The notes under the pieces are model-generated. The model was not told the DNA's origin, searched no databases, and was given only the letters and a program-made list of their open reading frames with translations. Shown one piece after another: positions 1 through 64,000 of a DNA stretch of 64,000 nucleotides; positions within the stretch are counted from its first letter, which is position 1, and each line of letters opens with the position of its first letter. The position numbers were made by a program, and so were the translations under genes. This stretch comes from Terriglobia bacterium. GTDB lineage: Bacteria; Acidobacteriota; Terriglobia; Terriglobales; Acidobacteriaceae. The stretch covers positions 5,431-69,430 of the forward strand of contig JAIQFF010000006.1 in the NCBI GenBank assembly GCA_020073395.1, written 5' to 3'.

Positions 1-605
1 GCCTGGCCGTGGCCTTCACCGCCGACCGCAAGACCCTGCACGATCACCTGGGCCTCTACACCAATAGCGTTTACGCCACCAACGACGCGCCGGGCGCAAC
101 CCCCGCTACCACCGCCAACTCGGTACAGGGCGGAATCCGCTACGACCACGATTTCACTCCCCGGCTGTTCGCCTACGTGGGCACCGATTTTCAGACCGAC
201 GCCCTGCAGACCCTGGATCTTCGCTCCGTGTTTGGCGGCGGCCTGGGCTGGCACGTGGTCCAGAATGACCGCACTACGCTGGACCTGCTGGGGGGCATCA
301 ACTACACCCGTGAAAAATACTCTCTGCTGCCCAGTCGCAGCTTTGCCGCCGCATCGGTGGGCGAGGAACTGAGTCACAAGCTGGGGATGAATACTGTACT
401 GGTCCAAAAGCTGTATTTCTTCCCCAACTTGAATGACACCGGCGAGTATCGCGCCACCTTCAACTTCGGCACGGTGACCAAGATCAGCAAGTGGCTGGGA
501 TGGCAGAACGCGTTCGGAGATATCTATGTGACCAACCCACCCGCGGGAGCCAAGCAGAACGATATTCTGCTCACGACCGGGCTGAACTTCTCGTTTGCGC
601 ATTGA
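1..605 (+). CDS. DUF481-family (YdiY-like) outer-membrane beta-barrel protein, 5' end cut by the window edge
   Basis: The frame is open from the window edge to the stop at 605. Alternating beta-strand-like pattern and a C-terminal LLTTGLNFSFAH end, typical of small OM barrels and of DUF481 as I remember it. Confidence 0.55.
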   Translation, partial: LAVAFTADRKTLHDHLGLYTNSVYATNDAPGATPATTANSVQGGIRYDHDFTPRLFAYVGTDFQTDALQTLDLRSVFGGGLGWHVVQNDRTTLDLLGGINYTREKYSLLPSRSFAAASVGEELSHKLGMNTVLVQKLYFFPNLNDTGEYRATFNFGTVTKISKWLGWQNAFGDIYVTNPPAGAKQNDILLTTGLNFSFAH

Positions 606-629
606 GGTGGCTCACGCAGCAATGCTTGA

Positions 630-651
630 GGGCACGACCAAGGTCGTGCCC
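630..651. terminator. Perfect hairpin between convergent genes (bidirectional terminator or REP-like element)
   Basis: GGGCACGACC-aa-GGTCGTGCCC gives a 10-bp perfect stem. It lies between the stop of the + gene (605) and the stop of the - kinase gene (705). Confidence 0.5.
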
Positions 652-704
652 TTCCCAAACCGCGTAGAGTCCTCGGTCCTGGCTGCCTCCCCTGCGACTA
701 CCAG

Positions 705-3431
705 CTATTTCTTGGCGTCGGCCGTCCAGTTTGTGACTAGAACAAGCGGGGTTGGAATGCTTTCCGGGTAGGTACTGAAGATGAGGCGCTGGCCGTCCGG
801 GGCGACGTCGTAGGGATTTCCCAACGGGCCGAGATAGCTGACATCGAACATGGTGCGCGCCGGATCGACTTCAAACTCGGTACTCTTTGGATTGACTGTG
901 GCCGCGTGGATAGAACTATCGGTACCGGCAAACCAGATTTCCCTGCTGTCTCCTCGCCAGGTCGGAAATGTGCCTCCATTTTGCGAGACCTGCCACTTGC
1001 CTTCGCCGCTGGGGAAATGGGTCACGTAGACTTCCTCGCGTCCTGACTCGGTCGAACTGTAAGCCAGCCAGCGGCCGTCGGGCGAGAGGCGGTACTGAAT
1101 AATTCGTGCCAGGGCAGATGGCGCCTGCACCACGGCGAACGGTTTTTTCTCTCCCGTCAAAGGCAGCGCCCACACGCCTGCTCCGGTCGGACCGCTCTGC
1201 GCCAGGTGGACAAGGTAGCGGCCGTCAGGCGACCACTGGGGGAATAGCAGTGTGACCGGCGCGCCGGAGGAATCCCGATCCATCAGTACTTCTTCTTGTC
1301 CGGCACCGTTGGCCAGCCGTGAGCAGAGCGCAGTTCCGGTTATCGTGGTCGCGCCTTCCTGCCGCACAAAAACTACCCTTTGACCATCCGCTGACCACGA
1401 CGGCATGAGGTGGGTCCCGCCGCCAAAGGTAAGACGGGTTCGCGATCCGCGGGTCAGATCGAACACCCAGATGTCAGCCTGGGGCTCTCCCATGGCGACC
1501 GCCAGCCGCTTGCCGTCCTGAGAGATCCGGCCGCTGCCCTTGTAAAACGCCCGCTCTCCGACTTTTCCTAACACCTTTCCGCTGCGGTCGAGCCAGGAAA
1601 GATCGTTTCCAAGCATTTTCGCGCCCGGCTCGTAAACCAGCACGCCGTTCTGGCTGACTGCGAATGTGGTGTGCCAAGTTCCGGAATCGAATTCCACCAA
1701 ACTCGCCACCGGTATCGGATCACCCGAGAGCACGCCCTTGGCGGGATCGAACTTCTGCGCCAGCAATTGCGACTGGAGATGGTAGAGCACGTAGCCGGAG
1801 GCATACTGGGCGCCTGAATCGGAATCGAGCAGGCGCTTGTAGGAACCATCCTCCAGCGACCCGAAGAAGACGCCCTGCTCGGGATCGCCCGAGTGACTGG
1901 TAGCAAAGAAGAGGAAATGCTTGCCGTCGGGCAAAAACCAGGGCCAGCGATGGGTGGTGTGCTTGCCGGTTTCGAGCTTGGTCACCTGCACCGGGGTCCC
2001 GCCCGCGGCGCTGATACGCCACAACGAATCGCGATAATTAGGCTCGTAAAGGATTATGTTGTCCTGGTTCCATGGCCGTCCTCGCGGATTGGGGGTATCC
2101 GCCAGGACCGTGATCGGCCCGCCCAATGCCGGTATTTTCTTGAGATGGCCATCGGCAAAAAAACCCAGAAATTTCCCGTCGGGGGACCAGAAGGGAAAAG
2201 ACGCACCTTCGATGCCTTCGAGTTTCTTGGCTGCCAGTTCGCCGAGCGATTGCACCCAGATCGCGTTCTTCTCCTTCTGATTGCGGGTGCAGAATGCGAT
2301 CGCCGTACCATCGGCGCTTATCGCCGGTGGGCCCGAGAAGTCTCCAGTAAAGTCAAAGCCCATCTCGGCGGGCGGAGGCAAGAACGATCGCAAGGTGCGC
2401 GCCGGCTGGCGCTCCCGGAGGCTCGACCACAGCAACGCCGCCAGTAGCGCCGCTGCCAGGGCGGCCCAAAGTAGATGCGCGCGCCACCGCGCACGCAGGC
2501 GGACCGGCGGCGCGGGATTGACGCCGGAACCGCTGCTGGAGATCCAGCGCAACTCACGGGCAATGTCGGCGGCATTCTGCCAGCGCGATTCCGGATCCTT
2601 CGCCAGACACTCCTGGACAACGTGATCCAGCGCAGGGGGCGCCGCGGGCAGCATTTTCGTGATTGGTTCCGGCTCTTTCTCCAGGATGGCTGACGCAACC
2701 GAGATCTGGCTCTTCCCCTCAAAGGCGCGCCTGCCTGTGAGCATCTCGTAGAGCACGCAACCGAAGCTGAAGATATCGCTGCGCGCATCCGCCTCTTGTC
2801 CTTGCAGCACTTCTGGCGCCATGAACTGGAACGTGCCTACGATCGAGCCTTGCTGGGTGAGCGTCGCCGGCGGGCCACTGAGTGCCGAGAGACTCATGGT
2901 GGGAGTAGAGGGAGTCAGGCTCGCACGGGTCAGGGTCTGGGCGCTAAGCATGCCCGATGCGGGCTTAGCCAGGCCGAAGTCCAGCAACTTGGCACCCGAA
3001 GCGGTCAGCATGATGTTTCCGGGCTTGAGATCGCGATGTACGATGCCGGCGCGGTGCGCCTTCTCCAGTGCGTCGCAAATCTGTTCGCCGCACTCCAGCG
3101 CCTGCTTCACCGGCAGCGGACCTTTCTGCAGGCGCGAATCTAGACTCTCGCCCTGCACATACTCCATCACCAGGTAGTCGGTTCCGTCCTGGCTGCCCAC
3201 ATCGTGCAGCACACAGATGTGAGGATGATTTAAGGAAGAAATGGTGCGCGCTTCACGCTCGAAGCGTTGCTTGGCCTCGAGATTCGAGGAAAGATGCGAG
3301 GGCAGTATCTTGACCGCGACGATGCGGTCGAGGCGCGTATCGCGGGCGCGATACACTTCCCCCATGCCGCCGGCGCCCAGCGGCGATTCGATTTCGTAAG
3401 GTCCGAGTTTGGTTCCCGAGGCAAGAGACAT
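705..3431 (-). CDS. Hanks-type Ser/Thr protein kinase with TM anchor and periplasmic TolB/WD40-like beta-propeller repeats
   Basis: 908-aa ORF with a GAGGMGEVY glycine loop, VAVK, HRDLKPGNIM, DFG and APE motifs. One hydrophobic segment (LLWAALAAALLAALLW) is followed by repeated SPDGK/SPDGR-type propeller repeats. Confidence 0.9.
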   Translation of the reverse strand: MSLASGTKLGPYEIESPLGAGGMGEVYRARDTRLDRIVAVKILPSHLSSNLEAKQRFEREARTISSLNHPHICVLHDVGSQDGTDYLVMEYVQGESLDSRLQKGPLPVKQALECGEQICDALEKAHRAGIVHRDLKPGNIMLTASGAKLLDFGLAKPASGMLSAQTLTRASLTPSTPTMSLSALSGPPATLTQQGSIVGTFQFMAPEVLQGQEADARSDIFSFGCVLYEMLTGRRAFEGKSQISVASAILEKEPEPITKMLPAAPPALDHVVQECLAKDPESRWQNAADIARELRWISSSGSGVNPAPPVRLRARWRAHLLWAALAAALLAALLWSSLRERQPARTLRSFLPPPAEMGFDFTGDFSGPPAISADGTAIAFCTRNQKEKNAIWVQSLGELAAKKLEGIEGASFPFWSPDGKFLGFFADGHLKKIPALGGPITVLADTPNPRGRPWNQDNIILYEPNYRDSLWRISAAGGTPVQVTKLETGKHTTHRWPWFLPDGKHFLFFATSHSGDPEQGVFFGSLEDGSYKRLLDSDSGAQYASGYVLYHLQSQLLAQKFDPAKGVLSGDPIPVASLVEFDSGTWHTTFAVSQNGVLVYEPGAKMLGNDLSWLDRSGKVLGKVGERAFYKGSGRISQDGKRLAVAMGEPQADIWVFDLTRGSRTRLTFGGGTHLMPSWSADGQRVVFVRQEGATTITGTALCSRLANGAGQEEVLMDRDSSGAPVTLLFPQWSPDGRYLVHLAQSGPTGAGVWALPLTGEKKPFAVVQAPSALARIIQYRLSPDGRWLAYSSTESGREEVYVTHFPSGEGKWQVSQNGGTFPTWRGDSREIWFAGTDSSIHAATVNPKSTEFEVDPARTMFDVSYLGPLGNPYDVAPDGQRLIFSTYPESIPTPLVLVTNWTADAKK

Positions 3432-3487
3432 CCGTGCGCGACATTATAATCTGCCACGAGTAGTGTCGGCGTCCCGCCGGCATTAAA

Positions 3488-3562
3488 GCGGGCGAAAAGC
3501 CCGCTCGTCGAAGAGGTGGAAGCGGGACGCCTCCACGACAGCCGGCAAGATGCCGGCGCTAC
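3488..3562 (+). repeat. Cluster of three GC-rich hairpins (REP-like), the last sharing a perfect 26-nt repeat with 28616-28641
   Basis: The hairpins are GCGGGC-gaaaa-GCCCGC (3488-3504), GTGGAAGCG-gga-CGCCTCCAC (3516-3536) and GCCGGCA-aga-TGCCGGC (3541-3557). GACAGCCGGCAAGATGCCGGCGCTAC (3537-3562) recurs exactly on the opposite strand at 28616-28641. Confidence 0.8.
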
Positions 3563-3621
3563 AACACAAGTCCACAAGTCGTATAATCACAGGGGCGCAG
3601 CCACGGTCTCCGGAGGCGATC

Positions 3622-4248
3622 ATGTCCCATCGTATTTCGATCGTTTTTCTCTCGGTACTGCTTCTGTCAGTTCTCCATATCCAGGCAAAAGAGAAGAAAA
3701 AGCAGTTGCTCCCGGAAGATGTGCTGAGGGCGCAAACCGTCATGGTGGTGATTCATCCGGATGCGGGCGAGGCTCTGACCGCTCCCTTGGCCAATCGAAA
3801 TGCCCAGGATGAAGTGGAGAGAGCGATCACAAAATGGGGCAGGTTCGATCTGGTGATGGATGCGTACACCGCGGATCTAATTATCGCAGTTCGGAAGGGA
3901 AACAAGAGCGGCCCCATCATTGCCCATTCGCCTGCGGACGACCGACCGGTCATCTTTCAGCCTGGTATTGGTGACGCGCGCATCGGCCAGCAACAAGGTC
4001 GTCCCCCCGATCTGTCTCAGCCCCTTCCTGGCGGGATGGGGAACAGAGGCCCGCAACTCGGCACTCAGATTATTTCGTCTGACGATACCTTTGAAGTGTA
4101 TCGGGGGCGAATGGAGTATCCGCTGGATACGTCGCCGGTCTGGCGCTATATCGCGAAGGACTCGCTGAATGCGCCGCAGGTCCCGGCGGTCGAGCAGTTC
4201 CGCAAGGCCATCGAAGAATCCGAAAAGCAGCGCCAGCACAAACCTTGA
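3622..4248 (+). CDS. Hypothetical secreted protein
   Basis: I moved the start to the ATG at 3622, which is preceded by GGAGG. The N-terminal signal-peptide-like segment is MSHRISIVFLSVLLLSVLHIQA. No recognisable domain. Confidence 0.6.
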   Translation: MSHRISIVFLSVLLLSVLHIQAKEKKKQLLPEDVLRAQTVMVVIHPDAGEALTAPLANRNAQDEVERAITKWGRFDLVMDAYTADLIIAVRKGNKSGPIIAHSPADDRPVIFQPGIGDARIGQQQGRPPDLSQPLPGGMGNRGPQLGTQIISSDDTFEVYRGRMEYPLDTSPVWRYIAKDSLNAPQVPAVEQFRKAIEESEKQRQHKP

Positions 4249-4268
4249 GCCGGTTTCCCGCAACGACC

Positions 4269-5813
4269 ATGAATAAGATCATGCCGTGGCTGCCGTTGCT
4301 CCTTGTAGTCTCCTTCCTGCTGTTGCCGTGCTCGCATGCACAGGAACCCGGGTACGATCAGCCCTGGCGGCCGCAGTACCACTTCACGCCACCCCAGAAT
4401 TTCATGAACGACCCCAACGGGACGGTCTTTTACAAAGGCGAGTATCACCTGTTTTACCAGTACAATCCCGAAGGCAATGTGTGGGGACACATGAGCTGGG
4501 GACACGCCGTCAGCACTGACCTGGTGCGCTGGAAGAATCTGCCGGTCGCGCTGCATGAAGTCCCCGGCCAGTACATGGTTTATTCCGGAAGCGCGGTGGT
4601 GGACTGGAACAACAGCAGCGGCCTGTGCAAGAATCCCGATCCTCAAGACCGTTCATGCCTGGTCGCCATTTACACCGCGGCATATAAAGACCGGCAGAAA
4701 CAGCACATCGCGTTCAGCAACGACCGCGGCCGGACCTGGACGAACTACTCCGGCAATCCCGTGGCTGACCTGGATGCACCCGACTTTCGCGATCCCAATG
4801 TGTTCTGGTACACCCCGCAACACAAATGGATCATGGTCGCGGTCCTGGCGGATGCAAGAACGCTGGTGGTTCTCGACTCGCCCGACCTCAAGCATTGGAC
4901 GAAACGTTCTACGTTCGGCCCCGCTGGAGACACCGCCGGGCAGTGGGAGTGTCCCGACCTGATAGAACTTGCCGTTGAGGGCACTGCCGAAAAGAAGTGG
5001 GTGCTCATCATCAATCGCAATCCGGGGGCGCCGGCCGGCGGCACGGGAGTTCGCTACCTGATCGGCAAGTTCGATGGCGCAAACTTTGCCAGCGAAGTTC
5101 CAGACGCTCCCGCGCTTTGGGCCGATTGGGGCAAGGACTTCTACGCCACCAACACCTGGAACGACCTGCCGCCCGGCGACGGGGAGCGTGTGTGGATGGG
5201 CTGGTTCAGCAACTGGCAGTATGCGAACACCGAACCGACCGTGCTGTGGCGCGGAGGGCAATCCGTTCCGCGTACGTTGAAACTGCGCCGCTATGCGGAT
5301 GGGCTGCGTCTGGTGCAGCGGCCGGTGCGGGAACTGCAAAGCCTGCGGCACGATAAACTGCGAACCGAGAATTCCAGCGTGGCCCAGGCAAACCAGAAGC
5401 TGCGTGACACTGCTACAAGAGGCGAAGTTTACGAGCTCGAAGCAGAGTTACAACCTGGGGAAGCACACGAAATTGGTTTTCGCCTGCGCAAGAGCAAGGC
5501 TGCCGAGACCCTAGTAAGTTTCGACGCTGTCCATCGCGAGGTTTATGTTGACCGGACGCACTCCGGCGAGATTTCGTTCAGCAAGGACTTTCCCGGACGT
5601 TTCTCGGTCAAAGTAGAGCAAAGCGCAAGCATCAAGCTGCAGGTATTCGTGGACCGGTCGAGTGTCGAGGTGTTTGTGAATGACGGCGAACGCGTCCTTT
5701 CCAACCGCATTTATCCTCCGCCGGGCAGCGATGGCATAGAAGTTTATGCCGAGGGGAGTGGTGCGAGGGTCGTCTCATTAACCATTTGGAAATTGAATTC
5801 TGCGTGGAAGTAG
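4269..5813 (+). CDS. Secreted glycoside hydrolase family 32 (beta-fructofuranosidase / levanase-type)
   Basis: WRPQYHFTPPQNFMNDPNGTVFYKGEYHLFYQYNP (the GH32 NDPNG block), FRDP and WECPD motifs. An N-terminal signal peptide follows the internal ATG at 4269. Confidence 0.9.
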   Translation: MNKIMPWLPLLLVVSFLLLPCSHAQEPGYDQPWRPQYHFTPPQNFMNDPNGTVFYKGEYHLFYQYNPEGNVWGHMSWGHAVSTDLVRWKNLPVALHEVPGQYMVYSGSAVVDWNNSSGLCKNPDPQDRSCLVAIYTAAYKDRQKQHIAFSNDRGRTWTNYSGNPVADLDAPDFRDPNVFWYTPQHKWIMVAVLADARTLVVLDSPDLKHWTKRSTFGPAGDTAGQWECPDLIELAVEGTAEKKWVLIINRNPGAPAGGTGVRYLIGKFDGANFASEVPDAPALWADWGKDFYATNTWNDLPPGDGERVWMGWFSNWQYANTEPTVLWRGGQSVPRTLKLRRYADGLRLVQRPVRELQSLRHDKLRTENSSVAQANQKLRDTATRGEVYELEAELQPGEAHEIGFRLRKSKAAETLVSFDAVHREVYVDRTHSGEISFSKDFPGRFSVKVEQSASIKLQVFVDRSSVEVFVNDGERVLSNRIYPPPGSDGIEVYAEGSGARVVSLTIWKLNSAWK

Positions 5814-5934
5814 CGAGCGTGAACTCTTTGAGGAGTTCAGCGAGCAGGTCACCGCAAGGACACAGGGTTGACTGGAAGCCCGCTGTGTGTAAGTAGCTCA
5901 GTGGCTGAAGCCGCCATCAACCGCAGGTCTTAAT

Positions 5935-5952
5935 GCAGCGCTGAAGCGCTGC
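5935..5952. repeat. GC-rich hairpin in the intergenic region
   Basis: GCAGCGC-tgaa-GCGCTGC, about 120 nt downstream of the GH32 stop. Its role is unclear. Confidence 0.4.
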
Positions 5953-6095
5953 TCCACCCTAACCCCAAATTCTCACCCTAGCGAAAGTCAAGAATTGCTG
6001 GGGACCGACGTTGGAACACCTGTCCCCTTCGGCGTAGAGTACTCTCCGTGACGGCCGCAATCGTCTGAAGCTCCGCTTGTTTGCGGTCGCACCTG

Positions 6096-6911
6096 ATGGC
6101 TGAGAGCGAAATCCAGAAGTTGACTAAAGAACCTTCCTTTCTGCTTACGAAGTGGTACCTGGACTGCGTCGATGAGAGCGGCGATGCAGCGATTGTGTAT
6201 GTGGCGAACCTGCGATGGAACAAACTGTCCATACGCTACGGGAGTTTGCTCACGGTCCTGGACGGTCGTGCCCACTCCTCTTCCTCGCTGCGAAAGTGCG
6301 CCTTTCCTCGGCTGGAGGGCGACACCACGACTCTCACCCTGCCTCACCTCGGCATCATGGGGACCTGGCGGGCACTCCGGGCGCCGGTGAAGCGAACCGT
6401 CTTTGACGGCGAAGATGGTTCCGCTGATTGGCATTGTCATCAACCCATGGCGCAGGTCGATCTGCTGCTTCAAGGCAAGACTCGGATGACCGGGTTGGGC
6501 TATGCCGAATGCCTGACCCTATCGGTCCTTCCCTGGAAATTGCCCCTGGAAGAATTGCATTGGGGACGATTTCTCTCGGAGCAAGACGCTCTGGTCTGGA
6601 TCGATTGGCGAGGTCCGCAGCCATGGCGGACCCTGATTCATAATAGCGAAGAACACGAAATCCAGTCGCTCACGGAATCGGAGATACTCTTCGCGCCAAG
6701 CGGAACCAGCCTTGAACTTGATCGTGGACTGGTACTGCGCAGCGGTCAGCTCGGACAAACGGTTTTTGCCGGAGTCTCCCACCTGGCCAAGCTGCTCCCG
6801 CACAACATGCTGTCGGTGGAAGAATGTAAGTGGCGCAGCCGCGGCGTATTGCAGACCGGGAACAGCAGCGCATCGGGGTGGGCGATCCATGAGATCGTCA
6901 AGTGGAAATGA
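6096..6911 (+). CDS. Hypothetical protein, possibly CrtC/AttH-like (carotenoid 1,2-hydratase-type lipocalin fold)
   Basis: The block TKWYLDCVDESGDAAIVYVANL resembles the WWY(F/V)DA..DDG...(I/V) start of CrtC-family proteins. GLGYAECLT and ELHWGRF resemble later CrtC blocks. The match is by memory only. Confidence 0.35.
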   Translation: MAESEIQKLTKEPSFLLTKWYLDCVDESGDAAIVYVANLRWNKLSIRYGSLLTVLDGRAHSSSSLRKCAFPRLEGDTTTLTLPHLGIMGTWRALRAPVKRTVFDGEDGSADWHCHQPMAQVDLLLQGKTRMTGLGYAECLTLSVLPWKLPLEELHWGRFLSEQDALVWIDWRGPQPWRTLIHNSEEHEIQSLTESEILFAPSGTSLELDRGLVLRSGQLGQTVFAGVSHLAKLLPHNMLSVEECKWRSRGVLQTGNSSASGWAIHEIVKWK

Positions 6912-8830
6912 CGAAATCCACCTTGGGCAAATTGTTGTATGGGGCGCTGTTCACGGTAGCCCTGCCGGTTCTGCTGGTGGTCTGGGCAATGCAAAGCCAC
7001 GAATTGGTCGAACTGCCGGCAATTCATTCTTTGCCTTGGGGGGTCGGCACTATCACGGTGGGGTCATTGCTGGTCGCGCTGGGAATGGCTTCGCTATGGC
7101 TGGTGGGCGGCGGCCTCCCCATGAACGCGTTCCCTCCTCCGCGTTACGTTTCGAGCGGAATTTATAGTTTGTTTTCTCATCCGATTTATGTCGGCTTTTC
7201 GCTGGTGTGCATCGGCACCGCAATCGCCGCTGGTTCTGCCAGTGGCCTGTGGCTGGTGTCCGCTACCGTGATCCTGGCTAGTGCTGCGCTGGTATTGGGA
7301 TATGAACTGCCGGATTTGCAGACACGCTTCAACGGCGCGTGCCCTGGACAACGCCTCTTGCCCGCCGACGACCAATCTGCGCCATCCAGGATGGAGCGCA
7401 TTCGCTGCTATCTGACCGTGTTGTTGCCATGGTTCCTGATTTACGAAGCTTTCGTGGTCCTCGGAGTCCCGCCCGATGCGAAGATCGCATGTTTTCCATT
7501 GGAGTCCCGCCTGCCTGTGTTGCCGTGGACCCAGATTCTCTATGACAGTGTTTACGTGGTGGTATTGCTGGTTCCGTTAATCGTTCGCACGCGGCACGAC
7601 CTTCGCTTGTTCTCCAGTCGTGGCCTGCTCGCGATGATGATGGTTTTTCCCTTCTACCTGGCGGTGCCGCTGATTGCCCCGCCTCGTCCGTTTGCCGCCA
7701 GCGGACTTCTGGGAGAGTGGCTGAATTTGGATCGCGGGCACGACAGTGCCGCCGCTGCGTTTCCTTCCTACCACGTGGTCTGGGCGTTTATCGCCGCCGA
7801 GGCCCTGGCCCACACTTCGTGGCAAAAACGATTGTGGCGAACCTGGGCGGTGCTGGTGTCGGCCAGTTGTGTGACCACGGGAATGCACGCCCTGGTTGAT
7901 GTGATTGCCGGTCTTCTGGTGGCCGCAGTGGTCATTCGGATGGATCGAGTTTGGTCTTTCCTGCGCAACTTTTCGGAGACCGTTGCCAACTCCTGGAAAG
8001 AATGGCGGCTGGGGCCGTCACGTGTGATCAATCACGGAGCTTACGCGGGCGCCGGAGTCTTCATCGGAATTTGGATTATCGACACTCTGCTGGGCCCGGG
8101 CAAGAGTGCGATACCAATAGCGATTTTTTTGGGAGGCTGCGTCGGAGCCGCGTTGTGGGCACAGGTCATCGAAGGCTCTCCAGCTCTGCTTCGGCCACTC
8201 GGCTTTTATGGCGGGATGATCGGTACCTGGACTTGCGGGGGTGTCGCCGCCTGGCTGACGCGGACCCCCATCTGGCCGGTCCTGGCGGCGCTGGTTGTGG
8301 CTGCGCCCTGGATCCAAGGCATTGGACGGCTGCGCTGCCTGGTGCAGGGTTGCTGTCACGGGAGGGCCGCCGCTGACAATATAGGCATCCGCTACGCTCA
8401 TCCTCGATCGCGGGTTTGGCGGGTGCTTTCTCTTCGCGGCGTTCCCGTCCACGCCACACCGCTGTATTCCTTGCTGTGGAATGTCGTGGTGGCTCTGGTC
8501 GTAACGCGGATCTATCTGCTGCACGCTCCCAGCGCCATGGTGAGCGGAGTTTATCTGATACTGTCCGGCGCAGGAAGATTTGTGGAAGAGGCTTACCGCG
8601 GAGAGCCGCAAACTCCTATATTCGCGGGCTTGCGTCTGTACCAATGGCTCGCAGTGACCACACTGGTATTGGGTGCACTCATCACCACCGTGAAACACAG
8701 CCCGCCATCGCCGTGGCCTGTGCTCCACGCTTCTTCGATTTTCGTAGCGCTAGCTTGCGGCATCGGGGCATGGCTTCTCACTGGAGTGGATTTTCCCGAA
8801 TCGAATCGCAGATTCGCCCGCCTGACCTGA
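6908..8830 (+). CDS. Three-domain polytopic membrane protein: ICMT/PEMT-like methyltransferase + PAP2 phosphatase-like + Lgt (diacylglyceryl transferase)-like
   Basis: The ATG at 6908 overlaps the upstream stop (ATGA). Domain 1 has YVSSGIYSLFSHPIYVGFSLVCIG...YELPDLQTRFNG (ICMT/PEMT signature). Domain 2 has FPSYH and MHALVDVIAG (PAP2 C2 and C3, HxxxD). Domain 3 has GRLRCLVQGCCHGR and VHATPLYSLLWN (Lgt-like G-R-x-G-C..GCC.G and H-P-x-Q-L-Y-E-like blocks). Confidence 0.7.
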   Translation: MTKSTLGKLLYGALFTVALPVLLVVWAMQSHELVELPAIHSLPWGVGTITVGSLLVALGMASLWLVGGGLPMNAFPPPRYVSSGIYSLFSHPIYVGFSLVCIGTAIAAGSASGLWLVSATVILASAALVLGYELPDLQTRFNGACPGQRLLPADDQSAPSRMERIRCYLTVLLPWFLIYEAFVVLGVPPDAKIACFPLESRLPVLPWTQILYDSVYVVVLLVPLIVRTRHDLRLFSSRGLLAMMMVFPFYLAVPLIAPPRPFAASGLLGEWLNLDRGHDSAAAAFPSYHVVWAFIAAEALAHTSWQKRLWRTWAVLVSASCVTTGMHALVDVIAGLLVAAVVIRMDRVWSFLRNFSETVANSWKEWRLGPSRVINHGAYAGAGVFIGIWIIDTLLGPGKSAIPIAIFLGGCVGAALWAQVIEGSPALLRPLGFYGGMIGTWTCGGVAAWLTRTPIWPVLAALVVAAPWIQGIGRLRCLVQGCCHGRAAADNIGIRYAHPRSRVWRVLSLRGVPVHATPLYSLLWNVVVALVVTRIYLLHAPSAMVSGVYLILSGAGRFVEEAYRGEPQTPIFAGLRLYQWLAVTTLVLGALITTVKHSPPSPWPVLHASSIFVALACGIGAWLLTGVDFPESNRRFARLT

Positions 8831-9057
8831 GGCCAACCCGTTATGGGATAAGTTCCACCCTGCTTGCCTCCGCCCGGCGGTAACCTCCAAGGTGTAGACC
8901 GCGGCTAACTACTAGCGTCTAATTTCACCATTGATCTCCTTCAAAAAATCGGCGGTTTACGAAACTTTACGGTTGTTGACCGAGTTTTTACCCGATGGGT
9001 GGGCTGCGCAGTGTTGAATATACTAATGGTTCTGGAAATTTATAGGAATGTCCGCGC

Positions 9058-12000
9058 ATGAGATGCGCCGAGTCCAGGTGCGACCGCCAGACGTCTTTCG
9101 CTTCCAGGACGTGGTTGATCGCCATCCGGCGCGCCGTGCTTCTCCTGCTGCTCGCCGTCAGCGCGCTGGGGCAGGACGTGGCCGTGCCCCCCAGTTTCTC
9201 GATTACCGGCGTGGTGAAATCGGGTAACACGCCAATCCCAGGCGCAACCGTAAGCGCAACTAACTCTTCCAACGAAACCAAGACTACAACTTCCACGGAT
9301 ACGAATGGTACCTACAGGCTTCAGGTTGCCGCCCCGGGGAAGTATCAGCTGCGAGTTGAGATGCCCGCATTCGCGCCGAGTACGGGGGAAATTGTCCTGG
9401 GTGAGGCAAGCAGTCGCGCCGACCTTGAATTGACGTTGCTCTCGCGGACGCAACAAGCTGAACGCGCCCAGCAGCGACCGGCAACGGCCAGAGCCGGTCG
9501 AGGATTTCAGAGCCTGTCGGTCTTGCAAGGACTGGCCAGCACTGAAGCCAGCAACGGCAGCGGCGCGGACCAGATTGTGCCTGCCGGAATGCCGATCCCG
9601 GGCGTGGCCGCGGACGCTGCTACAGAATCGGTTTCGTTTTCCGGTAGCAACTCAAGCGTGGGCATGTTCGGCATGAGCACCGACGAACTGGAGCAGAGGA
9701 TGCGCGAAGGCCGCGAAGAAGGCGGATTGGGTGGTGGCCCGGGCGGTGGTGGCCCGGGCGGTGGTGGCCCGGGCGGTGGTCTTCCGGGTGGAGGCGGTCC
9801 TGGTGGCAGGTTCGGCGGCTTTGGCGGCGGAGGAGGACGAGGCGGCCCCATGGTCCTGGGCGGGGGGAGAGGCAGATTTGACGTCAATCGACCACACGGT
9901 TCGGCCTTTTACTCAATCGGCGATTCTGCCCTGGATGCCGCGCCTTATGCTCTCAGCAATAGTTCGGTGGACAAAGCCAGCTACACGCGGCAGCGCTTCG
10001 GCGCCTCGCTGGGCGGGCCGCTGAACATCCCGGGAATCTACAAGGGCGGTAGCAAGACTTTTTTCTTTGCGAACTACACCGGCTCACGCGGCGATTCGCC
10101 CTATGACGCTTTTTCCTTTGTGCCCACCGTCGTTGAACGCGGCGGCGTTTTTTCCGGAGTAGCGGGAGTTCAGCTGATCAATCCCAACAACGGGCAGCCC
10201 ATCCCGGGCAACAATTTGCAAAACGCCGGGCTGACCATCAATCCTGCTGCGCAAGGGCTCTTGCAGTACATCCCGTTGCCCAACGTAAACAACACGGCTC
10301 CTGACGCGCCGAACTTTCATTTTGTGACATCGACGCTCAACGATAGCGACGATTTGAATATCCGCCTGAACCAGTCCCTGGGCGCCGCCAGCAACGGCCG
10401 CGGCCGGGGACAGCGCGGCCCGCGAAATAATTTGAATTTCGGCTTTCACTACCACGCCGCCAGTGCGAACCTGACCAATCCTTTTCCCAGCGTGGGCGGC
10501 CATACCAGCACCCGCAGCTTCGACGTGCCCATCGGGTACGTCCGGACCTTTGGCAAAGTGATCAACAATGCGCGCCTCGACTTCAATCGCTCCCGTATCA
10601 GCACGCAAAACCTCTACGCCTTTAACCAGGACATCACTGGAGATCTCGGCATAACGGGCGTCTCTACCAACCCCTTTGACTGGGGCCTGCCCAACCTCTC
10701 GTTCACTCACTTCGGCAGCCTGAACGATACCAACCCGCAATTGCTACGCAACCAGACCTGGACGTTTTCTGACAGCCTGATCTACCGCCGCGGAAAGCAC
10801 ACCTGGCGCTGGGGCGGGGATTTCCGGCGCATTCAGGTGAACACCCAGACCGACAGCAATGCCCGCGGGACTTTCACCTTTACCGGTGTGAACTCAGGTT
10901 ACGACTTTTCCGACTTTCTGCTGGGGCTGCCGCAGTTGACTTCGGTGCAGTTTGGTAACAACAGCTATCATTTTCGCGGCAATTCCTGGGACCTGTTCGT
11001 GCAGGATGAGTGGCGACTGCGCGGCAACCTTACATTGAATCTGGGTGTGCGCTACGAATACATCTCGCCGTTTTCCGAACTGAACGATCGCATTGTGAAT
11101 CTGGACTTGCCGGTGGGCTTTATCTCGCCACCCGTCCCCGTGCAGGTGGGCGAGACCGGGCCGTACAACGGCCAGCTTCCCGTGACCCTGGTGCGCCCCG
11201 ACCGCAATAATTTCGCGCCGCGCCTCGGCCTGGCCTGGAAACCGCTGCGCAACACGGTGGTGCGTGCGGGATATGGCATCAACTACAACACCAGCGCCTA
11301 TCAAAGCATTGTGCAGAACATGGCCTTCCAGCCGCCGTTTTCAACCACGGCGACGGCCACGCAATCGGCGACCACCCAACTCACTCTGCAGGATGGATTT
11401 CCACCCGTCCCTCCCGGTTCCATTACCAACAATTTTGGCGTAGACCCCAATTACCGCCTGGGCTATGTGCAGATCTGGAATGTCGACATTCAACAGCAGA
11501 TTCGGCCCACACTGATCATGAACCTTGACTACACCGGAACCAAAGGCACACGGCTCGACATCCTGGAAGCCCCGAACCGCACCGAGACCGGCGTGCTCTT
11601 TCCCGGGGTGCAGCCGTTTTACTGGGAAGACTCGGTGGGAGATTCGACCGCTAACGCATTGTCAGTCCGCGTCCGCAAACGGCTGCAGGCGGGCTTTTCG
11701 ATTGGCGGCCGCTACACTTTCTCGAAGTCGCTCGATAATGCCTCCACCATCGGAAGCGGCGAGCCCCTGGTCGCGCAGGGCGCGGGACGCACCGCAGTTT
11801 CCGGCACCACCAACGTGGCGCAGAATGCTTTCGACCTTGCCGCCGAGCGGGGCTTGTCCAGCTTCGATCAGCGGCACAGTTTCACCGCTGACTATCTGTG
11901 GGAGCTTCCCTTCGGCCACGACCGGCGCTGGCTCACGGGCAACAGCCCGTTGCGGGCCATCTTCGGAGACTGGAATTGGAGCGGCGACTGGACCATCGCT

Positions 12001-12411
12001 TCGGGGCTGCCCTTCACTCCCCGCATCCTCGGCGACCGGTTGGATGTGAGCCGCGGCACCAACGGCACGGTGCGAGCTGATGTGGTGCCGGGGCAGTCCG
12101 TCAGCCTGCCAAATCCGTCCATCGAAGAGTGGTTCAACACAGCTGCGTTCGTGGCTCCGGCAGGCGCGTTTGGCGATGCGCGCCGCAATAGTATCGAAGG
12201 ACCAGGCAGCCGGAAGGTCGATATGGCATTCACCAAGATTTTTCCCCTCAGCGAAACACGCTTCCTGGAGTTTCGAGCACAGTTCTCGAATATTTTCAAT
12301 ACTCCCCAATATGTTGGGATCGATACAGTCGTGAACTCGCCCACCTACGGCCGGGTGATTTCGGTGGGCGCGATGCGTTCCCTGCAACTGACTGCGAGGT
12401 TCAGATTCTGA
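9058..12411 (+). CDS. Giant outer-membrane receptor-like protein (CarboxypepD_reg-like N-domain + TonB-dependent-receptor-type barrel)
   Basis: 1117 aa with a signal peptide, an ITGVVKSGNTPIPGATVSATN...TDTNGTYRL Ig-like domain, a Gly-rich linker, a long beta-rich region and a terminal ...LQLTARFRF. I did not see a clear TonB box. Confidence 0.8.
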   Translation: MRCAESRCDRQTSFASRTWLIAIRRAVLLLLLAVSALGQDVAVPPSFSITGVVKSGNTPIPGATVSATNSSNETKTTTSTDTNGTYRLQVAAPGKYQLRVEMPAFAPSTGEIVLGEASSRADLELTLLSRTQQAERAQQRPATARAGRGFQSLSVLQGLASTEASNGSGADQIVPAGMPIPGVAADAATESVSFSGSNSSVGMFGMSTDELEQRMREGREEGGLGGGPGGGGPGGGGPGGGLPGGGGPGGRFGGFGGGGGRGGPMVLGGGRGRFDVNRPHGSAFYSIGDSALDAAPYALSNSSVDKASYTRQRFGASLGGPLNIPGIYKGGSKTFFFANYTGSRGDSPYDAFSFVPTVVERGGVFSGVAGVQLINPNNGQPIPGNNLQNAGLTINPAAQGLLQYIPLPNVNNTAPDAPNFHFVTSTLNDSDDLNIRLNQSLGAASNGRGRGQRGPRNNLNFGFHYHAASANLTNPFPSVGGHTSTRSFDVPIGYVRTFGKVINNARLDFNRSRISTQNLYAFNQDITGDLGITGVSTNPFDWGLPNLSFTHFGSLNDTNPQLLRNQTWTFSDSLIYRRGKHTWRWGGDFRRIQVNTQTDSNARGTFTFTGVNSGYDFSDFLLGLPQLTSVQFGNNSYHFRGNSWDLFVQDEWRLRGNLTLNLGVRYEYISPFSELNDRIVNLDLPVGFISPPVPVQVGETGPYNGQLPVTLVRPDRNNFAPRLGLAWKPLRNTVVRAGYGINYNTSAYQSIVQNMAFQPPFSTTATATQSATTQLTLQDGFPPVPPGSITNNFGVDPNYRLGYVQIWNVDIQQQIRPTLIMNLDYTGTKGTRLDILEAPNRTETGVLFPGVQPFYWEDSVGDSTANALSVRVRKRLQAGFSIGGRYTFSKSLDNASTIGSGEPLVAQGAGRTAVSGTTNVAQNAFDLAAERGLSSFDQRHSFTADYLWELPFGHDRRWLTGNSPLRAIFGDWNWSGDWTIASGLPFTPRILGDRLDVSRGTNGTVRADVVPGQSVSLPNPSIEEWFNTAAFVAPAGAFGDARRNSIEGPGSRKVDMAFTKIFPLSETRFLEFRAQFSNIFNTPQYVGIDTVVNSPTYGRVISVGAMRSLQLTARFRF
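9731..9780 (+). repeat. Perfect 15-bp tandem repeat (3.3 copies) inside the OMP gene
   Basis: GTGGTGGCCCGGGCG occurs three times and is followed by GTGGT. It encodes (GGGPG)n within GGLGGGPGGGGPGGGGPGGGLPGGGGPGG. Confidence 0.95.
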
Positions 12412-14534
12412 TGCGCATGGCCACCAATTGCGGGCACAGGTTCTTCCAGAAGACGGGCGAGGACGCCCGTCGCTCCATCCTCGCGTCTCTGCTGGTAGTC
12501 GTGATGCTGTGCACCGGCGTTACTTCGCAGGAATCGTCCAGCGAGTACACCTTCCGCTCCAAGACTGAACTGGTGCTGGTGAATGTGACCGTGCGCGACA
12601 AGAACGGCAATACGGTGCGCGACTTGAGGCGCGAAGACTTTACCCTTCTCGAAGATAACAGGCCGCAGCAGGTGCTCTCTTTCGATCTGGAAAATACCGA
12701 TGCCGTGCTTTCAACTGCCGCCACCGAAGCGCCGTTGCTTCGCCCGGTTCAACCGCAGACCACAGACGCGACCGCCACCCTCGCAACCCGCCCGCTGAAA
12801 GACCGGCGGCTGATCATCCTGTTTTTTGATCTCAGCTCCATGCAACCGGGTGAAGTTGACCAGGCGACGACCGCGGCCCAGAACTATGTGGACAAGCAGA
12901 TGGTGGCCGCCGACCTGGTGGCCGTGGTCTCGCTGGGCAGCACGCTAAGCGTGAATCAGGATTTCACTTCCGATCGGGCGCTGCTGAAGAAAGCGCTGCA
13001 GGCCTTCAATCTTGGCTCCGGCGCGGGCTTCGAAGAAGGCAGCACGGGCACAACCGAAGGCACATCCGAAACCGGCGGGTCGTTCACCGTGGACGACACC
13101 GAGTACAACATCTTCAACACCGATCGCCGGCTGCAGGCCCTGCGCTCGATCGCCGACAAGCTGGGGACGATCAATGAAAAGAAATCTCTGATCTATTTCT
13201 CCAGCGGCATGGACCGCACCGGCATCGAGAACCAGTCGCAGCTGCGTTCCGCGACCAACGCCGCAGTGCGGGCCAATATGGCCATTTACACCATGGATAT
13301 TCGCGGCCTGCAGGCCCTGGTGCCAGGCGGCGAAGCCCAGAATGCCAGCTTGCGCGGGACTTCACCTTACTCCGGGAAGTCCGTGGCCGGCCAGTTCGAT
13401 TCCAATGCCACCACCCAGGAAACGCTGGTCACCCTGGCTGGCGACACCGGCGGGCGCGCATTTCTCGACTCGAACGATTTTGGCAGGGTGTTTACCGGCG
13501 TGCAGCAGGACACTTCGCTGTACTACCTTCTGGGGTATCACAGCACGAATTCGGCGCGGGACGGGCGCTTCCGGCGGATCACCGTCAGGGTCAACCGGCC
13601 CGGTGTCAAGATCGACTTCCGCCGCGGCTACTACGCTCCCGCCGACTTCCAGCATTCCACCCGCGACGATCGCGAACGCCAGCTGGACGAAGAGCTGGCC
13701 TCAGATCTCCCGACCACCGATTTGCCGGTATATTTGTCCGCCGCCTACTTCCGCATCGCTGACCGCAAATTTTATGTGCCCGTGTCAGTGGTCGTGCCCG
13801 GTTCCCAGATTCCTTTCACCCACAACAACGACCAGGACCGCGCCACGCTGGATGTTCTGGGCATCGTGACCGATCCGGAGAAGCGTCCGGTGGGTCAGAT
13901 ACGGGACACGGTCAAGCTGGCGCTGAACACATCGCAGCTGGTAGAACGCAAGAACGTGCAATACAACAGCGGTTTCGTCCTGCCACCCGGCACCTATCAT
14001 CTCAAGTTTGTGGTGCGCGAGAACCAGAGCGGGCGACTGGGCTCATTCGAAACCGATCTCACCGTACCCGACCTGAAATCGGTCCCGGTAAAGATGAGTT
14101 CGATTGTGCTGGCAAACCAGTTGCAGCCGGCCGGCAAGCACAAGAGCGACAACCCGCTGGTGCGCGATGGGTCAGAGGTAATTCCCAGCGTCACTCATGT
14201 GTTCTCCGCCGGCCAGCACCTGTACTTCTACTACGAGGTCTATGACCCGGCGCATGGGGCCACAAATACCAACGCGCCCGCGAATGATCGCAGCAGTCCG
14301 GCCATCCGCCTGCTGACCAATGTCGCGTTCTTCCGCGGAAATACCAAGGCGTATGAGACTCCGCTAGTCGAGAGCGAGCAACTGAATGCGCCCGACCGCA
14401 AGGCTGCGGTTTTCCAGCTTGACGTGCCGCTTACCCAGCTCAAACCCGGTTTCTACACCTGCCAGGTCAATGTGATTGACGATGCCGCCGGACAGTTCCG
14501 CTTCCCGCGCGTGGCATTATTAGTACGCCAATAG
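12411..14534 (+). CDS. VWA-domain protein of the acidobacterial VWFA-related family (TIGR03436-like)
   Basis: The block FRSKTELVLVNVTVRDKNGNTVRDLRREDFTLLEDNRPQQV is typical of this family, followed by VWA-like LIILFFDLSSM / SLIYFSSG motifs. The start overlaps the stop of the OMP gene (TGATG). Confidence 0.8.
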   Translation: MRMATNCGHRFFQKTGEDARRSILASLLVVVMLCTGVTSQESSSEYTFRSKTELVLVNVTVRDKNGNTVRDLRREDFTLLEDNRPQQVLSFDLENTDAVLSTAATEAPLLRPVQPQTTDATATLATRPLKDRRLIILFFDLSSMQPGEVDQATTAAQNYVDKQMVAADLVAVVSLGSTLSVNQDFTSDRALLKKALQAFNLGSGAGFEEGSTGTTEGTSETGGSFTVDDTEYNIFNTDRRLQALRSIADKLGTINEKKSLIYFSSGMDRTGIENQSQLRSATNAAVRANMAIYTMDIRGLQALVPGGEAQNASLRGTSPYSGKSVAGQFDSNATTQETLVTLAGDTGGRAFLDSNDFGRVFTGVQQDTSLYYLLGYHSTNSARDGRFRRITVRVNRPGVKIDFRRGYYAPADFQHSTRDDRERQLDEELASDLPTTDLPVYLSAAYFRIADRKFYVPVSVVVPGSQIPFTHNNDQDRATLDVLGIVTDPEKRPVGQIRDTVKLALNTSQLVERKNVQYNSGFVLPPGTYHLKFVVRENQSGRLGSFETDLTVPDLKSVPVKMSSIVLANQLQPAGKHKSDNPLVRDGSEVIPSVTHVFSAGQHLYFYYEVYDPAHGATNTNAPANDRSSPAIRLLTNVAFFRGNTKAYETPLVESEQLNAPDRKAAVFQLDVPLTQLKPGFYTCQVNVIDDAAGQFRFPRVALLVRQ

Positions 14535-14620
14535 GCTAGAAAGCTGGGTAACTTCGCCCATCCACTCCCTTTCGTAATCTCCTCCCTGGCCAAGGGCAAG
14601 CACCATACTTCCCTTTTAAC

Positions 14621-15097
14621 ATGACTTACCCGCCCCCATTGCTCGCATCCCGAGCCCCGCGCATCCGAACTGCCGAATACACTCCTGCGGTACTTCGCTT
14701 CCCCAGCGGCAGCTGCGTGACAGGCAGGTTGGAGGTTTTCTCCTCCACCGGCGGTCTTCTCTGCTTGCCGAAACCTGTGATTCGGGGCACCCGCATCAAG
14801 GTAATGTTCCTGACCCAAAATGGACCGGTGCTGGGCGCGGCAGAGATGTTGACCCCTGTCTCATGGACGCAGCAGCCTTTCCGTTTCGTGACGCTCGCTT
14901 ACGGGGACCAACGCAGACTGCAGGCGGTCACTGGGTGCTCCCCGCGACCGGAAATTCCCGCTCCGGAGCATACCAGTCCGGCACCTAACGCAGAACCGGA
15001 TTGGATCGACAAATACCGAGCGGCAATGAACTGCAACCCACCACGCAGACGGCTCCTTGAGAAAATGCTTGACGCGCTGATGCCGGGCACAAAATAA
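14621..15097 (+). CDS. Hypothetical protein, weak PilZ-like pattern
   Basis: An RAPRIRTAEY...LEVFSSTGGLLCL arrangement resembles the PilZ RxxxR ... (D/N)xSxxG motif, but both motifs are degenerate. Confidence 0.3.
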   Translation: MTYPPPLLASRAPRIRTAEYTPAVLRFPSGSCVTGRLEVFSSTGGLLCLPKPVIRGTRIKVMFLTQNGPVLGAAEMLTPVSWTQQPFRFVTLAYGDQRRLQAVTGCSPRPEIPAPEHTSPAPNAEPDWIDKYRAAMNCNPPRRRLLEKMLDALMPGTK

Positions 15098-15205
15098 CAG
15101 ACTCAAATTCTGGACTGGAAAGCGCCGCGGCCCGCCTTCACGGGATGTCCCGCCCTGGCGCGCGCTGAGATTGGAGTTTTTCTGGGAAGATCAGGGGGGC
15201 CGGGT

Positions 15206-15230
15206 TATAATGTTGCATACCAGTTGCAAT
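15206..15230 (+). promoter_or_regulatory. TATAAT -10-like box followed directly by a candidate operator, upstream of the Fur-family gene
   Basis: TATAAT at 15206-15211, then GTTGCATACCAGTTGCAAT at 15212-15230, AAGGA at 15231 and the ATG at 15244. Confidence 0.45.
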
Positions 15231-15243
15231 AAGGATCGCCCCC

Positions 15244-15708
15244 ATGCCATTACCCGAAACCGAGATTCCCGGACGTCTCCAGGCTGAACTGATGTCACGT
15301 GGGCTGCGCATGACCCGCCAGCGCCGCACCATTCTCAGCGTGGTGGAAACCGCGAAACAGCACCTTGATGCCAGCCAGTTGCTGCGGCGCGCTCGCCGGC
15401 TGGACCCGCAGATTGACCGGGTCACGGTTTACCGCACCCTCGGACTGCTCAAGCGTCACGGACTGATTGACGAACTCGACCTCATGCATATGCAGGGCGA
15501 GAAGCATTTCTACGAACGCCGCCCGCAGCGGGACCACATCCACATGGCGTGTCTGCGCTGCGGCAAGATTACGGAATTCGAAAGTGATCTCTTTGATCGA
15601 TTGAAGGGGCAAATCCAGAGAGATTGCCGCTTCCATATCGTGGTCACCCGGCTTGAGGTCGGTGGTTACTGCGCGCAGTGCCGCACCACGGATCAACCCA
15701 AGGACTAA
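15244..15708 (+). CDS. Fur-family metalloregulator (Fur/Zur/PerR type not resolved)
   Basis: RMTRQRRTILSVVE..., the winged-helix segment RVTVYRTLGLLKRHGLI, DHIHMACLRCGKITEF and a C-terminal CAQC (two CxxC pairs). Confidence 0.85.
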   Translation: MPLPETEIPGRLQAELMSRGLRMTRQRRTILSVVETAKQHLDASQLLRRARRLDPQIDRVTVYRTLGLLKRHGLIDELDLMHMQGEKHFYERRPQRDHIHMACLRCGKITEFESDLFDRLKGQIQRDCRFHIVVTRLEVGGYCAQCRTTDQPKD

Positions 15709-15807
15709 GCCCCTGTTGCCGTGCTGCCCGTGCTTTTGCGAAGGCGTCCGCTCCCCCTGTTCCCCATGCCTTTCCATGCGCTCATCCTCCGCTTCAAGAA
15801 CGCCGCC

Positions 15808-15836
15808 GTTGCATCTAGTTGCAACCGGGATGCAAC
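15808..15836 (+). promoter_or_regulatory. Candidate operator array (three phased TTGCA arms)
   Basis: The sequence is GTTGCATCTAGTTGCAACCGGGATGCAAC. The 19-mer at 15818-15836 matches 15899-15917 at 17 of 19 positions. Confidence 0.45.
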
Positions 15837-15898
15837 AGAAAATCTGAGCGATGATTGACCCGTCCAAGAGCGACCGCTTAGAGTCATGAAGGTCCTAA

Positions 15899-15917
15899 GT
15901 TGCAACCGGTTTGCAAC
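15899..15917 (+). promoter_or_regulatory. Candidate operator 22 nt upstream of the OMP start
   Basis: GTTGCAACCGGTTTGCAAC has the same arms as 15212-15230 and 15818-15836. Confidence 0.45.
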
Positions 15918-15939
15918 TACGGACGGCCTAATCCCCTCT

Positions 15940-16797
15940 ATGAGACCAGTCGTGGTTCTCTGTCTGTTTGTCGCGGTTTTCATTGGCGCCTCCCGGGCGC
16001 AGGAACGGCCCTACTTCGTCACCTATTCTCATGAAATGGAAGAGCCGGGGAATCTCGAAATCGAGTTCTTCAGCGTGCTGGGAAAGCCGCCAGCCGGAAA
16101 CCGGTTTATTGGCAGCAATATTGAGTTCGAGTATGGCGTCACCGCCTGGTGGACGTCAGAGTTTTATCTCGACGGCCAGATAACGCAGCACGACAGCACC
16201 ATCTTTACCGGCTACCGTTGGGAAAACCGCTTTCGCCCTTTGTTGCGTGAACACTGGATCAATCCCGTGATCTACATCGAATTTGAAAATACCAGCGCGG
16301 ACAAAGCCCTGCGCGAAGTAGTCGGCCACGACGGCAGGGATGATTTTCTCGAGTCCAATGCGGCGGCCCGGCAGGACAAAGAAAGAGAACTGGAGCTCAA
16401 GCTGATTCTGGGCAGCAACTATCACGGATGGAACATCAGCGAAAACATCATCGCGGAGAAGAATCTTTCCAACGAGCCTTGGGAATTTGGATACGCCGTA
16501 GCCGCAAGCCGTCCGTTGAGCCTGGCGGCGAGCGCTCACAACTGCACGTTCTGCGGCGAGAAATTTCAAGCTGGAGCTGAGATGTATGGCGGGTTGGGAG
16601 ACCGCTACAGCTTTGGCACACACCTGACATCGCACTATCTGGGTCCTTTGATCAACTGGGAAGGGCCTAACGGGATGACGCTCTCGTTCTCTCCCCAGTT
16701 TGGGTTGAACAACTACAGCATTCCGCGCTTGTACCGCTTTGGAGTTTCCTACGAGATCGACCAGCTCTTCAGCCGATTTCATCGGGGTGCCCCATGA
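15940..16797 (+). CDS. Hypothetical secreted / outer-membrane protein
   Basis: The internal ATG at 15940 yields the signal peptide MRPVVVLCLFVAVFIGASRAQE. The sequence is beta-rich and aromatic-rich. The 3' end overlaps the cytochrome c gene by 4 nt. Confidence 0.6.
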   Translation: MRPVVVLCLFVAVFIGASRAQERPYFVTYSHEMEEPGNLEIEFFSVLGKPPAGNRFIGSNIEFEYGVTAWWTSEFYLDGQITQHDSTIFTGYRWENRFRPLLREHWINPVIYIEFENTSADKALREVVGHDGRDDFLESNAAARQDKERELELKLILGSNYHGWNISENIIAEKNLSNEPWEFGYAVAASRPLSLAASAHNCTFCGEKFQAGAEMYGGLGDRYSFGTHLTSHYLGPLINWEGPNGMTLSFSPQFGLNNYSIPRLYRFGVSYEIDQLFSRFHRGAP

Positions 16798-17177
16798 TTC
16801 GCCGATTGTCGCTCGCGCTTGTGCTGGTTCTGGCCCCGGCCGCAGTTATGTTCGGCGCCGCCGACGGCAGCTGGATGAGGAACGTACCCGCACGCGATCA
16901 CGAAAAGGTCAGCCCCTATGGCGGCCAGGACGACGCCATCGCCGCCGGGCGCAGGATTTTCGTGGATCGTTGTTCGCACTGTCATGGTGAGGATGCCGAA
17001 GGAACGAAGAAACGTCCGCCATTGAAGAGTGAACGAGTGCAGCACCAGGCCACTGAAGGCGATCTGCACTGGCTGCTGGTAAACGGAAACATGAAAAAAG
17101 GCATGCCTTCATGGGCGAGGTTGCCGGATCAGCAGCTTTGGCAGGTGATCTCTTACCTGAAATCTCTGCGCCAATAA
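16794..17177 (+). CDS. Small periplasmic c-type cytochrome (class I)
   Basis: Signal peptide, a single CSHCH heme motif and a distal GMPSW Met-ligand block. Confidence 0.85.
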   Translation: MIRRLSLALVLVLAPAAVMFGAADGSWMRNVPARDHEKVSPYGGQDDAIAAGRRIFVDRCSHCHGEDAEGTKKRPPLKSERVQHQATEGDLHWLLVNGNMKKGMPSWARLPDQQLWQVISYLKSLRQ

Positions 17178-17484
17178 ATAATGGTTGAGTGATTCACGAC
17201 CGAGATCTCATCGTGCCTCGGCGGCACTGAGACCTCGGATCCGCCTTAACATCCTCCCTTAGCGCCAGACGCGTACAGTGTTTCCCGTATTGACGCCAAT
17301 CGGTAGAGTTATAAAGTGTTTGCGACGTCATCCTCCTCCGCCAGCCTTAACCCTGGTAAATCAACCGCTTTCTGCAATCTGGGCCCGGCGTAGGGCGCTC
17401 CAGGGCCACCTGATCAGGCCCGCAGAGCCAGCGCGAATCGCGGCGGTTCCCACTGTGCTCTAACGGTCTGGATCGGAACTTCAT

Positions 17485-17539
17485 TTACAAAATGTAAAGT
17501 ATTGTAAAAGCGGAAGATAAGTCGCAACCGGGATATAAT
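17485..17539 (+). promoter_or_regulatory. AT-rich island with a palindrome and a TATAAT box upstream of the RND operon
   Basis: TTACAAAATGTAA (17485-17497, TTACA/TGTAA inverted repeat), TTGTAA at 17502 and GTCGCAACCGGGATATAAT (17521-17539) with TATAAT at 17534. This is the only AT-rich patch in a 430-bp intergenic region. Confidence 0.35.
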
Positions 17540-17610
17540 TTTTGGAGTCAAATGCTTACGGTTTGTTGCGTCGCTGAGAGAATGGGAGCGGCGTTCGGGG
17601 GAGCGACAGA

Positions 17611-18879
17611 GTGCGAATTCCGATCGAGAACCACTGGCGCGGGCCAGAAGCGGACGTGACGCGGACGCGGCGAACCAGCAAATCGCCTCGACGACTCCTC
17701 GCGGCGACCCTCACCTTAGCGGCGTTAGCCGTCTCCATGGTCGGGTGCAACGCGGGCTCCAAACCTAATACGGCTCGGGCCTTCACCCAGATGGCGGTGC
17801 CTGTCGCCGTCGCCACAGCCGAACGTCGCGACGTGCCCGTGTTCCTGAAAGGGCTGGGCAGCGTAACCGCTTCCAACACGGTCAGCGTGAAGAGCCGGGT
17901 GGACGGACAACTGGCCCAGATCAATTTCACGGAAGGCCAGCACGTGAATAAGGGAGACCTGCTGGCGGTTATCGATCCCCGTCCATTCCAGGTCGCCCTC
18001 GACCAGGCCCAGGCAGCTTTGTTCCGCGACCAGGCCCAACTGAAGGACGCGCGCCTGAATTACGAGCGCTTCAAGAGCTTGCTGGATGATTCGGGAGCGA
18101 TGTCCCGACAGCAGGTGGATACGCAGAGGGCCACTGCAGACCAGTTGGAGGGAGCGGTCCGCTCCGACCAGGCAGCGATCGACAATGCTAAGTTGAACCT
18201 CGTGTACTCGCACATCACGGCTCCGATCAGCGGCCGCATCGGACTGAGGCTGGTGGATGTGGGCAACATGGTGCATGCCGCCGATACAACCCCGTTGTTG
18301 GTGATCACCCAGTTGCAGCCCATTGCGGTCCTGTTTACGCTGCCGGAAGACAGTCTGCTCAATGTGTCCCAGCACATGCACAAGGGCACGCTTCCAGTCG
18401 AAGCCTACAGCCGGGACGATCAAACCCGGTTAGCCACCGGCAAGTTGCTGACCATCGACAATCAGATTGACCAGACCACCGGGACCGGACGTTTAAAAGC
18501 AATGTTCGACAACCCGGACGACGCCCTCTGGCCCAACCAGTTCGTTAACGTGCGGCTGCTGCTGGAGACGCACAAAGGCAGCATCACGATTCCTTCAGTC
18601 GCGGTCCAGAACGGCCCCCAGGGAAGCTATGTATTTACGGTCAAACCCGATAAAACGGTTGCCGTGAGCCCGGTCACGGTTTCGTTCACTCAGAGCAACG
18701 TGGCATCGATCGCCAGCGGAGTCGCCCCTGGAGATGTAGTAGTGGTGGACGGGCAGGACAAGCTGCAAGCCGGAACCAAAGTGGATCCGCACACGGGGGC
18801 CGGGGGCGAAAACCGGAACGCACAGTCCCCTGCCACACAGTACCAGCCTGCACAGTCTTCTCCTACGGGAGCGCCATGA
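17611..18879 (+). CDS. mdtA: RND efflux periplasmic adaptor, MdtA-like
   Basis: GTG start after GGGGGA and a lipobox-like MVGC. Long colinear similarity to E. coli MdtA as I recall it (SRVDGQL..., [27 protein letters not shown]). Confidence 0.8.
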
Positions 18880-21800
18880 ACCCGTCGCGGCTTTTTATTC
18901 TTCGCCCGGTCGCGACAACTCTGTTGATGATCGGGCTTCTGCTAGTCGGCGTGGTTGCCTACACTCAGCTTCCTGTTTCCGCTCTTCCCGAAGTTGACTA
19001 TCCCACCATCCAGGTTGTGACCTTCTATCCCGGCGCGGACCCCGACGTGATGGCATCATCGGTGACGGCGCCTCTGGAGCGCCAGTTTGGCCAAGTCCCG
19101 GGACTGAGCCAGATGACTTCGACCAGTTCCCTGGGCAGTTCCATCATTACCCTGCAGTTCAATCTCAATGAGAATATCGACGTCGAGGAACAGCAAGTCC
19201 AGGCCGCAATCAACGCCGGCACCACGTATCTTCCGCGCGACCTGCCTAATCCTCCGATCTATAGCAAGGTGAATCCAGCCGATTCCCCCATTCTCACGCT
19301 GGCGCTGACTTCGGATACTCTGCCGCTTTCGAAAGTGGAGGACCTGGCGGACACCGCGCTGGCCCAGAAGATTTCCCAGCTTCCGGGCGTCGGTCTGGTT
19401 TCGATCAGCGGCGGACAGAAACCGGCGGTGCGGATCCAGGCCAATCCCACGGCGCTGGCTTCCTACGGACTGAGTCTGGAAGATATCCGCACCGCGCTCG
19501 CCGCGGCCAATGTCAACCAGGCCAAGGGCGTGCTCGACGGCCCACGCCAGTCCTTCACCATCGGCGCCAATGACCAGTTGAGTTCGAGCGCGCAGTACAA
19601 CAACGTGGTGGTGGCTTACAAGAACGGAGCGCCGGTCCGGCTTTCCGATATCGCCACCGCCATCGATAGCGCCGAAAATGTTAAGCAGGCCGCCTGGATG
19701 AACACGACCCCGGCGGTGATCGTAAACATTCAGCGCCAGCCCGGCAGCAACATTATCAGCGTCGCCGACCGGGTCAAGCTGCTCCTGAAACAACTGCAAT
19801 CGTCGCTGCCCGCGGCGATCAAAGTGCAGGTGCTTACCGACCGTACCGAAACCATTCGAGCGTCGGTGAAAGACGTTCAGTTTGAACTGATGCTCACCGT
19901 CGGGCTGGTGGTGATGGTGATCTTCCTGTTCCTGCGGAACCTCTCGGCCACCGTCATTCCCAGCGTTGCCGTCCCGCTCTCGCTGGTGGGAACGTTCGGG
20001 GTCATGTACCTGCTTGGATACAGCTTGAACAACCTGACCCTGATGGCGTTGACCATCTCCACCGGATTTGTGGTCGATGACGCCATCGTGATGATTGAAA
20101 ACATCGAGCGCTTCCTGGAAGAGGGCGAATCGCCGCTGGAAGCCGCTTTGAAGGGAGCGGGCCAGATTGGTTTCACCATCGTGTCGCTGACGGTATCGCT
20201 GATTGCGGTGCTTATCCCCTTGCTGTTCATGGGCGACATCGTGGGACGGTTGTTCCGCGAATTTGCCGTGACCCTGGCGGTCACCATTCTGGTTTCGGCC
20301 GTGGTATCGCTGACCCTGACGCCGATGATGTGCGCCAAACTCCTGAAGCGGCATGATCCTAAACATCAAAGCCGTTTTTACAGGTCCACGGAAAATTTCT
20401 ACAACCGGGTCATCGAATTTTACGGCCGCACTTTGAAATTTGTGCTGCAGCACCAGACCATCACCCTGCTGGTCACCGTCGGCACTTTGGTCCTGACGCT
20501 GTTTCTGTACGTGGTGGTGCCCAAAGGTTTTTTCCCGGTGCAGGATACGGGCGTGATTCTTGGCATTTCGGAAGGACCGCAGAATGTTTCCTTCCCCGCG
20601 CTGGCCAAGAGCCAGCAGGCGCTGGCCCAGGTCATTCTCAAAGATCCCGACGTGCAAAGCCTTTCGTCCTTTATCGGAATCGATGGCACCAACTCCACCC
20701 CGAACAGCGGACGCATTCAGATTAACCTGAAGCCGCGTGACCAGCGCAAAACAGCCGCCACCGATATTATCCGCAGGCTGCAGCCGGAGCTGGCCCGGGT
20801 CAACGGCATCACCTTGTATATGCAGCCGGTGCAGGACCTGACGGTGGAAGACCGGGTCAGCCGTACCCAATACCAATACTCGATGGAAGATGCCGACGCG
20901 CAAGAGCTGTCGGTCTGGGCCACTCGACTGGTCGATGAACTGCGTAAGCTGCCTTCTATGCGCGACGTCGCCACCGATCAGCAGAATGGCGGCCTCAAGG
21001 CCGAGCTGGTTATTGATCGTGATACCGCGTCGCGTTTGGGCATATTGCCCCAGGCGATCGACGATACTCTGTATGACGCCTTCGGGCAGCGCCAGGTCTC
21101 TACCATTTTTACCCAGTTGAACCAGTACCACGTGGTACTCGAAGTGGACCCGCAGTTTTCGCAAAATCCCGATTCGCTGAAGAATATTTACGTGCACTCC
21201 AACACCGGGATGCAGGTCCCGCTTGCGTCCTTCAGTCACTTTCAGACTTCCAACACGGCCCTGGCAGTGAATCACCAGGGGCAGTTCCCGGTGGTCACGC
21301 TGTCGTTCAATCTGGCGCCGGGAGTTTCTCTGGGAGAGGCGACGCAAGCGATACAGCAGGCGGAACAGGACATTCATCTTCCGCCCAGCATTCATACCAG
21401 CTTCCAGGGAACGGCCGCGGCGTTTCGAAACTCACTTTCCTCCGAGCCCTGGCTGATTCTGGCCGCCATCGTCACCGTGTACATCGTGTTGGGCGTGCTC
21501 TATGAAAGCTACATTCATCCTGTGACCATCCTTTCCACACTGCCTTCGGCTGGCGTGGGCGCGATTCTCGCGCTGCTGTTGACCGGCAACGATCTGGGAG
21601 TGGTAGCGCTGATCGGCATAATCCTTCTGATCGGTATCGTGAAGAAGAATGCCATCATGATGATCGACTTCGCACTCGAAGCGGAACGGGTGGAGCACAA
21701 ACCGCCGGAAGAGGCGATCTTCCAGGCTTGCCTGCTGCGTTTCCGTCCCATCATGATGACTACTATGGCGGCGCTGCTGGGCGGCCTTCCGCTGGCACTG

Positions 21801-21992
21801 GGAAGCGGCACCGGATCGGAGTTGCGCCACCCCTTGGGCATCACCATCGTCGGCGGCCTGCTGGTGAGCCAGTTGCTCACGCTTTACACCACGCCGGTCG
21901 TGTATCTCTGGTTCGACCGGCTGGCACAGCGTTTCTCACACTTGAACATCGGCAACACTATTGAGGAGCCGAGCGGGGCCCCGGCGGACTAG
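18876..21992 (+). CDS. mdtB: RND inner-membrane transporter, MdtB-like (AcrB/HAE1 superfamily)
   Basis: 1038 aa with the N-terminus [18 protein letters not shown] and the typical 12-TM, two-large-loop RND layout. It overlaps mdtA by 4 nt. Confidence 0.85.
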
Positions 21993-22010
21993 CCGTCTTT
22001 GGATTCGGGC

Positions 22011-25000
22011 ATGAATATTTCCGCGCCATTCATTAAGCGTCCGATTGGCACCTCGTTGCTGGCAGCAGCGCTGCTCATGGCGGGGGCGCTGGCCTTTAAT
22101 TACCTGCCGGTCGCTCCGCTGCCCCAGGTCGAGTTCCCGGTCATCTCGGTCGGGGCCGGACTGCCGGGCGCGAGCCCAGAGACCATGGCTTCGGCGGTGG
22201 CAACCCCGTTGGAGCGCCAGTTCGGCCGCATCGCCGGCGTCAACCAGATGACTTCGACCAGCCAGTTGGGGTCAACCAATATCACCTTGCAGTTCGACCT
22301 CAATCGCAATATCGATGCGGCGGCGCGCGATGTGCAAGCCGCCATCAACGCGGCCCGAAGCCAGCTTCCCGCCAACTTGCCGGGTAATCCTACCTATCGG
22401 AAAGTGAATCCGGCGGACGCGCCCATCCTCATTCTGGCCCTCACCTCCGACATCATCACTTTGCCGCGCATGTACGACGCCGCCGATTCGATCCTGTCCC
22501 AGAAACTGGCGCAGGTGGAAGGAGTCGGACAGGTGTTCGCAGGCGGAGGCGCCAAACCTGCGGTTCGTGCCGAGTTGAATCCCACTTTGCTGAACAAGTT
22601 GGGCATCAGCCTGGACACAGTCCGCACCGCCCTGGGCAGCGCCAACGCCAACCGGCCGAAAGGCGCGATCGACGGTCCGATCAATGCCTGGACTCTGGAC
22701 GCCAATGATCAGATCTTTACCGCTGATCAGTATCGCCGCTTGATCGTTTCCTACAACAAGGGCGCGCCCGTGCGACTGGGCGATGTGGGCAGCGTGGCAG
22801 ATTCCGTGGAAGACATCCGCAATATGGGGCTATCCAGCGGGAAGCCTGCGGTCCTGATCATCATCTTCCGGCAGCCCGGCGCGAACATCATAGCCACCGT
22901 GGACCGCGTGCGCGCCACCCTGCCCCTGCTGAGATCCTCCATCTCGCCGGCGATTGACGTAAGCGTTGTCATGGATCGCACCACCACGGTGCGGGCCTCG
23001 GTGCATGACATCGAAGTCACATTGATTATTTCCGTCATCCTGGTCATTCTTGTGGTTTTCGCGTTTCTGCGCACCTTCCGGGCCACGATCATCCCCAGCG
23101 TTGCGGTCCCGTTGTCGCTGGTGGGAACGTTCGGAATGATGTACCTGCTGAACTACAGCCTGGACAATCTTTCCCTGATGGCGCTCGCCATTTCAACCGG
23201 CTTCGTGGTAGACGACGCCATCGTGGTGCTGGAAAACATCACACGCCATATTGAGGATGGCATGGCTCCGGTGGCAGCCGCGTTCCGGGGTGCCCGCGAG
23301 ATCGGCTTTACCGTGCTCTCCATGAGCACGTCGCTGGTGGCGGTCTTCATTCCGATTCTGCTGATGGGAGGCATCGTCGGCCGTCTGTTCCGGGAGTTTG
23401 CCGTCACTCTGAGCGTGGCCATCGCGGTTTCGCTGCTGCTCTCTCTCACTCTAACTCCGATGATGTGCGCGAAATTTCTCCGTTCGGCGGACCAAGAGAA
23501 GCACGGCCGAATCTATCGCTTCAGCGAGAAGATTTTTGACACGACTCTTAGGCTGTATAGCCGCGCGTTGAAACTGGTTCTCCGCCACCAGCCCCTGACC
23601 CTGCTGATCACGATCGGGACGGCGGCGCTCAGCGTTTATCTCTACATTGTCGTTCCTAAGGGGTTCTTTCCGCAGCAGGACACGGGACGCGTGATGGGAT
23701 CAGTGCAAGCGGCACAGGATATTTCGTTCGCCGCCATGCAGGCAAAGATGAAGCAGTTTGTGTCCATCGTGATGCAAGACCCCGCGGTCGAAACCGTGGT
23801 GGGGTTCGCCGGCGGCAACACCTCGGCGAACAGCGGCCGCATGTTCGTCACGCTGACGCCGCTGTCCCAGCGCAAGATAAGCGCCGACCAGGTGATTGGC
23901 CGGCTGCGGCGCAAGCTGGCCGTGGTGCCTGGGGCCACTCTTTTCATGCAATCGGCGCAGGACCTCACTATCGGCGGACGCCAGAGCCAGGCACAGTTTC
24001 AGTACACTCTGCAGGGCGAGAACCTGAATGACCTGAACTATTGGTCCCCGCTCCTGCTGCAGAAGTTGCGCTCACTGCCCGAGCTGCGCGACGTCAATAC
24101 CGACCAGCAGGACAAGGGACTCGAAGCCACTGTCATCATTGACCGAGACACTGCGGCGCGGCTCGGCGTGGACGCAGGGGATGTCGATAATGCTCTATAC
24201 GACGCCTTCGGACAGCGCCAAGTGTCAATCATGTACAAGGCGTTGAACCAATATCACGTGGTCATGGAAGTGGCTCCGCAGTTTTCCAACAGTACCGACG
24301 CGTTGCAGAATATTTACGTTCGCGCCGCCAACGGGACGGCGGTCCCCCTGTCTTCCTTTGCTCACTTCGGTCCTTCCAACACGCCTCTGGCGGTCAGCCA
24401 TCAGGGCCAATATCCCTCGGTGACGTTGTCTTTCAATCTCGCCCCTGACGTGTCTCTGGGCGCCGCGACGGACGCGATCGACAAAGCGCAGCGCGCCATC
24501 AACTTTCCTCCCACCATCAACGCCAGCTTTCAGGGGACGGCGGCGGCCTTCCAATCCTCCCTGGCCAGCGAGCCCTTGCTGATTCTGGCGGCGCTGATCA
24601 CGGTATATCTGGTGTTGGGCATGCTCTACGAAAGTTACATCCATCCCATCACCATCCTTTCCACCCTGCCTTCCGCCGGCGTCGGCGCCATCCTCGCCTT
24701 GTTGTTGACTCACAGCGAGCTCAACGTGATGGGACTGATCGGCATCATCCTGCTCATTGGCATTGTGAAAAAGAACGCCATCATGATGATCGATTTCGCC
24801 CTGGAGACGGAACGTGCAGGCAAAACTCCGGCAGAGTCAATCTATGAAGCCTGCATTCGCCGCTTCCGCCCCATCATGATGACCACCATGGCTGCGCTGT
24901 TGGGCGGACTTCCCCTGGCCCTGGGCACAGGCACGGGGTCGGAACTGAGGCGGCCGCTCGGAATCACGATTGTCGGCGGCCTGATCATGAGCCAAGCGCT

Positions 25001-25130
25001 CACTCTCTTCACCACGCCCGTCGTCTATCTTTATCTCGATCGCCTCCGCCTGATGCTGGGACGCCAAAGCCACGTGGATCCGAACCAGATGGCGCCGCTC
25101 TCTCCGCGGCCCACGCCCGCTGGCGATTAG
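22011..25130 (+). CDS. mdtC: RND inner-membrane transporter, MdtC-like
   Basis: It is the second RND paralogue, directly downstream. I moved the start to the ATG at 22011 (MNISAPFIKRPIGTSLL). Confidence 0.85.
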   Translation: MNISAPFIKRPIGTSLLAAALLMAGALAFNYLPVAPLPQVEFPVISVGAGLPGASPETMASAVATPLERQFGRIAGVNQMTSTSQLGSTNITLQFDLNRNIDAAARDVQAAINAARSQLPANLPGNPTYRKVNPADAPILILALTSDIITLPRMYDAADSILSQKLAQVEGVGQVFAGGGAKPAVRAELNPTLLNKLGISLDTVRTALGSANANRPKGAIDGPINAWTLDANDQIFTADQYRRLIVSYNKGAPVRLGDVGSVADSVEDIRNMGLSSGKPAVLIIIFRQPGANIIATVDRVRATLPLLRSSISPAIDVSVVMDRTTTVRASVHDIEVTLIISVILVILVVFAFLRTFRATIIPSVAVPLSLVGTFGMMYLLNYSLDNLSLMALAISTGFVVDDAIVVLENITRHIEDGMAPVAAAFRGAREIGFTVLSMSTSLVAVFIPILLMGGIVGRLFREFAVTLSVAIAVSLLLSLTLTPMMCAKFLRSADQEKHGRIYRFSEKIFDTTLRLYSRALKLVLRHQPLTLLITIGTAALSVYLYIVVPKGFFPQQDTGRVMGSVQAAQDISFAAMQAKMKQFVSIVMQDPAVETVVGFAGGNTSANSGRMFVTLTPLSQRKISADQVIGRLRRKLAVVPGATLFMQSAQDLTIGGRQSQAQFQYTLQGENLNDLNYWSPLLLQKLRSLPELRDVNTDQQDKGLEATVIIDRDTAARLGVDAGDVDNALYDAFGQRQVSIMYKALNQYHVVMEVAPQFSNSTDALQNIYVRAANGTAVPLSSFAHFGPSNTPLAVSHQGQYPSVTLSFNLAPDVSLGAATDAIDKAQRAINFPPTINASFQGTAAAFQSSLASEPLLILAALITVYLVLGMLYESYIHPITILSTLPSAGVGAILALLLTHSELNVMGLIGIILLIGIVKKNAIMMIDFALETERAGKTPAESIYEACIRRFRPIMMTTMAALLGGLPLALGTGTGSELRRPLGITIVGGLIMSQALTLFTTPVVYLYLDRLRLMLGRQSHVDPNQMAPLSPRPTPAGD

Positions 25131-25161
25131 TCTTGGCAGTGAAACGTGGCAATTGAGGCCC

Positions 25162-25563
25162 TTATTGCGGCTCTGGCACGGAGACGCCGGGCTTCACATC
25201 CACATTGTGATACACCGCGATTTTCCATTCACCATTATTCTTCACGAAGACTTGCAGTAACCGGGTCCGCAGGCGTCCCTTCGCGTCGGCGCTTGTGCCC
25301 GGAAACAATTTCTGAACGCCGTTTACCGTTTGCAGCGTTTCCACAACGGCAACATCCGGCCGCCAGAACCTAATGGAAACAACATCCTCCTGCTTGGTCG
25401 TTCCGCGGAATGCCCCCTTGAAGATTTGGTCATGTCTCTCCCGAAACGCATCATGCCCGGTGAAAAACATTCCCAGAATATTCGTGAAGGTGCCATCGGC
25501 GGCGAAGTGCCGCGAGTAAGACTGACAGTAAGAACGTATCACCGGCAGACAGCCCGGCGCCAC
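25162..25563 (-). CDS. NTF2-like SgcJ/EcaC / DUF4440-type protein
   Basis: FTNILGMFFTGHDAFRERHDQIFKGAFRG...LLQVFVKNNGEWKIAVYHN matches the SnoaL/DUF4440 pattern. The N-terminus looks short, so the start is uncertain. Confidence 0.5.
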   Translation of the reverse strand: MAPGCLPVIRSYCQSYSRHFAADGTFTNILGMFFTGHDAFRERHDQIFKGAFRGTTKQEDVVSIRFWRPDVAVVETLQTVNGVQKLFPGTSADAKGRLRTRLLQVFVKNNGEWKIAVYHNVDVKPGVSVPEPQ

Positions 25564-25616
25564 CTCTGGGCGACAAGCTTAGCCTCGCTGCTGAGGTATC
25601 GCTCTGGCATGCAAGC

Positions 25617-26480
25617 TCAGTGTCGGTGGCCGTGGCGGTGAGGATGGGAATGAAGCTCGCCTGGAGCATGCGCGTGGCGATGGGCGTGAACGAGATTCGT
25701 ATTGAGCAGCAGTGCATGGTCGTTCAAGATCTCTGTCGGCGTGCCTGCCGCGACAATGCGGCCGCGCCGGAAGATATGACAGTAGTCCGCGACGTCCTCC
25801 ACCAGGTCGAGATCGTGAGTGGCCGTGACCACCGTCTTGCGGCCGCCGCTGCAACTCACCAGAAAATCGATCATCTGGCTCTCGCTCTTGGGGTCAAGCG
25901 CGGCGGTGGGTTCGTCCAGGAGGAGGACTTCAGGATCGAGGATCAGCACCGAGGCCAACGCAACCCGCTTCTTCTCTCCGGTCGAGAGGTGATGAGGCGA
26001 TCGGTCTTTTAAATTGCCGATCTCCATCTGCTCCAAAATCTCGCTGACGCGAAGACGAACCTGCTCCTTGGGCCAATGCAACTGCAGCGGCCCGAAAGCC
26101 ACTTCGTCAAAGACGGTCGGATTAAACAACTGGACGTCGGGGTTCTGAAACACCAGCGCCACCCGGCGCCGGAAGGCGAATTCAACCTCTCCGATCAGGC
26201 GGTCCTCTGCCAGGGGTTCGCCCTGGAAGGCAACGCTGCCCTTTTCCGGAAAGCAAAGGCCGTCAAGCATGCTGAGCAGCGTTGACTTGCCGGAACCGTT
26301 TGCTCCCAGCAGGACGATTCTCTGGCCCGGCATGATGGTGAGATTCAGTCCGTCCAGCGCGGTCACTTCGCGATAGCTGTAGGTGACATCGCGTACTTCG
26401 AAGATGGGGACGGTCACGACTCTTCCTTCCTGCAACCTTCGCGTAGATTTCCTGGTGCTGATACCACTCTTAACGTCCAA
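25617..26480 (-). CDS. cbiO: ECF-transporter ATPase (CbiO/NikO type) with a His-rich C-terminal tail
   Basis: Walker A GANGSGKST, signature LSTGEKKRV, Walker B LLLDEPT. The tail is HAHRHAHAPGELHSHPHRHGHRH. Confidence 0.85.
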   Translation of the reverse strand: MDVKSGISTRKSTRRLQEGRVVTVPIFEVRDVTYSYREVTALDGLNLTIMPGQRIVLLGANGSGKSTLLSMLDGLCFPEKGSVAFQGEPLAEDRLIGEVEFAFRRRVALVFQNPDVQLFNPTVFDEVAFGPLQLHWPKEQVRLRVSEILEQMEIGNLKDRSPHHLSTGEKKRVALASVLILDPEVLLLDEPTAALDPKSESQMIDFLVSCSGGRKTVVTATHDLDLVEDVADYCHIFRRGRIVAAGTPTEILNDHALLLNTNLVHAHRHAHAPGELHSHPHRHGHRH

Positions 26481-27303
26481 ACCAGAAAGCCAGAAACGCT
26501 ACCGTGATGAATAGAGCCAGCATCGCCCAGTCAAACCAGTTGGTCCGGAATTCGTCCAGCACATACACTTCGCCTTGAAAGCCACGCGAACGCATAGCCA
26601 GGTACACATCGCCGCTGAGCTGAATTGTTTTGGACATCAGCACGCCCACGCTGGCCGTGGCCGCCCGTCGCTGCTCCGGGCCATCGAGACGGCCCACGAT
26701 GCGGCTCTTGCGGGAGGTGAACATGTCATGGGCATTTCGCAGCAACAGAAAAATATAGCGATAGGTCATGCCCAGGACCACCACCAGTACCACCGGCAAC
26801 CGGAGCACGCGCAGCGCTTTGAGGACGTTGCTCCAGGGAGTGCAGAGCACCAGCAGAACCGAAAAAGTCGCAGCCGTCTCCGCCCGCATGATGAGGTAGA
26901 TGGCGGCGCGCAATCCCTGTGCAGTGACGGTCCAGCCGAGAAGCGGCAAACTGGAGATTGCCGGGCCGGGTGTGAGGAACAAAGCCGGGAACGAGATGAA
27001 TCCAGTGAATGTGAGCACGCCTAACCAGACTCTCCTGGCCAGCGTACCCAAAGGAACACTTGAGAGCAAAGCTATGGCGACCGCCAAGGCAAAAAGAACG
27101 GCGATCACCCACAACCGGCGCGCCAGCGCCGCGATGACGATCAGAGGCAAGATCGCCACAATTTTGACTCGCGGGTCAAGCTTTTGTAGCAGGCCGTTTT
27201 TCTTGGCCAGCTCCTCGGCATAGAACGCGTGCTCCAGGGCATCAACAAAAGACGCAAGACTACGCTCGACTACTCCGCGCGAGTTTTTTCCGGCGCGAGT
27301 CAT
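26470..27303 (-). CDS. cbiQ: ECF-transporter T component (CbiQ/NikQ type)
   Basis: 277-aa polytopic protein between the M and O components, overlapping both neighbours. Confidence 0.75.
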   Translation of the reverse strand: MTRAGKNSRGVVERSLASFVDALEHAFYAEELAKKNGLLQKLDPRVKIVAILPLIVIAALARRLWVIAVLFALAVAIALLSSVPLGTLARRVWLGVLTFTGFISFPALFLTPGPAISSLPLLGWTVTAQGLRAAIYLIMRAETAATFSVLLVLCTPWSNVLKALRVLRLPVVLVVVLGMTYRYIFLLLRNAHDMFTSRKSRIVGRLDGPEQRRAATASVGVLMSKTIQLSGDVYLAMRSRGFQGEVYVLDEFRTNWFDWAMLALFITVAFLAFWFGR

Positions 27304-28391
27304 GGCGAAGTCCCGGAATCAACTGAGCCGCGCTTGCCGATCATCCAGCCCATGAACAAGAAGAACCCAAGAATCAGGCCGCAGCCGAACATGGCTGACA
27401 TCACATAGCCAAAAGCAGGATGGTGCACAAATGGAGGAGCATACTTTGGAAAAGGCGCGCTCCATAAAGAAGAGAGTCGCGCCAGCCCCCTCGGCTGTTC
27501 GGAGGGAGGCGCGACCTGGCCTGAGGCGGCCGTGATCTGCCGCCGCATTTGCGCATCGGAAAAATCTTTCGCCTCCCATTCCCCCCAGGCCGTACCCGCC
27601 GCCAGAATTCCGAGAGGGGTCAGAAGCATGAGCAGAGCTAGACGAATCCAAAGCGGGCGGGTCGTCTTCCAACCCGAGGCTGCGGCCGGCGAGGCATCCT
27701 CCTTAGCGCCGGCAGCAGATCTCTGTCCCAGCAATGCAGGATTCGTACGCTGCAAATAAGCAACCACTCCGCCCGCCACGAACAGTTCCGCCAATCCAGC
27801 GAAAGTCAGATGGCCCAGCATCATCGCAGGAATCGCGATGTGGAGCGCATAGGGGGCATACAGAGGAGCGCCGCTCGCGTCCTTGAAGAACAGCGGCTGA
27901 ATTCCCAACTCGAATGCGGTAAGAAGTGCCGCAACGTTGATAGCTGTATACCCTGCCAGCGCTGCGGCGATAACTCGTCGCGAGGACGTGACCGCCGTCC
28001 GGCCTGCCACCGCCCGGTAGGTGAAATGCGCGACCAGGGAACCCACAATCGCCATGTTGAAACTGTTGGCGCCGAAGGTGGTGATTCCGCCGTCTCCAAA
28101 AAACACTGCCTGGATCAGCAACGCAATCGATACCGAGAGCATGGATGCCCAGGGCCCAAGCACGACGGTCGCCGCCCCCACTCCCACCGCATGCCCCGTA
28201 GTCCCGCCCGGGAGGGGAACGTTAAACATCATGATGACAAAACAGAACGCGCTGGCCACCGCAAGCAGCGGTACCAGGCGCGTGTTCATCAGTCGCTTGA
28301 CGCGAGCGAACGCCGTGTACCAGAAGGGTATCGCGGTGCCGTAGAGCAGGGCGCAAGTCGAAGGACTCAGATAGCCGTCAGGAATGTGCAT
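27300..28391 (-). CDS. cbiM: Cobalt/nickel ECF substrate component CbiM/NikM fused to a CbiN/PDGLE-like C-terminal segment
   Basis: The N-terminus MHIPDGYLSP is the CbiM/NikM signature. The C-terminal extension carries LLTPLGILAAGTAWGEWE (PDGLE-like). Confidence 0.85.
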   Translation of the reverse strand: MHIPDGYLSPSTCALLYGTAIPFWYTAFARVKRLMNTRLVPLLAVASAFCFVIMMFNVPLPGGTTGHAVGVGAATVVLGPWASMLSVSIALLIQAVFFGDGGITTFGANSFNMAIVGSLVAHFTYRAVAGRTAVTSSRRVIAAALAGYTAINVAALLTAFELGIQPLFFKDASGAPLYAPYALHIAIPAMMLGHLTFAGLAELFVAGGVVAYLQRTNPALLGQRSAAGAKEDASPAAASGWKTTRPLWIRLALLMLLTPLGILAAGTAWGEWEAKDFSDAQMRRQITAASGQVAPPSEQPRGLARLSSLWSAPFPKYAPPFVHHPAFGYVMSAMFGCGLILGFFLFMGWMIGKRGSVDSGTSP

Positions 28392-28399
28392 GCGTCAGG

Positions 28400-28610
28400 C
28401 AATGGATCCGCATCGCTTTGAAATGGCGCGGAGCGCGCCCATTACTCGTGGATAAACGGGCACGGCAAGCGTCAGGGTAGCACAAATGTGAGCTTCGTGT
28501 TACTCCAGTGACGGCAGTTCCCCAACACCCCTTACCGGTTTCGCGTGCACGGAACGCCGGGATATCCCATCGGATTCGCCGTGGGGCTCACCTTCCGGTT
28601 GTTCGAGAAG
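28400..28610 (-). promoter_or_regulatory. Long structured 5' leader of cbiM, weak candidate for a cobalamin-type riboswitch
   Basis: Read in the minus-strand sense, GGAAGGUGAG...GCGAAUCC, ACUGCCGUCACUGG and CCCUGACGCUUGCCG loosely resemble the GGUG..AAUCC, GCCACUG and B12-box blocks. None of them matches the consensus cleanly. Confidence 0.25.
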
Positions 28611-28615
28611 TAAGA

Positions 28616-28662
28616 GTAGCGCCGGCATCTTGCCGGCTGTCCCGAGGGCATCTTGCCCTCGG
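28616..28662 (-). repeat. REP-like tandem hairpins (second locus of the GGCAAGATGCC element)
   Basis: 28616-28641 is the exact reverse complement of 3537-3562. The adjacent hairpin CCGAGGGCA-tct-TGCCCTCGG (28642-28662) has the same core with a different, still complementary outer stem. Confidence 0.8.
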
Positions 28663-28719
28663 CCTTGAAGCGGGCGAGGGCGGAGTCGCGGGGCCGGCAA
28701 TCCTCTAGTTCCGCGTCGG

Positions 28720-29160
28720 TCAGGTATCGGCGCGGCCTGGCTGATTCGTTCTCCAGCCCTGGGACACAATCCGCTGACTGATGAACTGCCCACCTGCACT
28801 CACAGTGCTGATCGCCCTGAGGAGCTCCGATCCCGCATCGATCTTGGCAACGTATCCGTGGCCGCCCATGCGCATTGCACTCTCCACCACTTGCAGCGAA
28901 TCGTGCTGGCTTAGAAAGATGATGTGCGAATTCGGCGAGATCTTGCGAATACGCTTTGCTGCTTCGATGCCACTTATCCCCGGCAAACTGATATCAAGCA
29001 GGACCAAGTCCGGCTGCAGTTCCTTGGCCTTGAGGACCGCCTGTTCCCCGTCCGCCGTCTGACAAACCACGTCGAGGGTGGGATCACTGGAAAGAAGCGA
29101 ACAAATCACTCGCCTGATCACCTCGTGGTCATCGACGACTAGAATCCGAATTGCAGACAT
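28720..29160 (-). CDS. Stand-alone response-regulator receiver domain (NarL-like receiver, no output domain)
   Basis: I moved the start to MSAIRILVVDDHEVIRR (ATG at 29160). It contains DLVLLDISLPG and ends about 20 aa after the receiver, without a LuxR-type HTH. Confidence 0.8.
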   Translation of the reverse strand: MSAIRILVVDDHEVIRRVICSLLSSDPTLDVVCQTADGEQAVLKAKELQPDLVLLDISLPGISGIEAAKRIRKISPNSHIIFLSQHDSLQVVESAMRMGGHGYVAKIDAGSELLRAISTVSAGGQFISQRIVSQGWRTNQPGRADT

Positions 29161-29445
29161 TTCAAGCCCTAGAAATAAAGAAGAACCGGACCTTCGGGAA
29201 TTTGAATTGTAGCGAACTTTCACATCCAGTTCGATACCGTACAGCATGTAGTCGCCATACAGTAAAGGATGTAGAGCGCGAATTCCTTTGATGCAGGTAG
29301 AGCAAATACGCCACCGGCGCCGGGATCCGCCGGGTGCAGCGCGTTTCGCTGTAACCGGCGTCCTTGAGAGTGACTCGCGGTCAGTTAGCTGCGCGCTTCC
29401 TGCGTAGATATTGTCACCAGGCAATGGAGTTACTGCCCGCAGCTG

Positions 29446-30870
29446 TCAACATGGCTGCAAGGCTGGCCGCGGGAGAATGACTCTCGCTCTGCAGCCTCGC
29501 TCGTCGGGCCGGTTGGTAAGTTCGAGCGAGCCCCCATGCGCTTCCGCGATTTGCCGCGACAGGATAAGGCCGATCCCGCTTCCGGAAGGTTTGGTGGTGT
29601 AGAACGGAACAAACGCGTTGCTGGGATTCGAAAGGCCCGGACCGTTATCTTCTATGACTAAGGCCACAGCTTTGTCGAGCACCTTCCAGCCAATACTGAC
29701 GGCCGGCTGGAAGCTGTTCCTCGGAGGGGAATCAGCCTCGTTTACGCCCTTGGATGGCGGACCCTCCAGCACTGCTTCGGCCGCGTTGCGCACTAGATTG
29801 ATGAGCATCTGTTCGAGCTGATCCGGATCTGCCATCAGGGTGACCTCAGGTCCAGGAATCACTTTGACTTCTATGCGGGTCTCAAATCCAGCCACGCGCG
29901 TCACCAGTGGTGACAGGTTCGATTTCTTCAGGACAGGCGGCGGCATCTGCGCCAATTGCCGATATGCTTGAAGAAAGCGATTGAGTGACGCGGCACGGGC
30001 CTCGATGATGCCCAGCCCGCGTCCGAAGTCCTCACGCTCATCCGGGGCCAACGTGCTTCCGGCGAGCCGCGCATGCAGGCTTCCGGCGATTGACTTGATG
30101 GGTGCCAGCGAGTTATTCAATTCATGACCCATTACCCGAATCAGGCGCTGCCAGGCGAGTCGCTCTTCTTCCCGCAGGGCCCGGCTCACATCCGAGAGCA
30201 CGACCAGGGTGTGTGGCACTCCCCGTTGTCGAAACGAGCTTCGCCGTAAGAACCAGCGCGCATCGCTATTGAAGTGCAATGGGATCACCGAGGCATTCTC
30301 GGCGGAGAGACATGTTTTCAATCCCAGCTCCGCGGCCGTCCTGCCGAGCAATCTGGGAGAAGCCTGCTGAAGAAGTCTTTCGCCGGCAGAGTTCACCAGC
30401 CGCAGCGCTTCGCCGGGATCGAATGCAAAGAGCGGAATATCCACTTCTTCGACGACACGCTGCAGCAGGGCAGTTGCTTCAATCGCTCCGATGCGATGCT
30501 CCGCCAGCAGGTCGGCGAGCATGTTGACTTCAAGAGAGAGCTCTCCCAGAGCGTCGTCGGGAACCGCCATGCGCGCGCGGAAAGAGTAGTCCTCTTCTCG
30601 CAGAGCGCCGACCACATTGGCCAAGGTCTGCAGCGGGCGAATAATTTGATCGTGAAGTGCTGCAACAATCAATCCGCAGACGACGAGCTCGGCGAAAAGC
30701 AAAGCCAGCTTTGACTCGATGGCCCAGTCCTGCAGCCAGATCAGGACACCGCTGGTCACCAATCCGGGGATGGCCAGCCACAACGACGAACGAATAATCC
30801 GGCGCTCAAAAGAAGCTCGGCGCGCTTTCCTGCGTTTGAGCGGGTCAGTTTCGCGCGGGCTAAAGCCCAT
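29446..30870 (-). CDS. Sensor histidine kinase (2 TM with a minimal outer loop, HAMP, PAS-like, HisKA, HATPase)
   Basis: The predicted TM segments SSLWLAIPGLVTSGVLIWL and LALLFAELVVCGLIVAAL are separated only by QDWAIESK. H-box HELNNSLAPI, plus NLVRNAAEA, EDNGPGL and GSGIGL boxes. Confidence 0.85.
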   Translation of the reverse strand: MGFSPRETDPLKRRKARRASFERRIIRSSLWLAIPGLVTSGVLIWLQDWAIESKLALLFAELVVCGLIVAALHDQIIRPLQTLANVVGALREEDYSFRARMAVPDDALGELSLEVNMLADLLAEHRIGAIEATALLQRVVEEVDIPLFAFDPGEALRLVNSAGERLLQQASPRLLGRTAAELGLKTCLSAENASVIPLHFNSDARWFLRRSSFRQRGVPHTLVVLSDVSRALREEERLAWQRLIRVMGHELNNSLAPIKSIAGSLHARLAGSTLAPDEREDFGRGLGIIEARAASLNRFLQAYRQLAQMPPPVLKKSNLSPLVTRVAGFETRIEVKVIPGPEVTLMADPDQLEQMLINLVRNAAEAVLEGPPSKGVNEADSPPRNSFQPAVSIGWKVLDKAVALVIEDNGPGLSNPSNAFVPFYTTKPSGSGIGLILSRQIAEAHGGSLELTNRPDERGCRARVILPRPALQPC

Positions 30871-32275
30871 ACTTTTCCATTCGACGATAGAGCGCGCCGC
30901 GGCTCAGGCCTAGGGCTTCGGCGGCCTGGCTTACATTGCCCTGGAAGCGCTGCAAGGCCTTGCGGATCAGAATCGTCTCTACTGATTCGAGGCTCAGTTC
31001 CTCCAGGTTCTGCGCCTGTGATCGCTGCAGTCCCAAACCGAGGTCGCCCGGCTGGATTTGCTCAGTGCGGCACATGAGGACAGCGCGCTCCAGCGTGTGC
31101 TCCAACTCACGAACGTTGCCGGGCCAGGAATATTGCATTAACGATTGGAGGGCAGAGGAATCGAGCCCGCGAATCGCACGGCGGTACCGGGAGGCGTAAT
31201 GGGACAAGAAGTGGAGGGCAAGGACCGGAATATCCTCGCGGCGCTCGCGCAATGCAGGCAAATGGATTTCAACCGTGTTGAGGCGAAATAGCAAGTCTTC
31301 GCGGAACTGCCCAGCCTGACAGGCCGCCTGGAGATCCGAATTGGTAGCCGAGATGAGGCGCACGTCAATCCGCTTGGAACGCGACGATCCCACCCGTTCG
31401 ATTTCTCCTGACTCCAGCACGCGCAACAACTTGGATTGCTGGCGCATGGGCACGTTGCCGATCTCGTCCAGAAAAATCGTGCCGCCATCCGCCAGTTCGA
31501 AGCGGCCGATGCGGTCCGTGCGGGCATCGGTGAAGGCGCCCTTCACGTGGCCGAAGAGTTCACTCTCAAAAACGCCTTCGGCCAGGCCGCCAGTATTCAC
31601 TGCGACCAGCTGACGCGAGGCCCGCAACGACAGGACATGGATGGTGCGCGCGACTATTTCCTTGCCCGTCCCATGCTCGCCGGTAATCAGGACATTGGCG
31701 TCGGATGGAGCAAAGCGAGTGATGGCTTCCAGTACGGGGACCATTGACGGCGCGGTAGCGATGAACTCGGGACGCCCCTGAACGTTCAGCAGACGGTTTT
31801 CAGCCGCCAGCCGTTCCGCTCGCTGCAACGCGCGATGAAGTTCGACCTGGGTCCGCAAAATGGCGAGCAGCCGCTCGTTCTCCCACGGCTTCTGAATAAA
31901 ATCCCGCGCTCCCCGGCGCATGGCCTCAACCGCCAGGTCCACGTTGCCCCATGCCGTCATGACAATCACGGGCAACGTGCTGTCCATCGCGACGATGTCT
32001 GAAAGCAAACCCAGCCCTTCCTGTCCGGATGTGGTGTCCCGCGTGTAGTTCAGATCGATCAATACCGCGTCGTAGGAAGAGCTCGCGAGGGCTTCGCGGG
32101 CGAGCTCGGGAGAGCGGACAACGTCAACCTCGTAGCCCTGAGGTTTCAGCAGGAGCTCAATGGCTTCGAGGATGTGTTGCTGGTCGTCGGCCGCTAGAAT
32201 GCGGGGAAATTTGGATGCGCTTTGCGCCAACCCGGCGGAAAGCCCAATCTCCCCCGTCTTGGTTGAGCTTGGCAT
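30860..32275 (-). CDS. Sigma54-dependent response regulator (NtrC family)
   Basis: A receiver (RILAADDQQHILEAIELLL) is followed by an AAA+ core with GEHGTGKE, ELFGHVKGAFTDA and FLDEIG, then a C-terminal Fis-type HTH (GNVSQAAEALGLSRGALYRRMEKYGL). Confidence 0.9.
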   Translation of the reverse strand: MPSSTKTGEIGLSAGLAQSASKFPRILAADDQQHILEAIELLLKPQGYEVDVVRSPELAREALASSSYDAVLIDLNYTRDTTSGQEGLGLLSDIVAMDSTLPVIVMTAWGNVDLAVEAMRRGARDFIQKPWENERLLAILRTQVELHRALQRAERLAAENRLLNVQGRPEFIATAPSMVPVLEAITRFAPSDANVLITGEHGTGKEIVARTIHVLSLRASRQLVAVNTGGLAEGVFESELFGHVKGAFTDARTDRIGRFELADGGTIFLDEIGNVPMRQQSKLLRVLESGEIERVGSSRSKRIDVRLISATNSDLQAACQAGQFREDLLFRLNTVEIHLPALRERREDIPVLALHFLSHYASRYRRAIRGLDSSALQSLMQYSWPGNVRELEHTLERAVLMCRTEQIQPGDLGLGLQRSQAQNLEELSLESVETILIRKALQRFQGNVSQAAEALGLSRGALYRRMEKYGL

Positions 32276-32278
32276 GAG

Positions 32279-34183
32279 CTAAGGGCTTTGACTGGCGACG
32301 GTGCCGTTTTCTGCGTCCTGCACCCGTATTCCATTATGTTCCAAAGTGCTGCCAGTTGCACGATCAAGCTCAACTTTTGCCTTTTCGTAGATGGTCACGG
32401 CGGTGACCAAATCCAGCTCAGCGATGGCGAGGTCGCGCTGGGCGGTCATGGTCTGGAAAGTCGATCCCGCCCCCAGCGTTTGCTCTTTCTGCATGATCTC
32501 GAAAGTACGCTGCGCCAGGTCCCGCGCCTTGCGCGCGGCGCCAACCCGCGCCCCAGTCTGCTCCAACGCATATTGCGCGTTCCGGACCTCAATCCGAATC
32601 TGCTTTTTCAATTGCTCACGGCGGAGTTCGGCCTGCCGGTATTCCAGCTCGGAGCGGTACTGATCTGCCTTGGCCACGCGATTGCGGATGGGGATATTAA
32701 GACTCAGTCCAATGTAGTAGTCAGGGGAGGAATTGTTGAAGGCATTGGAGAGCGCTCCCGAGTAATCTGTGGGCACGTTGGAAGAATTCGGAGTGGGAAG
32801 GTTGTAGATCGGATTCAGCGGTCCGGCCAATCCCGATCCTCCGTAGAAACCAACCAGGGCCAGCGACGGTAACAACGCATTGCGCGCCGCTTTCCCACTG
32901 ATCTGCCGGTTCACCAGATCAACATCAGATTCGGCAAGTTCAGGGCGCTCGCGCAATGCCTGGGCGATGAGGTCCTGGACCGCTTCCGTGGCCTGGGTTT
33001 CGACAGTCTCGAAGTGGTCCACAGGAACAACTGGCACAGCTTCAAGCACGGGATCATCAAGACTTTTGGTCAGCGCATTCTTGATGAGCAGCTCCTGCAG
33101 TTGCAGGCTGGTGCGAGCCACGGTCAAGTCCTGATCGCGCTTTGACACTTCAGCCTCGGCGCGCATCACGTCCATGGCAGGAATACTGTCAAGCTGAAGC
33201 TGTTTCCTGGCATTGTCCAGCGATTGCTGGGCAAACGCCAGCGACTGCTCGTTGACCCGCGCCTGCTCGTAGGCGTTTACCAGGTCCCAATAAATGTTCT
33301 TGATCTGGGTGATGGTCGCGGTCACCTGATCCTTAAACGCGATGTCAGAGATCTTCTTGTTGTTCTTGGCGATGGTCAGATAGCGCAGGTTGGGCCCAAA
33401 GCCGAATCCCGCCAGCAGCTGCTGCTGGAAGGAGAAGCGGTACATGGAATTCAGGACAGGTGACAGGTTGAAGAACGGGCTGTTGGTCGTCTGGCGGCTG
33501 TTGTTGAACTCGACGGTAAAACTGGTGCCGGTCGGAAAAGCCTGCGAGTAAGTGACGCTGGCCTGTCCGGTGTTCGATTGCAGCGAGGGCACGCCGTAGA
33601 TCTGCTGATTGGCCAAAGGCGTAGTCTGGTGCTCCGCGCCAACCGAGGCCACGATCGCAGGATCGTACGAGGCGACTGCTGTGCCGGCGCCGAGTGTCGA
33701 TTGCACCAATCCGGACGCGCCTGCGCCCGCACCACCAGCGCCGCCGGTCGTGCCGCCCGCGCCAGCTCCGGGAGCTCCAGTGCCGAAGCCGCCGACGCCG
33801 CCACCGGGAGTTCCCTGTACTACGCCAGCATTGACGCCGCGAAAAATTCCGCCGGCACGGGTGCGCAAGATGTCCATGTTCGCGATGGGAAGATTGTAAC
33901 GCGCGATGGCCAGGTCAAGATTGTTCTCGAGCGCCAGCCGGATGGCATCCTTGAGAGACAAGTACAGCTTGCCGTCGCGGATCAACTGATCAAGCAACGG
34001 AGAATTTGCGAGGTCTGGACGCGGAACGCGGTCCGCCGAATACGCGCTAAACGGATTGTGCGATGCCTGCATGTCATAACGCACAGACGCGTTGGTCTGT
34101 CCCGAAGCCGTCGCGGTCAGGGCGACCAGGAACCATGCCACACATCGCGCCAGAAAGTTGGGCCGGGAAGCAATAGCTTTCAT
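32279..34183 (-). CDS. TolC-family outer-membrane channel with a Gly-rich insertion
   Basis: Signal peptide, LSLKDAIRLALENNLDLAIARYN (OEP-family N-terminal motif) and a two-repeat coiled layout. The insert is GTPGGGVGGFGTGAPGAGAGGTTGGAGGAGAGASG. Confidence 0.85.
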   Translation of the reverse strand: MKAIASRPNFLARCVAWFLVALTATASGQTNASVRYDMQASHNPFSAYSADRVPRPDLANSPLLDQLIRDGKLYLSLKDAIRLALENNLDLAIARYNLPIANMDILRTRAGGIFRGVNAGVVQGTPGGGVGGFGTGAPGAGAGGTTGGAGGAGAGASGLVQSTLGAGTAVASYDPAIVASVGAEHQTTPLANQQIYGVPSLQSNTGQASVTYSQAFPTGTSFTVEFNNSRQTTNSPFFNLSPVLNSMYRFSFQQQLLAGFGFGPNLRYLTIAKNNKKISDIAFKDQVTATITQIKNIYWDLVNAYEQARVNEQSLAFAQQSLDNARKQLQLDSIPAMDVMRAEAEVSKRDQDLTVARTSLQLQELLIKNALTKSLDDPVLEAVPVVPVDHFETVETQATEAVQDLIAQALRERPELAESDVDLVNRQISGKAARNALLPSLALVGFYGGSGLAGPLNPIYNLPTPNSSNVPTDYSGALSNAFNNSSPDYYIGLSLNIPIRNRVAKADQYRSELEYRQAELRREQLKKQIRIEVRNAQYALEQTGARVGAARKARDLAQRTFEIMQKEQTLGAGSTFQTMTAQRDLAIAELDLVTAVTIYEKAKVELDRATGSTLEHNGIRVQDAENGTVASQSP

Positions 34184-34887
34184 TGCTTCACCGCCTCATA
34201 GGGCTGTAAATCCGGGTTTGCCGTGTCGCCCACCATCCAGCCATCGCGCAATTGGATGGTGCGAGAGCCGTAGGCCGCGTTTGCTTCCGAGTGGGTCACC
34301 TGAACGATCGTGGTTCCTTGCTGGTTGAGCTCGCGAAAGAGTTCCATAATTTCCTTGGCCTGCGAGGAGTGCAGGTTTCCCGTGGGCTCGTCGGCCAGCA
34401 AAAGCGCGGGCTTGTGTATGACAGCACGAGCCACTCCTACGAGCTGCTGCTGCCCTCCGGAAAGCTGGCTGGGAAACAAATCCTTTTTGGCAACAATCTG
34501 GAAGCGGTCCAGCGTGTCGGCCACCAGGCCCTGCCGCTGCCCGCTGGGGACGTCTTTATAAGAGAGTGGCAGGTCGATGTTCTCGCGCACGGTCAGATCG
34601 TCGAGCAAGTGATAACTCTGGAAGACCATCCCGATGTTGCGTTTGGCGAGTTCGCCACGCTGCTTGCGTTTCATGTCATGAACAGCTTGGTCGCGAAACC
34701 AGTACTCGCCTAACCACTGATCATCGAGCAAGGCAAGCACGTTGAGCAGCGAAGACTTCCCTGCTCCGGACGGCCCCATGAAAGTAACGAACTCGCCCTG
34801 GCGAATCTCCAGCTTGATGCGGCGTAGGACCCAGGTTTGTCCGGCTGCGGTTTTGTAACTGCGTTCGACATTTTTCAATTGGATCAT
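34180..34887 (-). CDS. ABC ATP-binding protein, MacB/LolD-type NBD
   Basis: Walker A GPSGAGKSSLL, signature LSGGQQQLVGVARA, Walker [12 protein letters not shown]. It overlaps the TolC start by 4 nt. Confidence 0.9.
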   Translation of the reverse strand: MIQLKNVERSYKTAAGQTWVLRRIKLEIRQGEFVTFMGPSGAGKSSLLNVLALLDDQWLGEYWFRDQAVHDMKRKQRGELAKRNIGMVFQSYHLLDDLTVRENIDLPLSYKDVPSGQRQGLVADTLDRFQIVAKKDLFPSQLSGGQQQLVGVARAVIHKPALLLADEPTGNLHSSQAKEIMELFRELNQQGTTIVQVTHSEANAAYGSRTIQLRDGWMVGDTANPDLQPYEAVKQ

Positions 34888-34913
34888 TTGGTTTCTACTC
34901 TGGTAATAATTTC

Positions 34914-37469
34914 TTATTCGTAGTGCAACGCGATGTTCGGATCAGTTTGCATGGCCCGCCGGGCCGGGATGTAGCATGCAAGCAGCGCCACGGCAATCAA
35001 CCCGAACGCGGCCGCTGCTATGGTCGTGGGGTCGGACGGCTTTACTCCGAACAGAAAGCTTTGCAAATAGCGGGTCACGGCCAACACTGCGATGAAGCCA
35101 ACCAGCACGCCTGACCCTGAAATCAATGCACCCTGCCGGATCACGAGACGAAGGACATCGCCGCGCTGCGCCCCTAGAGCCAGTCGAATTCCGATCTCTC
35201 GAGTTCGCATGGAAACCTGATAAGAGAGCAATCCGTAGATTCCTACACACGTAACGATCAACGCCAAAACCGCGAACAGGGTCGAAAGATTGGCGATGAG
35301 CTGCTCCTGATAAATGTTCTGGTCGATCTGCTCCGCCTGGGTTTTCATGCCGGTGACTAGAAGATTGCTATCAAAACGGGTTACAGCGTCGCGAATTCCC
35401 GGCATCATTGCCTTCGAGTCCATCGCGGTGCGGACCTCGAAGTAGAAATCCGCATCCCAATTGCCAATTGAGTTGTAAATGGTTGGTTGGATTTCGTCGC
35501 GTACATTAGCGTACTTGGTGTCAGCCACCACGCCGACAATTTCGTCCTCAGGTCCATCCTCATTCTCCCGAAAATGGCTTCCCAGTGGATTTTCCGCTCC
35601 AAATAATCGGCGCGCCAAAGCCTGGTTCACAACGACGCGCGTCGGGACGCTGTTAGAGGGAGGCCCGGAATCCTGCGCACTTAACGTGCGGCCTTCGAGT
35701 AGACGAATGCCCATCGTTTGAAAGAAATTGCCAGCTACCGGAAGTACACCAACGTGGATGGGTCGGCCTGATTGATCTTTGGAAAAAATCTCACCGCCCA
35801 TACCCCCGCCGCTCAAAAGTAAAACTCCCGAGCGGCTGGCTGAAATGACACCCGGAAGAGACGAGAGTCGACCCTGAACGTCGCTATAGAGAGTCTGGAG
35901 GTTTTCCCCCGAACGCTTGCTATAACTGGCGTCAACCTGGAAGACGACGAGGTTTTGAGGATCGAAGCCGATGTTTTCGGCTTTCAAATTGGACAAGGTG
36001 CGCACCAACAACGTCGTCCCCGCAAGAACCAACATGGCGAGCGCCACCTGAACAACAACTAGCGCGCTACCCAGAGAAATCGGGCGTCCGGGTGTACCAG
36101 GCGCTGTCCCCGAGGTTTGTTTGAGTGCAGGAATCAACTCGGGCCGCTTACTGGAAGACGCGGGTGCAAGGCCAAAAGCGATACCGGTAAGAATGGAAAC
36201 CAGTGCGGTAAAGACAAGCACGTGAGCATCGGGACGGACGTCCACCTTCACCGGCAGGTACCAGTTATGCGATAGAAACCCTGCGAGAGCGCTAGCGCCA
36301 AGGTCACCGAGGAGAATTCCAATGGCCCCTCCCGCAACCGACAGAAGCACACTTTCCGTGAGCAACTGGCGGAGGATTCTTCCCCAAGTCGCCCCGAGCG
36401 CAACACGCATCGCCAACTCTTTTTGTCGCGCTTTCGAACGCGCGAGCGTCAGCCCTGCAATGTTGGCGCAAGAGATGAGCAGGACCAGAGCCACCGCAGC
36501 GAACAGCGCAAAAAGGGGCTGAGAGAAATTCTGGCGTAATGTGACCAATCCATGTGCAGAACTTGAGAGTGTGACTCGCGGCGAATCATCGGGTCTGAAC
36601 ATGGCGTCTGGACCATTGGTCGTGGCGGCAGCAAACAGGACGCTGGCGGCTGAAGCAGACTGCATAATACTTATGCCGGGCCTCAGTCGCGCCATCAATT
36701 CGACCCATAAAGCCTTTGCATCCGTCTTCTTCGGCAGACGCGGCTCGACTGCAGCCTGAAAGGCCATGGGCAGCCAGATGTCGGACGGGAGGCCAGGATC
36801 AAGTTCGGGGAAGTCCCCACCGGTGATGCCGATCACCGTGAACAATGTCTTACCCACTAAAACGTCTTTGCCCAGGACAGAGGGATCTTGGCCTAGTTCG
36901 TTCTGCCAAAAACGGTGGCTGACGGCAATGGCAGGCTTAGCCGTATCCGAATCGTCGGTGGGAGCGATGAGGCGGCCAAGTGCCGGATGTGCGCCCAGTA
37001 CAGAGAAGAAATTGCCGGAGACAAGTAGAACCCGCGCATGGCTAGTCTTACCGCCAGAATTCACGGCGAGCTCTGCGGGAAGCGGAACAAACGCTACGAC
37101 ACTTGAAAAAGTGCTGGATTTCTCTTGAAGCTCTTGGAACAGCGGAAAGGAAAATGAGCACCCGTCGGGTTCGAGCGGTGCTTGAGAAATAAGCGCCCGT
37201 CCGTTCCAAAAGCCTCCCCCGTGGGTGCAATTGTCATACGCGAGGGAAGCGGTCGTGTCTGGGATTCGGCGCGCTTTCCATTTCAGGAGCACGAGGCTCT
37301 GCGGATTTTTGATCGGCAGCGTGCGCAGCATGATTGAGTTAATCAGGCTGAAGATGGCAGTATTTGCCCCGATTCCTAGCGCCAGAGTTACGACCGCCAC
37401 GGCGGTAAACACCGGAATCTTGCGCAATTGGCGCACCGCGTAGCGTAGATCTTGAATTAGTACATTCAT
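34914..37469 (-). CDS. ADOP-family permease (duplicated MacB_PCD + FtsX modules), copy 1
   Basis: I moved the start to [40 protein letters not shown]. About 850 aa with two periplasmic-domain/FtsX repeats and a C-terminus ...DPNIALHYE. Confidence 0.9.
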   Translation of the reverse strand: MNVLIQDLRYAVRQLRKIPVFTAVAVVTLALGIGANTAIFSLINSIMLRTLPIKNPQSLVLLKWKARRIPDTTASLAYDNCTHGGGFWNGRALISQAPLEPDGCSFSFPLFQELQEKSSTFSSVVAFVPLPAELAVNSGGKTSHARVLLVSGNFFSVLGAHPALGRLIAPTDDSDTAKPAIAVSHRFWQNELGQDPSVLGKDVLVGKTLFTVIGITGGDFPELDPGLPSDIWLPMAFQAAVEPRLPKKTDAKALWVELMARLRPGISIMQSASAASVLFAAATTNGPDAMFRPDDSPRVTLSSSAHGLVTLRQNFSQPLFALFAAVALVLLISCANIAGLTLARSKARQKELAMRVALGATWGRILRQLLTESVLLSVAGGAIGILLGDLGASALAGFLSHNWYLPVKVDVRPDAHVLVFTALVSILTGIAFGLAPASSSKRPELIPALKQTSGTAPGTPGRPISLGSALVVVQVALAMLVLAGTTLLVRTLSNLKAENIGFDPQNLVVFQVDASYSKRSGENLQTLYSDVQGRLSSLPGVISASRSGVLLLSGGGMGGEIFSKDQSGRPIHVGVLPVAGNFFQTMGIRLLEGRTLSAQDSGPPSNSVPTRVVVNQALARRLFGAENPLGSHFRENEDGPEDEIVGVVADTKYANVRDEIQPTIYNSIGNWDADFYFEVRTAMDSKAMMPGIRDAVTRFDSNLLVTGMKTQAEQIDQNIYQEQLIANLSTLFAVLALIVTCVGIYGLLSYQVSMRTREIGIRLALGAQRGDVLRLVIRQGALISGSGVLVGFIAVLAVTRYLQSFLFGVKPSDPTTIAAAAFGLIAVALLACYIPARRAMQTDPNIALHYE

Positions 37470-37473
37470 GTTC

Positions 37474-39906
37474 CTACTCGTACCGCAGCGCGACCATGGG
37501 GTCGACATTCATCGCCCAACGTGCTGGGATGTAAGCAGCCAGTGCTGCTACCAAAGCCAGTAGAGACGTGAGCAAAGCGAATGTCACAACGTCGATCTGC
37601 ACCACGCCAAAGAGCGCACCTGAAAGCGCGCGGGTCAGCAGCAATGCGAGTACTAAGCCGATGCTGAGACCGATCATGGCCATTTTCAGCGCTCCTCCAA
37701 CCACCAGCCTGAGCACGTCAAGACGCCGCGCTCCCAGCGCTACGCGCACTCCGATTTCGTGAGTTCGTTGGGTGACGGAATAGGCCATCACGGCGAAGAT
37801 CCCGGCCGCCGCCAGCGTGAGCGCGCAGGCAGCAAAAATCAGCATCATATTGGCGGACGACTCGATGCCGCTGAGGCCGTCGGAAACAACCTGCTCCAGG
37901 CTGCGCATGTCATACGCGGGTTGGTCCGCATCCACATCGCGCAATTGCTTGCTGACAGAGCCCGCAAGCGTCAAGGGATCTCCCGACGTGCGCACCACGA
38001 ACGCCGTAGCGGATTCGGGCTGTTGCGCGAACGGAATGTATGCGGTCGGAGCGGGGTCATGGTCTAAGGGAACCGGCTGCACCTCCCCCACTACTCCTAC
38101 AATCGTGCGTAATGGCTGAGCAGCTTCCGGCCGTCCCATCTGGATATGCTTTCCTAGCGGGTTCTGATCCGGCCAATTCTGATGCGCCATCGTCTCACTG
38201 ATGACCGCCACCGGAGGAGCATTAGGTCCGTCCTGATCGGAAAGGAGCCGTCCTTGCCGCAGCGGAACACGCAATGCTGGGAAAAGGCCTGGAGTCACGA
38301 TTTGCGAAATGACTGATGGCCTTTCTCCCGGGGCTGCTGGGGGCCTGCCCTCCGCCGTGAATTCCGTCCAGTTCCATGTCCATCCCGAAGGCAGGCTGGT
38401 CACACACGCCGCAGATTCGACACCCGGCAGGGCCTGAATATTTCGCAGGACCTGTTCGTAGTAACCACGGATGCGATCTTTGTCGCGGTACTTCGCATCC
38501 GGTAACACGACATGAAAGGTAAGAACATGGTTGCGATCAAAGCCCATGTCCTTGGTTGTGAGAGTACGGAATCCCTTCACCATCAAGCCGGCGCCCACGA
38601 GTAGAACCAAAGAAAGGGCGATTTCTGAGATCACCAGCAAAGTACGAAGGCGCCGCCCGCTGGCACTAGCACTCCCACCACGGGTGCCCTCTTTCAGGGT
38701 GTCATTCACGTTAGGACGTGAAAAATGCCAGGCCGGTGCCAGCCCGGCGACGATGCCGGTCACAATGGCCAAGAGCAGTGTGAACCAGAACACTCGCAAA
38801 TCCAGATGCAGGTGTTTCAACCCCGCAACGTGCTCGACGATAAAGGGGGGAAGACTGCGACGCAAAAGGTTGATGCCCCAGGCCGACAACAGAAGTGCTG
38901 CCGCGCTGCCGAGCAGTGCGAGCAGAAGGCTCTCCACCAGCAGCTGCCGTCCCACCTGCCAGCGGCTGGCCCCGAGCGCGGCGCGAAGAGCGATCTCCTT
39001 TTGTCGCCCGGAAGCGCGGGCCAGTTGCAGGTTGGCCACGTTGGCACAGGCCAGCAGGAGAACGAAGACCGCCGCTCCCATCAGCATCATAAGAAATTGT
39101 TGCGAACCGTAGGTGACATCTTCCACCGTATTCTTGACATTGACTCCGTGGCCGGCGTTGGTCCTGGGATGCTGTTGGCCCAGGCTGGCGGCAATCGTCT
39201 CCAGTTTCGCCTGGGCTTGAGATATGGAAACGCTATCCTTCAGCCGTCCAAACACGGTTAAATAGTGGCTCTCGCGGTCTTCTTTGGCGGGGCCGTTCAG
39301 GTCGAGCGGAGTCCAGACCTTCGATCCGGTGGGGAAATCAAAATCTGGAGACGTGATGCCAATGACCGTGAACTTTCGGCCGTTCAAGAGCAATTGCCTG
39401 CCGACTAGTGCAGGATCAGCGCCCAAATGCTGCTGCCAGAATCCGTTGCTGATGACCACCACGGGCGCAACCCCGCCCTGGAAATCTGCGCTCCCGATAT
39501 TGCGGCCCAGTTGTGGAGACATGCCCAGCAACGAAAAGAAGTCGGCAGTTACCTGCGAACCTTCGACATGCTCGGCCACATTGCCGCCAGTCAAATTCGC
39601 GTCCCATCCGCGGACCGCCGCCAGCTGGCTGAATTGCGTGCTCTGCTCGCTCCAGTCGCGAAAATTCGCGGGAGCCGGACTCAGGTGGTTGTCATTCTGC
39701 CTGGGCAGCGTCTCCCAGATTGTGACCATGCGATCCAGACGCGGGAATGGAAACGGCCGCAGCAGCATGGCATTGACCGAATTGAAAATGGTTGTATTTG
39801 CGCCGATACCGAGGGCCAGAGTAATCACTGCCACCGCGGTAAAGCCGGGGCGCTTGCGCAACATGCGGAGCCCGTAACGAACATCCTGCAGCAGTCCAGT
39901 CATCAT
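37474..39906 (-). CDS. ADOP-family permease, copy 2
   Basis: N-terminus [42 protein letters not shown]-terminus ...[10 protein letters not shown]. The stop lies 4 nt before the start of copy 1. Confidence 0.9.
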   Translation of the reverse strand: MMTGLLQDVRYGLRMLRKRPGFTAVAVITLALGIGANTTIFNSVNAMLLRPFPFPRLDRMVTIWETLPRQNDNHLSPAPANFRDWSEQSTQFSQLAAVRGWDANLTGGNVAEHVEGSQVTADFFSLLGMSPQLGRNIGSADFQGGVAPVVVISNGFWQQHLGADPALVGRQLLLNGRKFTVIGITSPDFDFPTGSKVWTPLDLNGPAKEDRESHYLTVFGRLKDSVSISQAQAKLETIAASLGQQHPRTNAGHGVNVKNTVEDVTYGSQQFLMMLMGAAVFVLLLACANVANLQLARASGRQKEIALRAALGASRWQVGRQLLVESLLLALLGSAAALLLSAWGINLLRRSLPPFIVEHVAGLKHLHLDLRVFWFTLLLAIVTGIVAGLAPAWHFSRPNVNDTLKEGTRGGSASASGRRLRTLLVISEIALSLVLLVGAGLMVKGFRTLTTKDMGFDRNHVLTFHVVLPDAKYRDKDRIRGYYEQVLRNIQALPGVESAACVTSLPSGWTWNWTEFTAEGRPPAAPGERPSVISQIVTPGLFPALRVPLRQGRLLSDQDGPNAPPVAVISETMAHQNWPDQNPLGKHIQMGRPEAAQPLRTIVGVVGEVQPVPLDHDPAPTAYIPFAQQPESATAFVVRTSGDPLTLAGSVSKQLRDVDADQPAYDMRSLEQVVSDGLSGIESSANMMLIFAACALTLAAAGIFAVMAYSVTQRTHEIGVRVALGARRLDVLRLVVGGALKMAMIGLSIGLVLALLLTRALSGALFGVVQIDVVTFALLTSLLALVAALAAYIPARWAMNVDPMVALRYE

Positions 39907-39913
39907 TTATTCC

Positions 39914-42343
39914 TCACTCGTAACGCAGAGCCACCATGGGATCGACCTTGGTCGCGCGATAGGCCGGAATGTAACTGGCCATCATCGCGGCCATGAAAAG
40001 CACGACGCACACCCCCGTGAAAGTTGCGGCATCCGTGGGAGCCACGCCAAATAGCAAACTTGCGATCAGCCGCGCAGTGATCAAACCACCCACGATTCCC
40101 AATGCAATTCCGATCAGGGCCAGTTTCAGGCCGCTGTTGACTACCATCTTCAGCAAGTCGCCGCGCTGCGCTCCCAAAGCCATGCGCAAACCCAGCTCGC
40201 GCGAGCGCTCCGCCACGCTGTAGGCCAGAACTCCATAGAGTCCCAATACTGCAAGCAACAGCGCCAAGGCGGAAAATCCGCCGATGAGGTATGCGGGATA
40301 CGACCGCACCAGCATGGTGGGCGAGGTCGAAATGATCTGCGCCATGCTGCTAATTTGGAAAACGGGAGCCTGGGGTTCGAGTTCGTGGATGGATCGAGTG
40401 ACTGCGGCAACTAGTGAACCCGGTTCTTTCCTGGTGCGGATAGCCAGGCTAAAATATGGGTAAGGATCCTGTTCGTAGCAGTCATACACGATGGGTGTCG
40501 GCGGAGCATCCAGGCCGGTAACATTTTCATTGCCCACCACGCCGACGATCTGGACGTAGTGGGGCTCATTCGTGTAGGTGAAGTTGATGCGCTTGCCGAT
40601 CGGATCCTGGTGGGGAAAAACCATGTCCGCCATGGCCTGGTTGACGATTACCACGTGGACCGACTTGTCACGATCCTGCGAATTGAAGAACCGCCCGGCG
40701 CGCAACGGAATGCCCATCACCGAAAAGTAGTTTTGCGTGACCGTGGGAGTATTGGCTTCGTATTCCTGGCCGCCGCTGCTCTTGGGATGTCCCTCCAAGT
40801 CAAAACGAGACGTATTGCCTTTGGCGGACATGGGCACAGTCGTCACTGCCGCCGCTTGTTCGACACCGGGAAGGCTCCTGATTCTGTCCAATAGTTGTTG
40901 CTGGAGGGCCAGCTGTCTGGGTCCGTCTGGATACTTGTTGCCGGGGAGCGCCACTACGCCGGTGAGCAAATTGCGAGTGTCAAATCCGGGATCGGTGTTC
41001 AGCACTCGGTGCAAACTCTTGAGCATCAAACCTGCGCCCACCAGCAGCACTACCGCCAAGGCCATCTCCGAAACCACCAGCACGCTGCGCAGGCGGTGGG
41101 TGGAACCAACTGAACCGCGGCCCGCGGCCTGAAGTTCGTGTTGCAGGTCGGGGCGGAAAGTCTGCAGCAGCGGAGCCAATCCGAACAAGATCCCCGTTAG
41201 CAACGAAATTCCTAGCGCAAACCAAAGCGCACCGCTATGCACTTTGAGTCCCTGAAGCGGCGGCGTGCTCAGCAGGATGTCCGGCGGAAGCAGCGAAAGC
41301 ACAGCCGGCACCGCCCAGTAGGCGGCGAGAACCCCTGCACTGCCTCCCATGAGGGCGAGCAATACACTCTCCGTCAGCAGTTGCCGGGCTATGCGATTCG
41401 ATCGGGCGCCCAGCGCCAAACGAATGGAAATTTCTTTTCTGCGAGGCTGGGACCGCGCCAGCAGGAGTCCGGCCACATTTGCGCAGGTGATGAGCAGCAC
41501 GAATCCGATCGCGGCCATCAATACGACCAGTACCGGCTGCACCTGGCCGACAATCTGCCATCGCAGGTCAACCAACTCTGTGCTCATGCCGGCATTCGAG
41601 TCCGGATACTGCATGGCCAATCGCCGCGAAAGAGTCTGTATCTCGGCTTGCGCCTGCCGAAGGCTCACGCCTGGCTTGAGACGAGCCACGGGATGCAACC
41701 AATAAGCGTTTCGCCTTAAAAAAAATCCGGATATCCGGGGTGACATCCATAAATCCGCCGACTGCGTGGGAGCAAGAGCAAAATTCTTTGGCAGCACCCC
41801 CACTACAGTGGCCGGTTCACCATCGAGTGCCAGCGCCGTGCCGACTACGCCTGGGTTGCCGCCAAATCGCCGCTGCCAGGCGCCGTAGCTCAGCATGACA
41901 GGAAAGTTCTTCTGCAGCTCATCTTCACCGGCCCCGAAAGTTCGCCCTAGAATGGGCTGAACTCCCAAAGTTTCAAAGAAACCAGTGGTCGCCACGGCCA
42001 CCTGGAGTTGTTCAGCACCGTCTTTGCCCGAGAGCGTCACGCTGTTTCGCGAATAGCCGCCGATCTGCGAGAAGACTTTGTTCTCCCGTTTCACATCCAG
42101 ATAATCGGGATAAGAGAACTCCGACTGCTGGAACGAACCCTCGGTGCGCTTCTCCCATATCTGCACCAACTCCTCCGGCCTCTCGTACCCCAGCGGGCGC
42201 AACAGGATGGCATCGAAGACCGTAAATACTGCCGTGGTGGCACCGATTCCCATAGTCAACATGATCAGGATGATCACCGTCAGACCGGGACTCTTCCGCA
42301 ACATGCGTAAGCCATAGGTGAGATCCTGCATCAGAGTTTGCAT
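39914..42343 (-). CDS. ADOP-family permease, copy 3
   Basis: N-terminus MQTLMQDLTYGLRMLRKSPGLT, C-terminus ...[10 protein letters not shown]. Confidence 0.9.
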   Translation of the reverse strand: MQTLMQDLTYGLRMLRKSPGLTVIILIMLTMGIGATTAVFTVFDAILLRPLGYERPEELVQIWEKRTEGSFQQSEFSYPDYLDVKRENKVFSQIGGYSRNSVTLSGKDGAEQLQVAVATTGFFETLGVQPILGRTFGAGEDELQKNFPVMLSYGAWQRRFGGNPGVVGTALALDGEPATVVGVLPKNFALAPTQSADLWMSPRISGFFLRRNAYWLHPVARLKPGVSLRQAQAEIQTLSRRLAMQYPDSNAGMSTELVDLRWQIVGQVQPVLVVLMAAIGFVLLITCANVAGLLLARSQPRRKEISIRLALGARSNRIARQLLTESVLLALMGGSAGVLAAYWAVPAVLSLLPPDILLSTPPLQGLKVHSGALWFALGISLLTGILFGLAPLLQTFRPDLQHELQAAGRGSVGSTHRLRSVLVVSEMALAVVLLVGAGLMLKSLHRVLNTDPGFDTRNLLTGVVALPGNKYPDGPRQLALQQQLLDRIRSLPGVEQAAAVTTVPMSAKGNTSRFDLEGHPKSSGGQEYEANTPTVTQNYFSVMGIPLRAGRFFNSQDRDKSVHVVIVNQAMADMVFPHQDPIGKRINFTYTNEPHYVQIVGVVGNENVTGLDAPPTPIVYDCYEQDPYPYFSLAIRTRKEPGSLVAAVTRSIHELEPQAPVFQISSMAQIISTSPTMLVRSYPAYLIGGFSALALLLAVLGLYGVLAYSVAERSRELGLRMALGAQRGDLLKMVVNSGLKLALIGIALGIVGGLITARLIASLLFGVAPTDAATFTGVCVVLFMAAMMASYIPAYRATKVDPMVALRYE

Positions 42344-42351
42344 AGTTCTCC

Positions 42352-44806
42352 TTACTCGTATCTCAAGGCCACCATGGGATCAACCTTCGCCGCGCGACGC
42401 GCGGGAATGTAGCTGGCAAGCAAGGCCACAGCCAGAAGCAAGAGTGCGGCCTCGGTCAGTGTGGCTGGGTCATTTGGCTTTATTCCAAACAGCAGCGCGC
42501 CAATCCATCGAGCAGCAACCAGCGAACAGAAAGTGCCGGCGACAGCGCCGCCGGCAATCCATACCAGCGTCTGGAACACCATGACTCTGGTGACAGTAGC
42601 CGGGTTCGCGCCCAGCGCCAGACGAATGGCAATTTCCCGGATGCGCTGGCTCACCAGCAAGGAAACCAGGCCGAAGATACCCACTGCCGCGAGAAGCAGG
42701 CCGATCGCGGCAAATAGCGAAAGCAGAGCAGCCGTAAATCGGGGACGCTCCGCGAGCCGATACACGGTTTGACCCAGGGTGCTTGACTCCAGGGGCAACG
42801 TCGGGTCAAGCGCCGCGACGGAGTCTCGTATTTCTTTGGCTACCGTCTGGGGATCAATTGCACTGCGTACCACCATGCTGATGCGCTGAGAGTCTAGATA
42901 ATTGAAGATGCGGTCGTTCGCGCTGTGACTGCGAACTAGGTAATATTCGGGACCTATGTGTCCGCCGAGCCCCTGATTTTGCGTGTTGGCAGTCACACCT
43001 ACGATTCTGAACGTGGCAGCGTCGCGCACTTCGTCGGAACTAAAGTGGATGGTCTTGCCCACCGGGTCCTGGCCGGGAAAGAGGCGTTGAGCCAGGGCTT
43101 GGTTAAGGATCATGGCGTCATACGCTGAGGTGCGGTCCTGTTCCTCAAAGGCCCGTCCGCGCAGCAGAGGAATGCCCAGTACCGAGAAATATTTCGGCGT
43201 CACAGATCTCCAACTCACGATTCCACCAATGCCCTGGTCAGGGCTGAGAGGCGGTTGCCCTTCCGCTTCGAGCGCAACCAACGGCATCGTGCGCGCCGGG
43301 GTCTCAGGGGGGAGCGAGTCACTGAGGGCAGCCGCCGCGACACCGGGCAATTGCTGGAGTTTGTTCCAGTTGCTCGAAGAATGCAAGGCGCTGTGCCGGT
43401 TGAGCATATTTTTCCTGCCCAAGCGTGATCGCCGCCGTAACAATATTTTGCGTATTCATCCCCAACGGCTGGACCTCGAGGTTGCGAAGAGTCCGCAGGA
43501 ACAGCAGCGCACCCGTAACCAGAATAAGAGTCATGCAAACCTGAGCAGCCATCAGAGCCTTTCGCAGGTTGCTTCGCCGTGTGCCGGCCACAGTCATGGC
43601 CACCAGAGCTTCCGGGCGTGGCTTTTCCAGCGCGGGTAAAGTGCCAAAAACAACTCCGGCAGCGCTCGACGACAGAAGCGCGAAGATCAGGGCCCTGACG
43701 TTTACCATCGCCTCCGGCAAGCGTGGTATTCCTGCCGGGGAAAGAGCGACGAAGCCATGAACAATCAGGTAAGCAAGCCCACATCCGATTGCGCCTCCAA
43801 CCAGTGCGAGCAGCATGCTTTCTGTGAGCCTTTGCTGAAACAGGCGAAGGCGGGCGGCGCCGAGCGCAGACCGGACCGCAAGCTCGTGTCGCCGCCCCGT
43901 GCTGCGGGCAAATACGAGGTTGGCCACATTGGCGCAGGCGATTAGCAGGCCCGCAAGGGCCGAGACCAGCAGGAACCAGGCCGCGCGACGGGAGTCATGA
44001 ATCTGCAAATCGCGTATGGAGCGGACCTGAAGCCGCAGTTCTTTTCGAAACGGAGGCGGCGCGGATTCCACAAAGGTCCGAAACAAAAGCGGCAACTGCG
44101 CTACCGCCGCGTCGATGCTGACGCCTGGTTTCAGGCGTCCGTACACGCGGACCGTCGGTCCCATCAAATTACGTTGCACAATGGATTCATCGAGGGCCTC
44201 GGGCACGACCAGCCCTGTACCGGCCAGCGTCGGAAATTCAAAGTCACGCGGCAACACTCCCAAGACCCGTGTTGGCTTTCCATCAACCGAAATCGTGCGA
44301 TCAACAATGCCGCGATCGCCTCCAAACCGGCTTTGCCATATTCCATACGAGAGCAATGCGACTTTGGGAGAATCGGGGCGATCCTCTTCCGGCGTGAAGT
44401 TCCGGCCCAGGATGGGTTGCACACCGAAGGTAGACAGGAAGGTGGACGCTACGGACGCGCAGCTTGATCGGACGGGGCGGTCATCGGTGAGATCACAATC
44501 GTTCACGCCAGTGGACGACGTGAAGTTCGCGAACGGAGTTTGATCGCGCCTCCACGACAGATAATTCGCCGCAAAGAGAAACTCGCCGTCAATAATAGGA
44601 GCGATGACTCCGACGGAAACCAACTGCTCAGCGTGGGGATAGCGCAAGCCGCGGAAGAGCGCGCCGTCCACCAAACTGAACATCGCAGTAGTTGCGCCGA
44701 TCCCTAGCGACAATGTGAACACGGCGACCGAAGTGAATCCCGGGCTCTTGCGCAGTTGCCGCAGAGCGTAGCGAATGTCCTGGAGCAGGCCGGTCATCCT
44801 GTTCAT
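42352..44806 (-). pseudogene. ADOP-family permease, copy 4, interrupted by a frameshift near 43360
   Basis: The N-terminal ORF (44806-43319, [22 protein letters not shown]...AFFEQLEQ) and the C-terminal ORF (43443-42352, ...LQQLPGVAAAAL...[10 protein letters not shown]) together cover one ADOP gene in two frames. The frames cross at GAACAAACTCCAG (plus-strand TTT at 43360-43362). Confidence 0.75.
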
Positions 44807-44813
44807 CTCCTCC

Positions 44814-47234
44814 TTACTCGTACCTCAGAGCGACCATGGGGTCGACCTTGGCTGCGCGACGTGCCGGGATATAGCTCGCTGCTATCGCGACTCCACTGAG
44901 CACGACCACCACCGCAGCAAACGTTGCCGGGTCAGTAGGCCGTGTGCCGTACAGCAGGCCCACCATAAGGCGGCTTAGCGCCAAAGCTCCGGCCAGTCCC
45001 ACGGCGACTCCGGCCAGCGCTTGAACTATTCCCTGGAAGACCACCAGTTTGAGCACATCTCGTCCTTGCGCCCCTAGCGCCATGCGGACGCCGATCTCGT
45101 GGGTCCGCCGGGAGACCGAATAGCTCATGACACCGTAGATCCCTACTCCCGCCAGGACCAGCGCTACCGTGGCAAACGCGCCCAGCAGAACCATGTAGAA
45201 CCGCGACTGTCCTGTGGCTTCAGCGACCACGTGGTCCATGGTCTGGATTTCGGACAGCGGAATGTTGGTGTCGAGCGAGTGAATTGCTCCTCGGATGGCT
45301 GGGGCCAAGGCGGCGGGATCAAGGCCGGTTCGTACCACCAGGGTCAAGTAGGCAAATGGCGGCGATGGCATGTCGAGATACGCGCGGTTCTGCAGATAAG
45401 GCAGAAATACTTCCTCTTCGGGCGGACTCACCCAATTGCTGCGGGCGGTGTTCTTCGCCACACCCACTACGGTGAGCCACGAGGGATTTCTCGCCGGATC
45501 GTCAAACGTGATTCTCTTGCCGATCGCATCTTCGCCGGGCCAATAGCGACGGGCGATATAGTCGTTGACTATCACCACTCCCGGCGCGCGTAAATCGTCG
45601 GCATCGGTGAGGTCACGGCCGCGCAGAATCGGGATGCTCATGGTCCGAAAGTAGCCGGGAAAGACCGCGCGGTAGGTGGCAACCAGGTCTCTCCCCGGAG
45701 GCTCCGGCGGCCGGCCCTCGATGTGAAACGGGAAACCCCATTCGTCGCCCGCCAGGGGCAGATGATTGATGCCGCTGACTGATTGAACCCCGGGCACGAC
45801 ACTGACTTTCTGCAGCACTTCCTGATAGAAATTGCCGGTATGGCCAGCGGCCGCCTGCTCCGTACCCGCAACGCCAACCACCAGCGACAACACGCCGTGG
45901 GGATCGAAACCTGGATCCACGTGCTGCAATGCGAGGAAGGTGCGAACCATCAGCCCCGCGCCAGCCAGCAACATTACTGCCAGCGCAAATTCGGAGCCCA
46001 CCAGCAGACCGCGCAGGCGGTGCAGTCCTTGGCTGGACCCGCGTTTACCTTCTTTCAATGCGTCACTGAGGTTGACTGAAGTCGCTCTCCAGGCCGGAGC
46101 CATACCGAAAGCCAGCCCGGTGAATAAGGAAATGACTAGCGCGAACAGCAGCACGTGGCCATCCACCCCCACGGTCTCCACTCTGGGTATGGCGGCTGGA
46201 CTGAGCGCCAGCAGAACGCGAACGCCCCACACTGCAAGCAGCAAACCGGCGCCCCCGCCCAACAGGGCGAGCGCCATGCTTTCGGTCAGGAGCTGGCCGA
46301 ACACATCCCAGCGTCCCGCCCCCAGGGCGGTGCGCAGCGCAATCTCTTCGCGCCGGGCGGCCGCGCGTGCCAGCAACATGTGGCTGACGTTGGCGCAAGC
46401 AATCAGCAGCACGAAGCCCACGGCTCCAAGCAGCACAAGCAACGCGGGACGGATGTTTCCCACGACTTTCTCGCGCAGCGATAGAACCTGCATGTCCTGG
46501 TTGGTGCCGGGGAACTCGCGCTCCAGACGGCCGGTAATGCCCGCCATTTCAGCCTGGGCTTGCTCCAGAGTGACGCCAGGCTTCAGCCGTGCAAATACGC
46601 GTAGCGAGCCGCCCCCGCGATCGGTAAGGCGTGAACCGAGCGCCAGGGGTGCCCAAAGCTGTGCCGTCGCCCAAAAAGGAGCGAACCTGAATTCCCGCGG
46701 CATCACCCCGATCACCGCATATTTCTCACCGCTGAGCGCCACCGACCGGCCGATGACGTCGGGGCTTCCGGCAAAATGGCTCTGCCAGAGGGAGTAGCTC
46801 AACACCACTTCATGTTCTTTGCCGGCCTCTTGTTCTTCCGGCAGGAACACGCGCCCCAACAAGGGTTGGACTCCCAGCATTGGGAGAATCTCTGGAGTGA
46901 TGTGCAACGCCCACAATTTCTCGGGATTGTCAGTGCCGGTCAGGTTCGCAGTCCAGTACTCCGCCGCCCCCATGTGCGAGAAAACCTGGCTCTGACTCCG
47001 CCAGTCGATGAAATTCGCCGGGGACACGGGATTGCGCCCCTTGTTGAGAATTACCACCAGCCGGCTGTCATCTTTATATGGAAGCGGTCGCAGCAAGACG
47101 GCATTGACCACGCTGAAAATGGCTGTGTTCGCGCCGATCCCCAGCGCCAGTGTGATGACCGCCACCGCAGCAAACCCAGGGCTCTTTCGCAGGGCGCGGA
47201 TGGTGTAGCGCAGGTTCTGAAGCAGAGTTTCCAT
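44814..47234 (-). CDS. ADOP-family permease, copy 5
   Basis: I moved the start to [40 protein letters not shown] (ATG at 47234). C-terminus ...[10 protein letters not shown]. Confidence 0.9.
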   Translation of the reverse strand: METLLQNLRYTIRALRKSPGFAAVAVITLALGIGANTAIFSVVNAVLLRPLPYKDDSRLVVILNKGRNPVSPANFIDWRSQSQVFSHMGAAEYWTANLTGTDNPEKLWALHITPEILPMLGVQPLLGRVFLPEEQEAGKEHEVVLSYSLWQSHFAGSPDVIGRSVALSGEKYAVIGVMPREFRFAPFWATAQLWAPLALGSRLTDRGGGSLRVFARLKPGVTLEQAQAEMAGITGRLEREFPGTNQDMQVLSLREKVVGNIRPALLVLLGAVGFVLLIACANVSHMLLARAAARREEIALRTALGAGRWDVFGQLLTESMALALLGGGAGLLLAVWGVRVLLALSPAAIPRVETVGVDGHVLLFALVISLFTGLAFGMAPAWRATSVNLSDALKEGKRGSSQGLHRLRGLLVGSEFALAVMLLAGAGLMVRTFLALQHVDPGFDPHGVLSLVVGVAGTEQAAAGHTGNFYQEVLQKVSVVPGVQSVSGINHLPLAGDEWGFPFHIEGRPPEPPGRDLVATYRAVFPGYFRTMSIPILRGRDLTDADDLRAPGVVIVNDYIARRYWPGEDAIGKRITFDDPARNPSWLTVVGVAKNTARSNWVSPPEEEVFLPYLQNRAYLDMPSPPFAYLTLVVRTGLDPAALAPAIRGAIHSLDTNIPLSEIQTMDHVVAEATGQSRFYMVLLGAFATVALVLAGVGIYGVMSYSVSRRTHEIGVRMALGAQGRDVLKLVVFQGIVQALAGVAVGLAGALALSRLMVGLLYGTRPTDPATFAAVVVVLSGVAIAASYIPARRAAKVDPMVALRYE

Positions 47235-47239
47235 GTTCC

Positions 47240-49687
47240 TCACTCGTAGCGCAACGCCACCATGGGATCGACTCTGGCTGCGCGGCGTGCCGGGACATAT
47301 GCCGCAAGCAGAGCTATCGCAATCATCGCCACAGTGCCGGAGGCGATCGGGACGGCGCTTCTTATCTGCAGCTCGGGCACCAGGCTTGCGGCAAACCTCT
47401 CGCTCCAGAACGCGATAGGCGCTCCTACCGCCGAACCGATACAAACCATGCCCAGCGCGTCTCTGATCACCATCCAGGTCGCGTTACTTTGAGTTGCGCC
47501 CAGTGCCATGCGAATCCCGATCTCGTTGATGCGTCGCGCCACCGTGTACGTCAGCAGTCCATAGAGGCCGATGGCCGCAAGCAGCGCCCCCAGCACGCCG
47601 AACCACAGGGAGAGCGTCGCCATGAGCCGCTCTGGAACGATGGACGCATTCACCTGGTCGGTGAGCGTCGTGATGCTCTTTACGGAGACTGTCTTCAGCA
47701 TGTCGCGCACCACGCGCCGGACATCGGGAGCCACCGCCTCGGGGTCAACACCGGTCCGCAGCGCAAATCGCGAATCCACCGAAGGTTCCTGGAAAGTGTT
47801 GAGGTAGATGGTGCGCCACGTAGCTTCGCGCATTTCCATGTACTTCGCATCACCGGCAACGCCAACAATCTGGTATGGCTGGCCGTCACCGTCGAAAGTG
47901 ACATGTCTCCCGATGGGATCGCGGCTGCCGAAATAGTAGCGGGCCATGGTCTGATTGATGATCGCCACGCGTGGCCCACCCTTGTCCCCGAAGCTGAAGT
48001 CGCGCCCCATCAGCAACGGTGTGCCGACGGTTGCAAAATATTTCGGTGCGACCCAGCTCTCCATGACGTTGCGGATTTCTCCCGGCTTGGCCTCGTAGCC
48101 TTCTACCGTGACGCCGCGATTTGCTCCCGCTCCCGAGATCGGAGATGGGGCGCAGATTGTGGCCGAGCGCACGCCCGGGATCGCCTCCAGGTGTTGCAGC
48201 AAATCCTGATACGCGAGTGACAAGTGTTCGTCGTTATATCCACTGCCTTCGGGATCAAGAGTCACGAGCAGAACGTGGTCGGGGTGGAAGCCCAAATCGA
48301 GATGGCGGAGATTCAACAAGTGGCGAACAAACAGCCCGGCCGCGCTCAATAGCACAACCGACAAAGCCACCTGGGCAACCACCAGGGTCTTTCCGAACAA
48401 CCGGCGGGGCCTGGTCTCACTGGTACCGCCCGCTTGCCGGAGGGAGGATGCCGGGGCGGTCCTCATGGCCCGCAGAGCGGGAACCAGTCCAGATAGCAAT
48501 ATGGTCAACAAGGTGATTGCCGCTGTGAAAAGCAGCACGTGCATATCGGCCCGGACATGGAACTCGAGAGGCGGCCCCGGCCGTCGTTCCGCAACGATGA
48601 TTTTGGCTAAGACTCCGGCGCCGAAATACGCCACGTAAACGCCCAGCAGACTGCCGACTGCGGAAAGCAGCAAAGACTCGGTCAGCACCTGCCGCGCCAG
48701 GCGAAAGTGACCGGCCCCCAAAGAGAGGCGCAACGCCATTTCGTGTTCCCGGGTTGCCCCGCGCGCCAGCAGCATGCTGGCCAGATTGGTGCACGCAATC
48801 AGCAGCAGCAGGCCCACAACGGCCAACAGCAGCAGCAGTGGCTTGGCCCATTCCTCGCGCAGCTGCGAGAGGCCGGCACCCGCGGGCTCCATCTCAAGTT
48901 TCATCTTGCGAATAAATGGATTGTTGGTGGCCTTGGCCTGCTCCTCGAGAGTCGACTCGTATAACACCGCCGTCTCTGCTTGCGCCTGATTGATGGAGAC
49001 GCCGGGTTTCAACCTGCCCACCAACCACAACGATCCCCACCCGAGGCCGGAGCGAACAACGGTCGGCTGCATGGCCAGAGGCAGCCAGACGTCCTGGCGA
49101 GACTCCACCTGCAATCCGGAAAACTTGCGCGGCGCCACTCCGACAATCGTCACCAGCATATCTTCCACGATGATTTGCTTGCCCAGCATTGCCGGGTCGA
49201 GATTGAACCTGCTTTTCCAGTAGGACCAACTCACCACAGCTACTGCGGAAGGATCACCGGTGCGGTCATCCTCTGGACCGATCAGCCTGCCGATCGCAGG
49301 TTGCATCCCGAGGACAGGAAAAAAGTTTCGGTCAACATATCCGCCTTGCAGCGTTTGTGGTTCCAGACCTTCGCCGCGCACGTGGAAGGGTTGATAAGCA
49401 GCGGCGATCAAACCCGAGAACACATGATTGTGGTCGCGCATGAGCTGGTAGGCCTGCGGGGAGAAGCCATTCAGATGCGGCTCACCCGGATACCTGTGCA
49501 GGAGTTCGACCAGTTGCTCCGGTTCCCGCACTGGCAGCATGCGTAGCATGAGAGTATTGACCAGGCTGAAGATTGCCGTGTTGGCGCCGATTCCCAATGC
49601 CAGCGTCAGCACGGCGACCGCAGTGAACCCAAGGTTCTTCCGGAGTTGCCGCAGGGCGTACCGGAGATCTTGGATCAGGCCGTTCAT
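47240..49687 (-). CDS. ADOP-family permease, copy 6
   Basis: N-terminus [41 protein letters not shown]-terminus ...[10 protein letters not shown]. The start overlaps the ATPase stop (ATGA). Confidence 0.9.
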
Positions 49688-50409
49688 GCATGCACGTCCG
49701 CCATCAATTTCTTCAGTTCTTCCTCCGCCACCACTTTCCCGTCGAACAAATGCACTTCACGTTCGGCATGCTTGGCAAAGCGCGGATCGTGCGTGACCAT
49801 ACAGATGGTTGCACCCTCGCGGTGCAGGTTCTGGAGCAACTCCATCACGGCCTCGCCGTTGCGGGAATCCAGATTTCCCGTGGGCTCATCAGCCAGCAGA
49901 ATGGAGGGCTTTCCTCCCAGCGCGCGCGCCACGGCCACGCGCTGCTGCTGGCCGCCGGAGAGTTGCGAGGGATAATGTCGCACGCGGTGCGCCATGCCTA
50001 CGCGCTCCAGCGCCTCCATCACGCGTTTCTTGCGCTCGACCGCGGGCATCTTCTGCCTGTAGGTCAGCGGCAGTTCAACGTTTTCGTAAACCGTGAGGTC
50101 GCCAATCAGATTGAAACTCTGGAAGATGAACCCTATCTCCTGATTGCGAATGCGCGAGCGCTCGGCAAAGCCCAGATTCTCCACGGGCTGGCTGTTCAGC
50201 TGGTAGCGGCCCCCGGTCGGCGTATCGAGCAGGCCGATGATCGAAAGCAGGGTGGACTTGCCGCATCCCGAAGGACCCGACATGGCTACGTACTCGCCCT
50301 TGCGGATCGCCAGGTGGACGCCGGAAAGCGCGTGGGTTTCAACTTCGTCGGTGTAAAACACTTTGGTGAGATCTTCAATCTGGATCAGCGCTTGTCCTGT
50401 TTCAGTCAT
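49684..50409 (-). CDS. ABC ATP-binding protein, MacB/LolD-type NBD
   Basis: I moved the start to [19 protein letters not shown] (ATG at 50409). Walker [12 protein letters not shown], signature [14 protein letters not shown], Walker [13 protein letters not shown]. Confidence 0.9.
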
Positions 50410-50461
50410 GACGTGTGCCTCAATCGGTTGTCTAGTCGAGCTTGTTTTAGTCAAGCTGGTC

Positions 50462-51724
50462 TTAATCAAGTCTGATACGGTCGGTGTTATCCGAGCGCGA
50501 CATGTCGGAAAGAATCACCGTGTCGCCTTCGTGCAACCCTTCAATAATCTGAATTGAATTTACGGAGGCGCGCCCTACCTTTACCGGAACGCGAACCGCG
50601 CCCGTGCCATTCGCATCCAGTTTGAACAGGCTGATGGTGCTGTTCTCCTGTCCAAAGGCGGGACGGCCGACGTAGAGCACGTTCTCCAGCCGCTCCAGGT
50701 CGATGGTTCCGTCCACGCTCAGGTCGGGCCGCGCTCCCTTGGGGAGTTCACCGGTGAGCTGCACGTCAACCGTGACCGTACCGTTCTGCACTGCGGGATC
50801 GACTCGCATCACCGTTCCCGGAACCGTCCCGTTGTGCGTGTCAACCATCGACGGTTGTCCAATCTGTATGTCTCGCGCCTGGGTCTCGGCAATCTTTAAC
50901 TCGGCAATCAGATGGTTGGGCTGGACCACCTTGGCCAGCATCGCACCGGGCAAAACGTGCTGTCCCACCTGTAACGGCAGATCGACCAGGACGCCGTCGA
51001 TGCCGGCGCGGACCTTGAGCGCATCCAACTGTTTTTGCTTTAGCTCCGCGAGGGCACGCATCTGGTCCACTTTGGCCTGCTGTTGGGCCATCTGCGATTC
51101 GATCGCTTTCTGGTTGATGGCCAGCCGTTCATCTTCAATGTTGTTTCGCGTAGTGAGTTCGTCGGCCTTGCCCTTCGACGCTTTGTACGCGAGACCCGAA
51201 ATCACGCCGAGATCGTAAAGCGCTTTGTCAGTCTCCGACTGCAGCTTGGCCTGGCTGTAATCCGCGGTCACGGTGGCGGCGCCCGCTTTCTGGTTCATCA
51301 GATCGCTCTGCAGCTTGACCCGCAGACTCTGGTATTCGGCCTCGGCAGCCTTGAGTTGCAGCCTGGCGTCAAGCGCTGCCTGCTCGACTTGCGGATTGCT
51401 CATCTCCAGAAGAATGCTGTCAGCTTTCACCTGAGAACCCGGCAGCATTCGAATGCGAACGACAGTGGCTTCTGTCTCCGCTGGTATTTGACGGGTGAAC
51501 TCCTGGCTGGGAATCAGGGACCCCAGTCCTCTGACCTGGCGCAGCATGGGGCCGCGCTTGACGGTGTCGGTCCACACCGTACTGCGTTCCACTTCCTGTG
51601 CCGCCGGTTTCAGGCGGGACACGCCGATGGTGACGATCCCGAGAACTACTACACCGAGCACCACCCCGACGATTTGGCGGCGCCTCTTCTGGCGCTTGAT
51701 GTCCGGACGTGCGATATCCATCAT
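50462..51724 (-). CDS. MacA/HlyD-type periplasmic adaptor (membrane fusion protein)
   Basis: N-terminal anchor (IVGVVLGVVVLGIVTIGV), a long Ala/Gln-rich coiled-coil segment and C-terminal beta domains ending ...GDTVILSD. Confidence 0.85.
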   Translation of the reverse strand: MMDIARPDIKRQKRRRQIVGVVLGVVVLGIVTIGVSRLKPAAQEVERSTVWTDTVKRGPMLRQVRGLGSLIPSQEFTRQIPAETEATVVRIRMLPGSQVKADSILLEMSNPQVEQAALDARLQLKAAEAEYQSLRVKLQSDLMNQKAGAATVTADYSQAKLQSETDKALYDLGVISGLAYKASKGKADELTTRNNIEDERLAINQKAIESQMAQQQAKVDQMRALAELKQKQLDALKVRAGIDGVLVDLPLQVGQHVLPGAMLAKVVQPNHLIAELKIAETQARDIQIGQPSMVDTHNGTVPGTVMRVDPAVQNGTVTVDVQLTGELPKGARPDLSVDGTIDLERLENVLYVGRPAFGQENSTISLFKLDANGTGAVRVPVKVGRASVNSIQIIEGLHEGDTVILSDMSRSDNTDRIRLD

Positions 51725-52084
51725 TCCATCTCCTCGCAACTTTCAATCCATTCGACACCCGCCGGTAAGTGTCTGCGAGAACAGGGAAATACGGGCAGCC
51801 CTGCGACCTGGAACGACGCTGATTTGTCCGCTAGCGAACTTGACTGTCCATTTGCGAACACCAAAAGCGACAGCCTTCGCTGTCCGATCTCCCGGCACGG
51901 TTCAGTCAAAGCTGAGAACTGGGAACTCGTATCTGGTAACTAGGCAAGCTGAGAAACCGCGTCGCCCGGCAATCGTTTAAACATTCCGTCCCGCGAGAGA
52001 GTGGAGCAGAGTATGAAACCAGCCCGGGGTAATCAAGTCAATCTGAGGGGCTTCAGTGGCCACGCCTTTGTCCCGTTGCGCCAG

Positions 52085-54622
52085 TCACTCCGTCCGCAGC
52101 GCGCGGATAGGTTCCAGAGCTGCTGCTTTGCGGGCGGGCAGCACCGTAGCGATCAACGCAGCCAGGCTCAGTACAAGCGTCGTTACCAGCAAAATATCCG
52201 GAGCGTAAGGCTTCACTCCAAACAATTGCGTCGTCATCGCGTACCCCGCCAGAATCGTTGCAGGAATGCCGATCCCGAGCCCGACTCCAATTTGTACAAA
52301 CGCGCCCTTCAGCACCAGCCTCAGAACATTCAACCGGTCGGCACCGAGCGCCATGCGGATTCCGATTTCGCTGGTACGCCGTTCGACCGAGTATGCGGTC
52401 ACGCCATAGAGACCGACGGAGGCCAACACCAGCGCCAGCAATCCAAACAATGATGTCAGCCTCGCCAGCATCTGGTTCTGCGAGAAATTGCCATCCACTT
52501 GAGCCGCAAAGCTCATGAAGTCGATCAACGCAAGGTCAGGACTCACCTGGGCGAAAGCACGCCGAACCTGAGGTTCCAGTCCTGGAACCAGGCCCTGCGT
52601 TTGCAGCACGGCGGTGTTCAGAAAGTGGTTACTATCTTCGAAGGCCTTAAATCGCGGGTCATCGTACACCACGTTTTGGGCCTCGGGCAGGAAGAACATG
52701 GGTGGAATCTTGTGGGTTGCGTCCCGGTATTGCGTATCCTCGGTGACGCCGACGATTTCAAAGCTTCCAGCATACTTCTGGTCCAGATCGCCGAAGTGTT
52801 TTCCGATAGGGTCTTCATCTTTGAAGAAATGCCTGGCAAATGTCTGATTAACGACGGCTATTTTCCGGGTAGAGGCGGTGTCCTGCTCGGTGATGGTGCG
52901 GCCTTTCACTATTTTGGTTCCGATGCTCTCAAAGTAGCCGTCGGTGACCCTGAGCCAGGAGGTCTGATTCTGACTGCTGCCCGCCGGAGGTGGCGCTTGC
53001 CCTTCGATGTAAATGGTTTCACCCCAATTGTTGCCTTCCATCGGAGTGTAGAGGCCAAAGCTCACGCGGTTCACGCCCGGAATTGCCGCCAGATTGTCAC
53101 GGAGCTGCCGGTAAAGCGCGGGCAATCGCTCCTGCTTATATCCAGCCATCGATGGATCCAGATGCAGGATGTAGCGGTTCGCAACTTCAAATCCGAAATT
53201 TTGGCCCTGCATGTTACCTAAACTCCGCGTCAGTAATCCCGCGGCGCACAGCAGAACCAGGGATAGAGCGGCCTGGGCCACAACCAGCGTCTTTTGCGTC
53301 CAGCCTGCTCCATGCGCCGTCGAACGGTGCGCTCCGCGCAAAGCATCGGCGGGATCGACGTGCGCCATCATCCACGCCGGCGCGACTCCAAACAGGATTC
53401 CGGTCAGAAGAGAAGCTCCGAAGGTAAAAGCCAGGACCGGCAACGAAGGCATGGCACTGATGGCAACATGCTGGTCGTGAAATGCCAGCCGCAGGATGAG
53501 GCGCGTGCAGGCGAACGCCAACCCCACTCCCACGATTCCGCCGAGCAATGCAAGAAAGGTGCTCTCGGTCATTACCTGTGCCAACTGCCGCCACCGGGGC
53601 GCGCCCAGCGCGGTACGCACGGAAGTGTTCTGCTGCCGGCTGACAGCCCGCACCAGCATCAGGTTCGCCACATTAGCGCAAGCGATCAGCAACACAAAAC
53701 CGGAAACCCACATCAGCAGGTGGAGCCCCGACTGGTACTCGTCGCGCATCATCTGCACCCCTGCTCCACCCGGAGACAGATGCAGAGTTTGTTTCGGCAC
53801 TAGTTCCCGCTCACCAGGTTGCAGTTTGCTGTCGGGACTCAACAGCCACTGTCTGAGCTCCAACTGCATTTGGGTTTCAATGCTTTTGGGATCACCCCCC
53901 GGCGCGAGCCGCCCTATGATGTCGAGCCAATCCGACTCCCCAAATTGCAGCAGATTGCCCGGACCATCGATCATCGCCTCCGCATTCAGAGGAAACCAGA
54001 AAGCGGGCGAAGCCTCCATGCGATCGCCGTAGAATTTCGGCGGCGCCACGCCAATCACGGTAAAGGGAAAGCCGTTAAACGTGAAGCTCGCCCCAATCAC
54101 CGTCGGATCCAAACCGTATTTCTGTTGCCAGGTCGCGTAGCTCATCACCACGACCGGCTCCACTCCCTTGCGATCATCCGCTTGGGTAAACATCCGCCCG
54201 GCGTATGCACCCACTCCAAACATCGAGAAATAGTTTCCCGAAACGTATTGGGTGCGCATTGACTCTGCAGGCTGGTTGCTCGCGTTCCGCCGGACTCCCA
54301 TGAGACCGCGCCCGGCCTGGAAGGCGGCCAGTTCGGTGAACCCGTGCGTCCCGTCGCGGAAGGTTTTGTACTTGTCGTAGGAGAAAAGCGACCAACTGTC
54401 CTGCAAGCCACCGTTGACGCAACAGTTCTCGTTGTCCCCGATGCGGATCAGTTCGCTGGGCTTGGCCACCGGCAGGGACTTCAACAACACGGCGTGCACC
54501 AGGGTGAAGATTGCCGTGGTCGCACCAATCCCGAGGGCAAGCGTCAACACCGCCGTTGCTGTGAAGCCGGGGGCATGAGCAAATTGCCTCATCGCGTAGC
54601 GGACATCGTCTATGAATTGCAT
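52085..54622 (-). CDS. ADOP-family permease, copy 7 (more divergent)
   Basis: N-terminus [40 protein letters not shown]-terminus ...LEPIRALRTE. Confidence 0.9.
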   Translation of the reverse strand: MQFIDDVRYAMRQFAHAPGFTATAVLTLALGIGATTAIFTLVHAVLLKSLPVAKPSELIRIGDNENCCVNGGLQDSWSLFSYDKYKTFRDGTHGFTELAAFQAGRGLMGVRRNASNQPAESMRTQYVSGNYFSMFGVGAYAGRMFTQADDRKGVEPVVVMSYATWQQKYGLDPTVIGASFTFNGFPFTVIGVAPPKFYGDRMEASPAFWFPLNAEAMIDGPGNLLQFGESDWLDIIGRLAPGGDPKSIETQMQLELRQWLLSPDSKLQPGERELVPKQTLHLSPGGAGVQMMRDEYQSGLHLLMWVSGFVLLIACANVANLMLVRAVSRQQNTSVRTALGAPRWRQLAQVMTESTFLALLGGIVGVGLAFACTRLILRLAFHDQHVAISAMPSLPVLAFTFGASLLTGILFGVAPAWMMAHVDPADALRGAHRSTAHGAGWTQKTLVVAQAALSLVLLCAAGLLTRSLGNMQGQNFGFEVANRYILHLDPSMAGYKQERLPALYRQLRDNLAAIPGVNRVSFGLYTPMEGNNWGETIYIEGQAPPPAGSSQNQTSWLRVTDGYFESIGTKIVKGRTITEQDTASTRKIAVVNQTFARHFFKDEDPIGKHFGDLDQKYAGSFEIVGVTEDTQYRDATHKIPPMFFLPEAQNVVYDDPRFKAFEDSNHFLNTAVLQTQGLVPGLEPQVRRAFAQVSPDLALIDFMSFAAQVDGNFSQNQMLARLTSLFGLLALVLASVGLYGVTAYSVERRTSEIGIRMALGADRLNVLRLVLKGAFVQIGVGLGIGIPATILAGYAMTTQLFGVKPYAPDILLVTTLVLSLAALIATVLPARKAAALEPIRALRTE

Positions 54623-54837
54623 GGCGCTTCTGATCGTCTATACGGATGGGCCTCATTCACGGTTCCAGACCGGGCAGGGACAGAGAGAGACTTCAACTCA
54701 GCCCGTGCGGGTTTGACGCTCGTTATAGCCCTTCGTGAGCAACTCTCGGGGAGAAGGCGTCGCCATTCACGCGCCGACACCAGGCATGGAACCTAAACAC
54801 CGGTTCTGGCCGTTCGGAATCTCGCCTTGGGGACTCT

Positions 54838-54957
54838 CTACTCGTAGCGCAGCGCTGTCATCGGGTCCACTTGCTGGCCCGGCCGCCACCAAGCTTAACA
54901 GAAGGGTTACGGCCAACAGAATGAGCGGGTCACGACCCCATCCCATTCAATTTCCAC
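54838..54957 (-). pseudogene. Decayed 3'-terminal remnant of an ADOP gene
   Basis: The minus-strand reading ends ...VDPMTALRYE* (stop at 54838-54840). Upstream fragments LNGMGS / DPLILLAVTLLLSLVAAGPAS lie in shifted frames with internal stops. The terminal 33 nt match the 3' end of copy 9 (57632-57664) at 29 of 33 positions. Confidence 0.7.
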
Positions 54958-55179
54958 GGGGAGTAAGCGTCTGCTGCACGACTGGCCGTCCTTTTGTGCT
55001 CCGCAGTGTCCACCAGCGAACAGTGCTGTCGGGGTTGTCCGAATCGATTAGCAGGACAATCCGGCTTGCTCACAATCATCTTAGACAAACGTCAATAGCT
55101 GCGGTCATCGGTCACCTGCCAACACGAAAGCTTGCTTTCATCGAGTTCAAGTGGCAACATTCAGCCGCGAGTGTATGCA

Positions 55180-57585
55180 ATGGAAACGTTGCTTCAGGAT
55201 CTGCGCCAGGAGTTTCGCATGTTGCGGAAGGCGCCCGGCTTCACGGCTGTGGCCGTGATCACCATAGCGCTTGGGATTGGAGCAAACACGGCGATATTCA
55301 GCGTTGTGAATGCCGTCCTGTTCAATCCGCTGCCCCTGCATCAACCCGGCCAGATCGTGCGGTTGCAGGAATTCCATCAACGCCCGACGAATGTCACGGG
55401 AGCGACATTGCGCGATGTGCGTGAGCGCAATCGCGTGTTTTCTCAAGTCGCCGCTTACCGCATTTTTTCGCAAAACTTGAGCGACCCGCGGCAAGCAGTG
55501 CCGCCGGAGCAGATCGACACCGCATTCGTTTCCCAGGATTTCTTGCCGCTACTGGCGATGACGCCGTTCGTGGGGACGGGGTTCACCGTGGAGCAGTTTC
55601 ACAGAAATGCTGGAGGCGCAGTGATCCTCAGCTACGGACTCTGGCAGCATCATTTTGGGTCGGACCGCGAAATCGTCGGCAAGATGATCACCCTCCACGG
55701 AGTGCCTCACCTGGTTGCGGGTGTAATGCCGATGGGATTCTCGTTTCCGGAGGCGGTGCAGGCGTGGGCGCCACTCACTGACGACCTGGCGTTCCGAGAG
55801 AACCGCCGCGCCCATCTGTTTACCACCCTGGCGCGGGTCAAACCGGGCGTCTCAATGGAGGTTGTGCGTGCCGATTTGGAAGCAATCTCCGTCCAGATCC
55901 AGCGGGAAAATCAGAACGTCGATCCTGGCTTCACCTTTCACGCGGAGCGGCTGCAGGACAACCTGGTTTCAAGCGTTCGCCCTACTTTGCTGATCTTGAT
56001 GAGTGCGGTTGGCTTCGTGCTCTTGATTGCATGCGCAAACGTCGCGAACCTGCTTCTCACGCGGGCGGTCGTACGACAGAAGGAGATTGCGATACGTTCG
56101 GCGTTGGGTGCGACACGCTTTCGCCTAGCACGGCAATTCTTGACTGAGAGCGTTTTACTTGGCCTTCTCGGCGGAACCGCCGGATGTCTGCTCGGGCTGT
56201 GGGCGGTGAAAGTCTTATATGCCGTGTACCCCGGCGCCATCCCTCGCTTGGCCTCTCCGGCGATTAACGTGCAAGTCCTGCTCTTCGTATTTGCGGTCTC
56301 ATTGCTGGCCTCGATGTTGTCCGGAAGCATTCCTGCCATGCAACCTCCAGCGCTGAATTTGCAGGTGCAGCTTGCAGAGGGTGGCCGCACCACTGGGACG
56401 TTGCGCCATCAGCGCGTTCGCTCATCCCTGGTGATCACGGAAGTGGCGCTCGCCATGATGTTGCTCGCTGCGGCGGGTTTGCTTATCCGAAGTTTCATTC
56501 TGTTGCAGCGGGTTGATCCTGGTTTTGACAGCTCCCATCTGGCCGTTGTTCGTCTGTCACTGCCAGACTCCCGGTACCCTGAACTCCCCGAGCGGACACA
56601 GTTTATGAATTCGGTTCTGGAACGCCTTCACGCATTGCCTGGAGTTCAAACCGTTGCCGCCGCCGGGACTCTGCCCTTTGATTCAGTGCCTGAGACCGAC
56701 CTTGAGCTCGAGGGTCACGCCTACGAACCAGAGGACGAACCGAGCGCGGAGATTTTGACCGTCAGTCCCGAGTACTTTGGCACCATGGGAATTCGCCTGC
56801 TGGCTGGAAGAACGTTTACCCCGCAGGACATTCCGGGGCACCCAACCGCTTTGGTGATTAATCAAACCATGGCGCAACGTTTCTGGCCCGGGGAAAGCGC
56901 GTTGGGAAAACGGGTGGTGATGAAAGATTGGGGACCGCCACTGCCCGGCCAGATTGTGGGCGTGGTGTCGGATGTAAAACAGGATTCGCTCGAAGCCGCT
57001 ACCCAGCCCGCGATTTACTACAGCTTCGCGCAGTTCTCGCAAGGTACGCTGACCACGTACCTCATTGCACGATCCACCCCGGATCCGCTCCGCCTCGCGC
57101 CTGCCATTCGGGACCAGATCTGGTCGGTTGATCGGGATCAGCCCGTGAGCGTGTTAGCCATGGACCAAATCGTCTCTGGGTCGCTGGAGCGCCGCCGGTT
57201 TGTCCTCACCTTGCTGGGCACCTTCGCTGCACTTGCTCTGGTTCTCGCGGTAGTGGGCATTTACGGTGTCATTGCGTATTCGGTGGGCCAGCAGACGCAT
57301 GAATTCGGCATACGCATGGCGCTAGGCGCCCAGCGGCACCAGCTTCTGCTCATGGTCATGCAACAGACCGCCCGGAAGCTGGTGGTGGGCCTAGCCATCG
57401 GAGTTGGAGGAGCCCTGATTCTGACTCGATTGATGGGAAGCTTGCTGTTTGGAATCAGCGCGACCGATCCGCTGGCATTTTCGTTGGCGGCGGCGATTCT
57501 GCTGATTGCCGCCCTGATCGCCAGCTGGATTCCCGCGAGGCGGGCGGCCACGGTCAATCCCATGTTGGCGCTGCGGAACGAGTAG
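55180..57585 (+). CDS. ADOP-family permease, copy 8 (only plus-strand copy)
   Basis: I moved the start to [47 protein letters not shown] (ATG at 55180). C-terminus ...[10 protein letters not shown]. Confidence 0.9.
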
Positions 57586-57631
57586 CGTGTCGCTGGCCCG
57601 GACGCATTTAGAATCCCGCCTCGAAGATCTT

Positions 57632-60067
57632 CTACTCACAGCGCAGCGCTGTCATCGGATCAACGGCCAAGGCCCGTAGCGATGGGACCAGACATGCCAG
57701 AGCGGCAACTATAATCACCAACAACGAAACGGCCAGCACCATCAGCGGATCGTGGACGCCGTTCTGGACCCAGCGTGTGATCATGCTACCCAGCCCGAAG
57801 CTGAGCGCCAGGCCGGCAGCAAGCCCGATCGCCACACTCGCACCTGCAGACCACACCACGATCCGCAGCACATCGGCCCGTTGCGCGCCCAAAGCCATGC
57901 GGATGCCAAACTCGCCCGTCCGTTGCACCACGCTATAGGACACGACGCTGTACAGGCCCACCCCGGCCAACGCCAGGGCCAGGCCCGAGAACGCAGCAAA
58001 CAAGATGGAGATCAGGCGCGAAATGGCAAATTCCGGCTCGCGCCTGATCCACCCCTCGAGATCCTGTACATCCGAGTCTATCTGCTGATCAGGATTGACG
58101 GCGGCGATCTCCTTGCGGACGCCGTGCAGCAGGGACAGCGGTTCACCCTGGGTCCGAATCAGAATCTGTGTTCCCATAAACATGTTGACGGTGTACGGAA
58201 AATAAAGTGCCGGCAATATGGGTTTGTCCAAGCCATCGTCGAGCGCGTCGCCCACGACCCCAATGATCTGCAACCATCCGTCACTCCCGGTTGCATTCAG
58301 CCGGTATGGCGGCTGGCCGGTCAAGCGAGGCATGCGCACGGAGTGGTTCAGGACATCTTCGCCGGGAAAGTAACGGCGGACGAATGTCTGGTTGACCAGC
58401 GCAAGCGTAGCGCCGCGCGAGACTTCGCTCTCCTCCCATAGGCGTCCTTCCACCAGCGGAATCCGCAGGATGGTGAAATATTCCGGGCTCACAAAGTTTG
58501 CCCGCGCCTCCTGCTGCTCAGCCGCAGTCTTGCCCAGGATTTCGAAAGGTTGAGTCCAGCCGTTGCTCGGCGGCGTCGCGTTGGTCGAAATGCCCGAGGA
58601 AACCACTCCGGGAATGGCAGCGACGCGCTGGCGAAGCTGCGTGAAATATGCTGCGCGCTCCGCCCAGCCGTTGAGAGTATTTTGGTGGATGGGGATGCCG
58701 ACCGACATCACGTGGTGGGGATCGTAACCGAGCGGCCTTCGCATCATGCGGGAAAATCCCTGGATGGCTGCGCCCGCGCCGGTGAGCAGCAATAAGGTCA
58801 GGGCAATCTGGCCGGCAATCAGTCCGGTGTGCATGCGCTTGCCTCGGACGCTCCCGGCCATTTTGTGCGTGCCGGCCTGGATGACGTGATTGATCTCCCG
58901 CCGCGCCGACTCCAGCGCGGGGAAGATCCCAAAGAGCACGCCCGTCAAGACTGCCAGGCTCACACTGAAAAGTAATACCGGCAGATTCACATGGAAATCG
59001 GCTTCGTGGGGGAAAGAGTATTCCGGCAGCCGGGCCACGATGAATCCCAGCGCCTGGTACGCCAGCACCACGCCCAGGCCCGCGCCTGTCAAAGACAGCA
59101 GCAGCGACTCGGTCAGTAGTTGGCGCACAATTCGCAAGCGGCTTGCTCCCACCGCCGAGCGCACCGCCAATTCATGCTGGCGGGCGGTGCCCCGCGCCAG
59201 CAGCAGAATCGAAACATTGGCACACCCAATTGCCAACAGCAAAGCCACAGCGCCGAAGAGCAAATAAAGCGTGCCCCGGAGGTCGCGCACATAAAACTCA
59301 CCCATTCTTCGAAGCACGATTCGATATTGTGGCGGGTAAGTATTCGGCCTCTCCTTTTCGAATTGTTGGAGCAGAGGGAGAAGCTCCGCTTCGGCGGCTT
59401 CGATACTGACGCCGGTCCTCAACTTCAGATTCGCGTCGTAGGTTAAGTCCTGGGCCTGCGACATCTTAAGCGGCAGATAAACATCCCCATCCATCCAGGT
59501 AAAGCGGGACGGCAGGACTCCCAGAATGGTGTAGTCCTTGTACACGAGCTGGATATTTTTTCCGACAATCCCTGGATCGCTGTTGTAGTGCCGCCGCCAG
59601 AAGTTGTAACTCAGCACCGCCACCGGTTGTGGGTCCTGCAGGTCGGGTGCATCCGAGGGCAGGAAGTAGCGACCGAGAATCGCCGGCATCCCAAAATATT
59701 GGAACGCATTTCCGGTGAAATACACGGCATAGAGGTTTTCCGGGACATCGTTCCCGGTGATGACCAGGTCCCACCGCTGCATGGCGATCACGTCTTCGAC
59801 TGCACCCACCTGCCGCAGTTGACGAACCTGCGGCCCGGTGAAGCCGGGGGAGCCCTCGTGGCCAGCCTTATCGATAGTGTCGATCTGGCAGACTCTGTCG
59901 AACCCGGCATAGGGCCAGGCGTTGAGCACCGCGCTGTAGATGACGCTGAAGACCGAAACCGTCGCGCCAATCCCCAGCGCCAGAGACAGGACCGCAGTCA
60001 GGGAGAAGCCAGGAGTCCTCGCCATCTGGCGAAATGCAAAGCGCAAGTCCTGCAACAGACTCTGCAT
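57632..60067 (-). CDS. ADOP-family permease, copy 9
   Basis: N-terminus MQSLLQDLRFAFRQMARTPGFSLTAVLSLALGIGATVSVF, C-terminus ...VDPMTALRCE. Confidence 0.9.
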   Translation of the reverse strand: MQSLLQDLRFAFRQMARTPGFSLTAVLSLALGIGATVSVFSVIYSAVLNAWPYAGFDRVCQIDTIDKAGHEGSPGFTGPQVRQLRQVGAVEDVIAMQRWDLVITGNDVPENLYAVYFTGNAFQYFGMPAILGRYFLPSDAPDLQDPQPVAVLSYNFWRRHYNSDPGIVGKNIQLVYKDYTILGVLPSRFTWMDGDVYLPLKMSQAQDLTYDANLKLRTGVSIEAAEAELLPLLQQFEKERPNTYPPQYRIVLRRMGEFYVRDLRGTLYLLFGAVALLLAIGCANVSILLLARGTARQHELAVRSAVGASRLRIVRQLLTESLLLSLTGAGLGVVLAYQALGFIVARLPEYSFPHEADFHVNLPVLLFSVSLAVLTGVLFGIFPALESARREINHVIQAGTHKMAGSVRGKRMHTGLIAGQIALTLLLLTGAGAAIQGFSRMMRRPLGYDPHHVMSVGIPIHQNTLNGWAERAAYFTQLRQRVAAIPGVVSSGISTNATPPSNGWTQPFEILGKTAAEQQEARANFVSPEYFTILRIPLVEGRLWEESEVSRGATLALVNQTFVRRYFPGEDVLNHSVRMPRLTGQPPYRLNATGSDGWLQIIGVVGDALDDGLDKPILPALYFPYTVNMFMGTQILIRTQGEPLSLLHGVRKEIAAVNPDQQIDSDVQDLEGWIRREPEFAISRLISILFAAFSGLALALAGVGLYSVVSYSVVQRTGEFGIRMALGAQRADVLRIVVWSAGASVAIGLAAGLALSFGLGSMITRWVQNGVHDPLMVLAVSLLVIIVAALACLVPSLRALAVDPMTALRCE

Positions 60068-60189
60068 GTGAGTCTCGCTTGAAAAAAAAGCTAGCTGGTC
60101 CCGTACGCCAAAGCAATTCAGATACCACCGTCGAGGTTTGTTAAGTTGCTCATTCTGTTAAGAAGGCCGCCTACAGCGCGAGGAGCGGA

Positions 60190-60815
60190 GTGTCCGGTTC
60201 CTATGACGGCTGTTCGGAAATGGACAGAATCTGCGGCTTCAATCAACTGCTTGACCTGCGCGACCTGGTCACGGGAGTTCACAGCACCCGCCTGGCAGAA
60301 TGGGCGGTTCGGGTGCGCGCAAGCTGGGACTTCCTGAAACCGGGCTCTATCAGATCGAAGTCGCGGCGCTGCTGCACGACATCGGGAAAATTGATATTCC
60401 CGACGCCATCTTGAAAAAAGAGGGCAAGCTCACCGACTCCGAGCGCGAGCTGATGAACAAACATCCGGAACATAGCTGGTCGATCCTGCGCCTGCTTCCC
60501 GGTTTGGAGAAAGCCAGCCTCTATGCTCTCCATCATCACGAGAGTTTCAATGGATCAAGATACCCGGCCGGAATGAAGGGCGAGGAGATTCTGATCGGAT
60601 CGCGCATCGTTTCCGTCATAGACGCGTACGACGCCATGATCTCCAATCGTTGCTGCCGCCGTGGACTCTCCCATGAAGAAGCCGTCCGGCACCTCCTGGA
60701 GGGCGGCGGCACGCAGTTTGATTCCGCCGTGGTACAAACCTTCGTGGAAATCGCCAAGGAAGAAGTCGCCGACGTCTTCGCCGCCACCGGAGTCGGCCCC
60801 ACCGCCGTCATCTAA
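60190..60815 (+). pseudogene. HD-GYP domain protein with an apparent 1-nt frameshift near 60300-60325 (alternatively a truncated 171-aa CDS from 60300)
   Basis: The frame from the GTG at 60190 (AGGAG 5 nt upstream) encodes LLDLRDLVTGVHSTRLAEWAVRV, the usual start of HD-GYP domains. The domain continues in another frame as ARKLGLPE...LLHDIGKI...HHHESFNGSRYPAG to the stop at 60815. Confidence 0.55.
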
Positions 60816-60876
60816 AGGCTCGCGAACGACGTGAACTTGTCTTGCGTGGGCGGGTGGGCGGTACAATCGTCAGGCA

Positions 60877-61923
60877 ATGCCTGGCTCCGATCCAACCCAA
60901 CCCGACGCAACTGGATCGGACTCCACTACCCGAGGTCGCTTAAAAGTATTTCTAGGCTACGCGTCCGGTGTGGGCAAGTCCTTCCGCATGTTTGACGAAG
61001 CGCGGCGGCGCAAGGAACGCGGGCAGGATGTCGTAGTCGGTGCACTCCAGCCCGACGTCCCGCAGGAACTCAAGCCTCTCCTGAGTGCTCTCGAAATTGT
61101 CCCCACCATCGATGTGGAGGGCGTGCCCATCATTGATGTTCCCGCCATTCTGCGCCGTCATCCCCAGGTTTGTCTGGTCGATGGGCTGGCGTACGACAAC
61201 CCCTGGAGCCGCAACCCATACCGCTGGCAAGATGTCGAGGAGCTGATGGCGCACGGGATCAACGTCGTCGGATCGGTGAATCTTCAGCACATCGCCGACC
61301 AGCGCGAGGCCGTGGAAAAGCTGACCGGCAGGCCAGTGAAAGAAACCATTCCCCGGGAGTTTCTTAACAAGGCGGATGAGATCGTGGTCGTCGATGCCCC
61401 CACCGAAGGAGCGCCGCCAGAGCTCTCGGCGCTGCGGGAGATGGCGCTCGTTCTTACCGCCGATGTGATTGACTCCGGACTGCAACGCTATTTGCAGGCC
61501 CACGATATCGAGCCCGTGTCCCAGGCACAGGAGCGCTTCCTGATCTGCCTGACACCGCGCACGAACACCGATCGTATGATCGCAAGCGCCCGTCAGAGCG
61601 CAGCCCGCTTTCATTGCGACGTTCTCGCCATTTATGTGCGACAGCCGAAATCCTCAGAACAGGACCACGCAGAAATGGAAGAAAAACTGGCCCAGGCTCG
61701 CGCGGCCGGCGCCCGGGTGGATGTATTGGAGTCCGACGATCCCATCGAATCCATCGTGCAGTATGCACGCTCCCACGGGGTCACGCAGATTTTTGTGGGA
61801 CACAGCATGAAGAAGGATTGGAGGGCGCGCCTGTGGGGAACCAGCGTGAGCCGTCTGATCCGGGCTGCTGCCGGTATGGACGTTCGTGTCTTTCCACACT
61901 CGGCGAAAGGCAAAATGCCATGA
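60877..61923 (+). CDS. KdpD N-terminal sensor-like domain + USP domain protein (no kinase part)
   Basis: GRLKVFLGYASGVGKSFRMFDEARRRKERGQDVVVG (KdpD-N P-loop-like block), then a USP-like half (ERFLICLTPRTN...VTQIFVGHS). Confidence 0.8.
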   Translation: MPGSDPTQPDATGSDSTTRGRLKVFLGYASGVGKSFRMFDEARRRKERGQDVVVGALQPDVPQELKPLLSALEIVPTIDVEGVPIIDVPAILRRHPQVCLVDGLAYDNPWSRNPYRWQDVEELMAHGINVVGSVNLQHIADQREAVEKLTGRPVKETIPREFLNKADEIVVVDAPTEGAPPELSALREMALVLTADVIDSGLQRYLQAHDIEPVSQAQERFLICLTPRTNTDRMIASARQSAARFHCDVLAIYVRQPKSSEQDHAEMEEKLAQARAAGARVDVLESDDPIESIVQYARSHGVTQIFVGHSMKKDWRARLWGTSVSRLIRAAAGMDVRVFPHSAKGKMP

Positions 61924-64000
61924 CTCATCTAACGGTTGGAGGCCACCTCAAGATCTATCTTGGCTATGCCCCCGGTGTCGGGAAAACGTATCAGATGCTC
62001 GAAGACGCACGGGAGTTGAACGCACGCGGAGCGGATTTGGTGATCGGATGTGTGGATTCACACGGGCGCACCGACATTCGCGAACGGCTTGAGGGGCTGG
62101 AGACCATTCACCTGAAACGGGTCGTAAACCGCGGCGGCACGGCCGAGGAGCTGGATGTCGATGCGGTCTTGCGGAGGAGCCCGCGAGTTTGTGTGGTGGA
62201 CGAACTGGCGCATTCAAACGCTCCCGGCTCCGAGCGGCAAAAACGTTGGCAGGACGTTGAGGTGCTGCTCCACGCGGGCATCGAAATTCTCACCACCATG
62301 AATGTGCAGGACCTGGCCAGCCTCAGCGACCAGATCTGGCAACTGACTGGGCTCCGCGTCCGTGAGACCGTGCCGGATTGGCTTTTTCAGCAGGCCGATG
62401 AGGTTGTGATTGTGGATGTCACGCCACGGGCGCTGCTTCACCGCCTGGAACGCGGTGTGATCTATCCTTCGGAAAAGGCCAGGAGCGAGTCAGGACGGAT
62501 CTTTCAGGAACCGGTTCTGGTGGCCTTGCGGGAACTTGCGATTCGCCAGACCGCCCAGGCGCTCGAAGCGCGACAAACGGGCAAGGCCCAGCTGCCGGAA
62601 TCGCAAGCGGAGAAAATCCTGGTCAACGTCACTGCTGACCCGTCAACCGCCATGTTGTTGCGCCGGGCAAGGCGGGTGGCCGATCATCTGCAAGCCGTCT
62701 GCATCGCGGTGTACATCCATTCCAAGGAAGAATCGTCCGCCGTGCCTGCGGAGGACCGCCCGACGGTTGATCGCCACCTCCGGTTTGCCGAGAACCTGCA
62801 CATTCCTACTGAGATCATTCACGGCAAAAACCGCGCCGAAGCGCTGGTTGATTACGCGCGAAAAAAAGGCGTGACCCAACTCTTCCTGACTCGCGGCCCG
62901 AAACCTCAGAGACGCTGGTTTCCTGGCCTGGACTTTACTGACCAGGTCCTGCAGCAGGCAAGCGAGATGGAAGTCGCAGTCGTTGCTGAACGAAGCCGCC
63001 ATGGCCTGGCCGCATCCCCCTATCCGGAAGATGAGGCGGGCGCGCTCATGCATGCCGGCTACGTCAAGATCTCGCCCGACGCAACCGTGGAAGAAGCTAT
63101 CGCCGAGACCCGCCAACAGGCGGGACAGGTGGAGATGATTTATTACGCCTACGCTCTTGACGAATCAGGGCATCTGTTGGGGGTGGTTTCATTCCGCGAA
63201 CTTCTTTCCGCTGAAAGGTCGCGAAAAGTTCGGGAGGTGATGCGTACCGACTATGTTCACGTCGTAGAAGATGATGACCAGGAGACTGTCGCGCAACTGC
63301 TGGCCAAGCACCGTTTGCTGGCCGTACCCGTACTGGATCCGGACGGGCACATGGTGGGCATTGTCACCAGCGCCGATGTTGCCGGCCTGGTTCAGCAGGA
63401 GGCCGGAGAGGACATCCTGAAAATTGGCGGTATGGAGGCGCTGGACGGCCCCTACCTGGAAGTGACGTTCGGTCAGATGGTGCGCAAACGGGCGGGATGG
63501 CTCGCCATTCTGTTCGTGGGCGAGATGCTGACTGCCACCGCCATGGGATTCTTTTCCACGGAAATCGAGCGCGCCGTCGTGCTCGCCCTCTTTATTCCAC
63601 TCATCATCAGCAGCGGGGGGAACTCGGGCTCGCAAGCTACAACTCTGGTCATCCGGGCAATGGCGTTAGGGGAAATTCGACTGCGGGACTGGTGGCGCGT
63701 CATTCGGCGGGAATTGGCGGCAGGGCTTACATTGGGGACTATCCTTGGCGTCATCGGAATATCGCGGATTTTTCTCTGGCATACACTGCGTGGAACATAC
63801 GGGCCCCACTACGGAGTGGTTGCCCTCACGATTGGATGCAGCCTCATTGGGGTCGTGATGTTCGGCACCACCGCGGGATCGATGTTGCCTTTCATACTCC
63901 GCCGCTGCGGTCTTGATCCCGCCAGCGCATCGGCTCCCTTCGTCGCTACCTTGGTTGATGTCACGGGACTGATCATTTACTTCTCGGTTGCCAGCGTCAT
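61920..64000 (+). CDS. mgtE: Fusion protein: KdpD-N + USP + CBS pair + MgtE membrane domain, 3' end cut by the window edge
   Basis: This ORF is not in the supplied track because it has no stop inside the window. I translated it by hand from the ATG at 61920 (ATGA overlap with the upstream stop) and found no in-frame stop to 64000 (693 codons). It encodes HLKIYLGYAPGVGKTYQMLEDAREL (KdpD-N) and a USP half (EKILVNVTADPS...VTQLFLTRG). A CBS pair follows (MHAGYVKISPDATVEEAI...LLAVPVLDPDGHMVGIVTSADV). The MgtE signatures are FIPLIISSGGNSGSQATTLVIRAMALGEI and SAPFVATLVDVTGLIIYF. Confidence 0.85.
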   Translation, partial: MTHLTVGGHLKIYLGYAPGVGKTYQMLEDARELNARGADLVIGCVDSHGRTDIRERLEGLETIHLKRVVNRGGTAEELDVDAVLRRSPRVCVVDELAHSNAPGSERQKRWQDVEVLLHAGIEILTTMNVQDLASLSDQIWQLTGLRVRETVPDWLFQQADEVVIVDVTPRALLHRLERGVIYPSEKARSESGRIFQEPVLVALRELAIRQTAQALEARQTGKAQLPESQAEKILVNVTADPSTAMLLRRARRVADHLQAVCIAVYIHSKEESSAVPAEDRPTVDRHLRFAENLHIPTEIIHGKNRAEALVDYARKKGVTQLFLTRGPKPQRRWFPGLDFTDQVLQQASEMEVAVVAERSRHGLAASPYPEDEAGALMHAGYVKISPDATVEEAIAETRQQAGQVEMIYYAYALDESGHLLGVVSFRELLSAERSRKVREVMRTDYVHVVEDDDQETVAQLLAKHRLLAVPVLDPDGHMVGIVTSADVAGLVQQEAGEDILKIGGMEALDGPYLEVTFGQMVRKRAGWLAILFVGEMLTATAMGFFSTEIERAVVLALFIPLIISSGGNSGSQATTLVIRAMALGEIRLRDWWRVIRRELAAGLTLGTILGVIGISRIFLWHTLRGTYGPHYGVVALTIGCSLIGVVMFGTTAGSMLPFILRRCGLDPASASAPFVATLVDVTGLIIYFSVASV

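Follow-up and report, generated by a model that had tools for sequence, protein, structure and literature searches.

We describe an uncharacterised gene pair of soil bacteria, found in at least six phyla, that couples a soluble protein (ORF A) to a polytopic membrane protein (ORF B) carrying a methyltransferase, a PAP2 domain and an Lgt-like domain. The best explanation we can offer, and one that we hold tentatively, is that A and B make up a self-contained, horizontally mobile two-gene module for lipid tailoring. With the same reserve, we read the pair as acting at the cytoplasmic leaflet, where a lipid or isoprenoid would be alkylated and methylated. The pair lies in a stretch of 64,000 nucleotides from a Terriglobia bacterium, hereafter the window, and homologues 85-99% identical in Terriglobales/Terriglobia MAGs agree with its acidobacterial source.

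ORF A occupies positions 6096..6911 of the forward strand (ATG at 6096, TGA at 6909-6911; 271 aa), with an alternative start at TTG 6081, and ORF B follows at 6908..8830 on the same strand (ATG at 6908, stop at 8828-8830; 640 aa). The ATG of B sits on the TGA of A in an ATGA overlap (6908..6911, + strand), which confirms the translational coupling proposed in a preliminary description of this DNA; the ORF coordinates given there are correct, and every peptide string that it quotes is found in the translations. At 74 of 78 related loci, A terminates within 5 nt of the start chosen for B or overlaps it, a count that is approximate, the B starts having been chosen automatically.

Across genomes, A lies immediately before B at about 90 loci in Acidobacteriota, Bacteroidota, Ignavibacteriales, Myxococcota, Methylomirabilota and Planctomycetota, and of 80 loci from species-level genomes, 78 have the two genes abutting. 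The pairing extends to distant branches, such as cultured Panacibacter ginsenosidivorans and a Planctomycetaceae MAG, and in one protein (P0258) A and B form a single 854-aa fusion. A pattern scan found the pair in 228 of 185,579 species genomes, which is a lower bound, the scan patterns having come from the window's own subfamily. Most carriers are Terriglobia, and the majority of the hosts live in peat, bog or soil. Comparison of the related loci revealed no conserved neighbours other than A and B.

The product of ORF B has 18 predicted transmembrane (TM) helices, with N-in and C-in termini, and an AF2 model with pLDDT 82.2 and pTM 0.84. Pfam domains of the PEMT/ICMT, PAP2_3 and Lgt types all pass their thresholds, far beyond chance, and the three-domain architecture first proposed for this protein holds. 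The first domain, a membrane SAM methyltransferase of PEMT/ICMT type, covers aa 1-145 and TM1-4 (6908..7342, + strand). Its description as ICMT-like was right as to superfamily, but ICMT (PF04140) scores only 16.5 bits, under the cut-off of 24, and it is PEMT (PF04191; 30.7 bits, cut-off 25, aa 46-138) that is passed instead. On this evidence the domain is best placed in the PEMT/ICMT superfamily and not in ICMT proper. The motifs GGGLPMN..PPPRYV..G.Y...SHPIYVGF and GYE.P....RF fall on predicted cytoplasmic loops; for the SAM-binding motif we take the definition (R/x)HP.Y.G plus E(E)..L...FG to be that of the ICMT literature. Of 15 divergent members, 14 retain H91; across these members and the alignments P92, Y94, G96, E133 and R140 do not vary and F141 is nearly invariant, and 17% of the domain's columns are invariant among the 15.

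A six-TM PAP2_3 domain follows at aa 160-343 (7385..7936, + strand), as indicated by Pfam, Foldseek and topology. It is matched by PF14378 (E 7.5e-15, 55.7 bits, cut-off 27, aa 207-343) and PF01569 (34.8 bits, cut-off 27.2), and its best structural matches in Foldseek are sphingomyelin-synthase-related protein (SMSr), IPC synthase and Aur1. On predicted periplasmic loops lie the C2 motif PSYH, which supplies H289 (nt 7763-7774, + strand), and the C3 motif SCx5Hx3D (nt 7865-7900, + strand), whose catalytic H327 and D331 sit in SCVTTGMHALVD. Cys321 stands in the position of the C3 Arg, and R260-P is all that is recognisable of C1, whose Lys is missing. The window protein has the catalytic residues noted earlier, but the H289/H327/D331 triad is not a family-wide feature: 10 of 15 divergent members retain it and 5 have lost it, and only 2 of 184 columns (1%) are invariant in this set. 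Judged by this conservation, and by key positions of the methyltransferase and Lgt-like domains that are invariant or nearly so in the same members, PAP2 catalysis appears dispensable in part of the family, and the three activities of B appear unequal, with the methyltransferase and Lgt-like domains as the core and PAP2 as an accessory.

The remainder of B (aa 365-640; 8000..8827, + strand) had been called an Lgt-like C-terminal half. The likeness is sound, but Pfam LGT, the 5AZB alignment and Foldseek delineate a complete Lgt fold: an arm-1 hairpin (aa 365-374 by DSSP, followed by a TM helix at 377-395), seven TM helices and a head, to which an eighth TM helix is added. PF01790 matches aa 431-593 with 74.6 bits (E 9.9e-21, cut-off 24.9), and Foldseek aligns the domain with 5azb over 267 columns (E 3.9e-6, 24% identity, TM-score 0.59 target-normalised). 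In the 5AZB alignment, GRLRCLVQGCCHG (8324..8362, + strand) is the counterpart of the Lgt signature G142-R-L-G-N-F-I-N-G-E-L-W-G154, of which R143 and G154 are retained. N146 and E151 become C477 and C482, and in their place stands a CxxxxCCH cluster (C477/C482/C483/H484) that is invariant in the B family and could be structural only. The HGGL-motif H103 becomes Y434 and Y26 becomes H376; the equivalents of R239/E243/R246, which in Lgt serve phosphate binding and the H-bond network, namely R557/E561/R564, are invariant in the 15 divergent members, in which 17% of the domain's columns do not vary. After the eighth TM helix, which brings it back to the catalytic (predicted cytoplasmic) side, comes a conserved basic C-terminal tail, DFPESNRRFARLT (nt 8729-8827, + strand). 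Lgt equivalog scores fail (NF000778, 56.7 vs 334; TIGR00544, 39.3 vs 118.9), and on its sequence this part of B is neither an Lgt orthologue nor a housekeeping Lgt.

The topology of B was predicted by helix counting and the positive-inside rule. Between the PAP2 and Lgt-like domains lies an amphipathic, Arg-rich linker helix (aa 344-364; 7937..7999, + strand; mean hydropathy about -0.1); its segment 345-360 is amphipathic and predicted to run without crossing the membrane, and the Lgt-like domain would therefore begin on the cytoplasmic side. Because the helices ahead of it are even in number (10), with no extra crossing, the domain is predicted to be inverted. Over the whole of B, mean K+R is 33.9 in predicted cytoplasmic loops and 7.3 in periplasmic ones. 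Lgt-like segments homologous to the periplasmic parts of E. coli Lgt carry 17.1 K+R and those homologous to its cytoplasmic loops 2.1, the reverse of E. coli Lgt itself (7 versus 13). The Lgt-like head bears a net charge of +6.2, whereas the head of E. coli Lgt is periplasmic and negatively charged (Mao 2016, PMC4728403). The arms, head and active site of this domain appear, in the predicted topology, to be cytoplasmic, opposite to those of E. coli Lgt, and its central cavity would open to the same side. In P0258 the soluble A domain runs directly into the N-terminus of B, in agreement with N-in, and the three free invariant cysteines would suit a reducing cytoplasmic site.

ORF A encodes a soluble, cytoplasmic protein without a signal peptide, the founding member of an unnamed family of 1,176 clusters at 50% identity. 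Neither Pfam nor NCBIfam yielded a match at E<=1, 0 of 28 homologues matched the CrtC or AttH families at E<=10, and the family profile matched nothing among PDB sequences. The proposal that A is CrtC/AttH-like, which sequence HMMs do not support, stands at the level of fold. By Foldseek, the AF2 model (pLDDT 88.8) resembles AttH (2ICH), kievitone hydratase (7A0T), 25-phosphosteroid lyase (9G4C) and fungal decalin Diels-Alderases including 7E5T (E about 1e-9, probability 1.0), with query-normalised TM-scores of 0.5-0.63 against the AttH-fold group, and the modelled fold is an AttH/CrtC double beta-barrel. Comparison with three authentic CrtC sequences by hhalign (E 0.016, probability 2.8%) is collinear, with the shared motifs GxGY(F/A)(D/E), WGR, (F/K)(Y/W)SR and HE. 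The key residues of CrtC are His239, Trp241, Tyr266 and Asp268 in R. gelatinosus numbering (PMC4717167), and in this low-confidence alignment three of the four positions are kept: W241 and Y266 map to the invariant W112 and Y136, and D268 to the near-invariant E138, a change of Asp to Glu. His239 maps, in the same low-confidence alignment, to A110, so that the catalytic His is lost. Many polar residues are invariant across the family, and the C-terminus (...VKWK) is devoid of Cys. Because the sequence relation to CrtC is weak and His239 is lost, A could serve to bind or transfer lipids instead of acting as an enzyme.

Further genes accompany the pair at the five loci where PAP2 has decayed. 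A squalene/phytoene-synthase-like (SQS/PSY-like) gene lies immediately upstream of A in three of them; its assignment is weak (19 bits in Pfam, sub-gathering; PDB E-values 0.08 and 0.5), and it occurs in only one Bacteroidota-type sub-branch and is absent from the window's lineage. An ABC ATPase and an ABC-2 permease stand between A and B in four of the five, a PlsC-like acyltransferase with a DAGK_cat lipid kinase occurs at one, and a sulfotransferase lies downstream at one. Because the SQS/PSY-like gene precedes A where PAP2 has decayed, the isoprenoid reading gains independent support. In outline, the compact module for tailoring lipids or isoprenoids that the preliminary description proposed stands.

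How such a module might work, with respect to substrates and the order of steps, we infer as follows. A, as a cytoplasmic CrtC/AttH-fold enzyme, would dock on the N-terminus of B, where it is fused in one lineage, and would bind a hydrophobic, probably isoprenoid-derived substrate at the cytoplasmic leaflet, whose C=C bond the conserved Trp/Tyr/Glu may protonate or hydrate. The R143/R239/E243/R246 equivalents of the Lgt-like domain would bind phosphate and serve the transfer of an alkyl (diacylglyceryl) group with a phosphate leaving group. The donor would be PG, PA or another anionic glycerophospholipid, and the acceptor a nucleophile at the Cys3-His cluster, most simply a thiol, although the acceptor need not be a thiol nor the donor PG. 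The methyltransferase domain would next methylate the Lgt-like product. The periplasmic PAP2 site may add an accessory step, supplying or trimming lipid phosphate or pyrophosphate; where it has decayed, cytoplasmic supply enzymes (the SQS/PSY-like synthase or the lipid kinase) would replace it, usually with an ABC-2 exporter inserted.

It is conceivable, though in our judgement unlikely, that the pair remodels phospholipid head groups without any isoprenoid, with A as an accessory binding protein. The Lgt-like domain would then move the diacylglyceryl group of PG or PA to a small polar acceptor (an amino acid or thiol acid), freeing glycerol phosphate or Pi; the PEMT-like domain would N- or O-methylate the new head group, as in PE to PC or DGHS to DGTS; and PAP2 would recycle lipid phosphates. 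If true, the cell would gain a membrane lipid that is modified or free of phosphorus, an advantage in soils that are acidic and poor in P, such as the peat, bog and soil hosts might suggest. The passing of the PEMT and not the ICMT threshold agrees with this, as do the closeness of the PAP2 part to the head-group transferases SMSr and IPC synthase and the one operon in which a PlsC-like acyltransferase accompanies a DAG-kinase-type lipid kinase, each a maker of phosphatidic acid; a need for ubiquitous substrates only would also suit a two-gene unit working in six phyla. Nevertheless, head-group remodelling gives no role to a strictly conserved CrtC-fold partner with many invariant polar residues, leaves the SQS/PSY-like genes unexplained and sits poorly with the dispensability of PAP2 catalysis.

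A bacterial counterpart of CaaX processing, with S-alkylation of a cytoplasmic Cys followed by ICMT-like methylation of a neighbouring carboxylate, seems improbable. S-lipidated cysteine is methylated by ICMT-family enzymes, and the invariant CxxxxCCH on the acceptor side is similar to the Cys/His sites that hold zinc in thiol-alkylating enzymes. The inverted Lgt-like domain would add diacylglyceryl or prenyl to the Cys of a peptide or protein, or to free cysteine or homocysteine, and the methyltransferase site is also predicted to be cytoplasmic; thioether formation is indeed Lgt chemistry (PMC4728403). However, we found no conserved substrate gene, A itself ends without a Cys, the ICMT Pfam score is under threshold, and the hydratase-like fold of A would be left without a role.

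More doubtful still is a sphingolipid or ceramide module, in which the key step would fall to PAP2_3, transferring a phospho-head-group to ceramide as SMS or IPC synthase does. There are sphingolipid producers among the Bacteroidota and Myxococcota, and SMSr, IPC synthase and Aur1 are the best matches of the PAP2 part. By analogy, A might be a two-lipocalin protein that binds ceramide like yeast Svf1, which is a lipocalin-type ceramide binder (PMC10038888). Yet conservation is lowest at the PAP2 triad, which 5 of 15 divergent members have lost, PAP2 is predicted to be periplasmic and A cytoplasmic, and no spt or ceramide-synthesis neighbours were found at A/B loci.

We consider a plain fusion of housekeeping PE N-methyltransferase, PGP/lipid-phosphate phosphatase and prolipoprotein diacylglyceryl transferase very unlikely: three Pfam domains pass threshold and NCBI and JGI homologue names follow these families, but the equivalog scores are far too low, Lgt Y26, H103, N146 and E151 are replaced, the predicted cytoplasmic orientation is unfit for exported lipoproteins, B is always tied to A, and Lgt is near-universal whereas the window-subfamily patterns place the pair in 228 species genomes as a lower bound. 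Finally, a part in making the membrane-spanning or ether lipids of Acidobacteria (iso-diabolic acid, brGDGT), a link that the preliminary description had ventured, is scarcely credible despite the preponderance of Terriglobia, given that the pair also occurs in Bacteroidota, Ignavibacteriales, Planctomycetota, Myxococcota and Methylomirabilota, that pair loci in six phyla have no conserved lipid-synthesis neighbours and A/B loci no radical-SAM or plasmalogen-type ones, and that we know of no chemistry among the A and B domains that couples C-C tails or reduces esters.

Our preferred reading, alkylation plus methylation at the cytoplasmic leaflet, combines parts with known relatives. The methyltransferase resembles the PEMT/ICMT superfamily (PEMT/Opi3, Ste14/ICMT, Leptospira LmtA, MddA) in its four TM helices and its HP.Y.G and E......RF motifs on the predicted cytoplasmic side, and B has a weak local NCBIfam match to LmtA; it differs in its shortness (about 145 aa), its family-specific GGGLPMN..PPP loop, the change of RHP to SHP and its fusion to two further enzymes. 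With the SMS/IPC-synthase types (8IJQ, 9VJ4, 9IVC), LpxE (6EBU) and PgpB, the PAP2 domain shares six TM helices, N-in/C-in, and C2 PS.H and C3 S.x5Hx3D on exoplasmic loops; in contrast to these enzymes it has Cys for the C3 Arg, lacks the C1 Lys and, in 5 of 15 members, retains the six-helix scaffold with a decayed triad.

A shares its two-barrel fold with the CrtC/AttH group, whose members (AttH, kievitone hydratase, phosphosteroid lyase, Fsa2/Phm7/CghA) have hydrophobic, mostly isoprenoid or polyene substrates, and is like CrtC in size (271 aa versus 289-303 aa) and in its N-terminal WY(L)D...G motif. Unlike CrtC, its family has no Pfam CrtC_N or Lipocalin_9 match (0 of 28 members), and A is never beside crt genes and always coupled to B. 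The Lgt-like domain departs from Lgt (5AZB) in sitting behind ten other helices, in its predicted inversion (head net +6 and cytoplasmic versus negative and periplasmic), which would put exported lipoboxes out of reach, in the replacement of Y26 by H, H103 by Y, N146/E151 by Cys and E202 by Ser, and in its eighth TM helix and conserved C-terminal tail. It nevertheless preserves the whole fold, arm-1 hairpin, seven TM helices and head, together with the equivalents of R143, G154, H196, R239, E243 and R246, and by analogy its reaction is probably of the Lgt type, an alkyl transfer in which a phosphate ester is the leaving group.

The two reading frames of the pair lie in the same direction on the forward strand and overlap at the sequence ATGA, in which the stop of the first meets the start of the second. 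ORF A runs from the ATG at 6096 to the TGA at 6911 and encodes 271 residues with an N-terminus that is not hydrophobic; ORF B begins with the ATG at 6908, stops at 8830 and is 640 residues long. Both frames and their overlap were found in the window sequence as the preliminary description had them. A scan of 5700-9200 for promoters and terminators returned counts no better than those in shuffled sequence. Three regions of B scored above curated Pfam thresholds: PEMT at residues 46-138 (30.7 bits), PAP2_3 and PAP2 at 207-344 (55.7 and 34.8 bits) and LGT at 431-593 (74.6 bits). NCBIfam gave only weak Lgt matches to B, far under the equivalog cut-offs (56.7 vs 334). Each domain is a member of a known superfamily, and of the three proposed earlier the PAP2 and Lgt-like parts stand, while the first holds as PEMT and not as ICMT, for which the score of 16.5 bits falls under the Pfam threshold.

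Full-length homologues of B with all three domains number more than 100 (54-99% identity). Scanning one genome per species with patterns drawn from the window's own subfamily, we found relatives in 228 of 185,579 genomes, which is accordingly a lower bound. The carriers belong mostly to Terriglobales, Acidobacteriaceae, Terracidiphilus, Sulfotelmatobacter, Solibacter and Bryobacteraceae, with further examples among Bacteroidota, Ignavibacteriales and Methylomirabilota MAGs. Two cultured carriers have complete genomes, namely the myxobacterium Minicystis rosea DSM 24000 (CP016211, pair around 5.368 Mb) and Panacibacter ginsenosidivorans (CP042435, A being FRZ67_18115). Of the 80 loci retained, 78 have an A homologue immediately upstream of B on the same strand, one exception lying at a contig edge and the other being a disrupted copy; in 74 of these 78 the A stop overlaps the B start or lies within 5 nt of it, a figure that is approximate owing to automatic start choice. 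The order A-then-B recurs in distant branches, including P. ginsenosidivorans, a Planctomycetaceae MAG and three further lineages. Moreover, the representative library protein P0258 (854 residues) is a genuine single-chain fusion in which an A domain (residues 3-259) is joined to B by a 12-residue linker. Clustering all ORFs of 81 loci yielded no third conserved gene, no other gene being present in more than 16, and Pfam scans of the Minicystis, Bacteroidota, Ignavibacteriales and Methylomirabilota loci returned only unrelated neighbours. A and B are therefore an obligate pair with nothing else conserved beside them.

In the window, too, the neighbours are unrelated, comprising GH32, a TonB-type barrel, efflux pumps and MacB/FtsX permeases. 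The gene immediately upstream (4245-5813, +) encodes a secreted GH32 glycoside hydrolase of levanase/inulinase type that appears unconnected with the pair. Downstream, the region 9058-14534 (+) begins with a 1,117-residue CarboxypepD_reg and OMP_b-brl_4 protein, which resembles TonB-dependent receptors and contains an extended low-complexity tract rich in Gly; it ends where a 707-residue protein without a Pfam match starts, the two frames sharing 1 nt at 12411. This barrel protein recurs downstream of A and B in 16 of 81 loci, all from close relatives. Ordinary efflux machinery, consisting of AcrB-type RND transporter genes and a gene for an outer-membrane efflux protein (OEP), occupies 17611-25130 (+) and 32279-34183 (-); the RND gene at 18876-21992 was scanned, and that at 21999-25130 is similar in size. 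A 25-kb segment contains an array of about eight ORFs of 800-880 residues (34914-49687, -; 52085-54622, -; 55132-57585, +; 57632-60067, -). Three of them were scanned and proved to be duplicated MacB_PCD/FtsX permeases, which suggests that a single permease family has expanded greatly here. Finally, the 908-residue protein at 705-3431 (-) has, by eye, a Ser/Thr protein kinase-like N-terminus (GxGxxGxV...HRDLKPxN), after which come a TM segment and an extended region resembling a TolB/beta-propeller.

ORF A proved elusive to sequence methods. Pfam and NCBIfam searches gave no family hit, single searches of 28 homologues found no CrtC/AttH Pfam family even at E<=10, and no PDB sequence matched the family profile. 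The family is nevertheless large: a word-indexed search found 890 homologues, every one labelled 'hypothetical', and an exhaustive profile search found 1,176 clusters at 50% identity, of which 621 had E<=1e-30. No Pfam or NCBIfam model covers this family. Signal was obtained only from structure prediction with Foldseek and from a CrtC profile that we built by hand from authentic carotenoid 1,2-hydratase genes of photosynthesis plasmids. The confident, all-beta AlphaFold model (pLDDT 88.8) matched the fungal decalin Diels-Alderases Fsa2, Phm7 and CghA, as well as AttH (2ICH), 25-phosphosteroid lyase and kievitone hydratase (Foldseek E about 1e-9, probability 1.0), which places the modelled fold in the AttH/CrtC double-barrel group. 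Alignment to the CrtC profile by hhalign was weak (E 0.016, probability 2.8%) yet collinear over 147 columns, with shared GxGY(F/A)(D/E), WGR, (Y/W)SR and HE motifs. Mutagenesis of CrtC has identified His239, Trp241, Tyr266 and Asp268 as essential (PMC4717167); through this weak alignment they correspond to A110, W112, Y136 and E138. Across the family W112 and Y136 are invariant, the aspartate has become a near-invariant glutamate and the histidine is lost. From this residue mapping and the HMM results, ORF A uses the CrtC scaffold yet lies outside the CrtC family by sequence criteria, so that its description as CrtC/AttH-like is borne out at the level of fold and not by sequence HMMs.

Conservation within B is uneven. 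Across 15 divergent members, invariant columns make up 17% of the methyltransferase, 17% of the Lgt-like domain and 1% of the PAP2 part. The PAP2 His/His/Asp triad is kept in ten of the 15, and intact in the B of the window; it is lost in P0258 and in four Bacteroidota-type proteins, Panacibacter's among them. In P0258 the methyltransferase and Lgt-like motifs remain intact beside the decayed PAP2 catalytic residues. The six-helix PAP2 scaffold is retained in all divergent members and presumably preserves topology.

An AlphaFold model of B (pLDDT 82.2, pTM 0.84), together with hydropathy, predicts 18 transmembrane helices, of which TM1-4 belong to the methyltransferase, TM5-10 to PAP2 and TM11-18 to the Lgt-like domain. 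Helix 345-360 is amphipathic and Arg-rich, with a hydropathy of about -0.1, and therefore would not cross the membrane. An N-in orientation is indicated by a mean of 33.9 K+R in cytoplasm-assigned loops vs 7.3 in periplasm-assigned loops (35 sequences), and the soluble A domain at the N-terminus of P0258 is consistent with it. This orientation puts the methyltransferase motifs HP.Y.G and E......RF inside, as the use of SAM requires. The PAP2 C2 and C3 motifs fall outside, where to our knowledge they lie in all known membrane PAP2 enzymes, and the arm-1 hairpin (residues 365-374), with which the Lgt-like domain opens, falls inside. E. coli Lgt has arm-1, arm-2 and the head, all negatively charged, in the periplasm and a positive cytoplasmic face (PMC4728403); the counts are 13 K+R for its cytoplasmic loops and 7 K+R vs 11 D+E for its periplasmic segments. 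The charge bias of B is the reverse: segments homologous to the periplasmic parts carry 17.1 K+R, with a head net charge of +6.2, and those homologous to the cytoplasmic loops carry 2.1. An extra eighth helix is predicted to return the invariant tail DFP.SN.R..RL to the active-site side. On the basis of the predicted helix topology and the reversed charge bias, the Lgt-like domain is probably inverted and would work on the cytoplasmic leaflet.

Foldseek aligned B with whole E. coli Lgt over 267 columns at 24% identity (target-normalised TM-score 0.59), and residues were mapped by profile alignment to 5AZB and the 15 divergent members. Six Lgt residues have family-invariant equivalents (R143 as R474, G154 as G485, H196 as H515, R239 as R557, E243 as E561 and R246 as R564). 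Others are exchanged: Y26 for H376, N146 for C477, E151 for C482, H103 for Y434 (Phe in two members) and E202 for S521 (Ala in three). An invariant CxxxxCCH cluster, made up of C477, C482, C483 and H484, replaces the polar network of Lgt that binds the PG head group and is turned towards the acceptor. A free-cysteine cluster fits a cytoplasmic site, and we take this one to resemble the Cys/His zinc sites of thiol-alkylating enzymes.

Loci in which PAP2 has decayed offer a further view. In three of five, a gene for a 281-292-residue protein overlaps or abuts the start of A directly upstream (L084, Panacibacter, 7139-8017; L087, 5144-6004; L094, 4859-5704; 57-65% mutual identity). Its Pfam SQS_PSY match is below threshold (E 1e-3, 19 bits) and no other assignment rises above it; NCBIfam matches to HpnC and CrtB are weak, as are PDB matches to phytoene synthase 5IYS (E 0.08) and HpnC 4HD1 (E 0.5). 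The family is unannotated. Its two Asp-rich motifs, YLDDVVDGD and D.EDFEDD, align where a synthase should have them, and its length is also as expected; these weak but concordant hits suggest that the gene may be squalene/phytoene-synthase-like. L093 instead has, ahead of A, a gene for a PlsC-like acyltransferase and one for a DAGK_cat lipid kinase that overlaps A; a parallel with a kinase and lyase pairing is not established by the 25-hydroxysteroid kinase paper. L095 has an NMO/FabK-like gene and L087 a sulfotransferase after B. An ABC ATPase and an ABC-2-type permease separate A from B in four of the five (L087, 6834-8194; L093, 6807-8167; L094, 6576-7936; L095, 6844-8210). These contexts point to cytoplasmic lipid and isoprenoid-diphosphate chemistry followed by export. 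Head-group remodelling without isoprenoids would suit the lipid kinase and acyltransferase of L093 and leave the synthase-like gene aside; we consider it unlikely.

Our tentative picture, held with somewhat less than even confidence, is of a lipid-tailoring A-B module that acts on the cytoplasmic leaflet. Its domains, the pairing, the fusion and the pattern of conservation are observed and its topology is predicted, whereas the substrates and the order of steps are what we infer. A would bind a hydrophobic, probably isoprenoid, substrate and protonate or hydrate a double bond. The inverted Lgt-like domain would then move an alkyl (diacylglyceryl) group, with phosphate as the leaving group, off an anionic glycerophospholipid and onto a nucleophile that sits at the Cys3-His site, and the PEMT/ICMT-type domain would methylate the product. 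The periplasmic PAP2 site might supply or trim a lipid phosphate, a role that cytoplasmic supply enzymes could replace, usually with an inserted exporter. CaaX-like S-lipidation with carboxyl methylation would also employ a cysteine site and a methyltransferase, the latter here scoring as PEMT, and is decidedly doubtful. A ceramide module is quite improbable: the PAP2 part does have its nearest structural matches in a sphingomyelin-synthase-related protein and IPC synthase, with LpxE and PgpB next in line, but it is the least conserved part of B. A plain fusion of housekeeping enzymes would accord with the familiar superfamilies but is very improbable; B was rejected as a housekeeping Lgt on its equivalog scores, the replacement of Y26, H103, N146 and E151, and the predicted cytoplasmic orientation. 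The link to ether or membrane-spanning lipids, raised as speculation in the preliminary description, has almost nothing left to recommend it, since the pair is spread over six phyla with neither a conserved neighbour gene nor radical-SAM or plasmalogen-type neighbours, which also speaks against brGDGTs.

Among peat and soil bacteria the pair acts like a mobile unit and therefore probably provides a membrane or envelope lipid modification currently invisible to annotation. Literature searches on the domain combination, on Lgt paralogues with altered topology and on the Pfam trio found no description of the A-B family, and the Lipocone paper mentions Lgt and PAP2 only in passing. The three-domain architecture, its obligate CrtC-fold partner, the predicted inversion and the Cys-cluster refit are undescribed in the literature found and lack a Pfam or NCBIfam model. 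The module has an improbable but real prospect of bringing to light a new type of lipid alkylation in the cytoplasm, in which an upside-down Lgt fold, refitted with Cys3-His (possibly a metal site), serves as a cytoplasmic S-/O-alkyl (diacylglyceryl/prenyl) transferase and, with the methyltransferase and A, makes a previously undescribed lipid or lipidated molecule or protein. If true, soil bacteria from at least six phyla would have their own counterpart of lipidation with subsequent methylation. Lgt is regarded as a single-function essential envelope enzyme and an antibiotic target, and its fold is so far known only from this enzyme, which matures bacterial lipoproteins and faces the periplasm; were a widespread paralogue at work on the opposite side of the membrane, the fold would be seen to support other lipid chemistry as well.

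Follow-up and report, generated by a model that had tools for sequence, protein, structure and literature searches.

A conserved, operon-like frame of MacAB–TolC-type parts around a variable array of ADOP permeases in a soil acidobacterium

In E. coli, MacAB–TolC (PDB 5NIK) combines a type VII permease unit (four TM helices, with TM1 and TM2 flanking a periplasmic domain) with a MacB/LolD-type NBD, a membrane-anchored adaptor bearing an alpha-hairpin and a TolC-family duct. Single-chain, fused type VII permeases are already known from YbbP and BceB (PMC5985334, PMC12646458). YbbAP-TesA of E. coli (PDB 9GE6-9GE8; PMC12646458) has an internally duplicated permease that bears two periplasmic domains and associates with separate ATPase subunits (2:1), and BceAB-BceRS, which detoxifies antimicrobial peptides in Firmicutes, has a fused permease, a separate ATPase and an adjoining two-component system, in which the kinase spans the membrane with two TM helices and has hardly any external loop. 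The darobactin exporter DarBCD (NCBIfam NF038007/8/10) is made up of an adaptor, an ATPase and a long FtsX-type permease of the duplicated kind. In addition, genomic island 43 of Psychroflexus torquis (phylum Bacteroidota) holds an uncharacterised, highly translated 42-kb cluster of about ten ADOP paralogues and ATP-binding transporter proteins (PMC3914696); a conserved frame, adaptor, TolC and sigma-54 system are not described there, and the description includes no comparative analysis of cassette turnover (PMC3914696).

The window analysed here, a 64-kb stretch of DNA from a soil acidobacterium, carries a single tightly packed, operon-like block that shares features with all of these systems and runs on the minus strand in the order adaptor, ATPase1, six ADOPs, ATPase2, TolC-family protein, NtrC-type regulator and kinase (Table 1). 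An initial annotation had listed the same part types, which were borne out by Pfam and NCBIfam, and its gaps and overlaps all proved exact apart from the ADOP count: where it had claimed five ADOPs, 49687-34914 holds six ADOP-length genes. The adaptor and ATPase1 genes are 52 nt apart, and ATPase1 overlaps ADOP1 by 4 nt (ATGA); the successive gaps from ADOP1 to ADOP6 are 5, 7, 8, 7 and 4 nt; 26 nt separate ADOP6 and ATPase2, which overlaps the TolC-family gene by 4 nt; the latter lies 3 nt from the regulator gene, which in turn overlaps the kinase gene by 11 nt. The novelty that had been ascribed to the multi-permease layout needs changing in the light of the fused type VII permeases and the uncharacterised P. 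torquis cluster already described.

Table 1 Features of the block and its upstream region (window coordinates).
Feature	Position	Strand	Basis or remark
Putative sigma-54-type -24/-12 element TGGATTGAAAGTTGC (GG-N10-GC)	51736..51750	-	Ends 14 nt before conserved start codon
Candidate UAS GTTCGCAAATGGACA-N14-CGGACA (dyad GTYCR-N4-TGGACA + third half-site)	51825..51859	-	Invariant columns, 9-genome alignment
Terminator-like hairpin between ADOP7 and promoter region	51869..51884	-	Sole intergenic terminator-like site in 33000-52500
ADOP7 (845 aa), co-directional, directly upstream of operon promoter	52085..54622	-	Same position in close relatives
Adaptor (HlyD/MFP family, membrane-anchored, periplasmic)	50462..51724	-	Pfam HlyD_3 + HlyD_D23; conserved ATG start at 51721
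ABC ATPase 1 (MacB/LolD/DarD-like NBD, 241 aa)	49684..50409	-	Pfam ABC_tran
ADOP1 (815 aa, duplicated FtsX/MacB-type permease)	47240..49687	-	TIGR03434 876 bits; Pfam 2x MacB_PCD + FtsX
ADOP2 (806 aa)	44814..47234	-	TIGR03434 996 bits; AF2 model; Foldseek
ADOP3 (frameshifted here; 815 aa when intact)	42352..44806	-	Two ORFs, frameshift near 43363
ADOP4 (809 aa)	39914..42343	-	TIGR03434 947 bits
ADOP5 (810 aa)	37474..39906	-	TIGR03434 948 bits
ADOP6 (851 aa)	34914..37469	-	TIGR03434 819 bits
ABC ATPase 2 (DarD/FtsE/MacB-like NBD, 235 aa)	34180..34887	-	Pfam/NCBIfam; intact motifs
TolC-family outer-membrane factor (634 aa)	32279..34183	-	Pfam OEP 140 bits, two repeats
NtrC-type sigma-54 enhancer-binding response regulator, REC-AAA+-HTH_8	30860..32275	-	Pfam Sigma54_activat 2.7e-63, Response_reg, HTH_8
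Histidine kinase, intramembrane-sensing type	29446..30870	-	Pfam HATPase_c; hydropathy; orthologue alignment

The five intact ADOPs of the block score 819-996 bits against TIGR03434 (family cutoff, 622 bits). The two pieces of ADOP3 (43319-44806 and 42352-43443) score 455 and 324 bits, and in two JGI contigs, 99.24% identical over 21 kb, two added bases (AG) near 43363 leave this gene unbroken. The six block ADOPs are mutually 28-41% identical. The AF2 model of ADOP2 has eight TM helices and two periplasmic domains, in agreement with the earlier view of each permease as equivalent to a covalent dimer of MacB TM domains, and its top Foldseek match, over the full length, is YbbP (9GE6; E 6e-20), followed by MacB, LolCE, HrtB and BceB, with MacB matched by each half of the model. 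As modelled, each ADOP chain joins two MacB-like units (4+4 TM helices) into a pseudo-dimer, which would be expected to bind two NBDs. MacB is also the closest PDB sequence match of ADOP, and phmmer at E 1e-3 found no sequence similarity between ADOP and YbbP. In contrast to MacB, which is a homodimer, the ADOP permease is one eight-TM chain with two non-identical periplasmic domains, and its NBD is a separate polypeptide; YbbP differs in having ten TM helices, two of them linkers, in place of a direct 4+4 fusion, and BceB in having ten TM helices and one extracellular domain. ADOPs are best conserved at the N-terminal amphipathic helix and TM1, the TM2-3 and TM6-7 cytoplasmic loops and the C-terminus, and least in the periplasmic domains. 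By analogy with MacB and YbbP, the conserved segments would be the NBD-contacting elements. Conserved coupling loops are a general trait of the FtsX family rather than a specific pointer to a shared ATPase.

The gene order, whose conservation in relatives had been named beforehand as a test of the initial annotation, is kept in about 80 genomes, counted at the level of species: adaptor–ATPase1–[ADOP]n–ATPase2–TolC–NtrC–kinase recurs as a frame in 79 further species-level Terriglobales genomes, where the frame proteins show 61-98% identity. Between zero and six ADOPs occupy the permease slot. Among loci with both array ends in view, n is 0 at five, 1 at four, 2 at three and 3 at five; paired loci gave n = 5 three times, and the window itself has n = 6. 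At 45 loci at least four ADOPs run off the flank, and most loci show only the last ~4 array positions. At ~94% frame identity, 20 of 42 ADOPs have no window counterpart above 50% identity, and at ~82% the same holds for 37 of 40; the distribution of ADOP identities to the window is bimodal. Judged from these sequence comparisons, the slot contents turn over by cassette replacement, not by slow divergence. Grouping the array ADOPs (n = 172) at 60% identity gives 57 clusters, the ADOP5 type being the most widely shared in the sampled arrays (15 loci). Capsule and O-antigen loci likewise keep conserved flanks (here adaptor/ATPase1 and ATPase2/TolC, roughly 80-98%) around contents that are replaced wholesale, a population-genetic analogy only, since the contents here are paralogous transporters. 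Exchange of the slot may proceed through recombination in the conserved flanks. The main pattern had thus been missed by the first reading of the window: the frame is conserved, and the permease array that it encloses is hypervariable and cassette-like.

Junctions within the arrays are also regular. In related genomes the ADOP-to-ADOP gap has a median of 10 nt (10th-90th percentile, 5-18 nt; 129 junctions), a tight spacing that is not due to chance, and at many junctions the stop (TACGAG-TGA) merges with or adjoins a GGA(G)-type Shine-Dalgarno sequence. It is conceivable, but quite improbable, that ADOPs merely accumulate by duplication and insertion in a frame that does not need them, several of them being redundant or decaying. 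The frameshift in ADOP3, an ADOP 3' relic at 54838-54870, a deletion scar in one related locus (L010) and the very large size of the family (73,439 clusters at 50% identity) would fit such a passive origin. However, the block paralogues, ancient as their divergence indicates, are still full length and above the family cutoff, the junctions are held at about 10 nt, the near-identical contigs carry an unbroken ADOP3, and many of the split genes sit in MFD MAGs, which we assumed, from the names and lengths of their contigs, to be long-read assemblies and where indel errors would therefore be expected.

The block is probably, though by no means certainly, a sigma-54-controlled, MacAB–TolC-like pump of the type VII ABC (mechanotransmission) class in which swappable single-chain permeases share an ATPase pair, an adaptor and a channel; we infer the sharing from gene content and conservation only. 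The six divergent ADOPs would each form a complex with a common set of ATPases, adaptor and duct and, together with an adaptor hexamer and TolC, would move a substrate out of the periplasm or outer leaflet. If the ADOPs do share the frame, six specificities would be drawn from one engine. The substrates may be toxic peptides or small molecules from competitors, which is a guess. A conserved frame with changing permeases would offer the first clear working context for the very large ADOP family. Compared with MacAB–TolC, this pump would have up to six alternative permeases per operon, two paralogous NBD genes and sigma-54/NtrC control, and its adaptor and TolC are only distant relatives of MacA and TolC.

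The initial annotation had assigned one ATPase to the shared set; the frame instead has a conserved pair. The top NCBIfam matches of ATPase1 are DarD, LolD and the MacB NBD, and DarD is the top match of both ATPases (236-242 bits), although all block scores are far under the DarBCD equivalog cutoffs (375, 700 and 450 bits); DarBCD also has a single permease, and no RiPP precursor or radical-SAM gene was found near the block. In both ATPases the Walker A, Q-loop, LSGGQ, Walker B-E and H-loop motifs are all intact. Their relatives are 89-98% (ATPase1) and 83-98% (ATPase2) identical. Each ADOP would bind an ATPase1-ATPase2 heterodimer or either homodimer, with equal likelihood for the heterodimer and for a pair of homodimers. 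Identity between the two ATPases is only about 45%, both are fully canonical, the gap ahead of ATPase2 is 26 nt against the 4-nt overlap at ATPase1-ADOP1, and the many 'orphan' ADOPs, three of them in the window, would need an ATPase from somewhere, all of which would suit two subsystems joined by history: adaptor, ATPase1 and ADOPs on one side, and ATPase2, TolC and the two-component system, serving permeases elsewhere, on the other, each with its own ATPase homodimer. We give this arrangement little chance of being correct, as ATPase1 and ATPase2 co-occur at every locus with both array ends in view and are adjacent at the four type-B loci without an intervening ADOP, joined by an ATGA overlap in three of them. 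Moreover, no second promoter or terminator signal was seen before ATPase2, and it is hard to see what purpose an adaptor would serve without a duct, or a duct without an adaptor.

With regard to the duct, the adaptor has a weak, full-length NCBIfam match to DarC and an RND_mfp match just under cutoff, and its orthologues are 87-100% identical in many Terriglobales MAGs. Its AF2 model places a TM helix at 6-37 and, with confidence, an alpha-hairpin at 110-236, the remainder being of low confidence (pLDDT 52 outside the hairpin), so that MacA-like docking is tentative. The TolC-family protein, a relative of which is encoded in 408 species genomes, has a signal peptide as well as an insert rich in Gly at about residues 110-170; it falls under the NCBIfam TolC/NodT subfamily cutoffs, and a PDB sequence search gave no match. 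LolCDE, FtsEX, YbbAP-TesA and BceAB do not transport through TolC at all, and it may thus be that some array ADOPs rely on the ATPases but not on the duct. In the extreme form of this idea, which we consider unlikely, the ADOPs would be mechanotransducers like those systems, sharing the ATPase pair in order to pull out, present or shield components of the envelope (lipids, lipoproteins or antibiotic targets, for example), with one, a few or none of them coupled to adaptor and TolC. YbbP, the best full-length structural match, partners a periplasmic lipid hydrolase, not an adaptor and TolC (PMC12646458), in a system with one ATPase gene and one permease. The variable part of the ADOPs is their periplasmic domains, and the kinase resembles BceS, which senses via BceAB. 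According to the TIGR03434 description, most acidobacterial ADOPs are reported to lack adjacent partners, which would also favour a role apart from the duct. Nevertheless, adaptor and TolC lie within the same tightly coupled operon in about 80 genomes, the adaptor retains a long hairpin of the TolC-docking type, and the block has no conserved gene for a periplasmic enzyme or chaperone.

Control of the pump favoured here would be exerted by the NtrC-type activator and the intramembrane-sensing kinase. Ahead of its HAMP-like segment and core, the kinase has two TM helices with a loop of about eight residues between them; by analogy with BceAB-BceRS, this suggests that it senses through the transporter, an inferred functional parallel. 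In contrast to the block, BceAB-BceRS has an OmpR-type, sigma-70-dependent regulator, neither adaptor nor TolC, and one permease per module. The regulator carries a GAFTDA variant kept in 68 of 68 orthologues. Across nine genomes, the GG and TGC of the putative promoter do not vary, nor does the distance between them. The window has a weak -24 element (TGGATT vs TGGCAC), and a strict TGGCAC-N5-TTGC search with up to two mismatches did not pick up the element. Frame variants without NtrC and kinase have TACTATAAT (TATAAT box) where the -24/-12 element otherwise sits, so promoter type co-varies with the presence of the pair. About 100 nt upstream of the promoter and adaptor start lies the dyad GTCCG-N4-TGGACA; the composite UAS pattern occurs once in the 64-kb window (0.01 expected), and exact GTCCGNNNNTGGACA was found only upstream of the adaptor gene (88 loci). 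The sigma-54 link is thus supported, at the sequence level, by the conservation of the -24/-12 promoter and by the dyad upstream of it. The block contains no minus-strand sigma-70-like site and shows no enrichment of terminator-like sites. From the near-leaderless -24/-12 promoter before the adaptor gene, transcription would extend across all 14 genes.

Three more ADOP genes flank the block, at 52085-54622 (-), about 55183-57585 (+) and 57632-60067 (-). The first of these, ADOP7, is probably a transcription unit separate from the operon.

The genes of the block run without interruption on the minus strand from 51724 to 29446, according to the ORF listing and inspection of start codons (see the table). 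The initial annotation had counted five tandem ADOP permease genes; the ORF listing gives six (ADOP1 to ADOP6), the third being split in the window. Its gene-type assignments are each backed by Pfam and NCBIfam, and the spacings that it gave outside the array (52 nt, 4-nt overlap, 26 nt, 4-nt overlap, 3 nt and 11-nt overlap) are all exact. Within the array, successive genes are separated by 5, 7, 8, 7 and 4 nt. The block is best supported as a sigma-54-controlled, MacAB-TolC-like machine, presumably an exporter, in which alternative single-chain permeases, several in number and diversified in their periplasmic domains, would share a single ATPase pair, a single adaptor and a single duct.

Features of the window and conservation of the frame genes (the genes of the block other than the ADOPs) in the homologous loci fetched from related genomes
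Feature	Coordinates	Strand	Assignment or location	Identity to window in fetched loci
Ser/Thr kinase fused to TolB-like beta-propeller repeats	705-3431	-		
GH32 glycosidase	4245-5813	+		
Large CarboxypepD_reg/TonB-type outer-membrane barrel	9058-12411	+		
MdtABC-like RND set	17611-25130	+		
cbiM-cbiQ-cbiO	25617-28391	-	ECF-type Co/Ni uptake	
Receiver-only response regulator	28720-29424	-		
Histidine kinase	30870-29446	-	ORF listing	61-95%
NtrC-type regulator	32275-30860	-	REC, sigma-54 AAA+, HTH_8	75-98%
TolC-family protein	34183-32279	-	Two OEP repeats	73-96%
ATPase2	34887-34180	-	MacB/LolD/DarD-like	83-98%
ADOP6	37469-34914	-	ADOP-length gene	
ADOP5	39906-37474	-	ADOP-length gene	
ADOP4	42343-39914	-	ADOP-length gene	
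ADOP3	44806-42352	-	ADOP-length gene, split into two ORFs	
ADOP2	47234-44814	-	ADOP-length gene	
ADOP1	49687-47240	-	ADOP-length gene	
ATPase1	50409-49684	-	MacB/LolD/DarD-like	89-98%
Adaptor	51724/51721-50462	-	ORF listing, Pfam	78-94%
ADOP gene	52085-54622	-	Just upstream of block	
ADOP gene	~55183-57585	+	Just upstream of block	
ADOP gene	57632-60067	-	Just upstream of block	
KdpD N-terminal-domain protein	60877-61923	+		

Two JGI metagenome contigs (L085 and L086) match the window at 99.24% identity over 21 kb; they have two additional bases (AG) at ~43363 (window 43355-43370), and their ADOP3 is intact at 815 aa. Because such closely matching contigs encode the intact protein, the frameshift in the window is either a strain-specific lesion or an assembly error, not a designed feature. 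Programmed frameshifting was rejected, as a slippery context is absent and the near-identical contigs are simply in frame. Set against the same contigs, the window has lost 1 nt at 60462 and again at 60315, both within or close to a small HD-domain gene, and differs by a 6-nt indel at 46022. The window may contain indel errors of assembly, or several small strain lesions.

Eight of the nine window ADOPs (ADOP1, 2, 4, 5 and 6 of the array and, outside it, ADOP7 at 52085-54622, ADOP8 and ADOP9) pass the TIGR03434 cutoff of 622.3 bits over their full length, with 763-996 bits; the ADOP3 pieces reach 455 and 324 bits. Every intact ADOP contains two stretches each of the Pfam domains MacB_PCD and FtsX. 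The nine share only 28-41% identity with one another, indicating that they are ancient paralogues, not recent tandem copies; at the DNA level, the gene ends are only ~60-77% identical and long exact repeats are absent. Recent tandem duplication is ruled out by both observations.

An AlphaFold2 model of ADOP2, built with an alignment of eight window paralogues (mean pLDDT 76), predicts eight long transmembrane (TM) helices arranged as 4+4, with a large mixed alpha/beta periplasmic domain after TM1 and another after TM5. Helices are placed at residues 19-48, 262-293, 295-303 (short, cytoplasmic), 308-344 and 359-386, and the pattern is repeated at 402-796. The model shows the features of a type VII ABC unit, namely four TM helices, with a large periplasmic domain separating TM1 from TM2 and a cytoplasmic coupling helix linking TM2 to TM3. 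In a Foldseek search of the PDB, E. coli YbbP was the top match, over the full length (9GE6, E 6e-20, TM-score 0.48), followed by MacB, Spr0694/5, LolC/E, HrtB and BceB, each matching one half of ADOP2; E values for YbbP, MacB, LolCE, HrtB and BceB range from 1e-7 to 6e-20. Sequence searches with an ADOP detect MacB-type chains only. Because the model is 4+4 and its structural matches are of the YbbP/MacB type, an ADOP is structurally a single-chain pseudo-dimer of MacB-type units, which agrees with the initial proposal that each permease is equivalent to a covalent MacB-type dimer. A rival explanation is that the ADOPs run on the ATPase engine but for the most part without the duct, in the manner of Lol, FtsEX, YbbAP or Bce.

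The adaptor has HlyD_3 and HlyD_D23 domains (Pfam) and only weak sequence matches in the PDB, distant to MacA (4DK1), MexJ and ZneB. Its AlphaFold2 model is poor overall (mean pLDDT 52); the parts with pLDDT above 90 are an N-terminal TM helix (residues 6-37) and a hairpin (110-170/176-236) with ~60 residues per helix, a predicted hairpin and membrane anchor that are consistent with a TolC-docking adaptor. The TolC-family protein scores 140.5 bits against Pfam OEP (cutoff 22) in two repeats, and falls below the NCBIfam cutoffs for the TolC and NodT subfamilies. It is long (634 aa), with a Gly/Ala-rich low-complexity insert of ~55 residues (GTPGGGVGGFGTGAPGAGAGGTTGGAGGAGAGASG) at residues ~110-170, and no sequence relative was found for it in the PDB.

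Adaptor homologues that are 87-100% identical occur in many Terriglobales and 'Ca. Sulfotelmatobacter' MAGs. A scan with the TolC protein, taking one genome per species, found relatives in 408 genomes, and the best 80 of the 408 (TolC 73-96% identical) were compared after classifying their ORFs against the window proteins. The order adaptor-ATPase1-[ADOP]n-ATPase2-TolC-NtrC-kinase, whose presence in relatives had been proposed as a check in the initial annotation, recurs in every fetched locus that is long enough, except for the four loci of a second frame type (type-B). This conservation rules out a chance origin of the gene order. In loci that show the array from end to end, the ATPases enclose 0 (5 loci), 1 (4), 2 (3) or 3 (5) ADOPs; pairing loci of the same contig closed three arrays, each with five; the window has six, and 45 loci have at least four, with the array running beyond the 10-kb flank.

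Within this conserved frame, the contents of the array turn over. Fifteen loci have a TolC of 90% identity or more (mean frame identity 94%). Of their 42 array ADOPs, 20 match a window ADOP at 80% identity or better, and another 20 are below 50% identity to all nine; at a frame identity of ~82%, 37 of 40 array ADOPs are below 50%. Array contents have thus been replaced, instead of diverging gradually. Clustering at 60% identity splits the 172 full-length ADOPs into 57 groups; no type is universal, and the largest group is the ADOP5 type (15 loci). A rival to the shared-machine reading is that the paralogues accumulated passively. In the alignment of the 172 ADOPs, conservation is highest in the N-terminal amphipathic helix and TM1, in the cytoplasmic loops TM2-3 and TM6-7 (motifs R..E.A.R.ALGA and RT.EIG.R.ALGA) and at the C-terminus, and lowest in the two periplasmic domains. 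Among true ADOP orthologues, the trend toward less conserved periplasmic domains is mild (83-84% vs 87-91% identity). Since ADOP paralogues share no long exact DNA repeats, exchange through the highly conserved flanking genes, acting as homology arms as at capsule or O-antigen loci, would be the more likely route of replacement. ADOP junctions are tight (median gap 10 nt over 129 junctions), and the stop codon often adjoins the ribosome-binding site, as ...TACGAG-TGA runs into a GGA(G)-type Shine-Dalgarno sequence before the ATG.

In one short-read MAG (L010:1176-1520, TolC 94% identical), the array is replaced by a 115-aa in-frame 'mini-ADOP', an ADOP N-terminus fused to TM7-8 that reads through into ATPase2; it looks like a deletion scar, or is possibly a short-read assembly artefact.

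In the type-B loci (L035, L049, L050 and L080), ATPase1 directly adjoins ATPase2 without an intervening ADOP, and three of the four loci show an ATGA overlap between the two genes; TolC is somewhat longer (651-666 aa) and the NtrC/kinase pair is absent. The three that extend upstream (L049, L050 and L080) have ADOPs on the upstream side of the adaptor, with ~230-nt gaps. A further rival explanation is that the block consists of two subsystems joined by history. The two ATPases co-occur wherever both array ends are in view, and the Walker A, Q-loop, signature, Walker B-Glu and H-loop are intact in both; this consistent co-occurrence and the intact motifs favour the view that the two function as a pair, perhaps as a heterodimer whose subunits fit the unequal ADOP halves. 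The two may equally form homodimers.

A strict sigma-54 consensus (TGGCAC-N5-TTGC, at most two mismatches) gave 93 matches vs 85 expected, with none upstream of the adaptor, and the sigma-54-type promoter was recognised only by aligning the adaptor upstream regions of nine genomes. All nine share an invariant GG-N10-(T)GC element, with 14 nt between its end and the conserved start codon (ATGGATATC). The window version is TGGATTGAAAGTTGC at 51750-51736 on the minus strand, with a degenerate -24 box (TGGATT) and the adaptor start at 51721. Because the -12 element ends 14 nt before the start in all aligned genomes, the adaptor transcript would begin at or within 3 nt of the start codon and be near-leaderless; despite this implied start, GAGGAG precedes the ATG in the window. 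About 100 nt further upstream, the dyad GTCCG-N4-TGGACA, followed by CGGACA, is likewise invariant in the nine genomes. The composite pattern occurs once in the window (51859-51825; 0.01 expected), and across 88 loci the exact dyad is found only upstream of the adaptor. In L049, L050 and L080, the type-B loci for which sequence upstream of the adaptor was retrieved, TACTATAAT (TATAAT, a sigma-70 -10-like box) stands in place of the -24/-12 element, so that promoter type co-varies with the presence of the NtrC-type regulator. No minus-strand sigma-70-like sites were found inside the block. Terminator-like hairpins are not enriched (27 vs 19.8 ± 4.8 expected), and just one is intergenic, at 51884-51869, between ADOP7 and the candidate enhancer upstream of the adaptor. 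The block is probably co-transcribed.

The regulator has REC, sigma-54 AAA+ and HTH_8 domains with Pfam E values of 6e-21, 2.7e-63 and 5e-15. In place of the GAFTGA motif of sigma-54 activators, the window protein and all 68 orthologues have GAFTDA, a form that has been listed for Desulfovibrio vulgaris among variants considered compatible with activation (PMC4641369). Its Walker A motif is GEHGTGKE, kept in essentially all 68 orthologues. The kinase has TM helices at ~27-46 and 53-72, separated by a loop of ~8 residues and followed by a HAMP-like segment, an arrangement conserved in orthologues. Intramembrane-sensing kinases such as BceS sense through a partner transporter, and the likeness is suggestive of sensing through the transporter here as well. 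Like Bce-like systems, in which a kinase with two TM helices and a loop below ~25 aa is encoded with a type VII ABC transporter, the block combines such a kinase with such a transporter. Bce modules differ in having an OmpR-type regulator and a 10-TM BceB with a single extracellular domain, as against an NtrC-type regulator and 8-TM permeases with two periplasmic domains.

Every part type of the block is already known, single-chain type VII permeases included. In MacAB-TolC, the nucleotide-binding domain is fused to the permease N-terminus and the permease is a homodimer, whereas here the ATPases are separate genes and the permease is a predicted single-chain pseudo-dimer. YbbP and BceB are single-chain type VII permeases like the ADOPs, but they have 10 TM helices including two linker helices (PMC12646458, PMC5985334), and the modelled ADOP has eight and no linkers. 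None of the NCBIfam DarBCD equivalog cutoffs is reached by window proteins: the ATPases score 236 and 242 bits (DarD cutoff 375), the adaptor 79 bits (DarC cutoff 450) and the ADOPs at most 46 bits (DarB cutoff 700).

The ADOP family was named 'orphan' with no ATPase partner apparent; in the original description, reportedly that of Ward et al. 2009, the word means that no ABC ATPase gene is adjacent, and it is not a scoring criterion. The array departs from this, with six ADOPs lying between two ATPase genes in an arrangement kept in relatives; ADOP8 and ADOP9 of the window do fit it. A cluster of ten ADOP paralogues spanning 42 kb, together with ATP-binding proteins, has been noted, without analysis, in Psychroflexus torquis (PMC3914696); beyond this, the name "duplicated orphan permease" is used in only two papers of the literature searched. 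No account was found there of a cassette-like ADOP array bracketed by paired ATPases inside a conserved frame, of the sigma-54 promoter and operator of such a frame, or of an 8-TM direct-fusion topology within a TolC-linked system. Within that literature, a conserved frame with a replaceable permease array is apparently an undescribed organisation of an ABC efflux system. Such an organisation suggests a cheap way for abundant soil bacteria to diversify envelope defence or export. A query with ADOP2 returned 73,439 clusters at 50% identity (E at most 1e-30), placing the ADOPs among the largest bacterial membrane-protein families without a known function, to which this locus is an entry point. 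It and its counterparts in ~80 Terriglobales species supply conserved candidate partners (a pair of ATPases, an adaptor, TolC, and a regulator whose promoter and operator are recognisable), and ADOP function is therefore directly testable.

A fuller joint reading is tentative and, taken in its entirety, rather unlikely. The adaptor, ATPases and TolC would form a common engine and duct for hypervariable, horizontally exchanged ADOPs, physically shared among them in the manner of ECF modules with S-components, the repertoire consisting of the array cassettes and possibly also many 'orphan' ADOPs elsewhere in the genome. An ATPase heterodimer would match the unequal ADOP halves. The kinase, of the intramembrane-sensing type, would monitor how active the pump is, as in Bce-like flux sensing, and would switch on sigma-54 transcription of the entire array. 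Strains would exchange array contents by recombining within the conserved genes on either side, and antimicrobials in the soil would select for diversity.

The receiver-only response regulator begins 21 nt after the kinase and is followed by cbiM-cbiQ-cbiO. These genes lie outside the conserved frame, because they are co-directional with the block only in the closest relatives. Rfam gave no match over the window, the 328-nt gap before cbiM included, indicating that no riboswitch precedes cbiM. The MdtABC-like RND set comprises an adaptor of HlyD type and a tandem pair of AcrB-family genes (1038 and 1043 aa); since no gene for an outer-membrane factor was seen next to it, the set could rely on a shared TolC. 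The surroundings of the frame vary among genomes (L001, L003 and L089 compared), and in L089, a close relative, a Transposase_mut (IS256-family) gene called in two pieces (5331-6589) lies ~570 nt upstream of the ADOP7 orthologue. In the window, an ADOP 3'-end relic (VDPMTALRYE-stop) lies at 54838-54870 on the minus strand, ~215 nt upstream of the ADOP7 start; its DNA is 80% identical to the 3' end of ADOP9 (repeat family D5), which suggests a lost upstream ADOP.

Follow-up and report, generated by a model that had tools for sequence, protein, structure and literature searches.

A 22-kb operon on the minus strand (51860-29446) of the analysed window, a 64,000-nucleotide stretch of DNA from a Terriglobia bacterium, encodes six permeases of the ADOP family together with two ABC ATPases. 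For these ADOPs the attribute 'orphan' does not hold: as read from its genes, the home operon supplies candidate ATPases (NBD1 and NBD2), a predicted adaptor and a TolC-like duct. The gene order is adaptor, NBD1, six ADOPs (one frameshifted), NBD2, TolC-like duct, sigma-54 response regulator, and histidine kinase (Table 1). Based on these genes and a structural model of ADOP1, we propose that the operon quite probably encodes a sigma-54-dependent MacAB-TolC-like (type VII ABC) efflux machine with a shared engine. Few paralogous families of soil Acidobacteria are as large as the ADOPs, which reach up to about 130 candidate copies per sampled genome, and the label 'orphan, function unknown' has been in place since 2009. 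The home operon turns this label into a testable model that names candidate partner proteins, genes, and a regulon-defining DNA motif. The full name given in the original prediction, acidobacterial duplicated orphan permease, is used in published papers. A literature search with TIGR03434 and 'duplicated orphan permease' found no analysis of ADOP ATPase partners, and the literature searched held no published description of an ADOP home operon; a similar co-location in Psychroflexus torquis has been mentioned without analysis (PMC3914696).

Table 1. Predicted genes and regulatory sites of the ADOP operon, and detached ADOP genes, in the window.
Feature	Coordinates	Strand	Basis or remarks
Tandem enhancer-like palindromes (two), TGTTCGCAAATGGACA and AGTTCGCTAGCGGACA	51825..51860	-	presumed sites of the operon's sigma-54 activator
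Sigma-54-type -24/-12 promoter, TGGATTGAAAGTTGC	51736..51750	-	GG/GC elements at canonical spacing; predicted from sequence
Adaptor (MFP, MacA/HlyD/DarC-like, periplasmic)	50462..51721	-	PF13437 and PF16576; full-length DarC match
NBD1, MacB/LolD-type ABC ATPase	49684..50409	-	ATG, 241 aa; canonical motifs
ADOP1	47240..49687	-	TIGR03434, 875.9 bits
ADOP2	44814..47234	-	TIGR03434, 996 bits
ADOP3, frameshift-split	42352..44806	-	two half-length TIGR03434 matches
ADOP4	39914..42343	-	TIGR03434, 946.7 bits
ADOP5	37474..39906	-	TIGR03434, 947.6 bits
ADOP6	34914..37469	-	TIGR03434, 819.2 bits
NBD2, NBD1 paralogue	34180..34887	-	235 aa; 42% identity to NBD1; D-loop GNLH, not GNLD
TolC-like outer-membrane factor	32279..34183	-	PF02321, 140.5 bits, two repeats; TIGR01844 match weak
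NtrC-type sigma-54-dependent response regulator	30860..32275	-	receiver, Sigma54_activat and HTH_8 domains
Histidine kinase, intramembrane-sensing type	29446..30870	-	HATPase_c domain; hydropathy profile
ADOP_a, detached copy	57632..60067	-	TIGR03434, 762.7 bits
ADOP_b, divergent from ADOP_c	55180..57585	+	TIGR03434, 899 bits
ADOP_c, directly upstream of the operon promoter	52085..54622	-	TIGR03434, 866.2 bits

The ORF list and inspection of start codons showed that the TGA of NBD1 and the ATG of ADOP1 (49687) share an ATGA, a 4-nt overlap indicative of translational coupling; an ATGA overlap also couples NBD2 to the TolC-like gene. NBD2 starts 26 nt past the stop of ADOP6 (34914). This spacing and the NBD1 overlap, both already described in the original prediction, were confirmed. 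Inside the operon the ADOP genes are separated by 5-9 nt, and the start of ADOP2 comes after a stop codon/Shine-Dalgarno junction. The adaptor reaches 91 bits on TIGR01730 (cut-off 94.9), and its N-terminus, MDIARP, is a conserved start. Alongside the transporter genes, the operon encodes an adaptor, a TolC-family duct, and a two-component system, all of them overlooked in the initial description of the locus; with them, it reads as a full tripartite pump operon.

The window contains nine intact ADOP copies, and all of them (762.7-996 bits; 819-996 bits for the five in the operon) score above the curated TIGR03434 cut-off of 622.3 bits. The two halves of ADOP3 meet at model position 482/483, the frame having been lost by a 2-nt deletion after 43361. 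Because L014, G003, and G005 contain no nucleotide-level orthologue of ADOP3, the frameshift was resolved via public metagenome contigs, and an additional TC at the break, which would restore the frame, is present in contigs of three independent wetland and peat runs. Pfam models revealed an internal duplication, with two MacB_PCD and two FtsX stretches per ADOP chain, and a sequence search also matched MacB. The AlphaFold2 model of ADOP1 (pLDDT 86) has eight TM helices (19-47, 276-312, 327-367, 382-409, 426-461, 684-718, 733-769, and 778-804), two periplasmic domains, and two coupling helices, with short helices at 314-322 and 720-728. The type VII ABC unit, in which four TMs carry a large TM1-TM2 periplasmic domain and a TM2-TM3 coupling helix, is seen in this model. 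The best match in a fold search was YbbP (PDB 9GE6; E 4e-20), aligned over the whole chain; further matches were MacB (3e-14 to 4e-13), Spr0695, LolC/E, BceB, and HrtB. As modelled, an ADOP is a single chain of two MacB-type units with Porter/Sabre-type periplasmic domains.

The six operon ADOPs are divergent, with pairwise identities of 28-42%. A comparison of eight window paralogues gave identities of 0.52-0.62 for the N-terminal helix, the C-terminal tail, and both coupling loops, and of 0.26-0.27 for the periplasmic domains. The elements that may serve for docking on the cytoplasmic side are conserved in every window paralogue, including the detached ones. ADOPs are also asymmetric, in that the conserved sequence flanking each coupling helix is half-specific.

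Both NBD1 and NBD2 belong to the MacB/LolD/DarD-type ABC ATPases (PF00005), with DarD, LolD, MacB, and FtsE as best NCBIfam matches, and Walker A, Q-loop, signature, Walker B, and H-loop are intact in each. In a phylogenetic tree, the NBD1 clade (100/97) and the NBD2 clade (100/100) are sisters (97/94), and the genome's other MacB-type ATPases fall outside them. The NBD2 clade sits on a long stem branch and shares the GNLH D-loop and LSGGQQQL. NBD1 orthologues (at least 68% identity) were found in 67 of 101 class genomes, with one or two copies each. NBD2 orthologues were found in 55 of the 101, mostly as a single copy and usually sharing the NBD1 contig. Roughly 50 sampled genomes retain both, in most cases 0.03-21 kb apart on one contig. 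Together, these results support that NBD1 and NBD2 are an ATPase pair dedicated to ADOPs.

For the pair docked on an ADOP, an NBD1-NBD2 heterodimer appears the most likely single arrangement, and we give it about an even chance. This assembly would fit the co-retention of the paralogues with NBD2 nearly always in single copy, the long NBD2 stem, the clade-wide Asp-to-His change in the D-loop, a dimer-interface motif, as is typical of asymmetric ABC pairs, and the asymmetry of ADOP itself around its coupling helices. A somewhat less probable arrangement is that NBD1 and NBD2 form homodimers serving different ADOP subsets, or that NBD2 is accessory or regulatory. It would agree with the catalytic motifs kept in both proteins and with the solved precedent, YbbAP, which uses a homodimer. 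Moreover, at the thresholds used, about 14 class genomes (including G011, G016, and G032) have NBD1 and no NBD2; in some lineages NBD1 thus probably functions without this partner, and the favoured heterodimer would not be obligatory.

The full order from adaptor to kinase was found in five genomes of the genus, and across the class Terriglobia the operon recurs with room for zero to about eight ADOPs between its NBD genes. In G010, from another family, adaptor, NBD1, TolC, NBD2, regulator, and kinase genes are present with one ADOP upstream, and the G011 operon consists of adaptor, NBD1, ADOP, regulator, and kinase only. The G012 operon, likewise from another family, has adaptor, NBD1, NBD2, TolC, and regulator genes; its permease gene is absent and 16 ADOPs lie elsewhere in the genome. 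As judged from gene content, the NBDs, adaptor, duct, and regulators are a conserved chassis, and the number of ADOPs between the NBDs is variable.

ADOP loci were surveyed for neighbouring NBD genes, as suggested along with the original prediction. In a sample of 80 loci biased towards ADOP1 relatives, an NBD gene was chained to an ADOP in 12 loci from other Acidobacteriota, six of which show the whole order, and 68 had no chained ATPase gene. Where both flanks were visible (46 loci), four were NBD-adjacent, eight were NBD-free arrays, and 34 were solitary genes. The ADOP copies on C181 and C117 of this genome likewise have no adjacent ABC ATPase gene. The earlier statement that ADOP genes are essentially never next to an ATPase gene goes too far, about two-thirds of the genomes sampled in the class carrying an NBD1 orthologue; among individual ADOP genes, adjacency is still rare.

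The frequency of NBD-free loci would be expected had an ADOP array simply been inserted into a decayed MacAB-type operon whose NBDs the ADOPs do not use. We consider such meaningless adjacency very improbable: the gene order persists between genera and families, with reading frames intact and genes translationally coupled, no non-ADOP FtsX permease gene was found in any of the operons seen, and the NBD1/NBD2 clade is tied to ADOP presence. The recurrence of the same order within the genus, in other Acidobacteriota, and in a second family indicates that the ADOP/NBD arrangement is not chance. We also considered that NBD2 might belong to a distinct NBD-TolC module downstream that has a dedicated permease, and rejected this because no operon seen has a non-ADOP FtsX gene.

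The occurrence of ADOPs follows that of NBD1. ADOPs scoring above the family cut-off were found in each of 20 NBD1-positive genomes tested, and of 20 tested genomes lacking an NBD1 orthologue 18 are ADOP-free and two have one ADOP each; these counts cover related genomes rather than independent samples. Presence and absence contrast concordantly within genera g1, g6, and g37. The original prediction that the NBDs are the missing energising partners of ADOPs is supported, at the level of sequence, by this co-occurrence, the dedicated sister clades, and the conservation of the operon across families. Moreover, NBD1-positive genomes have just one or two NBD1 genes alongside as many as about 130 candidate ADOPs, which suggests that one operon-encoded engine may also serve ADOPs scattered in the genome. 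That ADOPs elsewhere borrow these NBDs in trans had been proposed too, and the permease-less G012 operon and the shared enhancer and promoter elements point the same way.

Alternatively, the operon could power its own ADOPs in cis only, with scattered ADOPs using other MacB-type ATPases or none. Most scattered ADOPs are without the operon's enhancer and promoter signals, each genome has six to nine other MacB-type ATPases, and two genomes have an ADOP and no NBD1 orthologue. However, the G012 operon, which has no permease of its own, retains both NBD genes intact along with adaptor and TolC-like genes, ADOP presence in 20/20 versus 2/20 genomes includes ADOP-rich genomes with up to about 100 ADOPs and one or two NBD1 genes, and the putative docking elements are conserved in the detached window paralogues. 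In addition, four of the seven other MacB-type ATPases of this genome are encoded within 3 kb of an FtsX-type permease gene of their own. We therefore regard an exclusively cis-acting operon as unlikely. The most far-reaching form of sharing, 'one engine, many heads', is put forward tentatively, at somewhat less than an even chance: a single asymmetric NBD1-NBD2 pair together with one adaptor and one duct would be common to tens to more than 100 interchangeable cis and trans ADOPs, and the intramembrane-sensing kinase would respond to transporter load by activating a sigma-54 regulon to which detached ADOPs also belong.

Several elements link the operon to sigma-54. In the genus, and likewise in L014, L017, L069, and L075, the palindromes preceding the adaptor gene are conserved, and palindromes of the type TGTCCG-N4-CGGACA also lie upstream of the operons in G010, G011, and G012; the whole 5.5-Mb genome holds 22 of them. 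The position of the predicted -24/-12 site (GG-N10-GC) is conserved across relatives. A strict TGGCAC-N5-TTGC is absent upstream of the adaptor gene in this genome and 17 relatives, and the degenerate conserved -24 element and the palindromes emerged only from alignment of the upstream regions. The sigma-54 contact loop of the regulator, GAFTDA, is identical in 7/7 orthologues, and rpoN is encoded in the genome (C293). A Sigma54_activat protein, a predicted promoter, upstream palindromes, and rpoN, the sequence marks of a sigma-54 regulon, are all found.

Some detached ADOPs carry similar signals. ADOP_a has its own predicted sigma-54 promoter (60113-60127) and enhancer palindrome (60211-60226), and one enhancer palindrome (55007-55022) lies in the spacer shared by ADOP_b and ADOP_c; inspection of the regions upstream of these two genes found no clean -24/-12 site. 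In G012, two of the 16 scattered ADOPs have the palindrome and sigma-54 promoter pair and 14 are without the shared enhancer, which was not found at the C181 and C117 copies of this genome either. PadR-type regulators were considered upstream of the lone C181 and C117 ADOPs and rejected, the small upstream ORFs there matching no NCBIfam family.

We propose that one NBD would dock onto each coupling helix of an ADOP and that ATP binding and hydrolysis would drive MacB-style mechanotransmission, by which substrates captured in the periplasm or the outer leaflet would be expelled via adaptor and duct. The operon's six divergent permeases may act as alternative heads with differing substrate ranges that compete for the same engine, on which detached ADOPs such as ADOP_a could draw in trans. 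The kinase and its NtrC-type partner would turn the set on through the shared enhancer palindrome and sigma-54 promoter. By hydropathy, the kinase has two N-terminal TM helices with about eight residues between them; with almost no external loop, it may, like the kinases of Bce systems, sense the transporter itself. The kinase of BceAB-BceRS, which has almost no external loop and is encoded beside a type VII ABC transporter, serves flux sensing. The protein families differ between the two systems, and the Bce regulator is OmpR-type, whereas that of the ADOP operon is an NtrC-type sigma-54 activator. Group II ECF transporters combine one engine with many membrane modules, the logic proposed here, again with different protein families; if 'one engine, many heads' is true, it would be their type VII ABC counterpart. 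As proposed, the operon would add to the type VII ABC family a direct fusion permease with eight TM helices, an ATPase pair that is probably heterodimeric, and the sharing of one tripartite engine by many alternative permeases, with a bearing on how abundant soil bacteria withstand diverse antimicrobials or export many products.

Like MacAB-TolC (type VII ABC; PDB 5NIK, 5LIL, 5GKO; PMC5985334), the operon combines a four-TM permease unit bearing a large TM1-TM2 periplasmic domain with a MacB/LolD-type ATPase, a HlyD/MacA-type adaptor, and a TolC-like duct, and presumably shares its mechanotransmission. However, MacB has its ATPase fused to a homodimeric permease, whereas ADOP is a predicted single-chain pseudo-dimer with separate NBD genes; the ADOP operon also differs in its two distinct ATPase paralogues, in six divergent permease genes sharing one adaptor, duct, and ATPase set, and in its predicted sigma-54 two-component control. 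The only solved full-length analogue of ADOP is E. coli YbbAP(-TesA) (PDB 9GE6-9GE8; PMC12646458), likewise a double permease of fused MacB-type units that has two periplasmic domains, two coupling helices, and separate ATPase subunits, in which YbbP binds two YbbA ATPases via its two coupling helices. YbbP has 10 TM helices including two linking helices, compared with eight in the ADOP1 model, and its sequence model NF041854 gives ADOP 21.4 bits against a cut-off of 999; unlike the ADOP operon, YbbAP uses a YbbA homodimer, lacks both adaptor and TolC, and has the TesA hydrolase as its partner. Among named models, DarD of the darobactin exporter DarBCD (NF038007, NF038008, NF038010) fits NBD1 and NBD2 best (242 and 236 bits), DarC matches the adaptor, and DarB is likewise a double-length FtsX-type permease. 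All Dar-model scores are far under the equivalog cut-offs (375, 700, 450), permease and ATPase are each encoded by a single gene in the Dar system, and no darobactin biosynthesis gene is present here. Measured against the TIGR03434 family, the operon copies show the required score, the internal duplication, and the acidobacterial lineage, and depart from it in being 'orphan' no longer. The nearest public relative was a Terriglobia MAG (84% identity), and nearly all 80 sampled ADOP loci are from Acidobacteriota.

Inspection of open reading frames (ORFs) showed that the minus-strand genes running from an adaptor to a histidine kinase form one tightly packed row, in the order listed in the table, in which acidobacterial duplicated orphan permeases (ADOPs) are bracketed by two paralogous ABC ATPase genes, NBD1 and NBD2. 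Inspection of ORFs and start codons confirmed both NBD intervals of the original prediction to the nucleotide. Families were assigned with NCBIfam and Pfam, and the five intact operon ADOPs reach 819-996 bits on TIGR03434, against a cut-off of 622.3 bits. The Walker A, Q-loop, signature, Walker B and H-loop motifs are intact in both NBD1 and NBD2. As shown by comparison of sequences, domains and folds, all parts of a MacAB-TolC-like tripartite pump are present.

Genes of the ADOP operon and of the detached ADOP copies in the window
Feature	Position	Strand	Assignment or remark
Adaptor (MFP)	50462-51721	-	HlyD-family matches (NCBIfam/Pfam); full-length alignment to DarC
NBD1	49684-50409	-	MacB/LolD/DarD-type
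ADOP1	47240-49687	-	TIGR03434
ADOP2	44814-47234	-	TIGR03434
ADOP3	42352-44806	-	TIGR03434; split by frameshift
ADOP4	39914-42343	-	TIGR03434
ADOP5	37474-39906	-	TIGR03434
ADOP6	34914-37469	-	TIGR03434
NBD2	34180-34887	-	MacB/LolD/DarD-type
TolC-like outer-membrane factor (duct)	32279-34183	-	two OEP repeats
NtrC-type sigma-54 response regulator	30860-32275	-	
Histidine kinase	29446-30870	-	
ADOP_c	52085-54622	-	just upstream of operon
ADOP_b	55180-57585	+	just upstream of operon
ADOP_a	57632-60067	-	just upstream of operon

An ATGA joins the NBD1 stop to the ADOP1 start, a second ATGA overlaps NBD2 with the TolC-like gene, and a gap of 26 nt separates ADOP6 from NBD2. Successive ADOP genes are spaced by 5-9 nt, with a Shine-Dalgarno sequence fused to the stop of the upstream gene (window 37470-47239, minus strand). 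The C-termini of the ADOPs in the row read ...RYE, and the stop directly enters the Shine-Dalgarno TACGAGTRAGGA before the next ATG; this arrangement is a conserved coupling junction. When the eight intact ADOPs of the window were aligned, pairwise identity was only 28-42%, which argues that the array is old or was assembled from divergent copies rather than by recent duplication.

The host is a Terriglobia acidobacterium MAG (5.5 Mb, 94% complete) with about 13-14 ADOP genes, ten of them in the window when the frameshifted copy is counted. ADOPs on three other contigs (C181, C117 and C119) and one copy cut off at the start of contig C279 lack any ATPase gene within 3 kb. Many single-length MacB/FtsX-type permease genes (about 420-450 aa), often paired, lie on host contigs C95, C96, C125, C271, C285, C290, C294 and C297, again with no ATPase gene in the surrounding 3 kb; ADOPs are therefore not the only 'orphan' permeases of the host.

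We sampled 80 ADOP loci from other species, a set biased towards ADOP1 relatives, with flanks of up to 10 kb. An NBD gene was chained to ADOPs in 12 of these loci, half of which (6/12) had the complete order, including two to five ADOPs; the two NBD genes are direct neighbours at loci L089 and L091. Both flanks were visible at 46 of the 80 loci, comprising 4 with an NBD gene, 34 solitary ADOPs and 8 arrays without one. We also searched 101 genomes of the class, each at least 90% complete, using 'orthologue' thresholds chosen by eye from score gaps (at least 68% identity for NBD1), and found NBD1 orthologues in 67 and NBD2 orthologues in 55, at one or two copies each. The claim that ADOPs are essentially never adjacent to ABC ATPase genes goes too far: adjacency is rare gene by gene (12/80 loci; 4/46 with both flanks visible) but frequent genome by genome, as about two-thirds of the sampled class genomes carry an NBD1 orthologue. 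Because adjacency is rare per gene and frequent per genome, the 'orphan' label is fair for most copies and wrong for the family as a whole.

The same gene order was found in five other genomes of the genus, with at least five ADOP genes between the NBDs, some of them fragmented in draft assemblies; the complete genome among the relatives (G003) has five intact ADOPs in this interval. In a second family of the order, one genome (G010; 37 ADOPs) has the order ADOP, adaptor, NBD1, TolC, NBD2, regulator, kinase; another (G011) has adaptor, NBD1, ADOP, regulator, kinase; and a third (G012; 16 ADOPs) has adaptor, NBD1, NBD2, TolC, regulator, an operon without a permease gene. Genomes with both NBDs usually carry them on the same contig at a distance of 0.03 to 21 kb, which leaves room for zero to about eight ADOP-sized genes, which were identified as ADOPs in part of the genomes only. 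Comparison of these layouts across the genus, the sampled loci and the second family shows that the constant unit is the chassis (adaptor, two ATPases, duct and regulator), whereas ADOP content varies; judged from gene content and order, the chassis is conserved.

In a maximum-likelihood tree, the operon NBDs formed two clades, NBD1 (support 100/97) and NBD2 (100/100), which were sisters (97/94) to the exclusion of the other MacB-type ATPases of the host genome. NBD1 is strongly conserved, at 76% mean identity within its clade and 73-78% in another family. A long stem branch leads to NBD2, which carries substitutions throughout its clade, with GNLH rather than GNLD in the D-loop and LSGGQQQL rather than LSGGQQQR in the signature region; its catalytic motifs are retained. 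An ADOP above the cut-off was present in 20/20 tested class genomes with an NBD1 orthologue; of 20 tested without one, 18 had no ADOP and 2 had one each, a contrast that counts related genomes and not independent samples. Genera g1 (genome G006 versus its other members), g6 and g37 each show concordant NBD1/ADOP contrasts, so that a single ancient split does not account for the pattern. Some NBD1-bearing genomes have at least 90-130 candidate ADOPs and only one or two NBD1 genes. Together, the tree and the phyletic contrast show an ATPase clade that is dedicated to these operons and co-occurs with ADOPs.

We modeled ADOP1 with AlphaFold2 from a 37-sequence alignment (pLDDT 86, pTM 0.79). The model has an N-terminal cytoplasmic helix, eight transmembrane (TM) helices, two large periplasmic domains and a C-terminal helix, and the TM2-TM3 and TM6-TM7 loops each contain a short helix (residues about 314-322 and 720-728) where MacB has its coupling helix. 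Its best structural match, along the full chain, was E. coli YbbP (9GE6, E 4e-20), followed by MacB, Spr0695, LolC/E, BceB, YtrF and HrtB. YbbP, which has ten TM helices, uses two coupling helices to bind two subunits of YbbA (PMC12646458); ADOP, by contrast, is predicted by the model to be a direct 4+4 fusion. Among the eight paralogues in the window, the fraction of identical residues was 0.54 in the N-terminal helix, 0.52 and 0.54 in the coupling loops and 0.62 in the C-terminal tail, and 0.26 and 0.27 in the periplasmic domains. Conservation of the cytoplasmic elements is about double that of the periplasmic domains, a pattern that would be expected if all ADOPs bound a single partner in the cytoplasm and their substrate-facing heads diverged.

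Alignment of the regions upstream of the adaptor gene from nine genomes revealed two conserved tandem palindromes of the TGTYCG-N4-YGGACA type (51825-51860) and, about 100 nt downstream, a conserved predicted sigma-54-type promoter, GG-N10-GC (TGGATTGAAAGTTGC; 51736-51750), both assigned from sequence alone. The host genome encodes rpoN. The same palindrome type occurs at the operons of all three second-family genomes, two of which (G011 and G012) also have a promoter about 90-110 nt downstream. Only 22 palindromes in the 5.5-Mb genome fit the strict pattern, three of them in the window: one of the tandem pair at the operon front, whose partner begins AGTTC and does not fit; one in the ADOP_b/ADOP_c spacer (55007-55022); and one in front of ADOP_a (60211-60226), with a good predicted sigma-54 promoter (60113-60127) about 85 nt downstream. 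Two of 16 scattered ADOPs in G012 have a palindrome with a sigma-54-type site about 90-100 nt downstream of it, a combination absent from the other 14 and from the host copies on C181 and C117. These motifs show putative regulatory signals common to the operon and detached ADOP copies. The predicted -12 GC lies only 15 nt before the conserved adaptor ATG (MDIARP; window 51719-51750, minus strand), and 14-17 nt before it in relatives; the operon mRNA would have almost no leader, unless translation of the adaptor in fact starts further downstream. At residue 246 of the response regulator, the sigma-54 contact loop reads GAFTDA instead of the usual GAFTGA, a family trait and not damage, since 7/7 orthologues at other loci share it.

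We propose that each ADOP coupling helix would be bound by one NBD. The NBD pair may be an NBD1-NBD2 heterodimer, a point on which we are evenly divided because about 14 sampled genomes, and also G011, have NBD1-only systems. Transport would proceed by mechanotransmission, from the periplasm through adaptor and duct, with ADOP paralogues as alternative heads for different substrates and detached ADOPs probably served in trans by the operon engine. Because a loop of about 8 residues joins the two TM helices of the histidine kinase, this kinase may, like BceS, use the transporter for sensing. We class the ADOP system as a variant of the MacAB-TolC / type VII ABC kind, set apart by its fused 8-TM permease, two paralogous ATPases, many alternative permeases per chassis and sigma-54 control. 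A review of the MacB family presents YbbP and BceB as fused double permeases whose NBDs are separate and does not mention ADOP (PMC5985334), a paper on Psychroflexus torquis, one of two found to use the ADOP family name, mentions in passing an ADOP cluster among transporters with ATP-binding regions (PMC3914696), and our literature search for TIGR03434 found no publication.

We found two extra bases (TC) after window position 43361 in contigs from three independent wetland/peat metagenomes; they would restore the ADOP3 frame, and the protein would read through ...FFEQLEQRLQQLPGV... The TC is absent in a run from the window's own study. These comparisons identify the ADOP3 break as a genuine 2-nt deletion at strain level in a gene that is intact elsewhere, in keeping with a continuing gain and loss of ADOP heads. 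In the ADOP_c/ADOP_b spacer (54838-54870, minus strand), a remnant of an ADOP 3' end translates as VDPMTALRYE followed by a stop, which suggests a lost ADOP copy.

The neighbourhood of the operon is rich in envelope transport genes. Adjoining it are an RND efflux set (17611-25130, plus strand; an adaptor, a 1038-aa AcrB-family pump and another ORF of 1043 aa) and a CbiM-type cobalt ECF transporter (25617-28391, minus strand). A large gene for a TonB-dependent-like outer-membrane barrel (9058-12411) lies near two plus-strand ORFs, of 707 aa (12411-14534) and 303 aa (15886-16797), that matched no Pfam family. Towards the other end of the window, a free-standing KdpD sensor-domain protein (60877-61923, plus strand) is overlapped in another frame by the next ORF (61614-63998, plus strand), an unusual fusion that combines CBS and MgtE magnesium-channel domains with a KdpD N-terminal domain.
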